A stretch of 64,000 nucleotides of DNA from NCBI GenBank assembly GCA_964016885.1, contig OZ024764.1, forward strand, positions 26,970,001 to 27,034,000, written 5' to 3'. Source of the DNA: Eledone cirrhosa (Eukaryota). The position numbers and the translations under genes were made by a program. Positions 1 to 64,000 of this stretch are shown in pieces; within the stretch, counting starts at the first letter, position 1; the number at the start of each line of letters is the position of its first letter. The notes beneath the pieces are model-generated. The model did no database searches and was not told the DNA's origin. It saw nothing but the letters and a program-made list of their open reading frames with translations.

Positions 1-535
1 AGGGAGATGAAACGACAGAGAGAGAGACAGATGAAACGAGAGAGAGAAATAGAGATGAAACGAGAGAGAGTGATGAAACGAGAGAGAGGAAGAGAGAGAT
101 GGAACGAGAGAGAGGAAGAGAGAGATGGAACGAGAGAGAGGAAGACAGAGATGAAATGAGAGAGAGGAAGACAGAGATGAAACGAGAGAGAGAGAGAGCG
201 AGATGAAACGAGAGAGAGAGAGCGCGAGATGAAACTCTGTCATGTAATGTTATGGACATATCTGCCCCTGGGGCTAATAATTCTGTCATGTAATGTTATG
301 GTCATGTCTGCACCTGTGGCTAATAAATCTGTCATGTAATGTTATGGTCATCTCTGCCCCTGTGGCTAATAATTCTGTCATGTAATGTTATGGACATCTC
401 TGCCCCTGTGGCTAATAATTCTGACATGTAATGTTATGGACATCTCTGCCCCGGTGGCTAATAATTCTGACATGTAATGTTATGGACATCTCTGCCCCTG
501 TGGCTAATAATTCTGACATGTAATGTTATGGACAT
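1..535 (+). repeat. Tail of an upstream composite satellite block: GA-rich block (1-235) plus ~6.5 copies of the 46-bp monomer (236-535)
   Basis: GAGATGAAAC(GA)n units followed by GTCATGTAATGTTATGGACATCTCTGCCCCTGTGGCTAATAATTCT repeats (CATG at 241 and 287, period 46); same family as 13520-41412. Confidence 0.95.
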
Positions 536-552
536 TGCTATCTTGTTTCATC

Positions 553-2151
553 TCAAACAGCAAAGTGCAAGAAGAGAAAATTGTCGTGTACAGAACTGTG
601 AATTAAGATTTAGAAGAGGATCAGATATGAGCTGCTCTAATTTACCAACTAGTAATGATAGCTGTTGTTTTGTGGGGGATTGAGGGCACACCACCTGTAC
701 AAAGAGATATTATCATCTTTCCTAAAGACCATCCTCCTCAGAAAATACCACATAATGCATGCCACTTGGACCTCATGACCGACCGATAATGGTGAATTTT
801 GGTGGCATAGTGCCATGGAGAGGAATGTAGGACCTGTGTTTGCAATAGACTGACAATGCAGGAGTATTACATATACTGTATAGCATATAGAGGAGGATTT
901 AGTGCGATATATAGGGCAGGTAAATTATTTTAGCAGTATTTAGTGGATGCCTATATGAAAGTAGAGGGATGCAGGCTTCAATATTTGAGGAACAATCAAG
1001 CCCAATTGTGAGTGGATGAGTATAATGGTTTAATGAATTATCTAAACAGATGATAACACTGAGCCTTAAAAAATGAAGACAAGATAAGAAACAGAGAAGA
1101 CATTGACAGAATCGTGTCAGCAGAAATACCTGCATTGGAAGATGATCCAGTACTACATGAGCAGGTTTAAAAGTTTATGATCCACAGGCCATGTGGTTCT
1201 GGAAACCCTTTTCCCCCATTTATACAAAATGGATTTTTCAAAAAGAACTATCCAAAAACCTACAGAAGGGAAACATTATTGAACCTAAATGGATACCCAG
1301 AGTACAGGAGGTGCAAGACAGGAACTGCAGTGTAAATTGGATGACATTCAGTAGATAACAGGAATGTTATGCCATTTAATGCCTTTTTGCTTAAGAAATA
1401 TTGTGCACATATTAATGTTGAAGTTTGCGCTTCTGTAAAAAGTGTCAAGTACCTCTTTAAATATGTTACATGGGGCATGATTGTACATCTATAGAAGTAA
1501 CGAATAATGCATTACCTAATGAGGCTCAGAACCAACACAACCATGATGAAATAAGAACCTATCTTTGTTGCAGGTATGTGTCTCAGCCAGAAGCAGTGTC
1601 GTGTCTCTCGGAATTTAAGCTTCATGGTACATCACATACAGTATACAGCCTAGCCACACACCTGGAGAACAAACAGAGTTTACTTTCAAAGAGGCAATGC
1701 TCAGGTTGTGGTAGAAATGCAGGGACCCTTGCTGCCTGGTTCAAGCTAAATGAACTTGCTTACACCTTCTGGGATGCCGCCTCACTAACTCCAATTATAA
1801 GCAGGATCAATAATAATGCTTCTATGGAATATTTCAATCCAGAACAGATTATGTAATGGCACAAGATTAGAAGTAGTAGAACTGCATAAACATTTTATCA
1901 AAGCTTCTCATATCTATGGTCCTTTGATGGGCAGGTGTGTTTTGATCCCAAGACTGAAGTTATCCCCCAGTGGTGCCAACATCCCTTTTACTTTGGAAAG
2001 ACCCCAGTTTCCATTAAGACTGTCATATGCCATGACAATCAACAAGAACCATGGTCAAATACATGATAAAGTGGGTCTGTTCCTCCCTGAGCAAGTATTT
2101 AACCCTGGACAATTGTATGTTGCTTTTTCAAGAGTTCACAGACAGATGTAA
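553..2151 (+). pseudogene. Helitron RepHel pseudogene, 3' part (Helitron_like_N, Rep catalytic-tyrosine region, C-terminus of the PIF1-like helicase), internally deleted
   Basis: Frameshifted translation gives DIDRIVSAEIP, MIHxPCG, GYPEYRR, CAHINVEVCASVKSVKYLFKYV, DEIRTYL..RYVS, then jumps to LCNGTRL..QFPLRLSYAMTINK..GQLYVAFSRV; several stops and frameshifts. Confidence 0.92.
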
Positions 2152-2345
2152 AAATTAATCCTAGCAAACCCCCACCACTCCTACAACTGTTAGCTGTTAG
2201 CCCACCCCCAGCACCACCCAACCTCCGTTCTAGTCCCACCGTTAGAACCAATGCTGCTTACCCTGCCTCTTTTACTAGTTCACTCCGTCGCTCGAATTTC
2301 AAAGCTGGCCCTCTACACTTGGTCGTTGCCAGCTCACCACCTGGT

Positions 2346-2485
2346 TGTGCTCTCTGTGTCCGCACTAGCCGGTACCTAAACACAATAAAATGTCACCTGT
2401 GCTACCAAAACTACCACAGGAACTCTGTCGGCATCAGCAAGGCTCAAGCCGAAAGGCTTCAATACTAGACCTGTAATCAGGGCCA
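2346..2485 (+). pseudogene. Degenerate PHD-like zinc-finger remnant, probably from a non-LTR retrotransposon
   Basis: Manual translation CALCVRTSRYLNTIKCHLCYQNYHRNSVGISKAQAERLQY*TCNQG shows C4H(C)3-like spacing with decay; copies near 43958 and 53309. Confidence 0.5.
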
Positions 2486-2723
2486 CTTTACCTCCGACGA
2501 CCAGCTTTCTACCGAGTGTGTGTTGATGGAGGGGACATGAGACCAGCAAAGTCCTAGGAGTAGAGACTAGTAAATAATAAACGGTCCTAGCTATGTTAAG
2601 AATATATATAAGAAAAATGTTCTATACATTTAAGAAGACAAGAGAAATAAATATTTACCTCTTTCATGTAGGTAATATAGCGGTGTTATAAAAGTATAAT
2701 AACTGATGCAGGTAGTTTGTTTC

Positions 2724-2885
2724 AAACTATAACACATATAACTCTATCAGTGAAGCCCTTTAGTATAGGTCAACTGGGAAACTATAACACATATAACCCT
2801 ATCAGTGAAGTCCTTTAGTATAGGTCAACTGGGAAATTATAACACATATAACCCTATCAGTGAAGTCCTTTAGTATAGGTCAACT
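2724..2885 (+). repeat. 55-bp minisatellite, 3 copies
   Basis: AAACTATAACACATATAACCCTATCAGTGAAGTCCTTTAGTATAGGTCAACTGGG, starts at 2724, 2779, 2834. Confidence 0.93.
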
Positions 2886-2937
2886 AACAGAAGTATTACG
2901 GGTATGGAAAAAATTCTAAATAAGCCTACAACAGTCA

Positions 2938-3005
2938 TTGCGGGCCACTCTGACTGGTCAGGTGGGCTCGATTGTGGCCCGCGGGCCGCCTGTTGCACGC
3001 CCCTC
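2938..3005. mobile_element. hAT (Charlie/Tip100-like) terminal fragment
   Basis: TGGCCCGCGGGCCGCCTGTTGCACGCCCCT resembles typical hAT subterminal plus terminal sequence. Confidence 0.5.
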
Positions 3006-3034
3006 CTTTAGACAGAATATCTATCACTGTTAAG

Positions 3035-3247
3035 TAATACTGTGATCTGTCGGCTAACTACATTTTCCAGCCTGTGGCGTTTGGGGGAGTCGGGATACTG
3101 ACTGCGAGATTCCTATCTTCACTGGCGGCTAGCCTGACGAAGGTGACTGGTGAAGCTCGTGAGGGCACTTGGTTGTTCCAGCTCCTCAGCCTCGCCATCG
3201 CCCGAGGTAACGCTGCAGACGTGCTGGCTTGCCTAAAAAATCATTAG
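3035..3247 (+). pseudogene. 3' end of a CRE/NeSL-like non-LTR retrotransposon (C-terminus of the restriction-like endonuclease domain), lineage 1
   Basis: YIFQPVAFGGVGILTARFLSSLAASLTKVTGEAREGTWLFQLLSLAIARGNAADVLACL*, matching the FxP..G..FL..TGE.RE..L.Q.LS.AI.RGNA pattern. Confidence 0.75.
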
Positions 3248-3328
3248 AGAGGTTTCCCAGTGCTCCTCGCGATACTGTTATCTTTTGCTCTAGTAGCAGC
3301 TCGTTTGTCCACCCCTTTCGCCTGCCTT

Positions 3329-3520
3329 TGGTTGTATGTCGTCCTAGATGTGTGTATTACCTGCTTGTGTGTTGTATGTGGTCCTAGATGTGTGTATTAC
3401 CTGCTTATGTGGTCCTAGATGTATGTATTACCTGCTGGTGTGTTGTATGTGGTCCCAGATGTGTGGATTACCTGTTTTTGTGTTGTATGTGGTCCCAAAT
3501 GTGTGTGCTACCCGCTTCTG
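3329..3520 (+). repeat. ~40-bp GT-rich minisatellite, ~5 diverged copies
   Basis: GTGTTGTATGTGGTCCTAGATGTGTGTATTACCTGCTT units; second copy at ~54547-54740. Confidence 0.85.
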
Positions 3521-4398
3521 TGATTTGTTGTTTCTTCCGAGAAACAATCCTGTATTTTTTTAATCTATTCCATGCGTTAAGTAATTAGCAGCAACAACAA
3601 ACTGATTTTCAGTTGTAAAAAGAATCTTTAAACCTTCACCATTTACATTAACACATACCATACGTTGTCCCAGCCACAAATAAACAGTAAAAAAAACTTA
3701 CTTTGCGGTTAAATTCTTCACAATTAAAAGAAAAATATTTCTAACACGTTTCTAGACAACACCAAGTTTACACCTTCAATATCCGGTAAAAGTAAAAACA
3801 AATTCTGGAGACATTTAACGAAACGAAACTATGTAAAGAAAAACGAAAATTAAACGAAGACAAATAGTAAATTTTAATTTTTATTAAATAAAATACCAGT
3901 AATTCACTGCAGTAGATTTAATCAACTTTACTCTCTCTGCACGAAAGAAGAAAAAAATTCCTGACTTAGTGCTTAATATATAGAGAGGGGGAGAGTTTGG
4001 TGTTACTTCATATAGAGAGGGGTATTGGAAGAGAGTGCCGTGTAGTAGATATAGAGAGGGAGAGAGTGTGTGCTAATTGATATAAAGAGGGGGATTTGCA
4101 CCCCCCCCCCCCCCGCCTAGAAAAATTCTGAAATGCTTCGACCTCCCTGTACATATATATATATATATAGTATACACACACAGACATATATATAGTAAAT
4201 AAATGTGTGTGTGTATCAGTGGTCCCCAAACTTTTCTGTTCCACACCCCTCCTCTAAAATATGTTTATGTTCCCCTTTAATATAAAAAAAATCCGAGTAT
4301 TCTGAAAGTATTATTACTGTAATATAAAGTAGAAACCCTTTATTTAAACAAAGCTACGATGCAGCGATGATCAAAACAAACTTCTCGTAGGTGCTGCC

Positions 4399-4500
4399 AA
4401 GCGGGGAAAAGTGGATGTATAATGATGATGATATATATATATATGCCCCACCCTTGCAAACAGGGAAAAGCAGACGTAAAATGAAAATGATGATATATAT
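4399..4500 (+). mobile_element. Isolated RTE LINE 3' tail (duplicated tail with (ATG)n)
   Basis: Matches 47923-48020 immediately downstream of the RTE ORF; another copy at ~55645-55745. Confidence 0.75.
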
Positions 4501-4894
4501 ATAGATATGTATATATATATATTTATACTTATACGTCATGGTGGCTACAGGTGCCAAGAGGAAGAAGCCGGTCAAATCCTCTGATATTTGTTTATCTTCC
4601 TTTCCTTTGTATATATATATATAGTATGTGTGTGTGTATGAAGATGTATGACCCCTAGCAAGCCAAACTACAGTTACTCCCCAACATGGAGAGCAAATTA
4701 AAACATTACCTGTTAGAGACGAACGTGAAATGATTTGTTAGTGAACTACCGGTGTCACAGTAATTATGTTACCGGTGTAACTATTTCTGTTTACCTTATT
4801 TTTAAATGACACTCCTATATTAGTTTAGTGACCTTTCAATTCAAATAAATTCTTGATGATGATTGAACTCGCATCGGAGTAGCCCAACGCCTTG

Positions 4895-5225
4895 GCCTCC
4901 GCGTGTGTGAGCCACATAAATGCTCTCAACGACATAGTGAGAAGAAGCCTGGACGCAGCTGAATTTCCATCTCAACTGGAGTCAGCAGGCTTAGGCCGCG
5001 GAGATGGCAAGCACCCCGAGGGAATCACCCTCTTCCCATTCGAAGGAGGTAGATCCACAAACCCCAGCATCGCTGCCCGTCTCGCAGATGAACATAAAAT
5101 AAACAAATTCCGGTGTTTGTCCTGGAGCCTCTTCTAAGCACCAGCCGCCGTCGAGACCCCGGGCCAACTTGGACCCATTACAGCCGAGCTCCTCCGCAAC
5201 ATCGCAGTGTCTGTGGCCCGTCTGA
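4895..5225 (+). pseudogene. CRE/NeSL-like retrotransposon RLE-domain remnant, lineage 2
   Basis: HINALNDIVRRSLDAAEFPSQLE(S/P)AGLGRGDGKHPEGITLFPFEGGR..AARLADEHKINKF..ETPGQLGP resembles the RH.ALND..EP.GL.R.DGKRPDG motif. Confidence 0.8.
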
Positions 5226-5393
5226 GGATGGAGTCCCACGAGGTTGGATGCCTGTTGCAGCAGGTGTTACTGTCCTTACATATATATACGTAAATGTTCC
5301 CTTGACTGCTATTTCTAGCATATATTAATAGACACTTTAGAAACAGCAGCTAAAAATCAAGAAACAACAGTGTGTGTCTGTATATATATACAC

Positions 5394-5394
<1 letters not shown>

Positions 5395-5487
<93 letters not shown>

Positions 5488-5558
5488 AGCCAAAGACACG
5501 AACATACACATACACACAGGTGTATGTCTGCGTGTATGTATATATATGTGTGTGTCTT

Positions 5559-5620
<62 letters not shown>
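5395..5620. repeat. (GA)n, (CA/TG)n, (CT)n and (TA)n microsatellite cluster with hairpin-like symmetry
   Basis: Read directly; length-variable copies at ~49735-49918 and ~56636-56830. Confidence 0.9.
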
Positions 5621-7647
5621 GTCAGTGATCCCCCTCGCAACCTTTAATTAACCAAACCTGCGATGAGGCGATGATCAAAATAAACACCAAAGTATAAACA
5701 AACAGCCCATAGGTGCTGCCGGATACACGATAACATGTGTAGACGAAGTAAAACTTTTATTACTGTAATATAAAGTAGAAACCCTTTATTTAAACAAAGC
5801 TGCGATGCAGCGATGATCAAAACAAACTTCAAATAACATGTGTATACGAAGTGTATCTGGAAGCTTGGTCGTATTATATGACTTTCAAATTGACCCCTAT
5901 TATATTCAAATTATCCCCTGTGGGGCGTGCACCCCACGTTGAGAATCCCTCATAAATAAATATATGTGAGTGTGTTGCTATGACTGCTATTTCTAGCAGG
6001 TTTACTGCAGTCCTGTAGACGCACAACAAAAACCGGAAGTGGCAGCCATTAAAAAACTTTGGCTTAAAATCAGGCAAAAGTTTTTTAACAATTTGCCAAG
6101 AAAGATAACTCTTGTCTTACTTAATCGCAAAAATCGAGGCAAAAATTTTGTGGGTGTACAGTTTGTTTGGTGTATTTGACTGCTATTTCTAGCATGTATG
6201 GACACTTTAGAAATAGCAGCGAAAAACGGAAAACAGCAGAAAGAAGGACACACACCTATATATATATATATATATACCAGCTATACACTCACCCATACAT
6301 ATATATATATACCAGCTATACACACACCCATATCTACGTATAGGTGTGTGTGCGCGCGTGTATGTATATATAAATATATATATTTAAATGTATATATCTG
6401 TGCATATATATATGTATATATATATACGTGTGTGTCCTTCTTTCTTATGTTTCCCGTGTTTCGCTGCTATTTCTAAAGTGTCCATATATGCTAGAAATAG
6501 CAGTCAAATACACCAAACAAACTGCACACCCGCAAAATTTTTTGCCTCGATTTTTGCGATTAAGTAAGACAAGAGTTATCTTTCTTGGCAAATTGTTAAA
6601 AAACTTTTGCCTGATTTTAAGCCAAAGTTTTTTAATGGCTTCCACTTCCGGTTTTTGTTGTGCGTCTACAGGACTGCAGTAAACCTGCTAGAAATAGCAG
6701 TCATAGCAACACACTCACATATATTTATTTATGAGGGATTCTCAACGTGGGGTGCACGCCCCACAGGGGATAATTTGAATATAATAGGGGTCAATTTGAA
6801 AGTCATATAATACGACCCAACTCCCTGTTACACTTCGTATACACATGTTATCGTGTATCTGGCAGCACCTGCGAGAAGTTTGTTTACATTTTGGGGTTTG
6901 CTTTGATGATCGCTGCATCTCAGCTTTGTTTAAATAAAGGGTTTCTACTTTATATTACAGTAATAACACTTTTACAAGACTCGGATTGTTTTTATATTAA
7001 AGGGGGACATGTTTTTTAAACTCTGAACTCAGCATCTTTCTGTTGTTCTCCGGGATTCTAGCAAAGTATAAAAAAAAATATATATATATAGATATATATA
7101 TATATATCTGGCAGTCAACCTCAGACTCGAAAAAGCCGCCGCTAATCGTGATCGTTGGGGTTATAATTCGACTAAAGTGCTTCCACTGGGCACCATTAGC
7201 TGGTTGTGATCATTGGAGAATTCTTTCTGCGCTGAAAGAGCCTAGGACTAAAAGATATATATATAGATGTCGAAACGGCAGTAGCACAGCCGTTGGGGTC
7301 CTGAATATTTTCACATCTATATATGTGTGTGTATTCTGCGACATTTATAATTACATAAGCAAGCATATTTGAATAACAAAATTTGAGGTTTAAATACTTT
7401 ATTTTTTACCAATAACATAGAGAAAGGCATGAACAACACCACATGTTAATTACTTTAATATTGAAAGTAGGCTTATAAATATTAAAAAAGCAGATGCTTG
7501 TATCGTTCATGGTGGTCTGGTGGGTGATACCAGAGATGGTGGTAGTCATGGTTTCGGTTTCAATCCTGGTCATGGGTTACATATAAGGTCTCATTTTTCT
7601 TTCTTTCAGTTTTCTTCTTATCTCTAGATATAAATATATATACATAA

Positions 7648-7755
7648 GGTAATTTGGTAGAATTGTTAGAACATCAGATAGAATTCTTTGCAGTATTTTT
7701 CCAGTTCTTTACTCTGAGTTCAACTTTACCTTTCTTCCATTCGGTGTCGATAAGT
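7648..7755 (+). mobile_element. Degenerate tRNA-derived SINE (octopus-type)
   Basis: GGTAATTTGGTAGAATTGTTAG...CTGAGTTCAA..CTTT.CCTTTC.TCCATTCGGTGTCGATAA resembles the better-preserved copy at 12320-12482; further copies near 10343, 59263, 61770. Confidence 0.55.
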
Positions 7756-8449
7756 CTTGAATATGTCTAACGTAGCAATAACTGGAGCTACTTAACCAAG
7801 TTTTCCCAACCTAGTCGATGTCACCTACTGGTTGGCGATTTAAACTGTTGGCTGGGACAATGACCAACTAATCAGTCAGATTCCAACTCACTATGTCTGG
7901 CATATATTTTATATTTTATATTTGAATGAAGTTCTGTAAGTAACCTGGTGGCTTAGATGGCAATACTGCTCGAATAGATGGCTTCTATTATGAAGTTATA
8001 AGTTCATTCCCTATCCAGGATTGTAGAATTAATTTTATTTAGTTATTATTTAATCAATTGTTTTAACAAACAAATTATATCTATAAAACGCCAAATATAG
8101 TGAGTTCAAATCTGACTGACATGCATGGTATATATTTATGTTTCATTATACAGCGACACAATACACAGGAACTTATAAAGATATGTATATATTGTCCAGG
8201 AGTTTCGAGTTTAGTGGGAATTGGTACAACTCTCAATTGGAGCTAGTCCCTGCAAGATCAGCATAAATAATGTTATACCTTTTCATGAAATCTTGCACAC
8301 CCGATATTTTATACATGATTATTTAAAGGTGAACAAAAACCAAAGAACATTGTGCAGCATTTCTCAACCTTTCTACCCATGTCGATCTCTTGAAATAGTT
8401 TTTATGTCTCAGGGAAGCCCTGCATAAAATATACTTTTTCTATCTCTAG

Positions 8450-8500
8450 AGCAGTGGTTCCCAAATCGTGTGCTGCGAGATGAAACAAGATGAGCTGCAA
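8450..8500. mobile_element. hAT-like terminus
   Basis: TAGAGCAGTGGTTCCCAAA; a similar end CAGTGGTCCCCAAACTTTT lies at 4216. Confidence 0.5.
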
Positions 8501-8599
8501 AAGACTAAGATTAAGTTTTAAGATGTGAAAAATATAAAACTGAAATTTCATATAAAAGTACAAATATAGCTACAGCCACAAACCTAGGCTCCACACCCC

Positions 8600-8800
8600 G
8601 CAATGCAGAGGATAGTAAGATAGTACCAAGGCCTGACTCACCTCTTCCACTCCATTGAGACCTCTGCCATACTTGGTCCCTGTACTGCTGATTTCCTCCA
8701 TAAAGTCGGGAGGAAAGACAACAGGAGCCTCATGAGGAGGGGCAACTATTGTAGCAGGTGTCTCTGGCCTTGTTCCGAGGTAACGCTTTTACGTTTCTTC
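8600..8800 (+). pseudogene. 3' end of a CRE/NeSL-like retrotransposon, lineage 3
   Basis: YQGLTHLF..SIETSAILGPCTADFLHKVGRK..LL*QVSLALFRGNAF with frameshifts; copies at ~11295, ~60215, ~62706. Confidence 0.65.
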
Positions 8801-9039
8801 CACAGGTTGCGGCTGAGGGACCACTTAGACTGGGGTGAAGTGTCTGTCCCTCCCCCGACTTCTTACTTCTTTTTTTTTCTCCTTTTCATTTTCTTTTCTC
8901 TTCTTGCTTATCTCTGCTATACCACGGCATCAAAAACATATATAATATGTGTATGTATGGTATAGGTGTATTTATATTTAGGATAGTTATCAAAGGTAAA
9001 TAGACTGGTTGGAGCAATAACAGTCTTGTTTATGTATAT

Positions 9040-9086
<47 letters not shown>

Positions 9087-9187
9087 TGTTCTTGTATTTC
9101 CATAGAAAAGGTAAAGAAAAGAAGAATGCTATATATATTGTACAGAGCTATTTAATTACATAATAAACAACAGAATATAATTATTCC

Positions 9188-9439
9188 ATGCAAATAGACT
9201 TAGACTGGAAAACATTCAGACAGAGAAGAATGGATAATGAGCGTCGTAAGAGAAATTGCCAACAATTAATATTAATGGAAATGTAGAAGGATTTCATATT
9301 AGTGATATGAATGTTTCGTGTGATCACTGTGGAGCTTTGAAATTTAGAAATGAAAATTGTAACTGTTGTAATAAAGGAAAGGTTATGTTGCCACCATTGC
9401 AAATATACCCTGAGAGACTGAGAAATCTCTTTGAAAGAG
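9188..9439 (+). pseudogene. Helitron 5' fragment (CxxC..CC zinc-finger region) truncated by a snap-back hairpin
   Basis: MNVSCDHCGALKFRNENCNCCNKGKVMLPPL..PERLRNLF is a typical Helitron N-terminus. Confidence 0.85.
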
Positions 9440-9460
9440 ATTTCTCAGTCTCTCAGGGTA

Positions 9461-10260
9461 TATATTCCCGCCGGTGAAATAAAAATTTTAATAGAAAAAC
9501 GGCGGGAATATATGTTACAACCCAACCTACATATTTTTGGGCTGTAACATATATTCCCGCCGTTGAAATAAATATTTTAATAGAAAAACGGCGGGAATAT
9601 ATGTTACAACCCAATCTATATATATTTGAGTTGTAACATATATTCCCGCCGTTGAAATAAAAATGTTAATAGAAAAACGGCGGGAATATATGTTACAACG
9701 CAATCTATATATATTTGGGTTGTAACATATATTCCCGCCGTTGAAATAAAAATTTTAATAGAAAAACGGCGGGAATATATGTTACAACCCAACCTACATA
9801 TGTTTGGGTTGTAATATATATTCCCGCCGTTTTTCTGTTAAAATTTTTATTTCAACGGCGGGAATATATGTTACAACCCAAATATATGTAGATTGGGTTG
9901 TAACATATATTCCCGCCGTTTTTCTATTAAAATTTTTATTTCGACGGCGGGAATATATGTTACAACCCAAATATATATAGATTGCGTTGTAACATATATT
10001 CCCGCCGTTTTTCTATTAAAATTTTTATTTCAACGGCGGGAATATATGTTACAACCCAAATATATGTACATTGGATTGTAACATATATTCCCGCCGTTTT
10101 TCTATTCAAATTTTTATTTCAACGGCGGGAATATATGTTACAACTCAAATATATATAGATTGGGTTGTAACATATATTCCCGCCGTTTTTCTATTAAAAT
10201 TTTTATTTCACCGGCGGGAATATGTTACAACCCAAATATATATATATTGAGTTGTAACAT
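9461..10260. repeat. 89-bp palindromic (dumbbell) tandem array, 4 units with loops in one orientation then 5 inverted
   Basis: Unit is 28-bp arm + 22-nt spacer + inverted 28-bp arm + 11-nt spacer; starts at 9461, 9550, 9639, 9728; loop inverted from ~9817. Confidence 0.95.
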
Positions 10261-11849
10261 GGGTTACATATAAGGTCTCATTTTTTTTCTTTTCTTTCTT
10301 TCAGTTTTCTTCTTATCTCTAGATATAAATATATATACATGAGGTAACTTGGTAGAATTGTTAGAACATCAGATAGAATTCTTTGCAGTATTTTTCCAGT
10401 TCTTTACTCTGAGTTCAACTTTACCTTTCTTCCATTCAGTGTCGATAAGTCTTGAATATGTCTAACGTAGCAATAACTGGAGCTACTTAACCAAGTTTTC
10501 CCAACCTAGTCGATGTCACCTACTGGTTGGCGATTTAAACTGTTGGCTGCGACAATGACCAACTAATCAGTCAGATTCGAACTCACTATGTCTGGCATAT
10601 ATTTTATATTTTATATTTGAATGAAGTTCTGTAAGTAACCTGGTGGCTTAGATGGCAATACTGCTCGAATAGATGGCTTCTATTATGCAGTTATAAGTTC
10701 ATTCCCTATCCAGGATTGTAGAATTAATTTTATTTAGTTATTATTTAATCAATTGTTTTAACAAACAAATTATATCTATAAAACGCCAAATATAGTGAGT
10801 TCAAATCTGACTGACATGCATGGTATATATTTATGTTTCATTATACAGCGACACAATACACAGGAACTTATAAAGATATGTATATATTGTCCAGGAGTTT
10901 CGAGTTTAGTGGGAATTGGTACAACTCTCAATTGGAGCTAGTCCCTGCAAGATCAGCATAAATAATGTTATACCTTTTCATGAAATCTTGCACACCCGAT
11001 ATTTTATACATGATTATTTAAAGGTGAACAAAAACCAAAGAACATTGTGCAGCATTTCTCAACCTTTCTACCCATGTCGATCTCTTGAAATAGTTTTTAT
11101 GTCTCAGGGAAGCCCTGCATAAAATATACTTTTTCTATCTCTAGAGCAGTGGTTCCCGAATCGTGTGCTGCGAGATGAAACAAGATGAGCTGCAAAAGAC
11201 TAAGATTAAGTTTTATGATGTGAAAAATGTAAAGCTGAAATTTCATATAAAAGTTCAAATATAGCTACAGCCACAAACCTAGGCTCCACACCCCGCAATG
11301 CAGAGGATAGTAAGATAGTACCAAGGCCTGACTCACCTCTTCCACTCCATTGAGACCTCTGCCATACTTGGTCCCTGTACTGCTGATTTCCTCCATAAAG
11401 TCGGGAGGAAAGATGACAGGAGCCTCATGAGGAGGGGCGACTATTGTAGCAGGTGTCTCTGGCCTTGCTCCGAGGTAACGCTTTTACGTTTCTTCCACAG
11501 GTTGCGGCTGAGGGACCACTTAGACTGGGGTGAAGTGTCTGTCCCTCCCCCGACTTCTTACTTCTTTTTTTTTCTCCTTTTCATTTTCTTTTCTCTTCTT
11601 GCTTATCTCTGCTATACCACGGCATCAAAAACATATATGATATATGTATGTATGGTATAGGTGTATTTATATTTAGGATAGTTATCAAAGGTAAATAGAC
11701 TGGTTGGAGCAATAACAGTCTTGTTTATGTATATACATATATATATATATTTATATGTTTGTTCTTGTATTTCCATAGAAAAGGTAAAGAAAAGAAGAAT
11801 GCTCTATGTATTGTACAGAGCTATTTAATTACATAATAAACAACAGAAT

Positions 11850-12590
11850 GGAAAACATTCAGACAGAGAAGAATGGATAATGAGCGTTGTAAGAGAAATT
11901 GGCCAACAATTAATATTAATGGAAATGTAGAAGAATTTCATATTAGTGATATGAATGTTTCGTGTGATCACTGTGAAGCTTTGAAATTTAGAAATGAAAA
12001 TTGTAACTGTTGTAATAAAGGAAAGGTTGTGTTGCCACCATTGCAAATATACCCTGAGAGACTGAGAAATCTCTTTGAAAGAGGCCAGGAAGCAGTTGAT
12101 TTCACAGAAACATCTGCAATTAAAACTACATTTATTTCACTTCATTTGGTGTTACCACCCGGCAGAGGCCCGTATAGCTTTCATATTCAGGGTCAAACAT
12201 ATCACTACACCCCCATCTCTGTAACCTGCAGAAAATACACCACAATATGGCCAGTTATATATTATTGATGGGAACGAAGGTATGTAGCACAGATTGGAAG
12301 TACGTCCAAATAATTGTTTCTAGCACAAGGCCAGCAATTACTGGTACTTTATTCTATCGACCTAATAAGGATGAAAACAAAGTCAACCTTGGAGGGATTT
12401 GAACCCAGAACGTAAAGGGACATAACCCTATGCTGTAAAGCATGGTGTCTGGCGCTCTACCGATACTGCCAATCCACTGCCCTAGTACCAACAAATAATG
12501 ACTGCTCACCACAAAAAATGGCTATGATAAGAGAAGTGTTGCATGAATGTAATTCATATGTCGAAGTGTACAATACAATGCATGGCATCA
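11850..12590 (+). pseudogene. Helitron RepHel 5' part, interrupted at 12590
   Basis: CDHCEALKF..CCNKGKV..GRGPYSFHIQGQTYH..QLYIIDG..IREVLHECN.YVEVY; ends at CATGGCATCA, whereas uninterrupted copies continue AACAGC. Confidence 0.9.
12320..12482 (-). mobile_element. tRNA-derived SINE (octopus OK/OR-like) inserted in the Helitron
   Basis: Minus strand has A box TGGCAGTATCGG, B box GGGTTCAAATCC and tail GGTCGATAGAATAAAGTACCAG; degenerate TSD AGTAC..CAAATAAT on both sides; the same insertion is in the other Helitron copies that reach this point. Confidence 0.8.
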
Positions 12591-12594
12591 CAAA

Positions 12595-12629
<35 letters not shown>

Positions 12630-13199
12630 TACTAAAAGTATGTAAAATTTTAAAATAAATACTTAAATTCAATTTGTATAATTACACATACAATATGTTT
12701 TGTTGTAAAACCCTAAATAATGATTTAAGAAATGATGTCAATCTCTTTGTACAGAGAAAAACAATTTATATATATGCATTGTGTGCGCGTGTATACTCCA
12801 TTTAAGACAGTGAAAAACCTAGTACCTCCTTCAAAGAATGCCAAATAGTTTATGCCTAAGGTGTAACACTAATTAAGTTACCGGTGTAGATATTTCAGTT
12901 GAACCCTGCTTCAAACATGCATATTATTATTATATATTTTCAAACACACTTACATACATTATATTTATACACATAGAAATAATAAGTTAAAACTAAAGTA
13001 TAATGATATAACAACAGTATATAATAGTTTTCTTCACTTTATTGAAATGCAATCGTTTTAAAGAAAAAACATGACAGTATAAGAAATATTTAATATGATA
13101 ACATAATATTTCAGGTAGGATGGTCGTTTCAATATGATGGTGGTTTCTCTTTGAACTAATAATTGTTTCTATTTTAGGCACAAGGTCAGTAATTAACCA

Positions 13200-13330
13200 G
13201 TACATTACTGGTACTTTATTTTATCGACCCCGTAAGGATGAAAGGCAAAGTTGACCTCGGATCGTAAAGGGACGTAACTATGCTGGAAAGCATGGCGTCA
13301 GACCCTCTACCGATACTGCCAATTCACCAT
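13200..13330 (-). mobile_element. tRNA-derived SINE, same family, B-box region deleted
   Basis: TACTGGTACTTTATTTTATCGACCCCGTAAGGATGAAAGGCAAAGTTGACCTCGG...CTACCGATACTGCCAA. Confidence 0.8.
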
Positions 13331-13519
13331 ACAGTATAATTATACAAATATGCATATAGATAGCAATATATATACACTAATATGTATGTACATATTTACA
13401 CATATGTACATATATATAGGGAGAGAGAGAGACACATGTATGTATATATATATACACATGCGTGTATGCATGTGTGTTTATGTACATTCTTCGGTATATA
13501 TATCGGTATACACATTGGA

Positions 13520-13800
13520 GACACAGAGAGAGAGAGTTGAAACGAGAGGTGAGAGAGTTGAAACAAGAGAGGAGATGGTTGAAACACGAGGAGAGAGAGA
13601 GAGTTGAAACGAGAGGAGAGAGAGAGAGTTGAAACGAGGAGAGAGTTGAAACAAGAGGGTGAGGGGAGAGAGGAAGAGAGAGAGAGAGAGGAAGAGAGAG
13701 AGAGGGGATGAGAGAGAGGAATAGAGATAGAGGGGAAGAGAGAGAGGGGGAGAGAAGGGGATGAAACAACAGAGAGAGGGGAGAGAAAGAGAGAGGGGAT

Positions 13801-13841
<41 letters not shown>

Positions 13842-16800
13842 ATTGAAACAAGAGAGAGATGAAACAAGTGAGGGATTAGAGAGAGATGAAACAAGTGAGG
13901 GATTAGAGTGTTGAAACAAGAGAGAGAGAGCGAGATGAAATGAGAGAAAGAGAGTGAGATGAAATGAGAGAGTGGGAGCGAGATGAAACGAGACAGGGAG
14001 AGCGAGATGAAATGAGAGAGTTAGAGTGAGATGAAACGAGAGAGTGAGAGCGAGATGAAACGAGAGACAGAGAGAGCGAGATGACACGAGACAGAGAGCG
14101 AGATGAAATGAGAGAGAGAGAGTGAGAGAGAGAGATGAAACGAGAGAGAGAGTGCGAGATGAAACGAGAGTGAGAGAGCGAGATGAAACGAGAGAGTGAG
14201 AGCGAGATGAAATGAGAGAGAGAGAGAACGAGATGAAATGAGAGAGAGAGAGAGCGAGATGAAATGAGACATAGAGAGATGAAACGAGAGAGAGATGAAA
14301 CGAGAAAGAGAGGAAACGAGAGAGAGGAAACGTGAGTAGAGAGCGAGATGAAACAGGAGCGAGAGAGCGAGATGAAACGAGAGGGAGAGAGAGATGAAAC
14401 GAGAGCGAGAGAGAGATAGAGGGAAATGAAACGTCAGAGAGAGAGACAGATGAAACGAGGGATATAGAGATGAAACGAGAGAGAGAGATGAAACGAGAGA
14501 GAGGAAGAGAGAGATAGAACGAGAGAGAGGAAGAGAGAGATGAAACGAGAGAGAAGAAGACAGAGGTGAAACGAGAGAGAGAGCGAGATGAAACGAGAGA
14601 GAGAGCGAGATGAAACGAGAGAGAGAGCGAGATGAAACGAGAGAGAGGAAGAGAGAGAGCGAGAGATGAAACTCTGTCATGGACATATCTGACCCTGGGG
14701 CTAATAATTGTCATGTAATGTTATGGACATCTCTGCCCCTGTGGCTAATAATTCTGTCATGTAATGTTATGGACATCTCTGCCCCTGTGGCTAATAATTC
14801 TGTCATGTAATGTTATGGAAATCTCTGCCCCTGTGGCTAATAATTCTGACATGTAATGTTATGGAATCTCTGCCCCTGTGGCTAATAAATCTGTCATTTG
14901 ATGTTACGGACATCTCTGCCCCTGTGGCTAATAAATCTGTCATGTAATGTTATGGACATCTCTGCCCCTGTGGCTAATAATTCTGACATGTAATGTTATG
15001 GACATCTCTGCCCCTGTAGCTAATAATTCTGACATGTAATGTTATGGACATCTCTGCCCCTGTGGCTAATAAATTCGTCATGTAATGTTATGGACATCTC
15101 TGCCCCTGTGGCTAATAAATCTGTCATGTAATGTTATGGACATCTCTGCCCCTGTGGCTAATAATTCTGACATGTAATGTTATGGACATCTCTGCCCCTG
15201 TGGCTAATAATTCTGACATGTAATGTTATGGACATCTCTGCCCCTGTGGCTAATAATTCTGAGAGAGATGAAACAAGTGAGGGATTAGAGAGAGATGAAA
15301 CAAGTGAGGGATTAGAGTGTTGAAACAAGAGAGAGAGAGGAAGAGAGAGTGAGAGCGAAATCAAACGAGAGAGAGCGAGATGAAATGAGAGAGTGAGAGC
15401 GAGATGAAACGAGAGAGAGAGAGAGAGCGAGATGAAATGAGAGAGAGAGAGCGAGATGAAATGAGAGAGAGAGAGAGCGAGATGAAACGAGACAGAGAGA
15501 GCGGGATGAAACGAGACAGAGAGAGCGAGAGCGAGATGAAACGAGACAGAGAGAGCGAGATGAAACGAGAGAGAGAGAGCGAGATGAAATGAGAGAGAGA
15601 GAGCGAGATGAAATGAGAGAGAGAGAGCGAGATGAAACGAGAGAGTGAGAGCGAGATGGAACGAGACAGAGAGAGCGAGATGAAACGAGAGTGGGAGAGC
15701 TAGATGAAACGAGAGAGAGAGGAAATGAGAGAGACGAAACGAGAGAGAGGAAACGAGAGTAGAGAGCGAGATGAAACAGGAGAGAGAGAGCGAGATGAAA
15801 CAGGAGCGAGAGAGCGAGATGAAACGAGAGGGAGAGAGAGATGAAACGAGAGAGCGAGAGAGAGATAGAGGGAGATGAAACGACAGAGAGAGAGACAGAT
15901 GAAACGAGGGCGATAGAGATGAAACGAGAGAGAGAGATGAAACGAGAGAGAGGAAGAGAGAGATGGAACGAGAGAGAGGAAGAGAGAGATGGAACGAGAG
16001 AGAGGAAGACAGAGATGAAACGAGAGAGAGAGAGAGCAAGATGAAACGAGAGAGAGAGATGAAACGAGAGAGAGGAAGAGAGAGATGGAACGAGAGAGAG
16101 GAAGAGAGAGATGGAACGAGCGAGAGGAAGACAGAGATGAAACGAGACAGAGAGAGATCGAGATGAAACGAGAGAGAGGAAGAGAGAGAGCGCAAGATGA
16201 AACGAGAGAGAGATAGAGAGCGAGATGAAACGAGAGAGAGGAAGAGAGAGAGCGCGAGATGAAACGAGAGAGAGGAAGAGAGAGAGAGCGCGAGATGAAA
16301 TGAGAGAGAGAGAGAGCGAGATGAAATGAGAGATTGAGAGTGAGATGAAACGAGAGAGTGAGAGAGAGCGAGATGAAATGAGAGAGAGAGAGAGCGAGAT
16401 GAAATGAGAGAGAGAGAGCGAGATGAAACGAGACAGAGAGAGCGGGATGAAACGAGACAGAGAGATCGAGATGAAATGAGAGAGAGAGAGCGAGATGAAA
16501 TGAGAGAGAGAGAGCGAGATGAAACGAGAGAGTGAGAGCGAGATGAAACGAGTCAGAGAGAGCGAAATGAAACGAGAGAGTGAGAGCTAGATGAAACGAG
16601 AGAGAGAGGAAACGAGAGAGAGAGGAAACGAGAGAGAGGAAACGAGAGAGAGGAAACGAGAGTAGAGAGCAAGATGAAACAGGAGAGAGAGAGAGCGAGA
16701 TGAAACCGGAGAGAGAGAGCGAGATGAAACGAGAGGGAGGGAGAGATGAAACGAGAGAGCGAGAGAGAGATAGAGGGAGATGAAACGAGAGAGTGATAGC

Positions 16801-19800
16801 TAGATGAAACGAGAGAGAGAGGAATAGAGAGATGGAACGAGAGAGAGGAAGACAGATATGAAACGAGAGAGAGAGAGAGCGAGATGAAACGAGAGAGAGG
16901 AAGAGAGAGAGCGCGAGATGAAAGTCTGTCATGTAATGTTATGGACATATCTGCCCTTGGGGCTAATAATTGTCATGTAATGTTATGGACATATCTACCC
17001 TTGGGGCTAATAATTGTCATGTAATGTTATGTACATCTCTGCCCCTGTGGCAAATAATTCTGTCATGTAATGTTATGGACATCTCTGTCCCTGTGGCTAA
17101 TAATTATGTCATGTAATGTTATGGACATCTCTGCCCCTGTGGCTAATAATTCTGTCATGTAATGTTATGGACATCTCTGCCCCTGTGGCTAATAAATTCG
17201 TCATGTAATGTTATGGACATCTCTGCCCCTGGGGCTAATAAATCTGTCATGTAATGTTATGGACATCTCTGCCCCTGTGGCTAATAATTCTGACATGTAA
17301 TGTTATGGATATCTCTGCCCCTGTGGTTAATAATTCTGAGAGAGATGAAACAAGTGAGGGATAAGAGAGAGATGAAACAAATGAGGGATTAGAGTGTTGA
17401 AACAAGAGAGAGAGAGGAAGAGAGAGTGAGAGCGAGATCAAACGAGAGAGAGAGAGCGAGATGAAATGAGAGAGTGAGAGCGAGATGAAACGAGAGAGAG
17501 AGAGAGCGAGATGAAATGAGAGAGCGAGAGCGAGATGAAATGAGAGAGAGAGAGCGAGATGAAACGAGACAGAGAGAGCGAGATGAAACGAGAGAGAGAG
17601 AGAGCGAAATGAAACGAGACAGATTAGAGCGAGATGAAACGAGAGAGAGAGAGCGAGATGAAATGAGAGAGAGAGAGCGAGATGAAACGAGAGAGTGAGA
17701 GCTAGAGGAAACGAGAGAGAGAGGAAACGAGAGAGAGGATACGAGAGAGAGGAAACGAGAGTAGAGAGCGAGATGAAACAGGAGAGAGAGAGCGAGATGA
17801 AACAGGAGAGAGAGAGCGAGATGAAACGAGAGGGAGAGAGAGATGAAACGAGAGAGCGAGAGAGAGATAGAGGGAGATGAAACGACAGAGAGAGAGACAG
17901 ATGAAACGAGGGAGATAGAGATGAAACGAGAGAGAGAGATGAAACGAGAGAGAGGAAGAGAGAGATGGAACGAGAGAGAGGAAGAGAGAGATGGAACGAG
18001 AGAGAGGAAGACAGAGATGAAACGAGAGAGAGACAGAGCGAGATGAAACGAGAGAACGCGAGATGAAACGAGAGAGAGAGAGAGCAAGATGAAACGAGAG
18101 AGAGGAAGAGAGAGAGCGCAAGATGAAACGAGAGAGAGAGCGCGAGATGAAAGTCTGTCATGTAATGTTATGGACATATCTGCCCTTGGGGCTAATAATT
18201 GTCATGTAATGTTATGGAAATCTCTGCCTCTGTGGCTAATAATTCTTTCATGTAATGTTATGGACATCTCTGCCCCTGTGGCTAATAATTCTGTCATGTA
18301 ATGTTATGGACATCTCTGCCCCTGTGGCTAATAAATCTGTCATGTAATGTTATGGACATCTCTGCCCCTGTGGCTAATAATTCTGACATGTAATGTTATG
18401 GACATCTCTGCCCCTGTGGCTAATAAATATGACATGTAATGTTATGGACATCTCTGCCCCTGTGGCTAATAAATCTGTCATGTAATGTTATGGACATCTC
18501 TGCTCCTGTGGCTAATAATTCTGACATGTAATGTTATGGACATCTCTGCCCCTGTGGCTAATAATTCTGAGAGAGATGAAACAAGTGAGGGATTAGAGAG
18601 AGATGAAACAAGTGAGGGATTAGAGTGTTGAAACAAGAGAGAGAGAGAGGAAGAGAGAGTGAGAGCGAAATCAAACGAGAGAGAGCGAGATGAAATGAGA
18701 GAGTGAGAGCGAGATGAAACGAGAGAGAGAGAGAGAGCGAGATGAAATGAGAAAGAGAGAGCGAGATGAAATGAGAGAGAGAGAGCGAGATGAAACGAGA
18801 CAGAGAGAGCGGGATGAAACGAGACAGAGAGAGCGAGAGCGAGATGAAACGAGACAGAGAGAGCGAGATGAAACGAGAGAGAGAGAGCGAGATGAAATGA
18901 GAGAGAGAGAGCGAGATGAAATGAGAGAGAGAGAGCGACATGAAACGAGAGAGTGAGAGCGAGATGGAACGAGACAGAGAGAGCGAGATGAAACGAGAGT
19001 GGGAGAGCTAGATGAAACGAGCGAGAGAGGAAACGAGAGAGACGAAACGAGAGAGAGGAAACGAGAGTAGAGAGCGAGATGAAACAGGAGAGAGAGAGCG
19101 AGATGAAACAGGAGAGAGAGAGCGAGATGAAACGAGAGGGAGAGAGAGATGAAACGAGAGAGCGAGAGAGAGATAGAGGGAGATGAAACGACAGAGAGAG
19201 AGACAGATGAAACGAGGGAGATAGAGATGAAACGAGAGAGAGAGATGAAACGAGAGAGAGGAAGAGAGAGATGGAACGAGAGAGAGGAAGGGAGAGATGG
19301 AACGAGAGAGAGGAAGACAGAGATGAAACGAGAGAGAGAGAGAGCAAGATGAAACGAGAGAGAGAGATGAAACGAGAGAGAGGAAGAGAGAGATGGAACG
19401 AGAGAGAGGAAGAGAGAGATGGAACGAGCGAGAGGAAGACAGAGATGAAACGAGACAGAGAGAGATCGAGATGAAACGAGAGAGAGGAAGAGAGAGAGCG
19501 CAAGATGAAACGAGAGAGAGAGAGAGAGAGCGAGATGAAACGAGAGAGAGGAAGAGAGAGAGCGCGAGATGAAACGAGAGAGAGGAAGAGAGAGAGCGCG
19601 AGATGAAATGAGAGAGAGAGAGCGAGATGAAATGAGAGATTGAGAGTGAGATGAAACGAGAGAGTGAGAGAGAGCGAGATGAAATGACAGAGAGAGAGCG
19701 AGATGAAATGAGAGAGAGAGAGCGAGATGAAACGAGACAGAGAGAGCGGGATGAAACGAGACAGAGAGATCGAGATGAAATGAGAGAGAGAGAGCGAGAT

Positions 19801-22800
19801 GAAATGAGAGAGAGAGAGCGAGATGAAACGAGAGAGTGAGAGCGAGATGGAACGAGTCAGAGAGAGCGAGATGAAACGAGAGAGTGAGAGCTAGATGAAA
19901 CGAGAGAGAGAGGAAACGAGAGAGAGAGGAAACGAGAGAGAGGAAACGAGAGTAGAGAGCAAGATGAAACAGGAGAGAGAGAGAGCGAGATGAAACCGGA
20001 GAGAGAGAGCGAGATGAAACGAGAGGGAGGGAGAGATGAAACGAGAGAGCGAGAGAGAGATAGAGGGAGATGAAACGAGAGAGTGATAGCTAGATGAAAC
20101 GAGAGAGAGAGGAATAGAGAGATGGAACGAGAGAGAGGAAGACAGATATGAAACGAGAGAGAGAGAGAGCGAGATGAAACGAGAGAGAGGAAGAGAGAGA
20201 GCGCGAGATGAAACGAGAGAGAGAGAGCGAGATGAAACGAGAGAGAGAGCGAGATGAAACGAGAGAGAGGAAGAGAGAGAGCGCGAGATGAAAGTCTGTC
20301 ATGTAATGTTATGGACATATCTGCCCTTGGGGCTAATAATTGTCATGTAATGTTATGGACATATCTACCCTTGGGGCTAATAATTGTCATGTAATGTTAT
20401 GTACATCTCTGCCCCTGTGGCAAATAATTCTGTCATGTAATGTTATGGACACCTCTGTCCCTGTGGCTAATAATTATGTCATGTAATGTTATGGACATCT
20501 CTGCCCCTGTGGCTAATAATTCTGTCATGTAATGTTATGGACATCTCTGCCCCTGTGGCTAATAAATTCGTCATGTAATGTTATGGACATCTCTGCCCCT
20601 GTGGCTAATAAATCTGTCATGTAATGTTTTGGACATCTCTTCCCCTGTGGCTAATAATTCTGACATGTAATGTTATGGATATCTCTGCCCCTGTGGCTAA
20701 TAATTCTGAGAGAGATGAAACAAGTGAGGGATAAGAGAGAGATGAAACAAGTGAGGGATTAGAGTGTTGAAACAAGAGAGAGAGAGGAAGAGAGAGTGAG
20801 AGCGAGATCAAACGAGAGAGAGAGAGCGAGATGAAATGAGAGAGTGAGAGCGAGATGAAACGAGAGAGAGAGAGCGAGATGAAATGAGAGAGAGAGAGCG
20901 AGATGAAATGAGAGAGAGAGAGCGAGATGAAACGAGACAGAGAGAGCGAGGTGAAACGAGAGAGAGAGAGAGCGAAATGAAACGAGACAGATTAGAGCGA
21001 GATGAAACGAGAGAGAGAGAGCAAGATGAAATGAGAGAGAGAGAGCGAGATGAAACGAGAGAGTGAGAGCTAGAGGAAACGATAGAGAGAGGAAACGAGA
21101 GAGAGAGGAAACGAGAGAGAGGATACGAGAGAGAGGAAACGAGAGTAGAGAGCGAGATGAAACAGGAGAGAGAGAGCGAGATGAAACAGGAGAGAGAGAG
21201 CGCGATGAAACGAGAGGGAGAGTGAGATGAAACGAGAGAGCGAGAGAGAGATAGAGGGAGATGAAACGACAGAGAGAGAGACAGATGAAACGAGGGAGAT
21301 AGAGATGAAACGAGAGAGAGAGATGAAACGAGAGAGAGGAAGAGAGAGATGGAACGAGAGAGAGGAAGAGAGAGATGGAACGAGAGAGAGGAAGACAGAG
21401 ATGAAACGAGAGAGAGAGAGAGCGAGATGAAACGAGAGAGAGGAAGAGAGAGAACGCGAGATGAAACGAGAGAGAGAGCAAGATGAAACGAGAGAGAGGA
21501 AGAGAGAGAGCGCAAGATGAAACGAGAGAGAGAGAGCGCGAGATGAAAGTCTGTCATGTAATGTTATGGACATATCTGCCCTTGGGGCTAATAATTGTCA
21601 TGTAATGTTATGGAAATCCCTGCCCCTGTGGCTAATAATTCTGTCATGTAATGTTATGGACATCTCTGCCCCTGTGGCTAATAATTCTGTCATGTAATGT
21701 TATGGACATCTCTGCCCCTGTGGCTAATAAATCTGTCATGTAATGTTATGGACATCTCTGCCCCTGTGGCTAATAATTCTGACATGTAATGTTATGGACA
21801 TCTCTGCCCCTGTGGCTAATAAATATGACATGTAATGTTATGGACATCTCTGCCCCTGTGGCTAATAAATCTGTCATGTAATGTTATGGACATCTCTGCC
21901 CCTGTGGCTAATAATTCTGACATGTAATGTTATGGACATCTCTGCCCCTGTGGCTAATAAATCCGTCATGTAATGTTATGGACATCTCTGCCCCTGTGGC
22001 TAATAATTCTGACATGTAATGTTATGGACATCTCTGCCCCTGTGGCTAATAATTCTGTCATGTAATATTATGGACATCTCTGCCCCTGTGGCTAATAAAT
22101 TCGTCATGTAATGTTATGGACATCTCTGCCCCTGTGGCTAATAAATCTGTCATGTAATGTTATGGACATCTCTGCCCCTGTGGCTAATAATTCTGACATG
22201 TAATGTTATGGATATCTCTGCCCCTGTGGCTAATAATTCTGAGAGAGATGAAACAAGTGAGGGATAAGAGAGAGATGAAACAAATGAGGGATTAGAGTGT
22301 TGAAACAAGAGAGAGAGAGGAAGAGAGAGTGAGAGCGAGATCAAACGAGAGAGAGAGAGCGAGATGAAATGAGAGAGTGAGAGCGAGATGAAACGAGAGA
22401 GAGAGAGCGAGATGAAATGAGAGAGCGAGAGCGAGATGAAATGAGAGAGAGAGAGCGAGATGAAACGAGACAGAGAGAGCGAGATGAAACGAGAGAGAGA
22501 GAGAGAGCGAAATGAAACGAGACAGATTAGAGCGAGATGAAACGAGAGAGAGAGAGCGAGATGAAATGAGAGAGAGAGAGCGAGATGAAACGAGAGAGTG
22601 AGAGCTAGAGGAAACGAGAGAGAGAGGAAACGAGAGAGAGGATACGAGAGAGAGGAAACGAGAGTAGAGAGCGAGATGAAACAGGAGAGAGAGAGCGAGA
22701 TGAAACAGGAGAGAGAGAGCGAGATGAAACGAGAGGGAGAGAGAGATGAAACGAGAGAGCGAGAGAGAGATAGAGGGAGATGAAACGACAGAGAGAGAGA

Positions 22801-25800
22801 CAGATGAAACGAGGGAGATAGAGATGAAACGAGAGAGAGAGATGAAACGAGAGAGAGGAAGAGAGAGATGGAACGAGAGAGAGGAAGAGAGAGATGGAAC
22901 GAGAGAGAGGAAGACAGAGATGAAACGAGAGAGAGAGAGAGCGAGATGAAACGAGAGAGAGGAAGAGAGAACGCGAGATGAAACGAGAGAGAGAGAGAGC
23001 AAGATGAAACGAGAGAGAGGAAGAGAGAGAGCGCAAGATGAAACGAGAGAGAGAGCGCGAGATGAAAGTCTGTCATGTAATGTTATGGACATATCTGCCC
23101 TTGGGGCTAATAATTGTCATGTAATGTTATGGAAATCTCTGCCTCTGTGGCTAATAATTCTTTCATGTAATGTTATGGACATCTCTGCCCCTGTGGCTAA
23201 TAATTCTGTCATGTAATGTTATGGACATCTCTGCCCCTGTGGCTAATAAATCTGTCATGTAATGTTATGGACATCTCTGCCCCTGTGGCTAATAATTCTG
23301 ACATGTAATGTTATGGACATCTCTGCCCCTGTGGCTAATAAATATGACATGTAATGTTATGGACATCTCTGCCCCTGTGGCTAATAATTCTGACATGTAA
23401 TGTTATGGACATCTCTGCCCCTGTGGCTAATAATTCTGAGAGAGATGAAACAAGTGAGGGATTAGAGAGAGATGAAACAAGTGAGGGATTAGAGTGTTGA
23501 ATCAAGAGAGAGAGAGAGGAAGAGAGAGTGAGAGCGAAATCAAACGAGAGAGAGCGAGATGAAATGAGAGAGTGAGAGCGAGATGAAACTAGAGAGAGAG
23601 AGAGAGCGAGATGAAATGAGAGAGAGAGAGCGAGATGAAATGAGAGAGAGAGAGCGAGATGAAACGAGACAGAGAGAGCGGGATGAAACGAGACAGAGAG
23701 AGCGAGAGCGAGATGAAACGAGACAGACAGAGCGAGATGAAACGAGAGAGAGAGAGCGAGATGAAATGAGAGAGAGAGAGAGAGAGATGAAATGAGAGAG
23801 AGAGAGCGAGATGAAACGAGAGAGTGAGAGCGAGATGGAACGAGACAGAGAGAGCGAGATGAAACGAGAGTGGGAGAGCTAGATGAAACGAGCGAGAGAG
23901 GAAACGAGAGAGACGAAACGAGAGAGAGGAAACGAGAGTAGAGAGCGAGATGAAACAGGAGAGAGAGAGCGAGATGAAACAGGAGAGAGAGAGCGAGATG
24001 AAACGAGAGGGAGAGAGAGATGAAACGAGAGAGCGAGAGAGAGATAGAGGGAGATGAAACGACAGAGAGAGAGACAGATGAAACGAGGGAGATAGAGATG
24101 AAACGAGAGAGAGAGATGAAACGAGAGAGAGGAAGAGAGAGATGGAACGAGAGAGAGGAAGGGAGAGATGGAACGAGAGAGAGGAAGACAGAGATGAAAC
24201 GAGAGAGAGAGAGAGCAAGATGAAACGAGAGAGAGAGATGAAACGAGAGAGAGGAAGAGAGAGATGGAACGAGAGAGAGGAAGAGAGAGATGGAACGAGC
24301 GAGAGGAAGACAGAGATGAAACGAGACAGAGAGAGATCGAGATGAAACGAGAGAGAGGAAGAGAGAGAGCGCAAGATGAAACGAGAGAGAGAGAGAGAGC
24401 GAGATGAAACGAGAGAGAGGAAGAGAGAGAGCGCGAGATGAAACGAGAGAGAGGAAGAGAGAGAGCGCGAGATGAAATGAGAGAGAGAGAGCGAGATGAA
24501 ATGAGAGATTGAGAGTGAGATGAAACGAGAGAGTGAGAGAGAGCGAGATGAAATGACAGAGAGAGAGCGAGATGAAATGAGAGAGAGAGAGCGAGATGAA
24601 ACGAGACAGAGAGAGCGGGATGAAACGAGACAGAGAGATCGAGATGAAATGAGAGAGAGAGAGCGAGATGAAATGAGAGAGAGAGAGCGAGATGAAACGA
24701 GAGAGTGAGAGCGAGATGGAACGAGTCAGAGAGAGCGAGATGAAACGAGAGAGTGAGAGCTAGATGAAACGAGAGAGAGAGGAAACGAGAGAGAGAGGAA
24801 ACGAGAGAGAGGAAACGAGAGAGAGGAAACGAGAGTAGAGAGCAAGATGAAACAGGAGAGAGAGAGAGCGAGATGAAACCGGAGAGAGAGAGCGAGATGA
24901 AACGAGAGGGAGGGAGAGATGAAACGAGAGAGCGAGAGAGAGATAGAGGGAGATTAAACGAGAGAGTGATAGCTAGATGAAACGAGAGAGAGAGGAATAG
25001 AGAGATGGAACGAGAGAGAGGAAGACAGATATGAAACGAGAGAGAGAGAGAGCGAGATGAAACGAGAGAGAGGAAGAGAGAGAGCGCGAGATGAAACGAG
25101 AGAGAGAGAGCGAGATGAAACGAGAGAGAGAGCGAGATGAAACGAGAGAGAGGAAGAGAGAGAGCGCGAGATGAAAGTCTGTCATGTAATGTTATGGACA
25201 TATCTGCCCTTGGGGCTAATAATTGTCATGTAATGTTATGGACATATCTACCCTTGGGGCTAATAATTGTCATGTAATGTTATGTACATCTCTGCCCCTG
25301 TGGCAAATAATTCTGTCATGTAATGTTATGGACACCTCTGTCCCTGTGGCTAATAATTATGTCATGTAATGTTATGGACATCTCTGCCCCTGTGGCTAAT
25401 AATTCTGTCATGTAATGTTATGGACATCTCTGCCCCTGTGGCTAATAAATTCGTCATGTAATGTTATGGACATCTCTGCCCCTGTGGCTAATAAATCTGT
25501 CATGTAATGTTTTGGACATCTCTTCCCCTGTGGCTAATAATTCTGACATGTAATGTTATGGATATCTCTGCCCCTGTGGCTAATAATTCTGAGAGAGATG
25601 AAACAAGTGAGGGATAAGAGAGAGATGAAACAAGTGAGGGATTAGAGTGTTGAAACAAGAGAGAGAGAGGAAGAGAGAGTGAGAGCGAGATCAAACGAGA
25701 GAGAGAGAGCGAGATGAAATGAGAGAGTGAGAGCGAGATGAAACGAGAGAGAGAGAGCGAGATGAAATGAGAGAGAGAGAGCGAGATGAAATGAGAGAGA

Positions 25801-28800
25801 GAGAGCGAGATGAAACGAGACAGAGAGAGCGAGGTGAAACGAGAGAGAGAGAGAGCGAAATGAAACGAGACAGATTAGAGCGAGATGAAACGAGAGAGAG
25901 AGAGCAAGATGAAATGAGAGAGAGAGAGCGAGATGAAACGAGAGAGTGAGAGCTAGAGGAAACGATAGAGAGAGGAAACGAGAGAGAGAGGAAACGAGAG
26001 AGAGGATACGAGAGAGAGGAAACGAGAGTAGAGAGCGAGATGAAACAGGAGAGAGAGAGCGAGATGAAACAGGAGAGAGAGAGCGAGATGAAACGAGAGG
26101 GAGAGTGAGATGAAACGAGAGAGCGAGAGAGAGATAGAGGGAGATGAAATGACAGAGAGAGAGACAGATGAAACGAGGGAGATAGAGATGAAACGAGAGA
26201 GAGAGATGAAACGAGAGAGAGGAAGAGAGAGATGGAACGAGAGAGAGGAAGAGAGAGATGGAACGAGAGAGAGGAAGACAGAGATGAAACGAGAGAGAGA
26301 GAGAGCGAGATGAAACGAGAGAGAGGAAGAGAGAGAACGCGAGATGAAACGAGAGAGAGAGCAAGATGAAACGAGAGAGAGGAAGAGAGAGAGCGCAAGA
26401 TGAAACGAGAGAGAGAGAGCGCGAGATGAAAGTCTGTCATGTAATGTTATGGACATATCTGCCCTTGGGGCTAATAATTGTCATGTAATGTTATGGAAAT
26501 CTCTGCCCCTGTGGCTAATAATTCTGTCATGTAATGTTATGGACATCTCTGCCCCTGTGGCTAATAATTCTGTCATGTAATGTTATGGACATCTCTGCCC
26601 CTGTGGCTAATAAATCTGTCATGTAATGTTATGGACATCTCTGCCCCTGTGGCTAATAATTCTGACATGTAATGTTATGGACATCTCTGCCCCTGTGGCT
26701 AATAAATATGACATGTAATGTTATGGACATCTCTGCCCCTGTGGCTAATAAATCTGTCATGTAATGTTATGGACATCTCTGCCCCTGTGGCTAATAATTC
26801 TGACATGTAATGTTATGGACATCTCTGCCCCTGTGGCTAATAAATCCGTCATGTAATGTTATGGACATCTCTGCCCCTGTGGCTAATAATTCTGACATGT
26901 AATGTTATGGACAATCCTGCCCCTGTGGCTAATAATTCTGTCATGTAATGTTATGGACATCTCTGCCCCTGTGGCTAATAAATTCGTCATGTAATGTTAT
27001 GGACATCTCTGCCCCTGTGGCTAATAAATCTGTCATGTAATGTTATGGACATCTCTGCCCCTGTGGCTAATAATTCTGACATGTAATGTTATGGATATCT
27101 CTGCCCCTGTGGCTAATAATTCTGAGAGAGATGAAACAAGTGAGGGATAAGAGAGAGATGAAACAAATGAGGGATTAGAGTGTTGAAACAAGAGAGAGAG
27201 AGGAAGAGAGAGTGAGAGCGAGATCAAACGAGAGAGAGAGAGCGAGATGAAATGAGAGAGTGAGAGCGAGATGAAACGAGAGAGAGAGAGCGAGATGAAA
27301 TGAGAGAGCGAGAGCGAGATGAAATGAGAGAGAGAGAGCGAGATGAAACGAGACAGAGAGAGCGAGATGAAACGAGAGAGAGAGAGAGAGAGCGAAATGA
27401 AACGAGACAGATTAGAGCGAGATGAAACGAGAGAGAGAGAGCGAGATGAAATGAGAGAGAGAGAGCGAGATGAAACGAGAGAGTGAGAGCTAGAGGAAAC
27501 GAGAGAGAGAGGAAACGAGAGAGAGGATACGAGAGAGAGGAAACGAGAGTAGAGAGCGAGATGAAACAGGAGAGAGAGAGCGAGATGAAACAGGAGAGAG
27601 AGAGCGAGATGAAACGAGAGGGAGAGAGAGATGAAACGAGAGAGCGAGAGAGAGATAGAGGGAGATGAAACGACAGAGAGAGAGACAGATGAAACGAGGG
27701 AGATAGAGATGAAACGAGAGAGAGAGATGAAACGAGAGAGAGGAAGAGAGAGATGGAACGAGAGAGAGGAAGAGAGAGATGGAACGAGAGAGAGGAAGAC
27801 AGAGATGAAACGAGAGAGAGAGAGAGCGAGATGAAACGAGAGAGAGGAAGAGAGAACGCGAGATGAAACGAGAGAGAGAGAGAGCAAGATGAAACGAGAG
27901 AGAGGAAGAGAGAGAGCGCAAGATGAAACGAGAGAGAGAGCGCGAGATGAAAGTCTGTCATGTAATGTTATGGACATATCTGCCCTTGGGGCTAATAATT
28001 GTCATGTAATGTTATGGAAATCTCTGCCTCTGTGGCTAATAATTCTTTCATGTAATGTTATGGACATCTCTGCCCCTGTGGCTAATAATTCTGTCATGTA
28101 ATGTTATGGACATCTCTGCCCCTGTGGCTAATAAATCTGTCATGTAATGTTATGGACATCTCTGCCCCTGTGGCTAATAATTCTGACATGTAATGTTATG
28201 GACATCTCTGCCCCTGTGGCTAATAAATATGACATGTAATGTTATGGACATCTCTGCCCCTGTGGCTAATAAATCTGTCATGTAATGTTATGGACATCTC
28301 TGCCCCTGTGGCTAATAATTCTGACATGTAATGTTATGGACATCTCTGCCCCTGTGGCTAATAATTCTGAGAGAGATGAAACAAGTGAGGGATTAGAGAG
28401 AGATGAAACAAGTGAGGGATTAGAGTGTTGAATCAAGAGAGAGAGAGAGGAAGAGAGAGTGAGAGCGAAATCAAACGAGAGAGAGCGAGATGAAATGAGA
28501 GAGTGAGAGCGAGATGAAACTAGAGAGAGAGAGAGAGCGAGATGAAATGAGAGAGAGAGAGCGAGATGAAATGAGAGAGAGAGAGCGAGATGAAACGAGA
28601 CAGAGAGAGCGGGATGAAACGAGACAGAGAGAGCGAGAGCGAGATGAAACGAGACAGAGAGAGTGAGATGAAACGAGAGAGAGAGAGCGAGATGAAATGA
28701 GAGAGAGAGAGAGAGATGAAATGAGAGAGAGAGAGCGAGATGAAACGAGAGAGTGAGAGCGAGATGGAACGAGACAGAGAGAGCGAGATGAAACGAGAGT

Positions 28801-31727
28801 GGGAGAGCTAGATGAAACGAGAGAGAGAGGAAACGAGAGAGACGAAACGAGAGAGAGGAAACGAGAGTAGAGAGCGAGATGAAACAGGAGAGAGAGAGCG
28901 AGATGAAACAGGAGAGAGAGAGCGAGATGAAACGAGAGGGAGAGAGAGATGAAACGAGAGAGCGAGAGAGAGATAGAGGGAGATGAAACGACAGAGAGAG
29001 AGACAGATGAAACGAGGGAGATAGAGATGAAACGAGAGAGAGAGATGAAACGAGAGAGAGGAAGAGAGAGATGGAACGAGAGAGAGGAAGGGAGAGATGG
29101 AACGAGAGAGAGGAAGACAGAGATGAAACGAGAGAGAGAGAGAGCAAGATGAAACGAGAGAGAGATGAAACGAGAGAGAGGAAGAGAGAGATGGAACGAG
29201 AGAGAGGAAGAGAGAGATGGAACGAGCGAGAGGAAGACAGAGATGAAACGAGACAGAGAGAGATCGAGATGAAACGAGAGAGAGGAAGAGAGAGAGCGCA
29301 AGATGAAACGAGAGAGAGAGAGAGAGCGAGATGAAACGAGAGAGAGGAAGAGAGAGAGCGCGAGATGAAACGAGAGAGAGGAAGAGAGAGAGCGCGAGAT
29401 GAAATGAGAGAGAGAGAGCGAGATGAAATGAGAGATTGAGAGTGAGATGAAACGAAAGAGTGAGAGAGAGCGAGATGAAATGACAGAGAGAGAGCGAGAT
29501 GAAATGAGAGAGAGAGAGCGAGATGAAACGAGACAGAGAGAGCGGGATGAAACGAGACAGAGAGATCGAGATGAAATGAGAGAGAGAGAGCGAGATGAAA
29601 TGAGAGAGAGAGAGCGAGATGAAACGAGAGAGTGAGAGCGAGATGGAACGAGTCAGAGAGAGCGAGATGAAACGAGAGAGTGAGAGGTAGATGAAACGAG
29701 AGAGAGAGGAAACGAGAGAGAGAGGAAACGAGAGAGAGGAAACGAGAGAGAGGAAACGAGAGTAGAGAGCAAGATGAAACAGGAGAGAGAGAGAGCGAGA
29801 TGAAACCGGAGAGAGAGAGCGAGATGAAACGAGAGGGAGGGAGAGATGAAACGAGAGAGCGAGAGAGAGATAGAGGGAGATGAAACGAGAGAGTGATAGC
29901 TAGATGAAACGAGAGAGAGAGGAATAGAGAGATGGAACGAGAGAGAGGAAGACAGATATGAAACGAGAGAGAGAGAGAGCGAGATGAAACGAGAGAGAGG
30001 AAGAGAGCGCGAGATGAAACGAGAGAGAGAGAGCGAGATGAAACGAGAGAGAGAGCGAGATGAAACGAGAGAGAGGAAGAGAGAGAGCGCGAGATGAAAG
30101 TCTGTCATGTAATGTTATGGACATATCTGCCCTTGGGGCTAATAATTGTCATGTAATGTTATGGACATATCTACCCTTGGGGCTAATAATTGTCATGTAA
30201 TGTTATGTACATCTCTGCCCCTGTGGCAAATAATTCTGTCATGTAATGTTATGGACACCTCTGTCCCTGTGGCTAATAATTATGTCATGTAATGTTATGG
30301 ACATCTCTGCCCCTGTGGCTAATAATTCTGTCATGTAATGTTATGGACATCTCTGCCCCTGTGGCTAATAAATTCGTCATGTAATGTTATGGACATCTCT
30401 GCCCCTGTGGCTAATAAATCTGTCATGTAATGTTTTGGACATCTCTTCCCCTGTGGCTAATAATTCTGATATGTAATGTTATGGATATCTCTGCCCCTGT
30501 GGCTAATAATTCTGAGAGAGATGAAACAAGTGAGGGATAAGAGAGAGATGAAACAAGTGAGGGATTAGAGTGTTGAAACAAGAGAGAGAGAGGAAGAGAG
30601 AGTGAGAGCGAGATCAAACGAGAGAGAGAGAGCGAGATGAAATGAGAGAGTGAGAGCGAGATGAAACGAGAGAGAGAGAGCGAGATGAAATGAGAGAGAG
30701 AGAGAGCGAGATGAAATGAGAGAGAGAGAGCGAGATGAAACGAGACAGAGAGAGCGAGGTGAAACGAGAGAGAGAGAGAGCGAAATGAAACGAGACAGAT
30801 TAGAGCGAGATGAAACGAGAGAGAGAGAGAGCAAGATGAAATGAGAGAGAGAGAGAGAGCGAGATGAAACGAGAGAGTGAGAGCTAGAGGAAACGATAGA
30901 GAGAGGAAACGAGAGAGAGAGGAAACGAGAGAGAGGATACGAGAGAGAGGAATCGAGAGTAGAGAGCGAGATGAAACAGGAGAGAGAGAGCGAGATGAAA
31001 CAGGAGAGAGAGAGCGAGATGAAACGAGAGGGAGAGTGAGATGAAACGAGAGAGCGAGAGAGAGATAGAGGGAGATGAAACGACAGAGAGAGAGACAGAT
31101 GAAACGAGGGAGATAGAGATGAAACGAGAGAGAGAGATGAAACGAGAGAGAGGAAGAGAGAGATGGAACGAGAGAGAGGAAGAGAGAGATGGAACGAGAG
31201 AGAGGAAGACAGAGATGAAACGAGAGAGAGAGCGAGATGAAACGAGAGAGAGGAAGAGAGAGAACGCGAGATGAAACGAGAGAGAGAGCAAGATGAAACG
31301 AGAGAGAGGAAGAGAGCGCAAGATGAAACGAGAGAGAGAGAGCGCGAGATGGAAGTCTGTCATGTAATGTTATGGACATCTCTGCCCCTGTGGCTAATAA
31401 ATCTGTCATGTAATGTTATGGACATCTCTGCCCCTGTGGCTAATAATTCTGACATGTAATGTTATGGACATCTCTGCCCCTGTGGCTAATAAATATGACA
31501 TGTAATGTTATGGACATCTCTGCCCCTGTGGCTAATAAATCTGTCATGTAATGTTATGGACATCTCTGCCCCTGTGGCTAATAATTCTGACATGTAATGT
31601 TATGGACATCTCTGCCCCTGTGGCTAATAAATCTGTCATGTAATGTTATGGACATCTCTGCCCCTGTGGCTAATAATTCTGACATGTAATGTTATGGACA
31701 TCTCTGCCCCTGTGGCTAATAATTCTG
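13520..31727 (+). repeat. Composite satellite, purine-strand arm: 11 GA-rich blocks alternating with 46-bp arrays; ~4.9 kb higher-order repeat
   Basis: GA blocks start ~13520, 15261, 17339, 18569, 20709, 22241, 23439, 25591, 27125, 28369, 30515; homologous ORF positions recur at 17247/22150/27033 and 20617/25500/30423. Confidence 0.97.
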
Positions 31728-34700
31728 ATTTATTAGCCACAGGGGCAGAGATGTCCATAACATTACATGACAGAATTATTAGCCACAGGGGCAGAGATTT
31801 CCATAACATTACATGTCAGAATTATTAGCCACAGGGGCAGAGATGTCCATAACATTACATGTCAGAATTATTAGCCACAGGGGCAGAGATGTCCATAACA
31901 TTACATGACAGAATTATTAGCCACAGGGGCAGAGATGACCATAACATTACATGACAATTATTAGCCACAGGGGCAGATATGTCAATAACATTACATGACA
32001 GAGTTTCATCTTGCGCTCTCTCTCTCTCGTTTCATCTCGCTCTCCCTCTCTCTCGTTTCATCTCTGTCTTCCTCTCTCTCGTTTCATCTCGATCTCTCTC
32101 TCTCTCGTTTCATCTCTGTCTTCCTCTCTCTCGTTCCATCTCTCTCTTCCTCTCTCTCGTTCCATCTCTCTCTTCCTCTCTTTCGTTTCATCTCTATCTC
32201 CCTTCTTTCATCTGTCTCTCTCTCTGTCGTTTCATCTCGCGCTCTCTCTCACTCGTTTCATCTTGCGCTCTCTCTCTCTCGTTTCGTCTTGCTCTCTCTC
32301 TCTCTCGTTTCATCTCTGTCTTCCTCTCTCTCGTTCCATCTCTCTATCCCTCTCTCTCGTTCCATCTCTCTCATCCTCTCTCTCGTTTCATCTCTATCTC
32401 CCTCCTTTCATCTGTCTCTCTCTCTGTCGTTTCATCTCGCGCTCTCTCTCTCTCGTTTCATCTTGCGCTCTCTCTCTCTCGTTTCATCTCGTTCTCTCTC
32501 TCGTTTCATCTCTGTCTTCCTCTCTCTCGTTCCATCTCTCTCTTCCTCTCTCTCTTGTTCCATCTCTCTCTTCCTCTCTCTCGTTTCATCTCTATCTCCC
32601 TTCTTTCATCTGTCTCGCTCTCTGTCGTTTCATCTCGCGCTCTCTCTCTCGTTTCATGTCGCGCTCTCTCTCTCTCGTTTCATCTCGCTCTCTCTCTCTC
32701 GTTTCATCTCTGTCTTCCTCTCTCTCGTGCCATCTCTCTCTTCCTCTCTCTCTTCCTCTCTCTCGTTTCATCTCTATCTCCCTTGTTTCATCTCTCTCTC
32801 GCTCTCTCGTTTCATCTCTCTCTCCCTCTCGTTTCATCTCGCTCTCTCTCTCCTGTTTCATCTCGCTCTCTCTCTCTCGTTTCATCTCTGTCTTCCTCTC
32901 TCTCGTTCCATCTCTGTCTTCCTCTCTCTCGTTCCATCTCTCGCTTCCTCTCTCTCGTTTCATCTCGCTCTCCCTCGTTTCATCTCTCTCTCGCTCTCTC
33001 GTTTCATCTCTCTCTCCCTCTCATTTCATCTCGCTCTCTCTCTCCTGTTTCATCTGGCTCTCTCTCTCTCCTGTTTCATCTCGCTCTCTACTCTCGTTTC
33101 CTCTCTCTCTCTCGTTTCATCTCTCTCTCCCTCCCGTTTCATCTCGCTCTCTCTCTCTCATTTCATCTCGCTCTCTCTCTCTCGTTTCATCTCGCTCTCC
33201 CTCTCTCGTTTCATCCCGCTCTCACTCTCTCATTTCTTCTCGCTCTCTCTCTCTTGTTTCAACACTCTAATCCCTCACTTGTTTACTATCTCTCAGAATT
33301 ATTAGCCACAGGGGCAGAGATGACCATAACATTACATGTCAGAATTATTAGCCACAACGGCAGAGATGTCCATAACATTACATGACAGAATTATTAGCCA
33401 CAGGGGCAGAGATGACCATAACATTACATGACAATTATTAGCCACAGGGGCAGATATGTCAATAACATTACATGACAGAGTTTCATCTCGCGCTCTCTCT
33501 CTCTCGTTTCATCTTGCGCTCTCTCTCTCTCTCGTTTCATCTTGCTCTCTCTCTCGTTTCATCTCTGTCTTCCTCTCTCTCGTTCCATCTCTCTCTTCCT
33601 CTCTCTCGTTCCATCTCTCTCATCCTCTCTCTCGTTTCATCTCTATCTCCCTCCTTTCATCTGTCTCTCTCTCTGTTGTTTCATCTCGCGCTCTCTCTCT
33701 CTCTCGTTTCATCTCGCGCTCTCTCTGTCTCGTTTCATCTCGCTCTCTCTCTCTCTCGTTTCATCTCTGTCTTCCTCTCTCTCGTTCCATCTCTCTCTTC
33801 CTCTCTCTCGTTCCATCTCTCTCTTCTTCTCTCTCGTTTCATCTCTATCTCCCTCGTTTCATCTCTCTCTCGCTCTCTCGTTTCATCTCTCTCTCCCGCT
33901 CGTTTCTTTTCGCTCTCTCTCTCCTGTTTCATCTCGCTCTCTACTCTCGTTTCCTCTCTCTCATTTCCTCTCTCTCTCGTTTCCTCTCTGTCTCGTTTCA
34001 TCTCGCTCTCTCTCTTTCTCGTTTGATCTCGCTCTCACTCTCTCGTTTCATCTCGCTTCTCTCACTCTCTTGTTTCATCTCGCTCTCTCTCTCTCTTCCT
34101 CTCTCTCTCTTGTTTCAACACTCTAATCCCTCACTTGTTTTATCTCTCTCTAATCCCTCACTTGGTTCATCTCTCTCAGAATTATTAGCCACAGGGGCAG
34201 AGATGTCCATAACATTACATGTCAGAATTATTAGCCACAGGGCAGAGATGTCCATAACATTACATGTCAGAATTATTAGCCACTGGGGCAGAGATGTCCA
34301 TAACATTACATGTCAGAATTATTAGCCACAGGGGTAGAGATGTCCATAACATTACATGTCAGAATTATTAGCCACAGGGGCAGTGATGTCCATAACATTA
34401 CATGACAATTATTAGCCCCAAGGGCAGATATGTCCATAACATTACATGACAGAGTTCCATCTCGCGCTCTCTCTCTTCCTCTCTCTCGTTTCATCTCGCT
34501 CTCTCTCTCTCTCGTTTCATCTCGCTCTCTCGTTTCATCTCGCTCTCTCGTTTCATCTCGCTCTCTCTCGTTTCATCTCTGTCTTCCTCTCTCTCGTTCC
34601 ATCTCTCTCTTCCTCTCTCTCGTTCCATCTCTCTCTTCCTCTCTCTCGTTTCCTTTCTATCTCCCTCCTTTCATCTGTCTCTCTCTCTGTTGTTTCATCT

Positions 34701-37700
34701 CGCGCTCTCTCTCTCTCGATTCATCTCGCGCTCTCTCTCTCTCGTTTCATCTCGCTCTCTCTCTCTCTCGTTTCATCTCTGTCTTCCTCTCTCGCGTTCC
34801 ATCTCTCTCTTCCTCCCTCTCTTCCTCTCTCTCGTTTCATCTCTATCTCCCTCGTTTCATCTCTCTCTCCCTCTCGTTTCATCTCGCTCTCTCTCTCCTG
34901 TTTCATCTCGCTCTCTACTCTCGTTTCCTCTCTCTCGTTTCCTCTCTGTCTCGTTCCATCCCGCTCTCTCTCTCTCTCATTACATCTCGCTCTCTCTGTC
35001 TCGTTTCATCTCGCTCTCTCTCTCTCTCGTTTCATCTCGCTCTCACTCTCTCGTTTCATCTCGCGTTTCATCTCACTCTCCCTGTCTCATTTCACCTCGC
35101 TCTCTCTCTCTCTTCCTCTCTCTCTCTTGTTTCAACACTCTAATCCCTCACTTGTTTTATCTCTCTCTAATCCCTCACTTGTTTCATCTCTCTCAGAATT
35201 ATTAGCCACAGGGGCAGAGATGTCCATAACATTACATGTCAGAATTATTAGCCACAGGGCAGAGATGTCCATAACATTACATGTCAGAGTTATTAGCCAC
35301 AGGGGCAGAGATGTCCATAACATTACATGTCAGAATTATTAGCCACGGGGGCGGAGACGTCCATAACATTACATGACAGAATTATTAGCCACAGGGGCAG
35401 AGATGACCATAACATTACATGACAATTATTAGCCACAGGGGCAGATATATCAATAACATTACATGATAGAGTTTCATCTCGCGCTCTCTCTCTCTCTCGT
35501 TTCATCTTGCTCTCTCTCTCTCTCGTTTCATCTCTGTCTTCCTCTCTCTCGTTCCATCTCTCTCTTCCTCTCTCTCGTTCCATCTCTCTCATCCTCTCTC
35601 TCGTTTCATCTCTATCTCCCTCCTTTCATCTGTCTCTCTCTGTCGTTTCATCTCGTGCTCTCTCTCTCTCGTTTCATCTCGCGCTCTCTCTGTCTCGTTT
35701 CATCTCGCTCTCTCTCTCTCTCGTTTCATCTCTGTCTTCCTCTCTCACGTTCCATCTCTCTCTTCCTCTCTCTCGTTCCATCTCTCTCTTCCTCTCTCTC
35801 GTTTCATCTCTATCTCCCTCGTTTCATCTCTCTCTCGCTCTCTCGTTTCATCTCTCTCTCCCTCTCGTTTCATCTCGCTCTCTACTCTCGTTTCCTCTCT
35901 CTCGTTTCCTCTCTGTCTCGTTCCATCCCGCTCTCTCTCTCTCACATTACATCTCGCTCTCTCTGTCTCGTTTCATCTCGCTCTCTCTCTCTCTCGTTTC
36001 ATCTCGCTCTCACTCTCTCGTTTCATCTCGCTTCTCTCACTATTGCGTTTCATCTCGCTCTCCCTGTCTCATTTCATCTCGCTCTCTCTCTCTCTCTTCC
36101 TCTCTCTTGTTTCAACACCCTAATCCATCACTTGTTTTATCTCTCTCTAATCCCTCACTTGTTTCATCTCTCTCAGAATTATTAGCCACAGGGGCAGAGA
36201 TGTCCATAACATTACATGTCAGAGTTATTAGCCACAGGGGCAGATATGTCCATAACATTACATGACAGAGTTTCATCTCGCGCTCTCTCTCTCTCGTTTC
36301 ATCTCGCGCTCTCTCTCTTCCTCTCTCTCGTTTCATCTCGCTCTCTCTCTCTCTCGTTTCACCTCTGTCTTCCATCTCTCTCTTCCTCTCTCTCGTTCCA
36401 TCTCACTCTTCCTCTCTCTCATTTCATCTCTCTCTCTCGTTTCATCTCTATCTCTCTCTCTCGTTTCATCTGTCTCTCTCTCTGTCGTTTCATCTCCCTC
36501 TATCTCTCTCTCCCTCTCGTTTCATCTCGCTCTCTCTCTCCTGTTTCATCTCGCTCTCTCTCTCTCCTGTTTCATCTCGCTCTCTACTCTCGTTTCCTCT
36601 CTCTCTCCCTCCTGTTTCATCTCGCTCTCTCTCTCTCGTTTCATCTCGCTCTCACTCTCTCGTTTCATCTCGCTCTCTCTCTGTCTCGTTCCATCTCGCT
36701 CTCTCTCTCTCATTTCATCTCTCTCTCTCTCTCTCATTTCATCTCGCTCTCTCTCTCTCGTTTCATCTCGCTCTCACTCTCTCGTTTCATCTCGCTCTCA
36801 CTCTCTCGTTTCATCTCGCTCACACTCTCTCATTTCATCTCGCTCTCTCTCTCTTCTTTCAACACTCTAATCCCTCACTTGTTTCATCTCTCTCAGAATT
36901 ATTAGCCACAGGGGCAGAGATGACCATAACATTACATGTCAGAATTATTAGCCACAGGGGCAGAGATGTCCATAACATTACATGTCAGAATCATTAGCCA
37001 CAGGGGCAGAGATGTCCATAACATTACATGACAGAATTATTAGCCACAGGGGCAGAGATGACCATAACATTACATGACAATTATTAGCCACAGGGGCAGA
37101 TATGTCAATAACATTACATGACAGAGTTTCATCTTGCGCTCTCTCTCTCTCTCGTTTCATCTTGCGCTCTCTCTCTCTCTCGTTTCCTCTCGCTCTCTCT
37201 CTCTCGCGTTTCATCTCTGTCTTCCTCTCTCTCGTTCCATCTCTCTCTTCCTCTCTCTCGTTCCATCTCTCTCTTCCTCTCTCTCGTTTCATCTGTCTCT
37301 CTCTTTGTCGTTTCATCTCGCGCTCTCTCTCTCTCGTTTCATCTCGTGCTCTCTCTCTCTCATTTCATCTCGCTCTCTCTCTCTCTCGTTTCATCTCTGT
37401 CTTCCTCTCTCTCTTCCTCTCTCTCGTTCCATCTCTCTCTTCCTCTCTCTCGTTTCATCTCTATCTCCCTCGTTTCATCTCTCTCTCGCTCTCTCGTTTC
37501 ATCTCTCTCTCCCTCTCGTCTCATCTCGCTCTCTCTCTTCTGTATCATCTCGCTCTCTACTCTCGTCTCCTCTCTGTCGTTTCCTCTCTGTCTCGTTTCA
37601 TCTCGCTCTCCCTGTCTCATTTCATCTCGCTCTCTCTCTCTCTCTTCCTCTCTGTCTCTTGTTTCAACACTCTAATCCCTCACTTGTTTTATCTCTCTCT

Positions 37701-40700
37701 AATCCCTCACTTGTTTCATCTCTCTCAGAATTATTAGCCACAGGGGCAGAGATGTCCATAAAATTACATGTCAGAGTTATTAGCCACAGGGGCAGAGATG
37801 TCCATAACGTTACATGACAATTATTAGCCCCAAGGGCAGATATGTCCATAACATTACATGACAGAGTTTCATCTCGCGCTCTCTCTCTCTCGTTTCATCT
37901 CGCGCTCTCTCTCTTCCTCTCTCTCGTTTCATCTCGCTCTCTCTCTCTCTCGTTTCACCTCTGTCTTCCATCTCTCTCTTCCTCTCTCTCGTTCCATCTC
38001 ACTCTTCCTCTCTCTCATTTCATCTCTCTCTCTCGTTTCATCTCTATCTCTCTCTCTCGTTTCATCTGTCTCTCTCTCTGTCGTTTCATCTCCCTCTATC
38101 TCTCTCTCCCTCTCGTTTCATCTCGCTCTCTCTCTCCTGTTTCATCTCGCTCTCTCTCTCTCATGTTTCATCTCGCTCTCTCTCTCTCCTGTTTCATCTC
38201 GCTCTCTACTCTCGTTTCCTCTCTCTCTCCCTCCTGTTTCAGCTCGCTCTCTCTCTCTCATTTTATCTCGCTCTCTCTCTCTCATTTCATCTCGCTCTCT
38301 CTCTCTCGTTTCATCTCGCTCTCACTCTCTCGTTTCATCTCGCTCTCACTCTCTCGTTTCATCTCGCTCTCCCTGTCTCGTTTCATCTCGCTCACACTCT
38401 CTCATTTCATCTCGCTCTCTCTCTCTTCTTTCAACACTCTAATCCCTCACTTGTTTCATCTCTCTCAGAATTATTAGCCACAGGGGCAGAGATGTCCATA
38501 ACATTACATGTCAGAATCATTAGCCACAGGGACAGAGATGTCCATAACATTACATGACAGAATTATTAGCCACAGGGGCAGAGATGACCATAACATTACA
38601 TGACAATTATTAGCCACAGGGGCAGATATGTCAATAACATTACATGACAGAGTTTCATCTCGCGCTCTCTCTCTCTCTCGTTTCATCTTGCGCTCTCTCT
38701 CTCTCGTTTCCTCTCGCTCTCTCTCTCTCTCGTTTCATCTCTGTCTTCCTCTCTCTCGTTCCATCTCTCTCTTCCTCTCTCTCGTTCCATCTCTCTCTTC
38801 CTCTCTCTCGTTTCATCTGTCTCTCTCTCTGTCGTTTCATCTCGCGCTCTCTCTCTCTCGTTTCATCTCGCGCTCTCTCTCTCTCATTTCATCTCGCTCT
38901 CTCTCTCTCTCGTTTCATCTCTGTCTTCCTCTCTCTCTTCCTCTCTCTCGTTCCATCTCTCTCTTCCTCTCTCTCGTTTCATCTCTATCTCCCTCGTTTC
39001 ATCTCTCTCTCGCTCTCTCGTTTCATCTCTCTCTCCCTCTTGTTTCATCTCGCTCTCTCTCTTCTGTTTCATCTCGCTCTCTCTCTTCTGTTTCATCTCG
39101 CTCTCTACTCTCGTCTCCTCTCTGTCGTTTCCTCTCTGTCTCGTTTCATCTCGCTCTCCCTGTCTCATTTCATCTCGCTCTCTCTCTCTCTCTTCCTCTC
39201 TGTCTCTTGTTTCAACACTCTAATCCCTCACTTGTTTTATCTCTCTCTAATCCGTCACTTGTTTCATCTCTCTTAGAATTATTAGCCACAGGGGCAGAGA
39301 TGTCCATAACATTACATGTCAGAATTATTAGCCACAGGGCAGAGATGTCCATAACATTACATGTCAGAATTATTAGCCACAGGGCAGAGATGTCCATAAC
39401 ATTACATGTCAGAATTATTAGCCACAGGGGCAGAGATGTCCATAACATTACATGACAGAGTTTCATCTCGCTCTCTCTCTCTCTCGTTTCATCAGTGTCT
39501 TCCTCTCTCTCGTTCCATCTCTCTCTTGCTCTCTCTCGTTCCATCTCTATCTTCATCTCTCTCGTTTCATCTCTATCTCCCTCCTTTCATCTGTCTCTCT
39601 CTCTGTCGTTTCATCTCGCGCTCTCTCTCTCTCTCGTTTCATCTCGCGCTCTATCTCTCTTTCTCTCTCTCGTTTCATCTCTATCTCCCTCGTTTCATCT
39701 GTCTCTCGCTCTCTCGTTTCATCTCTCTCTCCCTCTCGTTTCATCTCGCTCTCTACTCTCGTTTCCTCTCTCTCGCGTTCCATCCCGCTCTCTCTCTCTC
39801 TCATTACATCTCGCTCTCTCTGTTTCGTTTCATCTCGCTCTCTCTCTCTCTCTCGTTTCATCTCGCTCTCACTCTCTCGTTTCATCTCGCTTCTCTCACT
39901 CTCGTGTTTCATCTCGCTCTCCCTGTCTCATTTCATCTCGCTCTCTCTCTCTCTTCCTCTCTCTCTCTTGTTTCAACACTCTAATCCCTCACTTGTTTTA
40001 TCTCTCTCTAATCCCTCACTTGTTTCATCTCTCTCAGAATTATTAGCCACAGGGGCAGAGATGTCCATAACACTACATGTCAGAATTATTAGCCACAGGG
40101 CAGAGATGTCCATAACATTACATGTCAGAATTATTAGCCACAGGGGCAGAGATGTCCATAACATTACATGACAGAATTATTAGCCACAGGGGCAGAGATG
40201 TCCATAACATTACATGTCAGAATTATTAGACACAGGGCAGAGATGTCCATAACATTACATGTCAGAATTATTAGCCACAGGGGCAGAGATGTCCATAACA
40301 TTACATGTCAGAATTATTAGCCACAGGGGCCGAGATGTCCATAACATTACATGAAAGAATTATTAGCCACAGGGGCAGAGATGTCCATAACATTACATGA
40401 CAGAATTATTAGCCACAGGGGCAGAGATGTCCATAACATTACATGACAATTATTAGCCCCAAGGGCAGATATGTCCATAACATTACATGACAGAGTTTCA
40501 TCTGGCGCTCTCTCTCTTCCTCTCTCTCGTTTCATCTCTGTCTTCCTCTCTCTCTTCCTCTCGCTCGTTCCATCTCTCTCTTCCTCTCTCTCGTTTCATC
40601 TCTATCTCCCTCCTTTCATCTGTCTCTCTCTCTGTCGTTTCATCTCGCGCTCTCTCTCTCTCGTTTCATCTCGCGCTCTCTCTCTCTCGTTTCATCTCGC

Positions 40701-41412
40701 GCTCTCTCTCTCTCGTTTCATCCCTCTCTTGTTTCATCTCTGTCTTCCTCTCTCTCGTTCCATCTCTCTCTTCCTCTCTCTCGTTTCATCTCTATCTCCC
40801 TCGTTTCATCTCTCTCTCCCTCTCGTTTCATCTCGCTCTCTCTCTCCTGTTTCATCTCGCTCTCTACTCTCGTTTCCTCACTCTCGTTTCCTCTCTCTCT
40901 CGTTTCCTCTCTGTCTCGTTCCATCCCGCTCTCTCTCTCTCTCATTACATCTCGCTCTCTCTGTCTCGTTTCATCTCGCTCTCTCTCTCTCTCGTTTCAT
41001 CTCGCTCTCACTCTCTCGTTTCATCTCGCTTCTCTCACTCTCGCGTTTCATCTCGCTCTCCCTGTCTCATTTCATCTCGCTCTCTCTCTCTCTTCCTCTC
41101 TCTCTCTTGTTTCAACACTCTAATCCCTCACTTGTTTTATCTCTCTCTAATCCCCCACGTGTTTCATCTCTCTCAGAATTATTAGCCACAGGGGCAGAGA
41201 TGTCCATAACATTACATGTCAGAATTATTAGCCACAGGGCAGAGATGTCCATAACATTACATGTCAGAATTATTAACCACAGGGGCAGAGATGTCCATAA
41301 CATAACATGACAGAATTATTAGCCACAGGGGCAGAGATGTCCATAACATTACATGACAGAATTATTAGCCACAGGGGCAGATATGTCCATAACATTACAT
41401 GACAGAGTTTCA
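31728..41412 (-). repeat. Composite satellite, inverted (pyrimidine-strand) arm: 10 CT-rich blocks with shorter 46-bp arrays
   Basis: Reverse-complement monomers AGAATTATTAGCCACAGGGGCAGAGATGTCCATAACATTACATGAC and GTTTCATCTC(GC)(TC)n. Confidence 0.97.
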
Positions 41413-41574
41413 TCTGGTTGGAGTAATAACAGTCTTGTTTATGTATATACACACATATATACATATATATGTTTGTTCTTGTATTTCTATAGAAAAGGTA
41501 AAGAAAAGAAGAATGCTCTATGTATTGTACAGAGCTATTTAATTACATAATAAACAACAGAATATAATTATTCC

Positions 41575-43782
41575 ATGCAAATAGACTTAGAATGGAAAAC
41601 ATTCAGACAGAGAAGAATGGATAATGAGCGTCGTAAGAGAAATTGGCCAACAATTAATATTAATGGAAATCTAGAAGAATTTCATATTAGTGATATGAAT
41701 GTTTCGTGTGATCACTGTGAAGCTTTGAAATTTAGAAATGAAAATTGTAACTGTTGTAATAAAGGAAAGGTTGTGTTGCCTCCATTGCAAATATACCCCG
41801 AGAGACTGAGAAATCTCTTTGAAAGAGGCCAGGAAGCAGTTGATTTCACAGAAACGTCTGCAATTAAAACTACATTTATTTCACTTCATTTGGTGTTACC
41901 ACCCGGCAGAGGCCCGTATAGCTTTCATATTCAGGGTCAAACATATCAATACACCCCCATCCAAATAATTGTTTCTGGCACAAGGCCAGCAATTACTGGT
42001 ACTTTATTCTATCGACCTCATAAGGATGAAAACAAAGTCAACCTTGGAGGGATTTGAACCCAGAACGTAAAGGGCCATAACCCTATGCTGCAAAGCATGG
42101 TGTCTGACGCTCTACCGATACTGCCAATCCACCGCCCTAGTACCAACAAATAATGAGTGCTCACCACAAAAAATGGCTATGATAAGAGAGGTGTTGCGTG
42201 ATGTAATCCATATGTCGAAGTGTACAATACAATGCATGGCATCAAACAGCAAAGTGCAAGAAGAGAAAATTGTTGTGTACAGAACTGTAAATTAAGATTT
42301 AGAAGAGGATCAGATATGAGCTGCTATAATTTACCAACTAGTAATGATAGCTGTTGTTTTGTGGGGGATTGAGGGCAGACCACCTGTACAAAGAGATATT
42401 ATCATCTTTCCTAAAGACCATCCTCCTCAGAATATATCACATAATTCATGCCACTTGGACCTCATGACCAACCCATAATGGTGAATTTTGGTGGCATAGT
42501 GACATGGAGAGGAATGCAGGACCTGTGTTTGCAATAGACTGACAATGCAGGAGTATTACATATACAGTATAGCATATAGAGGAGGATTTAGTGCGATATA
42601 TAGGGCAGGTAAATTATTTTAGCAGTATTTAGTGGAAGCCTATATGAAAGTAGGGGGATGCAGGCTTCAATATTTGAGGAACAATCAAGCCCAATTGTGA
42701 GTGGATGAGTATAATGGTTTAATGAATTATCTAAACAGATGATAACACTGAGCCTTAAGAAATGAAGACAAGATAAGAAACAGAGAAGACATTGACAGAA
42801 TCGTGTCAGCAGAAATACCTGCATTGGAAGATGATCAAGTACTACATGAGCAGGTTTAAAAGTTTATGATACACGGGCCATGTGGTTCTGGAAACCCTTT
42901 TCCCCCATTTATACAAAATGGATTTTTCCAAAAGAACTATCCAAAAACCTACAGAAGGGAAACATTATTGAACCTAAATGGATACCCAGAGTACAGGAGG
43001 TGCAAGACAGGAACTGCAGTGTAAATTGGATGACATTCAGTAGATAACAGGAATGTTGTGCCACTTAATGCCTTTTTGCTTAAGAAATATTGTGCACATA
43101 TTAATGTTGAAGTTTGCGCTTCTGTAAAAAGTGTCAAGTACCTCTTTAAATATGTTACATGGGGCATGATTGTACATCTATAGAAGTAACGAATAATGCA
43201 TTACCTAATGAGGCTCAGAACCAACACAACCATGATGAAATAAGAACCTATCTTTGTTGCAGGTATGTGTCTCAGCCAGAAGCAGTGTTGTGTCTCTCAG
43301 AATTTAAGCTTCATGGTACATCACATACAGTATACAGCCTAGCCACACACCTGGAGAACAAACAGAGTTTACTTTCAAAGAGGCAATGCTTACACCTTCT
43401 GGGATGCCGCCTCACTAACTCCAATTAAAAGCAGGATCAATAATAATGCTTCTATGGAATATTTCAATCCAGAACAGATTATTTTATTGGCACAAGATTA
43501 GAAGTAGTGGAACTGCATAAACATTTTATCGAAGCTTCTCATATCTATGGTCCTTTGATGGGCAGGTGTGTTTTGATCCGAAGACTGAAGTTAGTTCCCA
43601 GTGGTGCCAACATCCCTTTTACTTTGGAAAGACCCCAGTTTCCATTAAGACTGTCATATGCCATGACAATCAACAAGAACCATGGTCAAATACATGATAA
43701 AGTGGGTCTGTTCCTCCCTGAGCAAGTATTTAACCCTGGACAATTGTATGTTGCTTTTTCAAGAGTTCACAGACAGATGTAA
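41575..43782 (+). pseudogene. Internally deleted Helitron RepHel, uninterrupted by the satellite, with extra small deletions
   Basis: Joins the 5' (ZnF) and 3' (Rep/helicase) parts via GGCATCAAACAGC at ~42238; SINE at ~41975-42137. Confidence 0.9.
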
Positions 43783-44669
43783 AAATTAATCCTAGCAAAC
43801 CCCCACCACTCCTACAACTGTTAGCTGTTAGACCACCCCCAGCACCACCCAACCTCCGTTCTAGTCCCACCGTTAGAACCAATGCTGCTTACCCTGCCTC
43901 TTTTACTAGTTCACTCCTTCGCTCGAATTTCAAAGCTGGCCCTCTACACTTGGTCGTGCTCTCTGTGTCCGCACTAGCCGGTACCTAAACACAATAAAAT
44001 GTCACCTGTGCTACCAAAACTACCACAGGAACTCTGTCGGCATCAGCAAGGCTCAAGCCGAAAGGCTTCAATACTAGACCTGTAATCAGGGCCACTTTAC
44101 CTCCGACGACCAGCTTTCTACCGATTGTGTGTTGATGGAGGGGACATGAGACCAGCAAAGTCCTAGGAGTAGAGACTAGTAAATAATAAACGGTCCTAGC
44201 TATGTTAAGAAGACAAGAGAAATAAATATTTACCTCTTTCATGTAGGTAATATAGCGGTGTTATAAAAGTAATTATACGACCGGTGTAACAGTCGGTATA
44301 AATGAAAGATGTAGAAATGAAAGTTGCAACAATGACATGAATAAATATACAGTAATTTAATATGAGCAAGAATAAATATTTAATGGAATTAATTAAGTGT
44401 AATTTAATAAGAAATAAGAAATAAGTAAAACAGTAAAAGAAACAATAACAAACAAAATGGAGTCACATAAAATTTGGTTTATCTTTATAAAGCTTATTTT
44501 AAACGCGATTTTCCTTTTAAATCCGTAGCTCCGCTTACTAACCTTAGGGCTGTAACGTTACATGGTTCGAATCTTACACTCTTCTCTATAGTGCCACACG
44601 AGTTATCTCCTAGTCTTTTTATATGGTTTCACTGTTTAGTGAAAGAGGGCGCTACGAACAGTTACTTAT

Positions 44670-44750
44670 GTAGATGGGTGGTTAGCGATTCGGCTTACAA
44701 ACATTAGCATCATGACGTTACATGGGTTCGAACCCTTCCGGCGCCTCAAT
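44670..44750 (+). mobile_element. tRNA-related SINE head
   Basis: A-box-like GATGGGTGGTTAGCG and B box GGGTTCGAACCC; a second degenerate head at ~44520-44580 (GGTTCGAATC). Confidence 0.45.
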
Positions 44751-45557
44751 TTTTCAAATAGAGTTATCACCCATGGTTCTTTAGAGTTTCATTGCTTACT
44801 CGAAAGATGGCGCGGGGATCATCTTTTACGATGAGTAGTAAGAGACAATAATACATGGAAGGAGGAGAAATAGAGAGAGATAGAAAGACGAATGTGTCAC
44901 ACACTCAATTCTCTCACCCTCTCTTTACTTTTATTACTCTATCTACCTCTACTTTCTCACCCTCTCTTTTCTTCTATTACACTTTCTTCCTCGTATTTCT
45001 CACCCTCTCTTTATTTCTATTACTCTATCTACCTCATATTTCTCACCTTATCTTTACTTCTTTTATTCTTTCTTCTTTGTATTTCTCACCCTCTATCTAT
45101 CTCTTATTTCTCATCTCTCTTTACTTCTGACAGAGTGATAGATGTAAAGAGAAGGTGAGAAATAAGAGGTTGATAGATTTGGCTGTTATTTTTAACATTT
45201 TCTAATCATATGAGAGAGAGAGAGAGAGTATAAGATATATAGAGAGGGGGAAATCGCCGATGTTTACGTTGAGAAAACCTTATAAAATGTTATAAATGGG
45301 TTTATAAAGAACAGAATGAGATAAACAAGACAAAGACAGATAAAATAAAATCAGCGATTTATTTATAATATTTTAATATATTTTTCCTGGTCGTCTGCTT
45401 CCATTGATAGAGAGAGGAGTGGTGGGAGGTAGCCATAACAACCGTGGTAGCAACACTGTGGTTTTTAAAGAAGTGAATACAAGAAAAACTAAACAAGCAA
45501 CAAATTTAATTTACTAAAATTAGTTTAAACATCTAAATCTTAAGAATATTAAATCTC

Positions 45558-45773
45558 TTACCCCTTTAGCATTCACATTACTCTATATATACTATTGTAT
45601 TTTCACAGTAACGGCTTTATCTCACATAATATCGAATCTATGAGATTTCGATATTATTTATTTTCAGAACAATACTTTAACATCAGTATGAGTGGTTAAT
45701 TAGGGCTGGTTTGAACAGAAAGAGGTGAGAGAATTCTGGCCGGTTACAGCTGGTTTTAATGCTAAGGGGTTAA
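45558..45773. mobile_element. piggyBac-like MITE (~215 bp)
   Basis: Ends TTACCCCTTTAGCATT and AATGCTAAGGGGTTAA: CCC..GGG TIRs, TTAA intact on the right. Confidence 0.7.
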
Positions 45774-45774
45774 G

Positions 45775-48030
45775 CCCTTCAAGATGTGTATGACGAGAAA
45801 GAAGCCGTTTTAGAATCGTATGACATAGATAATAACTGGAATTTCTTATGTGACAACTTACTGCAGGCTGCTGAAGACACTTGTGGCTGGAGCAGAGCTC
45901 CGACCAGACAGAGAGTGACCTGGTGGTGGGACAACACGGTAGATAAGGCCATTAGAGACAAAAGACTAGCATGGAACACTTGGATAAATGGTGGGAGTAG
46001 AGACCGATGCACAGCCGCTAAGAAAGAAGCTAGACGTCAGGTGTACTTAGCACGCAGGGAGGCTGAGAATAGGAGGGTTGCCAATGTTCTGTGACGGGAA
46101 GATCAAAGACGTGCAGTGTTCCGCATTGCAAGCCAGTGTGTCAGTGTAAATCGGGATGTTGTTGGAGATAAATGTGTCCGGAATGATGCTGGTGTACTCA
46201 GTGTCAATAATGATCAGAAAAAGGAGGCCTGGAAATGCCATTATGAGAGGCTGATGAATGTAGAGAATGAATGGGAGAGAGAGAAACTACCCACATTTGA
46301 CCGAACAGAGGGACCAGCTATTGAGATTGTTGACTATAGGGTCAAAGAGGCAATTAAAAAAAGGAAAAATGGTAAGGCAGCTGGACCATCAGGGATAGTT
46401 GCTGAGATGCTGAAGGCATGAGGAGAAGTAGGTACTAAACTGGTTGCAAGCATAATCAATCAAGCTATATATGGCGGAGTCATACCCAAAGACTGGTGCA
46501 GCAGTATTCTCATAAATTGCTACAAAGGTAAAGGGGATGCTCTGGAGAGGATCAATTATAGAGGCAGAAAACTGATGGATCAGGTTATGAAAGTGGCAGA
46601 AAGGATATTAGAGCAACTAATTAGAGAAAGAGTCAAACTAGATGAGATGCAGTTTGGTTTTGTGCCTGGGAAAAGTACAACCGATGCCCTCTTCTTAGAG
46701 AAGAATAAGCCATTATACTTAGCTTTTGTTGACCTAGAGAAAGCCTTTGATAGTGTACCCCAGTCTGTCATCTGGTGATCCCTAAGGAAACTAGGTGTTG
46801 AGGAATGGCTTGTGAGGACAGTACAAGCTTTGTACAGAGGTACTGTCTGTAAAGTGAGGGTAGGAATGGAGTTTAGTGAGGAATTCCAGATACAAGGAGG
46901 AGTCCATCAGAGTTCGGTCCTCAGCCCGCTCTTCTTCATTATAGTCCTCCAAGCCATAACAGAGGAGTTTAAGACTAGCTGCCCATGGGAACTTCTCTAT
47001 ACTGACAATCTGGTTTTTATAGCAGAATCAGTAGAGGAGCTAGAGAATAAATTCTGGCTATGGAAACAGCAGTTGGAATTAAGAGGACTGAGAGTGAACC
47101 CAGCTAAAACAAAAGTGTTGATAAGTAGAAAAAAGGACAAAACTCTGATGGCCATGTTCGATATGCAGAAAAGGAACTGGCATACATTCTATAAAATGTA
47201 CACAATGCAGATCTTGGGTACACACGAGATGTAGTGGGATAGCAGGCAAACTAACAGGTAGGGAAAACTACGTATGCAGTAGATGTACAGGGAAATTTGA
47301 CAGTAGAAGTTGCATTGATAGACACATTTTTCAAATGCAAGTTGGTTCTATAAAAGTGGTTGATAGCTTCAGTACCTAGGTGATCAGATTAGTATGGGAG
47401 GGGGGGGGGTTTCCGAGGCCATAGTATCTAGAATAAGGACGGGCTGGAAGAAGTTTAGGGAGCTGCCTCCTCTGGTGACAAAGAGGGTTTCTCCCTGCAT
47501 ACAAAAGGTTGGTTGTTTGATGCCTGTGTGAGATGCACAATGTTGCATGGTAGTGAGACATGGGCAGCAACTGCAGAGGATATGCGAAGGCTGAAGAGAA
47601 ATGAAGCAAGCATGCTCCATTGGATGTGCAATGTCAATGTGCGTGAAAGACCAAGCATGGACGAGTTGAGAGTGAAACTCTATAAGAAGGATAAACTGCA
47701 GTGTGCGGGAGAAAAGACTGCGTTGGTATGGCCATGCGATGCGTATGCAGGATTACCGCAGGGTGAAGAAGTGCCAAGTAATCCCAGTGGGAGGAATATG
47801 CAGTAGAGGAAGACCAAGGAAGATATGGGCAGAGGTAGTGAGAGCTGACCTCAGATCGTTGAAGCTCAGAGGAGATGATGAAGGAGAGATGCTGCGCTGA
47901 AGAGGATCTGTCCCACCCTTATAAGCAGGGAAAAGTGGATGTATAATGATGATGATATATATATATGTCCCACCCTTGCAAACAGGGAAAAGCAGACGTA
48001 AAATGAAAATGATGATATATATATAGATAG
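45775..48030 (+). mobile_element. 5'-truncated RTE-clade LINE; reverse transcriptase pseudogene plus 3' tail
   Basis: TWWWD, GKAAGPSGIVAEMLKA, YKGKGDALE..NYRG.KLM, QFGFVPGKST.DA, LAFVDLEKAFD, GVHQ.SVLSPL.F, LLYTDNL (decayed YADD), YLGD, HGSETW, RLRWYGH, RGRPRK; stops and frameshifts; duplicated GGAAAAG..(ATG)n tail. Confidence 0.93.
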
Positions 48031-48043
48031 ATAGATAGATATG

Positions 48044-48078
<35 letters not shown>

Positions 48079-48439
48079 TTATACTTATACGTCATGGTGG
48101 CTACAGGTGCCAAGAGGAAGAAGCCGGACAATCCTCTGATATTTGTTTATCTTCCTTTCCTTCGTGGGCCGCGGTACCCGGGTTTGTGGCCGAAGCGACC
48201 AAGTTGAAATCGGCCACCGGTGGTTGATATCACCAGGTTAGGAAACCCTGGTTTAGTCGCTCCAGTTATTACTTCGTTAGACATAGTAATTGAAATTAAA
48301 GCCTAAAGGTGTACTAAAGCCACAAACGTTTTTCTATCTATGAATTATTAGTGGTGTAAACAGATGAATTAAAGTCAAAGCTAACAAATATATCACCAAG
48401 AAGAATATCTAAGGATTTCCAAAGTGTAAAGTCAGCTCA

Positions 48440-48650
48440 AGCCTGGAGACTTATCAAGCAGGTGCCTGTCCCAGTTCCTCTAGCGTAAAGGGACTGAGAG
48501 TACATGACTTCCCCCTGGACATGATGTCAGTCCATCGCAGGGTTAACCCCCCACCTATGTGAAATTAAGTTTTTGCTCAAGTAAAACAACTAACAACACG
48601 GTCCAGGAATCGAATACACATATGATCGTAAGACCACGGGCCTCCACTAT
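48440..48650 (-). mobile_element. Degenerate tRNA-derived SINE (different family)
   Basis: CCCCTGGA..GTCAGTCCATCGCAGGGTTAACCCC..TTGCTCAAG..CAAC..CCAGGAATCGAA (B box on the minus strand). Confidence 0.55.
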
Positions 48651-48944
48651 CGAAGGATCTACCCTTCATTAAAGAATAAATTAGACTTATGCTTACATCG
48701 CCGACATAATTATGGTCGGAAAGGACATTACTGAAAATAAGGAATGAACAACTAAAGGAAGACAGAAACGGTCCCTCCTATCTGAAATATTAAGGAAGGA
48801 ATCTACACAGGAGGGCCCATCTTCCTACCAAAAGAATTATTTTAACAAGCCTACATCCTACTGAGCCAAAGAAAGGGGCCTCATAACTAGAACATGCTTC
48901 ATTTGTCCTAAATACGGAGCTGACTTTACATATAATTATATATA

Positions 48945-49731
48945 TGTATATATATATAGTATGTGTGTGTGTGTATGAAGATGTATGACCCCTAGCAAGC
49001 CAAACTACAGTTACTCCCCAACATGGATAGCAAATTAAAACATTACCTGTTAGAGACAAACGTGAAATGATTTGTTAGTGAACTACCGGTGTAACAGTAA
49101 TTATGTTACCGGTGTAACTATTTCTGTTTACCTTATTTTTAAATGACACTCCTATATTAGTTTAGTGACCTTTCAATTCAAATAAATTCTTGATGATGAT
49201 TGAACTCGCATCGGAGTAGCCCAACGCCTTGGCCTCCGCGTGTGTGAGCCACATAAATGCTCTCAACGACATAGTGAGAAGAAGCCTGGACGCAGCTGAA
49301 TTTCCATCTCAACTGGAGCCAGCAGGCCTAGGCCGCGGAGATGGCAAGCACCCCGAGGGAATCACCCTCTTCCCATTCGAAGGAGGTAGATCCACAAACC
49401 CCAGCATCGCTGCCCGTCTCGCAGATGAACATAAAATAAACAAATTCCGGTGTTTGTCCTGGAGCCTCTTCTAAGCACCAGCCGCCGTCGAGACCCCGGG
49501 CCAACTTGGACCCATTACAGCGCGAGCTCCTCCGCAACATCGCAGTGTCTGTGGCCCGTCTGAGGATGGAGTCCCACGAGGTTGGATGCCTGTTGCAGCA
49601 GGTGTCACTGTCCTTACATATATATACGTAAATGTTCCCTTGACTGCTATTTCTAGCATATATTAATAGACACTTTAGAAACAGCAGCTAAAAATCAAGA
49701 AACAACAGTGTGTGTCTGTATATATATACAC

Positions 49732-49790
<59 letters not shown>

Positions 49791-49874
49791 AGCCAAAGAC
49801 ACGCACACACGCACATACACATACACACAGGTGTATGTCTGCGTGTATGTATATATATGTGTGTGTCTTTTCGT

Positions 49875-49917
<43 letters not shown>

Positions 49918-50537
49918 CAGTGATCCCCCTCGCAACCTTTAATTAAACAAACCTGCGATGAGGCGATGATCAAAATAAACACCAAAGTGTAAACAAACAG
50001 CCCATAGGTGCTGCCGGATACACGATAACATGTGTAGACGAAGTAAAACTTTTATTACTGTAATATAAAGTAGAAACCCTTTATTTAAACAAAGCTGCGT
50101 GGCAGCGATGATCAAAACAAACTTCAAAGTGTAAACAAACCTCTCGTAGGTGCGGCCAGATACACGCTAACATGTGTATACGAAGTGTAACAGGGAGTTG
50201 GGTCGTATTATATGACTTTCAAATTGACCCCTATTATATTCAAATTATCCCCTGTGGGGCGTGCACCCCACGTTGAGAATCCCTCATAAATAAATATATG
50301 TGAGTGTGTTGCTATGACTGCTATTTCTAGCAGGTTTACTGCAGTCCTGTAGACGCACAACAAAAACCGGAAGTGGCAGCCATTAAAAAACTTTGGCTTA
50401 AAATCAGGCAAAAGTTTTTTAACAATTTGCCAAGAAAGATAACTCTTGTCTGACTTAATCGCAAAAATCGAGGCAAAAATTTTGCGGCTGTGCAGTTTGT
50501 TTGGTGTATTTGACTGCTATTTCTAGCATGTATGGAC
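48945..50537 (+). repeat. Third copy of the 4610-6203 module (CRE remnant 49232-49563, microsatellites, left arm of the foldback element)
   Basis: ORFs 49229, 49939 and 50208 are near-identical to 4892, 5644 and 5874. Confidence 0.93.
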
Positions 50538-50760
50538 GTATGTACGGTATAGGTGTATTTATATTTAGGATAGTTATCAAAGGTAAATAGACTGGTTGGA
50601 GTAATAACAGTCTTGTTTATGTATATACACACATATATATATATATATATATATATGTTTGTTCTTGTATTTCTATAGAAAAGGTAAAGAAAAGAAGAAT
50701 GCTCTATGTATTGTACAGAGCTATTTAATTACATAATAAACAACAGAATATAATTATTCC

Positions 50761-53115
50761 ATGCAAATAGACTTAGAATGGAAAACATTCAGACAGAGAA
50801 GAATGGATAATGAGCGTCATAAGAGAAATTGGCCAACAATTAATATTAATGGAAATCTAGAAGAATTTCATATTAGTGATATGAATGTTTCGTGTGATCA
50901 CTGTGAAGCTTTGAAATTTAGAAATGAAAATTGTAACTGTTGTAATAAAGGAAAGGTTGTGTTGCCTCCATTGCAAATATACCCCGAGAGACTGAGAAAT
51001 CTCTTTGAAAGAGGCCAGGAAGCAGTTGATTTCACAGAAACATCTGCAATTAAAACTACATTTATTTCACTTCATTTGGTGTTACCACCCGGCAGAGGCC
51101 CGTATAGCTTTCATATTCAGGGTCAAACATATCACTACACCCCCACCTCTGTAACCTGCAGAAAATACACCACAATATGGCCAGTTATATATTATTGATG
51201 GGAACGAAGGTGTGTAGCACAGATTGGAAGTACAACCAAATAATTGTTTCTGGCACAAGGCCAGCAATTACTGGTACTTTATTCTATCGACCTAATAAGG
51301 ATGAAAACAAAGTCAACCTTGGAGGGATTTGAACCCAGAACGTAAAGGGCCATAACCCTATGCTGCAAAGCATGGTGTCTGACGCTCTACCGATACTGCC
51401 AATCCACCGCCCTAGTACCAACAAATAATGACTGCTCACCACAAAAAATGGCTATGATAAGAGAGGTGTTGCATGAATGTTATCCATATGTCGAAGTGTA
51501 CAATACAATGCATGGCATCAAACAGCAAAGTGCAAGAAGAGAAAATTGTCGTGTACAGAACTGTGAATTAAGATTTAGAAGAGGATCAGATATGAGCTGC
51601 TATAATTTACCAACTAGTAATGATAGCTGTTGTTTTGTGGGGTTTGAGGGCAGACCACCTGTACAAAGAGATATTATCATCTTTCCTAAAGACCATTCTC
51701 CTCAGAAAATATCACATAATTCATGCCACTTGGACCTCATGACTGACCCATAATGGTGAATTTTGGTGGCATAGTGACATGGAGAGGAATGCAGGACCTG
51801 TGTTTGCAATAGACTGACAATGCAGGAGTATTACATATACAGTATAGCATATAGAGGAGGATTTAGTGTGATATATAGGGCAGGTAAATTATTTTAGCAG
51901 TATTTAGTGGATGCCTATATGAAAGTAGAGGGATGCAGGCTTCTATATTTGAGGAACAATCAAGCCCAATTGTGAGTGGATGAGTATAATGGTTTAATGA
52001 ATTATCTAAACAGATGATAACACTGAGCCTTAAAAAATGAAGACAAGATAAGAAACAGAGAAGACATTGACAGAATCGTGTCAGCAGAAATACCTGCATT
52101 GGAAGATGATCCAGTACTACATGAGCAGGTTTAAAAGTTTATGATCCACAGGCCATGTGGTTCTGGAAACCCTTTTCCCCCATTTATACAAAATGGATTT
52201 TTCCAAAAGAACTATCCAAAAACCTACAGAAGGGAAACATTATTGAACCTAAATGGATACCCAGAGTACAGGAGGTGCAAGACAGGAACTGCAGTGTAAA
52301 TTGGATGACATTCAGTAGATAACAGGAATGTTATGCCATTTAATGCCTTTTTGATTAAGAAATATTGTGCACATATTAATGTTGAAGTTTGCGCTTCTGT
52401 AAAAAGTGTCAAGTACCTCTTTAAATATGTTACATGGGGCATGATTGTACATCTATAGAAGTAACGAATAATGCATTACCTAATGAGGCTCAGAACCAAC
52501 ACAACCATGATGAAATAAGAACCTATCTTTGTTGCAGGTATGTGTCTCAGCCAGAAGCAGTGTCGTGTCTCTCGGAATTTAAGCTTCATGGTACATCACA
52601 TACAGTATACAGCCTAGTCACACACCTGGAGAACAAACAGAGTTTACTTTCAAAGAGGCAATGCTCAGGTTGTGGTAGAAATGCAGGGACCCTTGCTGCC
52701 TGGTTCAAGCTAAATGAACTTGCTTACACCTTCTGGGATGCCGCCTCACAAACTCCAATTATAAGCAGGATCAATAATAATGCTTCTATGGAATATTTCA
52801 ATCCAGAACAGATTATGTAATGGCACAAGATTAGAAGTAGTAGAACTGCATAAACATTTTATCAAAGCTTCTCATATCTATGGTCCTTTGATGGGCAGGT
52901 GTGTTTTGATCCCAAGACTGAAGTTATCCCCCAGTGGTGCCAACATCCCTTTTACTTTGGAAAGACCCCAGTTTCCATTAAGACTGTCATATGCCATGAC
53001 AATCAACAAGAACCATGGTCAAATACATGATAAAGTGGGTCTGTTCCTCCCTGAGCAAGTATTTAACCCTGGACAATTGTATGTTGCTTTTTCAAGAGTT
53101 CACAGACAGATGTAA
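50761..53115 (+). pseudogene. Most complete copy of the internally deleted Helitron RepHel
   Basis: ZnF ORF 50761-51198, SINE ~51250-51412, ORF 51448-51753 (YNLPTS..PPVQRDIII..HLD.MT), KYLFKYV, helicase C-terminus 52780-53115. Confidence 0.92.
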
Positions 53116-53686
53116 AAATTAATCCTAGCAAACCCCCACCACTCCTACAACTGTTAGCTGTTAGCCCACCCCAGCACCACCCAACCTCCGTTCTAGTCCC
53201 ACCGTTAGAACCAATGCTGCTTACCCTGCCTCTTTTACTAGTTCACTCCGTCGCTCGAATTTCAAAGCTGGCCCTCTACACTTGGTCGTTGCCAGCTCAC
53301 CACCTGGTTGTGCTCTCTGTGTCCGCACTAGCCGGTACCTAAACACAATAAAATGTCACCTGTGCTACCAAAACTACCACAGGAACTCTGTCGGCATCAG
53401 CAAGGCTCAAGCCGAAAGGCTTCAATACTAGACCTGTAATCAGGGCCACTTTACCTCCGACGACCAGCTTTCTACCGAGTGTGTGTTGATGGAGGGGACA
53501 TGAGACCAGCAAAGTCCTAGGAGTAGAGACTAGTAAATAATAAACGGTCCTAGCTATGTTAAGAATATATATAAGAAAAATGTTCTATACATTTAAGAAG
53601 ACAAGAGAAATAAATATTTACCTCTTTCATGTAGGTAATATAGCGGTGTTATAAAAGTATAATAACTGATGCAGGTAGTTTGTTTC

Positions 53687-54163
53687 AAACTATAACACAT
53701 ATAACTCTATCAGTGAAGCCCTTTAGTATAGGTCAACTAGGAAACTATAACACATATAACCCTATCAGTGAAGTCCTTTAGTATAGGTCAACTGGGAAAC
53801 GATAACACATATAACCCTATCAGTGAAGTCCTTTAGTATAGGTCAACTGGGAAACTATAACACATATAACCCTATCAGTGAAGTCCTTTAGTATAGGTCA
53901 ACTGGGAAACTATAACACATATAACCCTATCAGTGAAGCCCTCTGGGAAACTATAACACATATAACTCTATCAGTGAAGCCCTTTAGTATAGGTCAACTG
54001 GGAAACTATAACACATATAACCCTATCAGTGAAGTCCTTTAGTATAGGTCAACTGGGAAACTATAACACATATAACCCTATCAGTGAAGTCCTTTAGTAT
54101 AGGTCAACTGGGAAATTATAACACATATAACCCTATCAGTGAAGTCCTTTAGTATAGGTCAAC
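53687..54163 (+). repeat. 55-bp minisatellite, 9 copies (one truncated)
   Basis: Same monomer as 2724-2885. Confidence 0.93.
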
Positions 54164-55514
54164 TAACAGAAGTATTAAGGTGGGCTCGATTGTGGCCCGC
54201 GGGCCGCCTGTTGCACGCCCCTCCTTTAGACAGAATATCTATCACAGTTAAGTAATACTGTGATCTGTCGGCCAACTACATTTTCCAGCCTGAGGCGTTT
54301 GGGGGAGTCGGGATACTGACTGCGAGATTCCTATCTTCACTGGCGGCTAGCCTGACGAAGGTGACTGGTGAAGCTCGTGAGGGCACTTGGTTGTTCCAGC
54401 TCCTCAGCCTCGCCATCGCCCGAGGTAACGCTGCAGACGTGCTGGCTTGCCTAAAAAATCATTAGAGAGGTTTCCCAGTGCTCCTCGCGATACTGTTATC
54501 TTTTGCTCTAGTAGCAGCTCGTTTGTCCACCCCTTTCGCCTGCCTTTGGTTGTATGTCGTCCTAGATGTGTGTATTACCTGCTTGTGTGTTGTATGTGGT
54601 CCTAGATGTGTGTATTACCTGCTTATGTGGTCCTAGATGTATGTATTACCTGCTGGTGTGTTGTATGTGGTCCCAGATGTGTGCATTACCTGTTTTTGTG
54701 TTGTATGTGGTCCCAAATGTGTGTGCTACCCGCTTCTGTGATTTGTTTTGTTCCTTCTTTCTCTCTTCCGAGAAACAATCCTGTATTTTTTTAATCTATT
54801 CCATGCGTTAAGTAATTAGCAGCAACAACAAACTGATTTTCAGTTGTAAAAAGAATCTTTAAACCTTCACCATTTACATTAACACATACCATACGTTGTC
54901 CCAGCCACAAATAAACAGTAAAAAAAACTTACTTTGCGGTTAAATTCTTCACAATTAAAAGAAAAATATTTCTAACACGTTTCTAGACAACACCAAGTTT
55001 ACACCTTCAATATCCGGTAAAAGTAAAAACAAATTCTGGAGACATTTAACGAAACGAAACTATGTAAAGAAAAACGAAAATTAAACGAAGACAAGTAGTA
55101 AATTTTAATTTTTATTAAATAAAATACCAGTAATTCACTGCAGTAGATTTAATCAACTTTACTCTCTCTGCACGAAAGAAGAAAAAAATTCCTGACTTAG
55201 TGCTTAATATATAGAGAGGGGGAGAGTTTGGTGTTACTTCATATAGAGAGGGGTATTGGAAGAGAGTGCCGTGTAGTAGATATAGAGAGGGAGAGAGTGT
55301 GTGCTAATTGATATAAAGAGGGGGATTTGCACACCCCCCCGCCGCCTAGAAAAGTTCTGAAATGCTTCGACCTCCCTGTACATATATATATATATATAGT
55401 ATACACACACAGACATATATATGTATATATTATATATATAGTAAATAAATGTGTGTGTGTATCAGTGGTCGCCAAACTTTTCTGTTCCACACCCCTCCTC
55501 TAAAATATGTTTAT

Positions 55515-56634
55515 GTTCCCCTTTAATATAAAAACAATCCGAGTATTCTGAAAGTATTATTACTGTAATATAAAGTAGAAACCCTTTATTTAAACAAAGC
55601 TACGATGCAGCGATGATCAAAACAAACTTCTCGTAGGTGCTGCCAAGCGGGGAAAAGTGGATGTATAATGATGATGATATATATATATATGCCCCACCCT
55701 TGCAAACAGGGAAAAGCAGACGTAAAATGAAAATGATGATATATATATAGATAGATAGATATGTATTTATACTTATACGTCATGGTGGCTACAGGTGCCA
55801 AGAGGAAGAAGCCGGTCAAATCCTCTGATATTTGTTTATCTTCCTTTCCTTTGTATATATATATATAGTATGTGTGTATGAAGATGTATGACCCCCTAGC
55901 AAGCCAAACTACAGTTACTCCCCAACATGGAGAGCAAATTAAAACATTACCTGTTAGAGAGGAACGTGAAATGAATTGTTAGTGAACTACCGGTGTCACA
56001 GTAATTATGTTACCGGTGTAACTATTTCTGTTTACCTTATTTTTAAATGACACTCCTATATTAGTTTAGTGACCTTTCAATTCAAATAAATTCTTGATGA
56101 TGATTGAACTCGCATCGGAGTAGCCCAACGCCTTGGCCTCCGCGTGTGTGAGCCACATAAATGCTCTCAACGACATAGTGAGAAGAAGCCTGGACGCAGC
56201 TGAATTTCCATCTCAACTGGAGCCAGCAGGCCTAGGCCGCGGAGATGGCAAGCACCGCGAGGGAATCACCCTCTTCCCATTCGAAGGAGGTAGATCCACA
56301 AACCCCAGCATCGCTGCCCGTCTCGCAGATGAACATAAAATAAACAAATTCCGGTGTTTGTCCTGGAGCCTCTTCTAAGCACCAGCCGCCGTCGAGACCC
56401 CGGGCCAACTTGGACCCATTACAGCCGAGCTCCTCCGCAACATCGCAGTGTCTGTGGCCCGTCTGAGGATGGAGTCCCACGAGGTTGGATGCCTGTTGCA
56501 GCAGGTGTCACTGTCCTTACATATATATACGTAAATGTTCCCTTGACTGCTATTTCTAGCATATATTAATAGACACTTTAGAAACAGCAGCTAAAAATCA
56601 AGAAACAACAGTGTGTGTCTGTATATATATACAC

Positions 56635-56666
<32 letters not shown>

Positions 56667-56751
56667 CAGCCAAAGACACGCACACACGAACATACACATA
56701 CACACAGGTGTATGTCTGCGTGTATGTATATATATGTGTGTGTCTTTTCGT

Positions 56752-56832
<81 letters not shown>

Positions 56833-57449
56833 GTCAGTGATCCCCCTCGCAACCTTTAATTAAACAAACCTGCGATGAGGCGATGATCAAAATAAACACC
56901 AAAGTATAAACAAACAGCCCATAGGTGCTGCCGGATACACGATAACATGTGTAGACGAAGTAAAACTTTTATTACTGTAATATAAAGTAGAAACCCTATA
57001 TTTAAACAAAGCTGCGATGCAGCGATGATCAAAACAAACTTCAAATAACATGTGTATACGAAGTGTATCTGGAAGCTTGGTCGTATTATATGACTTTCAA
57101 ATTGACCCCTATTATATTCAAATTATCCCCTGTGGGGCGTGCACCCCACGTTGAGAATCCCTCATAAATAAAAATATGTGAGTGTGTTGCTATGACTGCT
57201 ATTTCTAGCAGGTTTACTGCAGTCCTGTAGACGCACAACAAAAACCGGAAGTGGCAGCCATTAAAAAACTTTGGCTTAAAATCAGCCAAAAGATTTTCAA
57301 TAATAGTAAAATTTTATTTTTGACAAGGACGATAACTTTTGTCTTACTTAATCGCATAAATCGAGGCAAAAATTTTGCGGGTGTGCAGTTTACACGCTAA
57401 AATAAACCTGCTAGAAATAGCAGTTATAGCAACTCACATATATTTATAT

Positions 57450-57483
<34 letters not shown>

Positions 57484-57892
57484 CCAAACACACACCCTTA
57501 TATATGTACGTGTGTGTGTGTTGACCGCTATATATATATATAGCAGCCAAACACATACACAGACACACATATATATATATACATGTGTGTGTATATGTGT
57601 GTGTCCTCCTCTCGTCTATGGCTGTTATTTTTACATTGTCCTTTTTGTTATTTTTCTCGGGATTTGCCCGGATTCGAACATGCGACCACCTATTTACAAT
57701 ATAGAATCTTTACAGCTTTACTGACTTTTAAGTAATCCAAGTTGTAACCCCGGATTTAGTAGTGTTTAATTTATTTTGAAGTATTTTATTATTGGCCTTA
57801 GTTAGACGATCGTCCAAGACCATGCTGGGGCATATATATATATATGTATATATATGTGTGTGTGTGTGTGTATGCTGGGGCATATATATATA

Positions 57893-57946
<54 letters not shown>

Positions 57947-58633
57947 CTAGGGCATATATATATATATGTGTGTGTGTATATATATATATATATGTGTGTG
58001 TCCTTTCTGTTATTCGCTGCTATTTCTAAAGTGTCAATATATATATCATATATATATATATATGATATATAAATATATGTAAGTGAGTTGCTATGACTGC
58101 TATTTCTAGCAGGTTTATTTTTAGCGTGTAAACTGCACACCCTCAAAATTTTTGCCTCGATTTTTGCGATTAAGTAAGACAAAAGTTATCGTCCTTGTCA
58201 AAAATAAAATTTTACTATTATTGAAAATCTTTTGGCTGATTTTAAGCCAAAGTTTTTTAATGGCTGCCACTTCCGGTTTTTGTTGTGCGTCTACAGGACT
58301 GCAGTAAACCTGCTAGAAATAGCAGTCATAGCAACACACTCACATATATTTATTTATGAGGGATTCTCAACGTGGGGTGCACGCCCCACAGCGGATAATT
58401 TGAATATAATAGGGGTCAATTTGAAAGTCATATAATACGACCCAACTCCCTGTTACACTTCGTATACACATGTTAGCGTGTATCTGGCAGCACCTGCGAG
58501 AAGTTTGTTTACATTTTGGGGTTTGCTTTGATGATCGCTGCATCGCAGCTTTGTTTAAATAAAGGGTTTCTACTTTATATTACAGTAATAACACTTTTAC
58601 AAGACTCGGATTGTTTTTATATTAAAGGGGACA
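55515..58633. mobile_element. Second copy of the foldback element, with different inner arms and a longer spacer
   Basis: ~56970-57460 is the reverse complement of ~58060-58592; spacer contains GGATTCGAACATGCGACCACC (B box on the minus strand) and microsatellites. Confidence 0.8.
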
Positions 58634-60790
58634 TGTTTTTTAAACTCTGAACTCAGCATCTTTCTGTTGTTCTCCGGGATTCTAGCAAAGTATAAAAATA
58701 TATATATATATATAGCTGGCAGTCAACCTCAGACTCGAAAAAGCCGCCGCTAATCGTGATCGTTGGGGTTATAATTAGACTAAAAGTGCTTCCACTGGGC
58801 ACCATTAGCTGATTGTGATCATTGGAGAATTCTTTCTGCGCTGAAAGAGCCTAGGACTAAAAGATATATATATAGATGTCGAAACGGCAGTAGCACAGCC
58901 GTTGGGGTCCTGAATATTTTCACATCTATATATGTGTGTGTATTCTGCGACATTTATAATTACATAAGCAAGCATATTTGAATAACAAAATTTGAGGTTT
59001 AAATACTTTATTTTTTACCAATAACATAGAGAAAGGCATGAACAACACCACATGTTAATTACTTTAATATTGAAAGTAGGGTTATAAAGATTAAAAAAGC
59101 AGATTTTTTAATCTTTCATGGTGGTCTGGTGGGTGATACCAGAGATGGTGGTAGTCCTGGTTTCGGTTTCAATCCCGGTCATGGGTTACATATAAGGTCT
59201 CATTTTTTTTTTTCTTTCTTTCAGTTTTCTTCTTATCTCTAGATATAAATATATATACATAAGGTAATTTGGTAGAATTGTTAGAACATCAGATAGAATT
59301 CTTTGCAGTATTTTTCCAGTTCTTTACTCTGAGTTCAACTTTACCTTTCTTCCATTCGGTGTCGATAAGTCTTGAATATGTCTAACGTAGCAATAATTGG
59401 AGCTACTTAACCAAGTTTTCCCAACCTAGTCGATGTCACCTACTGGTTGGCGATTTAAACTGTTGGCTGGGACAATGACCAACTAATCAGTCAGATTCGA
59501 ACTCACTATGTCTGGCATATATTTTATATTTTATATTTGAATGACGTTCTGTAAGTAACCTGGTGGCTTAGATGGCAATACTGCTCGAATAGATGGCTTC
59601 TATTATGAAGTTATAAGTTCATTCCCTATCCAGGATTGTAGAATTAATTTTATTTAGTTATTATTTAATCAATTGTTTTAACAAACAAATTATATCTATA
59701 AAACGCCAAATATAGTGAGTTCAAATCTGACTGACATGCATGGTATATATTTATGTTTCATTATACAACGACACAATACACAGGAACTTATAAAGATATG
59801 TATATATTGTCCAGGAGTTTCGAGTTTAGTGGGAATTGGTACAACTCTCAATTGGAGCTAGTTCCTGCAAGATCAGCATAAATAATGTTATACCTTTTCA
59901 TGAAATCTTGCACACCCGATGTTTTATACATGATTATTTAAAGGTGAACAAAAACCAAAGAACATTGTGCAGCATTTCTCAACCTTTCTACCCATGTCGA
60001 TCTCTTGAAATAGTTTTTATGTCTCAGGGATGCCCTGCATAAAATATACTTTTTCTATCTCTAGAGCAGTGGTTCCCAAATCGTGTGCTGCGAGATGAAA
60101 CAAGATGAGCTGCAAAAGACTAAGATTAAGTTTTAAGATGTGAAAAATATAAAACTGAAATTTCATATAAAAGTTCAAATATAGCTACAGCCACAAACCT
60201 AGGCTCCACACCCCGCAATGCAAAGGATAGTAAGATAGTACCAAGGCCTGACTCACCTCTTCCACTCCATTGAGACCTCTGCCATACTTGGTCCCTGTAC
60301 TGCTGATTTCCTCCATAAAGTCGGGAGGAAAGACGACAGGAGCCTCATGAGGAGGGGCGACTATTGTAGCAGGTGTCTCTGGCCTTGCTCCGAGGTAACG
60401 CTTTTACGTTTCTTCCACAGGTTGCGGCTGAGGGACCACTTAGACTGGGGTGAAGTGTCTGTCCCTCCCCCGACTTCTTACTTCTTTTTTTTTCTCATTT
60501 TCATTTTCTTTTCTCTTCTTGCTTATCTCTGCTATACCACGGCATCAAAAACATATATGATATGTGTATGTATGGTATAGGTGTATTTATATTTAGGATA
60601 GTTATCAAAGGTAAATAGACTGGTTGAAGCAATAACAGTCTTGTTTATGTATATACACACATATATATATATATATATATATATCTGTTTGTTCTTGTAT
60701 TTCCATAGAAAAGGTAAAGAAAAGAAGAATGCTCTATGTATTGTACAGAGCTATTTAATTACATAATAAACAACAGAATATAATTATTCC

Positions 60791-61042
60791 ATGCAAATAG
60801 ACTTAGACTGGAAAACATTCAGACAGAGAAGAATGGATAATGAGCGTCGTAAGAGAAATTGGCCAACAATTAATATTAATGGAAATGTAGAAGGATTTCA
60901 TATTAGTGATATGAATGTTTCGTGTGATCACTGTGGAGCTTTGAAATTTAGAAATGAAAATTGTAACTGTTGTAATAAAGGAAAGGTTGTGTTGCCACCA
61001 TTGCAAATATACCCTGAGAGACTGAGAAATCTCTTTGAAAGA
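60791..61042 (+). pseudogene. Helitron 5' fragment truncated by the same snap-back hairpin
   Basis: ORF 60791-61081; hairpin 61007-61067. Confidence 0.85.
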
Positions 61043-61063
61043 GATTTCTCAGTCTCTCAGGGT

Positions 61064-61686
61064 ATATATTCCCGCCGTTGAAATAAAAATTTTAATAGAA
61101 AAACGGCGGGAATATATGTTACAACCCAATCTATATATATTTAGGTTGTAACATATATTCCCGCCGTTGAAATAAAAATTTTAATAGAAAAACGGCGGGA
61201 ATATATGTTACAGCCCAATCTATATATATTTGGGTTTTAACATATATTCCCGCCGTTGAAATAAACATTTTAATAGAAAAACGGCGGGAATATATGTTAC
61301 AACCCAATCTACATATATTTGGGTTGTAACATATATTCCCGCCGTTGAAATAAAAATTTTAATAGAAAAACGGCGGGAATATATGTTACAACCCAATCTA
61401 CATATATTTGGGTTGTAACATATATTCCCGCCGTTGAAATTTAAATTTTAACATAAAAACGGCGGGAATATATATTACAACCCAAACATATATAGGTTGG
61501 GTTGTAACATATATTCCCGCCGTTTTTCTATTAAAATTTTTATTTCAACGGCGGGAATATATGTTACAACTCAAATATATATAGATTGGGTTGTAACATA
61601 TATTCCCGCCGTTTTTCTATTAAAATTTTTATTTCACCGGCAGGAATATGTTACAACCCAAATATATATATATTGAGTTGTAACAT
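61064..61686. repeat. 89-bp palindromic array, second copy (5 forward and 2 inverted units)
   Basis: Same monomer as 9461-10260. Confidence 0.93.
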
Positions 61687-63145
61687 GGGTTACATATAAG
61701 GTCTCATTTTTTTTCTTTTCTTTCTTTCAGTTTTCTTCTTATCTCTAGATATAAATATATATACATAAGGTAATTTGGTAGAATTGTTAGAACATCAGAT
61801 AGAATTCTTTGCAGTATTTTTCCAGTTCTTTACTCTGAGTTCAACTTTACCTTTCTTCCATTCAGTGTCGATAAGTCTTGAATATGTCTAACGTAGCAAT
61901 AACTGGAGCTACTTAACCAAGTTTTCCCAACCTAGTCGATGTCACCTACTGGTTGGCGATTTAAACTGTTGGCTGCGACAATGACCAACTAATCAGTCAG
62001 ATTCGAACTCACTATGTCTGGCATATATTTTATATTTTATATTTGAATGAAGTTCTGTAAGTAACCTGGTGGCTTAGATGGCAATACTGCTCGAATAGAT
62101 GGCTTCTAGTTCATTCCCTATCCAGGATTGTAGAATTAATTTTATTTAGTTATTATTTAATCAATTGTTTTAACAAACAAATTATATCTATAAAACGCCA
62201 AATATAGTGAGTTCAAATCTGACTGACATGCATGGTATATATTTATGTTTCATTATACAGCGACACAATACACAGGAACTTATAAAGATATGTATATATT
62301 GTCCAGGAGTTTCGAGTTTAGTGGGAATTGGTACAACTCTCAGTTGGAGCTAGTCCCTGCAAGATCAGCATAAATAATGTTATACCTTTTCATGAAATCT
62401 TGCACACCCGATATTTTATACATGATTATTTAAAGGTGAACAAAAACCAAAGAACATTGTGCAGCATTCTCAACCTTTCTACCCATGTCGATCTCTTGAA
62501 ATAGTTTTTATGTCTCAGGGAAGCCCTGCATAAAATATACTTTTTCTATCTCTAGAGCAGTGGTTCCCAAATCGTGTGCTGAGAGATGAAACAAGATGAG
62601 CTGCAAAAGACTAAGATTAAGTTTTATGATGTGAAAAATATAAAACTGAAATTTCATATAAAAGTTCAAATATAGCTACAGCCACAAACCTAGGCTCCAC
62701 ACCCCGCAATGCAGAGGATAGTAAGATAGTACCAAGGCCTGACTCACCTCTTCCACTCCATTGAGACCTCTGCCATACTTGGTCCCTGTACTGCTGATTT
62801 CCTCCATAAAGTCGGGAGGAAAGACGACAGGAGCTTCATGAGGAGGGGCGACTATTGTAGCAGGTGTCTCTGGCCTTGCTCTGAGGTAACGCTTTTACGT
62901 TTCTTCCACAGGTTGCGGCTGAGGGACCACTTAGACTGGGGTGAAGTGTCTGTCCCTCCCCCGACTTCTTACTTCTTTTTTTTTCTCATTTTCATTTTCT
63001 TTTCTCTTCTTGCTTATCTCTGCTATACCACGGCATCAAAAACATATATGATATATGTATGTATGGTATAGGTGTATTTATATTTAGGATAGTTATCAAA
63101 GGTAAATAGACTGGTTGGAGCAATAACAGTCTTGTTTATGTATGT

Positions 63146-63179
<34 letters not shown>

Positions 63180-63283
63180 GTTTGTTCTTGTATTTCCATA
63201 GAAAAGGTAAAGAAAAGAAGAATGCTCTATGTATTGTACAGAGCTATTTAATTACATAATAAACAACAGAATATAATTATTCC

Positions 63284-64000
63284 ATGCAAATAGACTTAGA
63301 ATGGAAAACATTCAGACAGAGAAGAATGGATAATGAGCGTCGTAAGAGAAATTGGCCAACAATTAATATTAATGGAAATGTAGAAGAATTTCATATTAGT
63401 GATATGAATGTTTCGTGTGATCACTGTGGAGCTTTGAAATTTAGAAATGAAAATTGTAACTGTTGTAATAAAGGAAAGGTTGTGTTGCCACCATTGCAAA
63501 TATACCCTGAGAGACTGAGAAATCTCTTTGAAAGAGGCCAGGAAGCAGTTGATTTCACAGAAACATCTGCAATTAAAACTACATTTATTTCACTTCATTT
63601 GGTGTTACCACCCGGCAGAGGCCCGTATAGATTTCATATTCAGGGTCAAACATATCAATACACACCCATCTCTGTAACCTGCAGAAAATACACCACAATA
63701 TGGCCAGTTATATATTATTGATGGGAACGAAGGTGTGTAGCACAGATTGGAAGTACAACCAAATAATTGTTTCTGGCACAAGGCCAGCAATTACTGGTAC
63801 TTTATTCTATCGACCTCATAAGGATGAAAACAAAGTCAACCTTAGAGGGATTTGAACCCAGAACGTAAAGGGCCATAACCCTATGCTGCAAAGCATGGTG
63901 TCTGACGCTCTACCGATACTGCCAATCCACTGCCCTAGTCCCAACAAATAATGACTGCTCACCACAAAAAATGGCTATGATAAGAGAGGTGTTGCATGAA
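63284..64000 (+). pseudogene. Helitron 5' part running off the window end, with SINE at ~63773-63935
   Basis: ORF 63284-63721 is near-identical to 50761-51198. Confidence 0.9.

What the first reader, a model, noticed from the sequence alone, without database searches (positions are those of the whole stretch)
7571..42244. Recurring architecture at two scales: strand-switching satellite cassette at the junction of a direct duplication, both breaking the Helitron 5' region
Seen: (a) the Helitron stops at 9439, a 0.8 kb 89-mer array with an internal flip follows, and the sequence restarts ~1.9 kb upstream (10258 = 7571). (b) The Helitron stops at 12590, a ~28.8 kb block with an internal inversion follows, and the sequence restarts ~0.9 kb upstream (41413 CTGGTTGGAG = 11700). 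The junctions show only 2-5 nt microhomology. Two unrelated satellites thus share the same layout within ~0.5 kb of one element. Known parallels are FoSTeS/MMBIR template switching and the composite insertions at tandem-duplication junctions made by alternative Ac/Ds transposition in maize. Inference: the Helitron 5' region is a recurrent nick or re-replication site that captures inverted satellite cassettes and drives macro-array growth. For (b), recombination between pre-existing tandem copies is an alternative explanation.
Basis: partly seen in the sequence, partly recalled or inferred. Interest (0 to 1): 0.75.

Follow-up and report, generated by a model that had tools for sequence, protein, structure and literature searches.

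The report
Macrosatellite with inherited fold-back repair scars
Both odd layouts are real, but their junctions recur letter for letter in dozens of copies of a giant repeat array built on a dead Helitron transposon on three chromosomes, so each is likely one old repair or replication slip copied as the array grew, not a site that breaks again and again.

Summary
The recurrent-hotspot reading mostly does not. The window lies in a macrosatellite of roughly 9-13 kb units carrying a dead Helitron, with arrays on contigs 25, 18 and 20. Layout (a) has the same two junctions and one strand switch in 39 of 39 copies. Layout (b) is a composite: a fragment of a second macrosatellite captured once, one fold-back centre (24 of 25 centres), and a re-entry into a Helitron copy lacking the insert (12 of 13). 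Other units carry the insert with no long inversion and no duplication (11 copies), or with an upstream restart but no inversion (6 copies), so inversion and duplication are not coupled. The breaks lie inside the Helitron's dead reading frame, not at termini. Breakpoints are twofold denser there per length, not per copy sampled. No earlier scan note covered this array.

The parts
1..552 (+). End of a short (about 2.6 kb) form of the satellite insert: GA-rich block, 46-mer x6.5, 17-nt filler; the Helitron resumes at 553 exactly at the 12590 site (3-nt TCA overlap), with no duplication and no long inversion
   Evidence: 11 copies with this junction
553..2723 (+). Helitron remnant, 3' part (Rep and Pif1 fragments, many stops) plus downstream sequence
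2724..7570 (+). Rest of the macrosatellite unit: 55-mer array, microsatellites, an inverted-repeat segment (5834-6203 mirrored at 6480-6851)
7571..9439 (+). First copy of the 1.87-kb duplicated segment (upstream DNA plus zinc-finger start of the Helitron frame)
9403..9463 (.). Perfect 29-bp hairpin with 3-nt loop; only 5 bp of the stem are native (CTCTT/AAGAG), 9440-9463 is a 24-nt inverted copy of the sequence just upstream
   Evidence: native sequence at 12034-12109
9460..10260 (.). Tandem of nine MITE cores (78-bp MITE + 11-nt AT spacer); 4 forward, 5 reverse; switch inside the 26-bp inverted repeat at 9804-9829; both ends cut inside the inverted repeat
10258..12590 (+). Second copy of the duplicated segment, continuing into the Helitron frame to the insertion site
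12591..13524 (+). Captured, rearranged piece of a second macrosatellite family (6.2-kb unit on contigs 22 and 24, relative on 18), with a SINE-like repeat
13525..31727 (+). Forward arm: alternating GA-rich blocks and 46-mer blocks, with a higher-order period of about 4.9 kb
31714..31738 (.). Fold-back centre J1: 9-bp arms, 7-nt spacer
   Evidence: 24 of 25 centres are J1 or its reverse complement
31728..41413 (-). Reverse arm of the same composite satellite, shorter blocks, not a mirror image of the forward arm
41414..44211 (+). Re-entry into a Helitron copy that lacks the insert (runs through the 12590 site uninterrupted at 42242-42244); private 87-bp and 55-bp deletions
50538..53686 (+). Helitron copy with neither cassette
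59180..63536 (+). Second copy of layout (a) in the window, 7 MITE cores (5 forward, 2 reverse), same two junctions

Best explanation
The window is part of a megabase macrosatellite whose unit carries a dead Helitron, and the two layouts are likely fossils of a handful of single repair or template-switch events that later array growth copied dozens of times. Shown: the junctions are shared across copies on three contigs; the 89-mer is a tandem MITE; the insert at 12590 comes from a second macrosatellite; the insert exists with and without inversion and with several exits. Inferred for (a): a broken end at 9439 folded back on a native 5-bp inverted repeat, copied 24 nt, joined a MITE tandem through ATAT and left it through CAT into upstream DNA (polymerase-theta-type end joining or MMBIR, or the same joins made in a 2.69-kb circle that re-integrated by homology); one switch inside the MITE's 26-bp inverted repeat gave the flip; unequal exchange then gave 1-5 cassettes in a row. 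Inferred for (b): (1) one capture at 12590 with a 3-nt overlap; (2) growth of the GA/46-mer satellite; (3) one fold-back at J1 that copied back through the insert, as still seen on contig 18; (4) secondary joins that shortened the palindrome, one of which (41414) leads into a neighbouring unit without the insert, so the 0.9-kb 'duplication' is simply the next unit's copy. Homologous exchange between the inverted arms likely flips the segments between them. The Helitron is a passenger.
For: Cassette with both flanks has 775 first-look candidates, the 40 scored all on contigs 25, 18, 20. Left and right junctions of (a): 39 and 39 in the regions fetched; one forward-to-reverse switch in 39 of 39, 6-15 cores. 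MITE: 433 first-look candidates, 40 scored on many contigs; 20 of 20 loci inspected match the array unit at 82-91% and lie in TA runs. Insert: all 31 copies form one clade against 3 donor rows (99/98); donor arrays at 89-96%. Centre J1 in 22 of 25, its reverse complement in 2, another in 1. Second switch J3 and junction J6 also occur in both orientations. Full fold-back through insert and Helitron piece: 8 J6 copies plus one variant on contig 18, all with insert-linked alleles. Exit at 41414: 13 copies, 12 continue into an uninserted copy; 11 tested group with uninserted units (97/93). Insert with exact resumption and no long inversion: 11 copies; upstream restart (8104-equivalent) without inversion: 6 of 10 copies. 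About 110 residues around the QKRGLPH nuclease motif and the helicase core are missing. Snap-back model: PMC2943611 (passages); palindrome erosion: PMC10766186 (passages).
Against: Distinct breakpoints are about twice as dense in the Helitron 5' region per unit length (29 of 67, P 0.004; 26 of 64, P 0.015 after three more rows were dropped). Two independent joins from the reverse arm land 92 bp apart, on either side of an (AT)n tract. The insert tree is a polytomy, so the order 'exact insertion first, upstream restart later' rests on parsimony only, and the older restart gives a 1.84-kb duplication, close to the 1.87 kb of (a). Helitron-region haplotypes are mosaic: 2 of 11 exit copies start with insert-type alleles, so later crossovers could hide a same-molecule re-entry. 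No free MITE tandem that could be the donor of (a) was seen.
Confidence: 0.8

Rival explanations
1. Local fragility not caused by the Helitron enzyme: the (AT)n tract and hairpin-prone sequence near the start of the Helitron frame stall forks, so independent joins land there more often than elsewhere in the unit. This can coexist with the best explanation.
For: Twofold excess by length; exits at 41414-type and J6 flank the (AT)n tract 92 bp apart; further private joins at the tract edge.
Against: No excess when weighted by copies sampled (26 of 64 vs 47% expected, P 0.89; 14 of 64 vs 22%, P 0.53); both ends of a deletion were counted; loci were chosen for features in this region; joins starting in the unstable satellite would land nearby anyway.
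Confidence: 0.25
2. One reading: a recurrent Helitron nick or re-replication site captures inverted satellite cassettes with flanking duplications and drives array growth.
For: Two unrelated repeats were captured 507 bp apart; the oldest-looking restart gives 1.84 kb of duplication versus 1.87 kb in (a); the genome holds Helitrons with long open frames that could act in trans.
Against: One origin per junction; 11 copies with exact resumption; 6 with restart but no inversion; 8 where the inversion runs on as a plain fold-back; breaks inside the coding remnant; restart 7571 lies in DNA that is continuous in a 77%-identical relative and lacks the T of a TC end; no hairpin-plus-CTRR end among 5 candidates after the frame.
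Confidence: 0.06
3. Rolling-circle concatemers of a truncated Helitron (many 5' parts, one 3' part) made the repeated 2.69-kb units.
For: Runs of up to 5 cassettes of the 5' part before one 3' part on contig 18 look like the arrays described by Xiong et al. (seen only as summarised in PMC12628747).
Against: The restart is not at a recognisable 5' terminus; runs vary from 0 to 5 cassettes among near-identical units, as unequal exchange predicts; array edges fall inside modules.
Confidence: 0.07
4. Assembly artefact (chimeric or hairpin reads).
For: Inverted arms in repeats are a known failure mode (recalled); no read was shown to bridge a junction here.
Against: Same junctions on three contigs with contig-specific substitutions; reverse arm is not a mirror of the forward arm; no N in the 464 kb around the window.
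Confidence: 0.02

Closest known systems
Snap-back synthesis-dependent MMEJ (Yu and McVey 2010, PMC2943611; passages read)
   Same: Short inverted primer repeat beside the break, inverted templated copy, new microhomology used for the join: matches 9403-9463.
   Different: Here it is a fixed germline fossil, joined to foreign repeat DNA rather than to the other break end; enzyme dependence untested.
Inverted triplication / ODIRA with secondary palindrome erosion (Brewer et al. 2024, PMC10766186; passages read)
   Same: One near-perfect palindromic junction, a second widely spaced junction, later joins that shorten an arm; matches J1, J6 and the exit at 41414.
   Different: Occurs inside a nested satellite of a macrosatellite and was then amplified; need for an origin not testable.
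Transposon-derived satellites, including MITE-derived ones (reviews PMC9659126 and PMC12628747; passages read)
   Same: Tandem repeat derived from a MITE; shuffled loci of Helitron parts and tandem arrays in differing orientations are reported in oyster.
   Different: The unit is the whole MITE plus its TA spacer, whereas the Xenopus cases in those passages use internal parts; my one search for whole-MITE tandems was swamped by unrelated hits, so no claim of absence is made.
Helitron rolling-circle tandem arrays (Xiong et al. 2016, seen only via PMC12628747; Xenopus arrays in PMC12001565, passages)
   Same: Repeated 5' parts before one 3' part; tandem units holding Helitron sequence.
   Different: Restarts are not at a terminus, unit holds much non-Helitron DNA, no recognisable ends.
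Alternative Ac/Ds transposition composite insertions (recalled, no paper read)
   Same: Inserted DNA at the junction of a direct duplication.
   Different: No transposon terminus at any junction; the MITE tandem is cut inside its inverted repeat on both sides.

Membership tests
Macrosatellite / complex tandem array | Kilobase units in tandem over hundreds of kb with high identity | tested here: met
   464 kb continuous on contig 25 fully made of the modules at mostly 93-100%; arrays on contigs 18 and 20; contig 25 arrays at about 26.46-27.96 Mb (+) and 28.63-29.05 Mb (-), 9 of 9 samples between them empty
Helitron | RepHel homology | tested here: met
   tblastn to PF14214-positive loci, E down to 3e-25; Pif1_2B_dom E 1.3e-6 in 1 of 6 pieces scanned
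Helitron | Intact nuclease motif and helicase core (autonomy) | tested here: not met
   24 residues here vs about 137 in a relative across the QKRGLPH region; helicase core absent; many stops
Helitron | 5' TC and 3' hairpin plus CTRR termini | tested here: not met
   No hairpin next to any of 5 CTRR-T sites after the frame; 7571 is spanned by a 77% relative; true 5' end not located
Helitron rolling-circle concatemer | Each repeat restarts at the 5' terminus | tested here: not met
   Restarts at 7571, 8104, 9005 and 9097 equivalents, none shown to be a terminus
MITE (Tc1/mariner type; superfamily label recalled) | Short, non-coding, terminal inverted repeats, dispersed copies | tested here: met
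   About 78 bp, 26-28-bp inverted repeats; 40 scored matches on many contigs; 20 of 20 loci 82-91% to the array unit
MITE (Tc1/mariner type; superfamily label recalled) | TA target-site duplication | tested here: inconclusive
   Copies sit in (TA)n runs, so a TA duplication fits but cannot be told from the run
MITE (Tc1/mariner type; superfamily label recalled) | Autonomous partner with matching ends | not tested
   No search made
Snap-back SD-MMEJ junction | Primer inverted repeat, inverted templated insert, microhomology at its end | tested here: met
   5-bp native stem, 24-nt extension, ATAT overlap
Snap-back SD-MMEJ junction | Polymerase theta dependence | not testable with these tools
   Needs genetics
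Inverted triplication (ODIRA-type) | Two strand-switch junctions, one near-palindromic | tested here: met
   J1 (9-bp arms, 7-nt spacer) and J6 or J3
Inverted triplication (ODIRA-type) | Replication origin inside the amplified segment | not testable with these tools
   No origin map
Alternative-transposition composite insertion | Transposon termini at the junctions | tested here: not met
   MITE tandem begins at base 13 and ends at base 12-15 of the inverted repeat; insert ends are internal to the donor unit

The most novel reading that the evidence does not exclude
Two independent captures of foreign repeats, 0.5 kb apart, each originally flanked by a direct duplication of about 1.85 kb (1.87 kb for the MITE tandem, 1.84 kb for the satellite's older exit), with the 12590 site cut a second time to give the exact-resumption form: a site-specific break-and-recopy process of set length acting on this Helitron region, whose captured inverted arms then work as flip-flop switches that reorient parts of megabase arrays.
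Probability: 0.07. Interest if true: 0.65.

Novelty: new member of a known kind. Interest (0 to 1): 0.27.

Why it matters
As found, it is an ordinary but well-preserved record of how a complex macrosatellite evolves: a snap-back repair scar, a satellite made of whole MITEs, capture of DNA from another macrosatellite, a fold-back and its erosion, and junctions present in both orientations, all readable because intermediates survive in neighbouring units. It is also a caution: repeated layouts inside an array are copies, not repeats of an event. It would matter more if de novo breaks proved to cluster at these sites, since that would give a testable cause of array growth.

Tried and rejected
Read support: 11 public runs hold part of the stretch, 4 of them half or more of its words, in 2 studies; one may be the source of the assembly. 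No RNA holder listed. Four runs were laid on a 5.1-kb stretch: one run had depth in 30 of 30 bins, but the joint table was swamped by a SINE-like repeat and no listed piece bridged a junction with 31 letters on both sides; no verdict. The idea that the satellite insert is a transposon with a 3-bp target duplication was dropped: no inverted ends, and its left end lies inside a donor macrosatellite unit. A third exit on contig 18 (25 Mb) proved to be the older exit plus an internal deletion. The idea that the MITE tandem flips freely at many points was dropped: one switch in 39 of 39. Dispersed close relatives of this Helitron were not found, because the 40 scored hits were all array copies and the 30 PF14214 loci are other families; its true ends remain unknown. 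The insert tree did not order the exits. Pfam found nothing in 5 of 6 Helitron pieces. The earlier-findings look-ups gave nothing near this place or for this sequence. Supplements of papers were not read; none bears on a count here.
Full report
Observation. Self-alignment of the window confirms both layouts. 7571-9439 recurs from 10258 at about 97%, with nine 89-mers between. The Helitron match stops at 12590, a GA-rich/46-mer satellite runs forward to 31727 and reverse to 41413, and 41414 aligns with 11700. The window also holds a second copy of layout (a) at 59180-63536, a Helitron copy with no cassette at 50538-53686, and at 553 a satellite end after which the Helitron resumes exactly at the 12590 site. 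These already suggest that the window is part of an array.

Context. The window is contig 25, 26.97-27.03 Mb of a 3.0-Gb genome; earlier scan notes call the genome probably octopus, which I did not test. I annotated 200 kb on each side with modules cut from the window: all 464 kb are made of the same modules. Arrays of the same unit lie on contig 18 (34.9-35.8 Mb, an older variant at 25.0-25.1 Mb), contig 20 (26.8-27.35 Mb) and as a fragment on contig 1. Contig 25 has two arrays in opposite orientation with 9 of 9 empty samples between. Genome-wide exact counts: 662 MITE cores, 4327 matches to a 32-letter piece of the 46-mer, 177 to a 24-letter piece of the insert, donors included.

The Helitron. 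Translation gives RepHel fragments with many stops; tblastn to PF14214-positive loci reaches E 3e-25 and 1 of 6 pieces hits Pif1_2B_dom. The stretch that holds the QKRGLPH nuclease motif in relatives is 24 residues here against about 137, and the helicase core is missing. Both breaks, 9439 and 12590, lie inside this coding remnant. 7571 is not a shown terminus: a 77%-identical relative runs across it and the restart lacks the T of the TC there; none of 5 CTRR sites after the frame has a hairpin beside it. The element cannot cut itself, and Helitrons are known (recalled; also PMC12628747 passages) to start and stop at their ends.

Layout (a). The left edge is a perfect 29-bp hairpin at 9403-9463 of which only 5 bp are native; 24 nt are an inverted copy ending in ATAT, which is also the start of the array. 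This is the signature of snap-back synthesis-dependent end joining (PMC2943611, passages); the enzyme is inferred. The 89-mer is not an unrelated satellite monomer but a 78-bp MITE plus an 11-nt AT spacer: a solo copy on contig 13 led to 433 first-look candidates, 40 scored, on many contigs; 20 of 20 loci inspected have the inverted repeats, lie in TA runs and match the array unit at 82-91%. The flip falls inside the 26-bp inverted repeat, so it needs only homology. In the regions fetched there are 39 left and 39 right junctions, every cassette has one forward-to-reverse switch and 6-15 cores, and the 2.69-kb unit stands in runs of up to 5 cassettes. One origin followed by unequal exchange explains this; template switching and re-integration of a circle cannot be told apart.

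Layout (b). The first 0.9 kb of the block is a rearranged piece of another macrosatellite with a 6.2-kb unit on contigs 22 and 24 and a relative with a GA block on contig 18; the left join has CA microhomology with that donor, and all 31 copies in the tree form one clade against 3 donor rows (99/98). Exits from the satellite: exact resumption with a 3-nt overlap and a 17-nt filler, 11 copies, no long inversion (15 letters at this join match the reverse complement of nearby DNA); restart at the 8104 equivalent, 10 copies, 6 without any inversion; restart at the 11700 equivalent from the reverse arm, 13 copies; and on contig 18 a full fold-back that runs on through the insert and 0.85 kb of Helitron before switching again (J6), 8 copies plus a variant. 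Of 25 centres read, 22 are J1, 2 its reverse complement, 1 a different join. J3 and J6 also occur in both orientations, which is what exchange between inverted arms produces (inference). After the 41414-type exit, 12 of 13 copies run through the insertion site uninterrupted; re-copying of the same molecule would have met the insert again. The 11 such copies in the tree group with uninserted units (97/93; the window's own copy and one other with the 87-bp deletion fell below the length filter), while J6 copies carry insert-linked alleles. Haplotypes are mosaic, so later crossover is not excluded. The picture fits an inverted triplication eroded by secondary joins (PMC10766186, passages). The order of exact insertion versus upstream restart is not resolved by the tree; exact insertion first needs no coincidence.

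Hotspot test. Against one real 9.4-kb unit, 1.204 Mb of non-overlapping sequence gave 108 clusters of alignment ends; 67 remained after masking tandem and simple repeats and an N gap. 29 of 67 fell in the Helitron 5' region, 13.3 versus 6.6 per kb, P 0.004. After dropping two ends of a deletion private to the reference unit and one microsatellite edge, 26 of 64: P 0.015 by length, P 0.89 by copies sampled, since this region is present about twice as often. Ends of one deletion are not independent and loci were chosen for features in this region. A modest local fragility is not excluded; a Helitron-specific nick site has no support.

Reads. Artefact is unlikely because the same joins carry contig-specific substitutions on three contigs and the reverse arm is not a mirror copy.

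Verdict. Real features, known kinds of mechanism, single origins amplified by array growth. The shared layout at two scales is a resemblance between a compound event (a) and a multi-step history (b), not a recurring process. New member of a known kind; interest 0.27.

Noticed in passing
L151-L178 (contigs 16, 19, 20 at 3.5-5.2 Mb, 27 at 13-15.5 Mb): A different Helitron is present in at least 27 near-identical copies (98-99.5% over 3.5 kb), often 100-150 kb apart, some with a 1036-aa open frame: probably another, larger multi-chromosome segmental array or a young family.
   Followed up: partly
L181-L200 (contig 22 at 16.45, 17.73, 18.2 and 30.53-30.69 Mb; contig 24): A second macrosatellite family with a 6.2-kb unit, donor of the insert at 12591.
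   Followed up: partly
L201-L220 (contig 18, 35.02-35.79 Mb): Runs of about 22-kb units made almost only of inverted satellite arms joined by a 1.8-kb spacer that occurs in both orientations.
   Followed up: partly
window 44212-47900: Broken non-LTR retrotransposon remnant with reverse-transcriptase motifs in translation (RTE-like label recalled, no family scan), part of some array units.
   Followed up: no
window 5834-6975 and 57046-58600: Another inverted duplication inside the unit, with several derived forms among copies.
   Followed up: no
L120 (contig 7, 42.17 Mb): An isolated 2.6 copies of the 46-mer amid unrelated sequence: escaped fragment or source.
   Followed up: no
window 2724-2885 and 53687-54164: 55-mer minisatellite whose copy number varies from 3 to over 30 between units.
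   Followed up: no
window 13525-31727: Three nested repeat levels: 46-mer and GA motifs, 1-2 kb blocks, a 4.9-kb higher-order period at 97.7%; block patterns differ between arrays.
   Followed up: partly

What the first reader, a model, noticed from the sequence alone, without database searches (positions are those of the whole stretch)
9461..10260. 89-bp monomer is a perfect dumbbell, resembling a rolling-circle concatemer of a tiny hairpin-closed circle with flip/flop loops
Seen: arm TTGGGTTGTAACATATATTCCCGCCGTT (28) + spacer GAAATAAAAATTTTAATAGAAA (22) + inverted arm (28) + spacer TCTATATATAT (11) = 89. Every arm can pair with both neighbours. The 22-nt spacer switches to its reverse complement mid-array, and rare variants are mirrored across the centre (CCGGTGAAAT at 9471 vs ATTTCACCGG at 10205; CAACGCAAT vs ATTGCGTTG). 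Inference: repeated copying around a dumbbell template followed by fold-back would give this product, as in rolling-hairpin replication, and it abuts a rolling-circle transposon. It could instead be the subterminal array of a foldback-type transposon.
Basis: partly seen in the sequence, partly recalled or inferred. Interest (0 to 1): 0.7.

Follow-up and report, generated by a model that had tools for sequence, protein, structure and literature searches.

The report
Flipped array of a mini-mariner transposon
The 89-base repeat is a whole miniature mariner transposon plus a TA linker, stacked into one array that flips direction in the middle, likely built by DNA-copying slips and fold-backs and then likely carried passively to 88 places inside a larger repeat; it is an unusually clear fossil of a transposon turning into satellite DNA, and nothing here shows a self-copying DNA circle.

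Summary
In detail: nine 89-bp units, one flip, mirrored variants. The monomer is not a new element. It is a complete 78-bp Tc1/mariner MITE, dispersed as TA-flanked solo copies, whose decayed D34D mariner parent is in the genome. One hairpin is the MITE's TIR pair. The other is TIR-(TA)n-TIR; two unrelated solo copies show the same join as a fold-back copy of their own arm. The array arose once: the 81 arrays parsed share both junctions, 88 right junctions exist, all in segmental clusters on three contigs. It sits between two copies of a 1.87-kb stretch, joined by a 24-nt snap-back and 3-4 nt microhomologies; outgroup repeats are empty. The adjacent Helitron lacks its HUH and Walker motifs. 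A rolling-circle step at birth is not excluded (about 0.2; Bari1 precedent). An active free dumbbell is unsupported.

The parts
9460..10260 (.). Array of nine mariner-MITE units (4 forward, 5 reverse), partial arms at both ends
9715..9792 (+). One complete 78-bp MITE unit: 28-bp TIR, 22-bp interior made of the parent's 5' and 3' subterminal bases, 28-bp TIR
   Evidence: 32/35 identical to the parent 5' end and 44/50 columns to its 3' end; solo copies
9704..9714 (+). 11-nt linker, a mutated TA tract between two TIRs; loop of the second hairpin
   Evidence: same join formed by fold-back at solo loci L306 and L307
9765..9920 (.). Central block-loop-block around loop 9832-9853; occurs in this orientation in 20 and reversed in 31 of 81 arrays
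9403..9463 (.). 61-bp perfect hairpin: native inverted repeat 9427-9439 extended by 24 nt of snap-back copy (9440-9463); ATAT microhomology to the array at 9460-9463
   Evidence: the uninterrupted sequence continues at 12084
10210..10260 (+). Terminal arm (CCGG variant, 2-bp deletion), pure (AT)n linker, 12-nt partial arm, CAT microhomology to the start of the duplicated stretch
   Evidence: terminal linker identical in 81 of 81 arrays
7571..9439 (+). Upstream copy of the 1.87-kb direct duplication (old repeats plus the 5' part of a dead Helitron ORF)
10258..12083 (+). Downstream copy of the duplication; 24 mismatches in 1817 aligned bases; Helitron relic continues beyond it
9190..9439 (+). 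N-terminal piece of a decayed Helitron RepHel ORF, cut by the fold-back
   Evidence: tblastn with P0001 (PF14214 + PF05970), E 4e-19
61007..61686 (.). Second copy of hairpin plus array (7 units, 5 forward, 2 reverse) with the centre in the other orientation

Best explanation
The unit is a whole 78-bp mariner MITE plus a TA-derived linker, and the array was likely made once by error-prone DNA synthesis that folded back and slipped on these hairpins, likely pasted in together with a 1.87-kb duplication, and then likely multiplied passively with the surrounding macro-repeat. Shown: MITE identity and parent; one shared pair of junctions; a 24-nt snap-back and 3-4 nt microhomologies at the junctions; empty versions of the site; 4-15 units per array; both orientations of the centre. 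Inferred: (1) a founder MITE folded back at its flanking TA tract and copied one TIR, giving TIR-(TA)n-TIR and explaining why both arms carry the same private base; (2) the resulting 89-bp direct repeat grew by slippage or unequal exchange; (3) a fold-back or strand switch at an arm gave the reversed half; (4) template switching (MMBIR/FoSTeS or end-joining type) put it between two copies of the 1.87-kb stretch; (5) unequal exchange spread it on three contigs while inversion and conversion between inverted arms kept flipping the centre and mirroring variants. The order of steps 2-4 is not resolved. No function is implied.
For: Solo units on many contigs, TA at the left end in 48, right end in 43, both in 39 of 53 distinct solos with two ungapped TIRs. 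Three long elements start with the same TIR and encode a broken mariner transposase (HTH_48 E 1.9e-12, Transposase_1 E 3.2e-5; D34D spacing read from the translation). L306 (C2) and L307 (C7) each have an arm, a TA tract and an inverted copy of that arm with its private variants. The array's TATAT base is in one arm of 10 and in both arms of 0 of 58 solos, yet in both arms of the array unit (those 10 were picked for having it). 83 exact left junctions and 88 right junctions, all on C18, C20, C25; 79 of 81 parsed arrays have one switch. Forward units 2-12, reverse 2-5; 41 of 81 within one unit of symmetry. Centre in one orientation in 31, the other in 20, unassigned 30. Outgroup repeats (C23, C25:14.7 Mb, C1 and others, 20 stretches) have no array and no MITE. 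The terminal unit keeps a pure TA linker in 81 of 81 arrays, unlike internal linkers. A different satellite in the same window also flips at a fold-back (31729).
Against: No donor was found. Nearly all loop matches (731 of 748) fall in the 86 arrays held, and the two arrays not fully fetched can account for the rest, so a pre-existing chromosomal array is not shown. Monomer divergence from consensus (2.5% overall; arms 1.9%, loops 1.5%, linkers 7.9%) is of the same order as the 1.3-1.4% between the two flanking copies, which fits birth of the whole array at about the time of insertion, as a one-shot synthesis would predict. No other end-to-end dimer of two consensus MITEs was found with a 6-36 nt linker (0 hits). 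The test for variants moving between opposite arms was weak (15 of 26 against 9 expected). Some empty sites may be secondary deletions (L201 and L251 nest among filled copies).
Confidence: 0.68

Rival explanations
1. One-time rolling circle: a MITE with its TA flanks was excised as an 89-nt circle, copied into a concatemer, folded back once and inserted with a long flanking duplication, as proposed for the Bari1 arrays of Drosophila. Everything later was passive.
For: No donor array in the assembly. Partial terminal units and a long direct duplication, as described for the small Bari1 array (PMC5932611 passages). Monomer and flank divergence are of the same order.
Against: The terminal unit differs from the internal ones (pure TA linker in 81 of 81, 2-bp deletion, CCGG in 77 of 81). 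Both TA target ends are altered in the unit and the interior is diverged, so a transposase-made circle is unlikely. Chromosomal snap-back is seen directly at solo loci, so no circle is needed for the dumbbell. 31 of 46 recurrent variants occur on two or more contigs, which suggests many were present before the spread.
Confidence: 0.2
2. Helitron-driven: the neighbouring Helitron's Rep captured or rolled the dumbbell, and the 1.87-kb duplication is a repeated Helitron 5' end.
For: The array interrupts a Helitron ORF. Tandem truncated Helitrons with several 5' ends are described (review PMC12628747 section 4).
Against: Hits cover residues 141-512, 633-867 and 1367-1498 of P0001; the Rep motifs at 555 and 618 and the Walker motifs at 1098 and 1179 are in the missing parts. 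The empty outgroup copy is already full of stops and frameshifts. Homology runs straight through the duplication start in outgroups, and the start is not an A|TC end. The true Helitron ends were not mapped, and action in trans was not tested.
Confidence: 0.06
3. Repeated mariner insertions into one TA site or tract built the array.
For: The family targets TA tracts; double insertion is a documented route to tandem transposons (PMC5932611).
Against: All units share founder-specific changes absent from the family consensus, and the linkers do not end in TA, so the units descend from one copy.
Confidence: 0.02
4. A persistent free dumbbell replicon (rolling-hairpin type) that keeps inserting concatemers.
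For: Dumbbell geometry and two orientations of the centre.
Against: All 81 arrays parsed have the same two junctions, and all 88 lie in one macro-repeat family. No coding partner. Ordinary recombination between inverted arms gives the two orientations.
Confidence: 0.03

Closest known systems
Made1, the MITE of human Hsmar1 (PMC3814204 passage; its 80-bp size is recalled)
   Same: Tiny near-palindromic deletion derivative of a mariner, joined at a short microhomology (here about 5 nt), TA target.
   Different: Different TIR sequence and parent. Here one copy became a whole-element tandem array with a flip.
Bari1 tandem arrays of Drosophila melanogaster (PMC5932611 passages)
   Same: Tandem whole Tc1/mariner elements, partial terminal element, long flanking direct duplication (about 500 nt there, 1.87 kb here); rolling circle versus unequal exchange is left open there too.
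   Different: Bari1 units are full-length elements joined head to tail with TIR loss at the junctions. Here the unit is an 89-bp MITE with intact TIRs, so every join is a hairpin, and the array inverts midway.
Angel MITE fold-back model (Izsvak) and Xstir/Xmix, miDNA4 MITE-derived repeats (as summarised in review PMC12628747 section 4; originals not read)
   Same: Fold-back of a nascent strand at a MITE gives an inverted duplicate; MITEs seed tandem repeats.
   Different: Xstir and miDNA4 repeats come from the interior of the MITE. Here the whole element is the monomer, and fold-back at the flanking TA tract is visible at solo loci.
Template-switch inverted duplications (ODIRA, PMC10766183 abstract; fold-back inversions, PMC7467729 search listing)
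   Same: Short native inverted repeat extended into a perfect hairpin at the junction; microhomology joins.
   Different: Those are kb-Mb inversions of unique DNA; here the inverted part is 24 nt plus a templated MITE array inside a direct duplication.

Membership tests
Tc1/mariner-derived MITE | Short, non-coding, with terminal inverted repeats | tested here: met
   78 bp, 28-bp TIRs
Tc1/mariner-derived MITE | Dispersed copies with fixed ends in unrelated flanks | tested here: met
   69 exact matches to the 26-nt family TIR on many contigs; 53 distinct solos with both TIRs among 70 loci read
Tc1/mariner-derived MITE | TA at both ends | tested here: met
   TA left 48, right 43, both 39 of 53. 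Many lie in (TA)n, which inflates this. Not met for the array units themselves, whose TA ends are altered
Tc1/mariner-derived MITE | TA duplication proven by an empty orthologous site | not tested
   No empty sites of solo copies were sought
Tc1/mariner-derived MITE | Autonomous-type parent with the same TIRs and a DD34D transposase | tested here: met
   L286, L279, L288: same 5' TIR (L286 and L279 also the 3' subterminal/TIR); Pfam HTH_48 and Transposase_1; 34 residues between the second and third Asp in L279. All three are broken
Foldback-type transposon subterminal array | Array lies inside a long TIR at the end of a mobile element with its own target duplication at independent sites | tested here: not met
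   All arrays lie in one macro-repeat between direct copies of the same 1.87 kb; no second inverted array bounds an element
Helitron internal repeat or rolling-circle product | Host element with an intact HUH Rep and helicase | tested here: not met
   Motif-bearing regions absent from all window copies
Helitron internal repeat or rolling-circle product | Repeated unit begins at the element's 5' TC end | tested here: inconclusive
   The duplication start is not A|TC and homology continues across it in outgroups, but the true 5' end was not mapped
Rolling-hairpin or rolling-circle replicon | Free circular or hairpin-closed form and multimers | not testable with these tools
   Only contigs and RAD reads were available
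Rolling-hairpin or rolling-circle replicon | Independent integrations or a cognate initiator | tested here: not met
   One junction pair in 81 of 81 parsed arrays; no intact initiator nearby
Known RNA family (miRNA precursor etc.) | Reaches the Rfam gathering score | tested here: not met
   144 matches at E<=1, none at its gathering score

The most novel reading that the evidence does not exclude
Mariner MITEs sitting in TA microsatellites are self-priming dumbbell factories. A snap-back in the TA tract copies one TIR and closes a double hairpin; here that unit left the chromosome as a tiny circle or hairpin, was copied round and back in one burst, and was pasted in with a 1.87-kb duplication: a satellite caught at birth by a transposase-independent route, with the intermediate step still visible at solo loci.
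Probability: 0.2. Interest if true: 0.55.

Novelty: new variant of a known kind. Interest (0 to 1): 0.28.

Why it matters
How transposons turn into tandem arrays (double insertion, unequal exchange, fold-back or rolling circle) is usually argued from one end product. Here the parent mariner, dozens of solo MITEs, two solo fold-back intermediates, empty sites and 88 descendants with both centre orientations sit in one genome, so the routes can be compared directly. It also gives a natural marker set for inversion and conversion inside an 800-bp palindrome. There is no sign of a function or of a new replicon, so the wider importance is modest.

Tried and rejected
Looking for the parent among mariner Pfam hits: 0 of 50 loci carried this TIR (closest 9 mismatches in 30); a pattern from the MITE's 5' subterminal bases found it. 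A wide-gap TIR-to-TIR pattern gave no result. Consensus MITE dimers with 6-36 nt linkers: 0; a looser pattern gave 211 sites, of which the listing (first 50 sites, C1 to part of C20) shows 2 outside the arrays; C21 onward was not listed. Donor MITE inside the macro-repeat: none in the cluster DNA or 20 outgroup stretches. Helitron ends: a CTAG at 2567-2570 ends the match in one C1 copy, but five other copies run past it and one stretch ended too early to tell; not accepted. Pfam did not recognise the Helitron fragments; a full-length homolog did. Mirror test between opposite arms weak. The tree of 49 flank copies is poorly resolved and does not order the events. Rfam: only generic hairpin scores. 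No RNA holder listed, so expression and small RNAs are untested. Earlier scan notes: none. Six paper searches listed no whole-MITE array with a central flip; Repbase and Dfam were not available, so the MITE may already be catalogued.

Full report
Observation. The array at 9460-10260 is as described: period 89, nine units, made of a 28-nt arm, a 22-nt loop, the inverted arm and an 11-nt linker. Loops and linkers switch to their reverse complements around loop 9832-9853. A 22-mer of the arm has 28 matches in the window and none in 100 shuffles; 12 of them belong to a second array at 61064-61686. Raw reads from two other samples cover the left junction and the right junction, and contigs under a second species label hold a terminal unit and the right junction. 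The structure is real.

What the monomer is. The window lies in a 3.0-Gb animal genome; from memory its SINEs look octopus-like, which I did not test. An exact 21-mer of the arm has 1098 matches. The first ten listed are single arm-loop-arm units on seven contigs in unrelated, mostly TA-rich flanks. The family form of the arm has 69 exact 26-nt matches spread over the genome. Of 53 distinct solos with two ungapped arms, 48 have TA on the left, 43 on the right and 39 on both sides. Three loci start with the same arm and run on into a broken mariner transposase: HTH_48 E 1.9e-12, Transposase_1 E 3.2e-5, and 34 residues between the second and third catalytic Asp in L279. L286 is 1484 bp with both TIRs. 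The array unit matches the parent's 5' end at 32 of 35 bases and its 3' end at 44 of 50 columns, overlapping by about 5 nt. So the unit is a whole mariner MITE of the Made1 kind, and the first hairpin is simply its TIR pair. Solo arms not used for selection are 7.5% from consensus (25 of 27 loci scored), so the family is old.

Where the second hairpin comes from. A search for arm-end, short gap, arm-start found two sites outside the arrays among the first 50 listed. At L306 a solo MITE's right arm is followed by (TA)n and an exact inverted copy of that arm, including its private changes; L307 shows the same over 18 nt. This is what snap-back in a self-complementary TA tract would leave. It also explains a peculiarity of the array unit: both arms carry the same non-consensus base, seen in one arm of 10 and both arms of 0 of 58 solos. 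The terminal linker is a pure AT tract in 81 of 81 arrays, likely the ancestral state.

One origin, passive spread. The left junction has 83 exact matches and the right junction 88 within two mismatches, all in clusters on C18, C20 and C25. I parsed 81 arrays picked by the exact left junction; five more were checked later and end alike; two were not fully fetched. All 81 begin and end at the same junctions. The array lies between two copies of a 1.87-kb stretch (7571-9439 and 10258-12083; 24 mismatches in 1817). On the left, a native inverted repeat at 9427-9439 has been extended by 24 nt into a perfect 61-bp hairpin and joins the array at ATAT; on the right the array joins the start of the stretch at CAT. 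Related macro-repeats on C23, C25:14.7 Mb, C1 and elsewhere have the stretch once or in part, with no array and no MITE; empty sites also occur in the clusters, though some may be secondary deletions. This is the anatomy of a tandem duplication with a templated insertion, typical of template switching in replication or repair.

Later change. Arrays hold 4-15 units (median 9); 79 of 81 have one switch and 2 have three. Forward units range 2-12, reverse 2-5, and 41 of 81 are within one unit of symmetry. The central block-loop-block, marked by private variants, is in one orientation in 31 arrays and reversed in 20; 30 could not be assigned. The mirrored variants are lineage-restricted. CCGG is at the right end in 77 of 81 but at both ends in 32, and at the left end in 0 of 15 C18 arrays. 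The CAACGCAAT variant is in both halves in 21 arrays, all on C25, and in the reverse half only in 9. They are better read as arm-to-arm copying after the fact than as a record of one synthesis.

The Helitron. One full-length homolog with Helitron_like_N and PIF1 domains (P0001) maps to fragments in the window. Residues 513-632 and 868-1366 are missing in every window copy, and they hold the Rep motifs at 555 and 618 and the Walker motifs at 1098 and 1179. The empty C23 copy is already full of stops and frameshifts. The Helitron is most likely a dead bystander, though its ends were not mapped.

What stays open. No donor array or donor solo was found: 731 of 748 loop matches lie in the 86 arrays held. 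Monomers are 2.5% from their consensus (linkers 7.9%, arms 1.9%) against 1.3-1.4% between the flanking copies. That neither demands an older array nor excludes one. A single burst of rolling-circle synthesis at birth therefore remains possible. The small Bari1 array of Drosophila has the same marks, a partial terminal element and a long flanking duplication, and its authors left both routes open (PMC5932611, passages). Against it, the terminal unit differs from the internal ones and chromosomal snap-back is seen directly.

Comparison with the literature. Seen: review PMC12628747 (passages and the first of two parts of its section 4) on fold-back and MITE-derived repeats; PMC9659126 (passages); PMC5932611 (passages); PMC3814204 (passages); PMC10766183 (abstract and outline); PMC13282606 (passages; it drops repeat annotations under 100 bp, so elements of this size can be missed there); PMC7467729 (search listing only). 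Six searches listed no array of whole MITEs with a central flip. Repeat databases were not available and no supplements were read.

Verdict. Observation confirmed; interpretation partly supported. This is a new variant of a known kind, a transposon-derived tandem array, with an unusually complete set of intermediates and no evidence of function or of a free replicating form. Interest 0.28.

Noticed in passing
window 13525-41406, centre near 31729: A 28-kb composite satellite (GA-rich blocks alternating with a 46-bp repeat) changes strand at a fold-back with a loop of about 7 nt, giving arms of about 18 and 10 kb.
   Followed up: partly
window 5833-6851: A 1-kb inverted repeat (92% identity) in the same macro-repeat; present in outgroup copies too, and partly repeated at 57045-58600.
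   Followed up: no
G000 C18, C20, C23, C24, C25, C27: The decayed Helitron is the core of a macro-repeat family with over 100 near-identical copies (periods about 8.2 kb on C23, 14.6 kb and longer on C25); on C25 the cluster changes strand between 28.0 and 28.6 Mb.
   Followed up: partly
G000 C18:34.99-35.00 Mb and C25 pairs: The 1.87-kb stretch plus array has itself been amplified as a 2.7-kb tandem unit, up to four in a row.
   Followed up: partly
L306 (C2:53365965), L307 (C7:7187193), L043 (C2:193426590), L005, L305: Five solo MITE loci show local rearrangements: two TA-tract fold-backs, one inverted partial copy with flank, one partial arm duplication and one 115-bp direct duplication.
   Followed up: partly
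L286, L279, L288: Decayed parent mariner with short tandem copies of an 11-nt motif in its 5' untranslated part; it was not among the 50 Pfam-ranked mariner loci examined.
   Followed up: partly
window 46779-47234: Reverse transcriptase fragment (RVT_1, E 2e-8) of a LINE.
   Followed up: no
window 2724-2885, 3331-3522, 53687-54164: 55-bp and 40-bp minisatellites in the macro-repeat that expand to dozens of copies in C18:25.0 Mb and C25:14.7 Mb versions.
   Followed up: no
run X2: A run under a different species label holds the array's terminal unit and right junction, with the G-to-A variant at 10216 found in many C25 arrays; no contig over the left junction was listed, which proves nothing.
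   Followed up: partly
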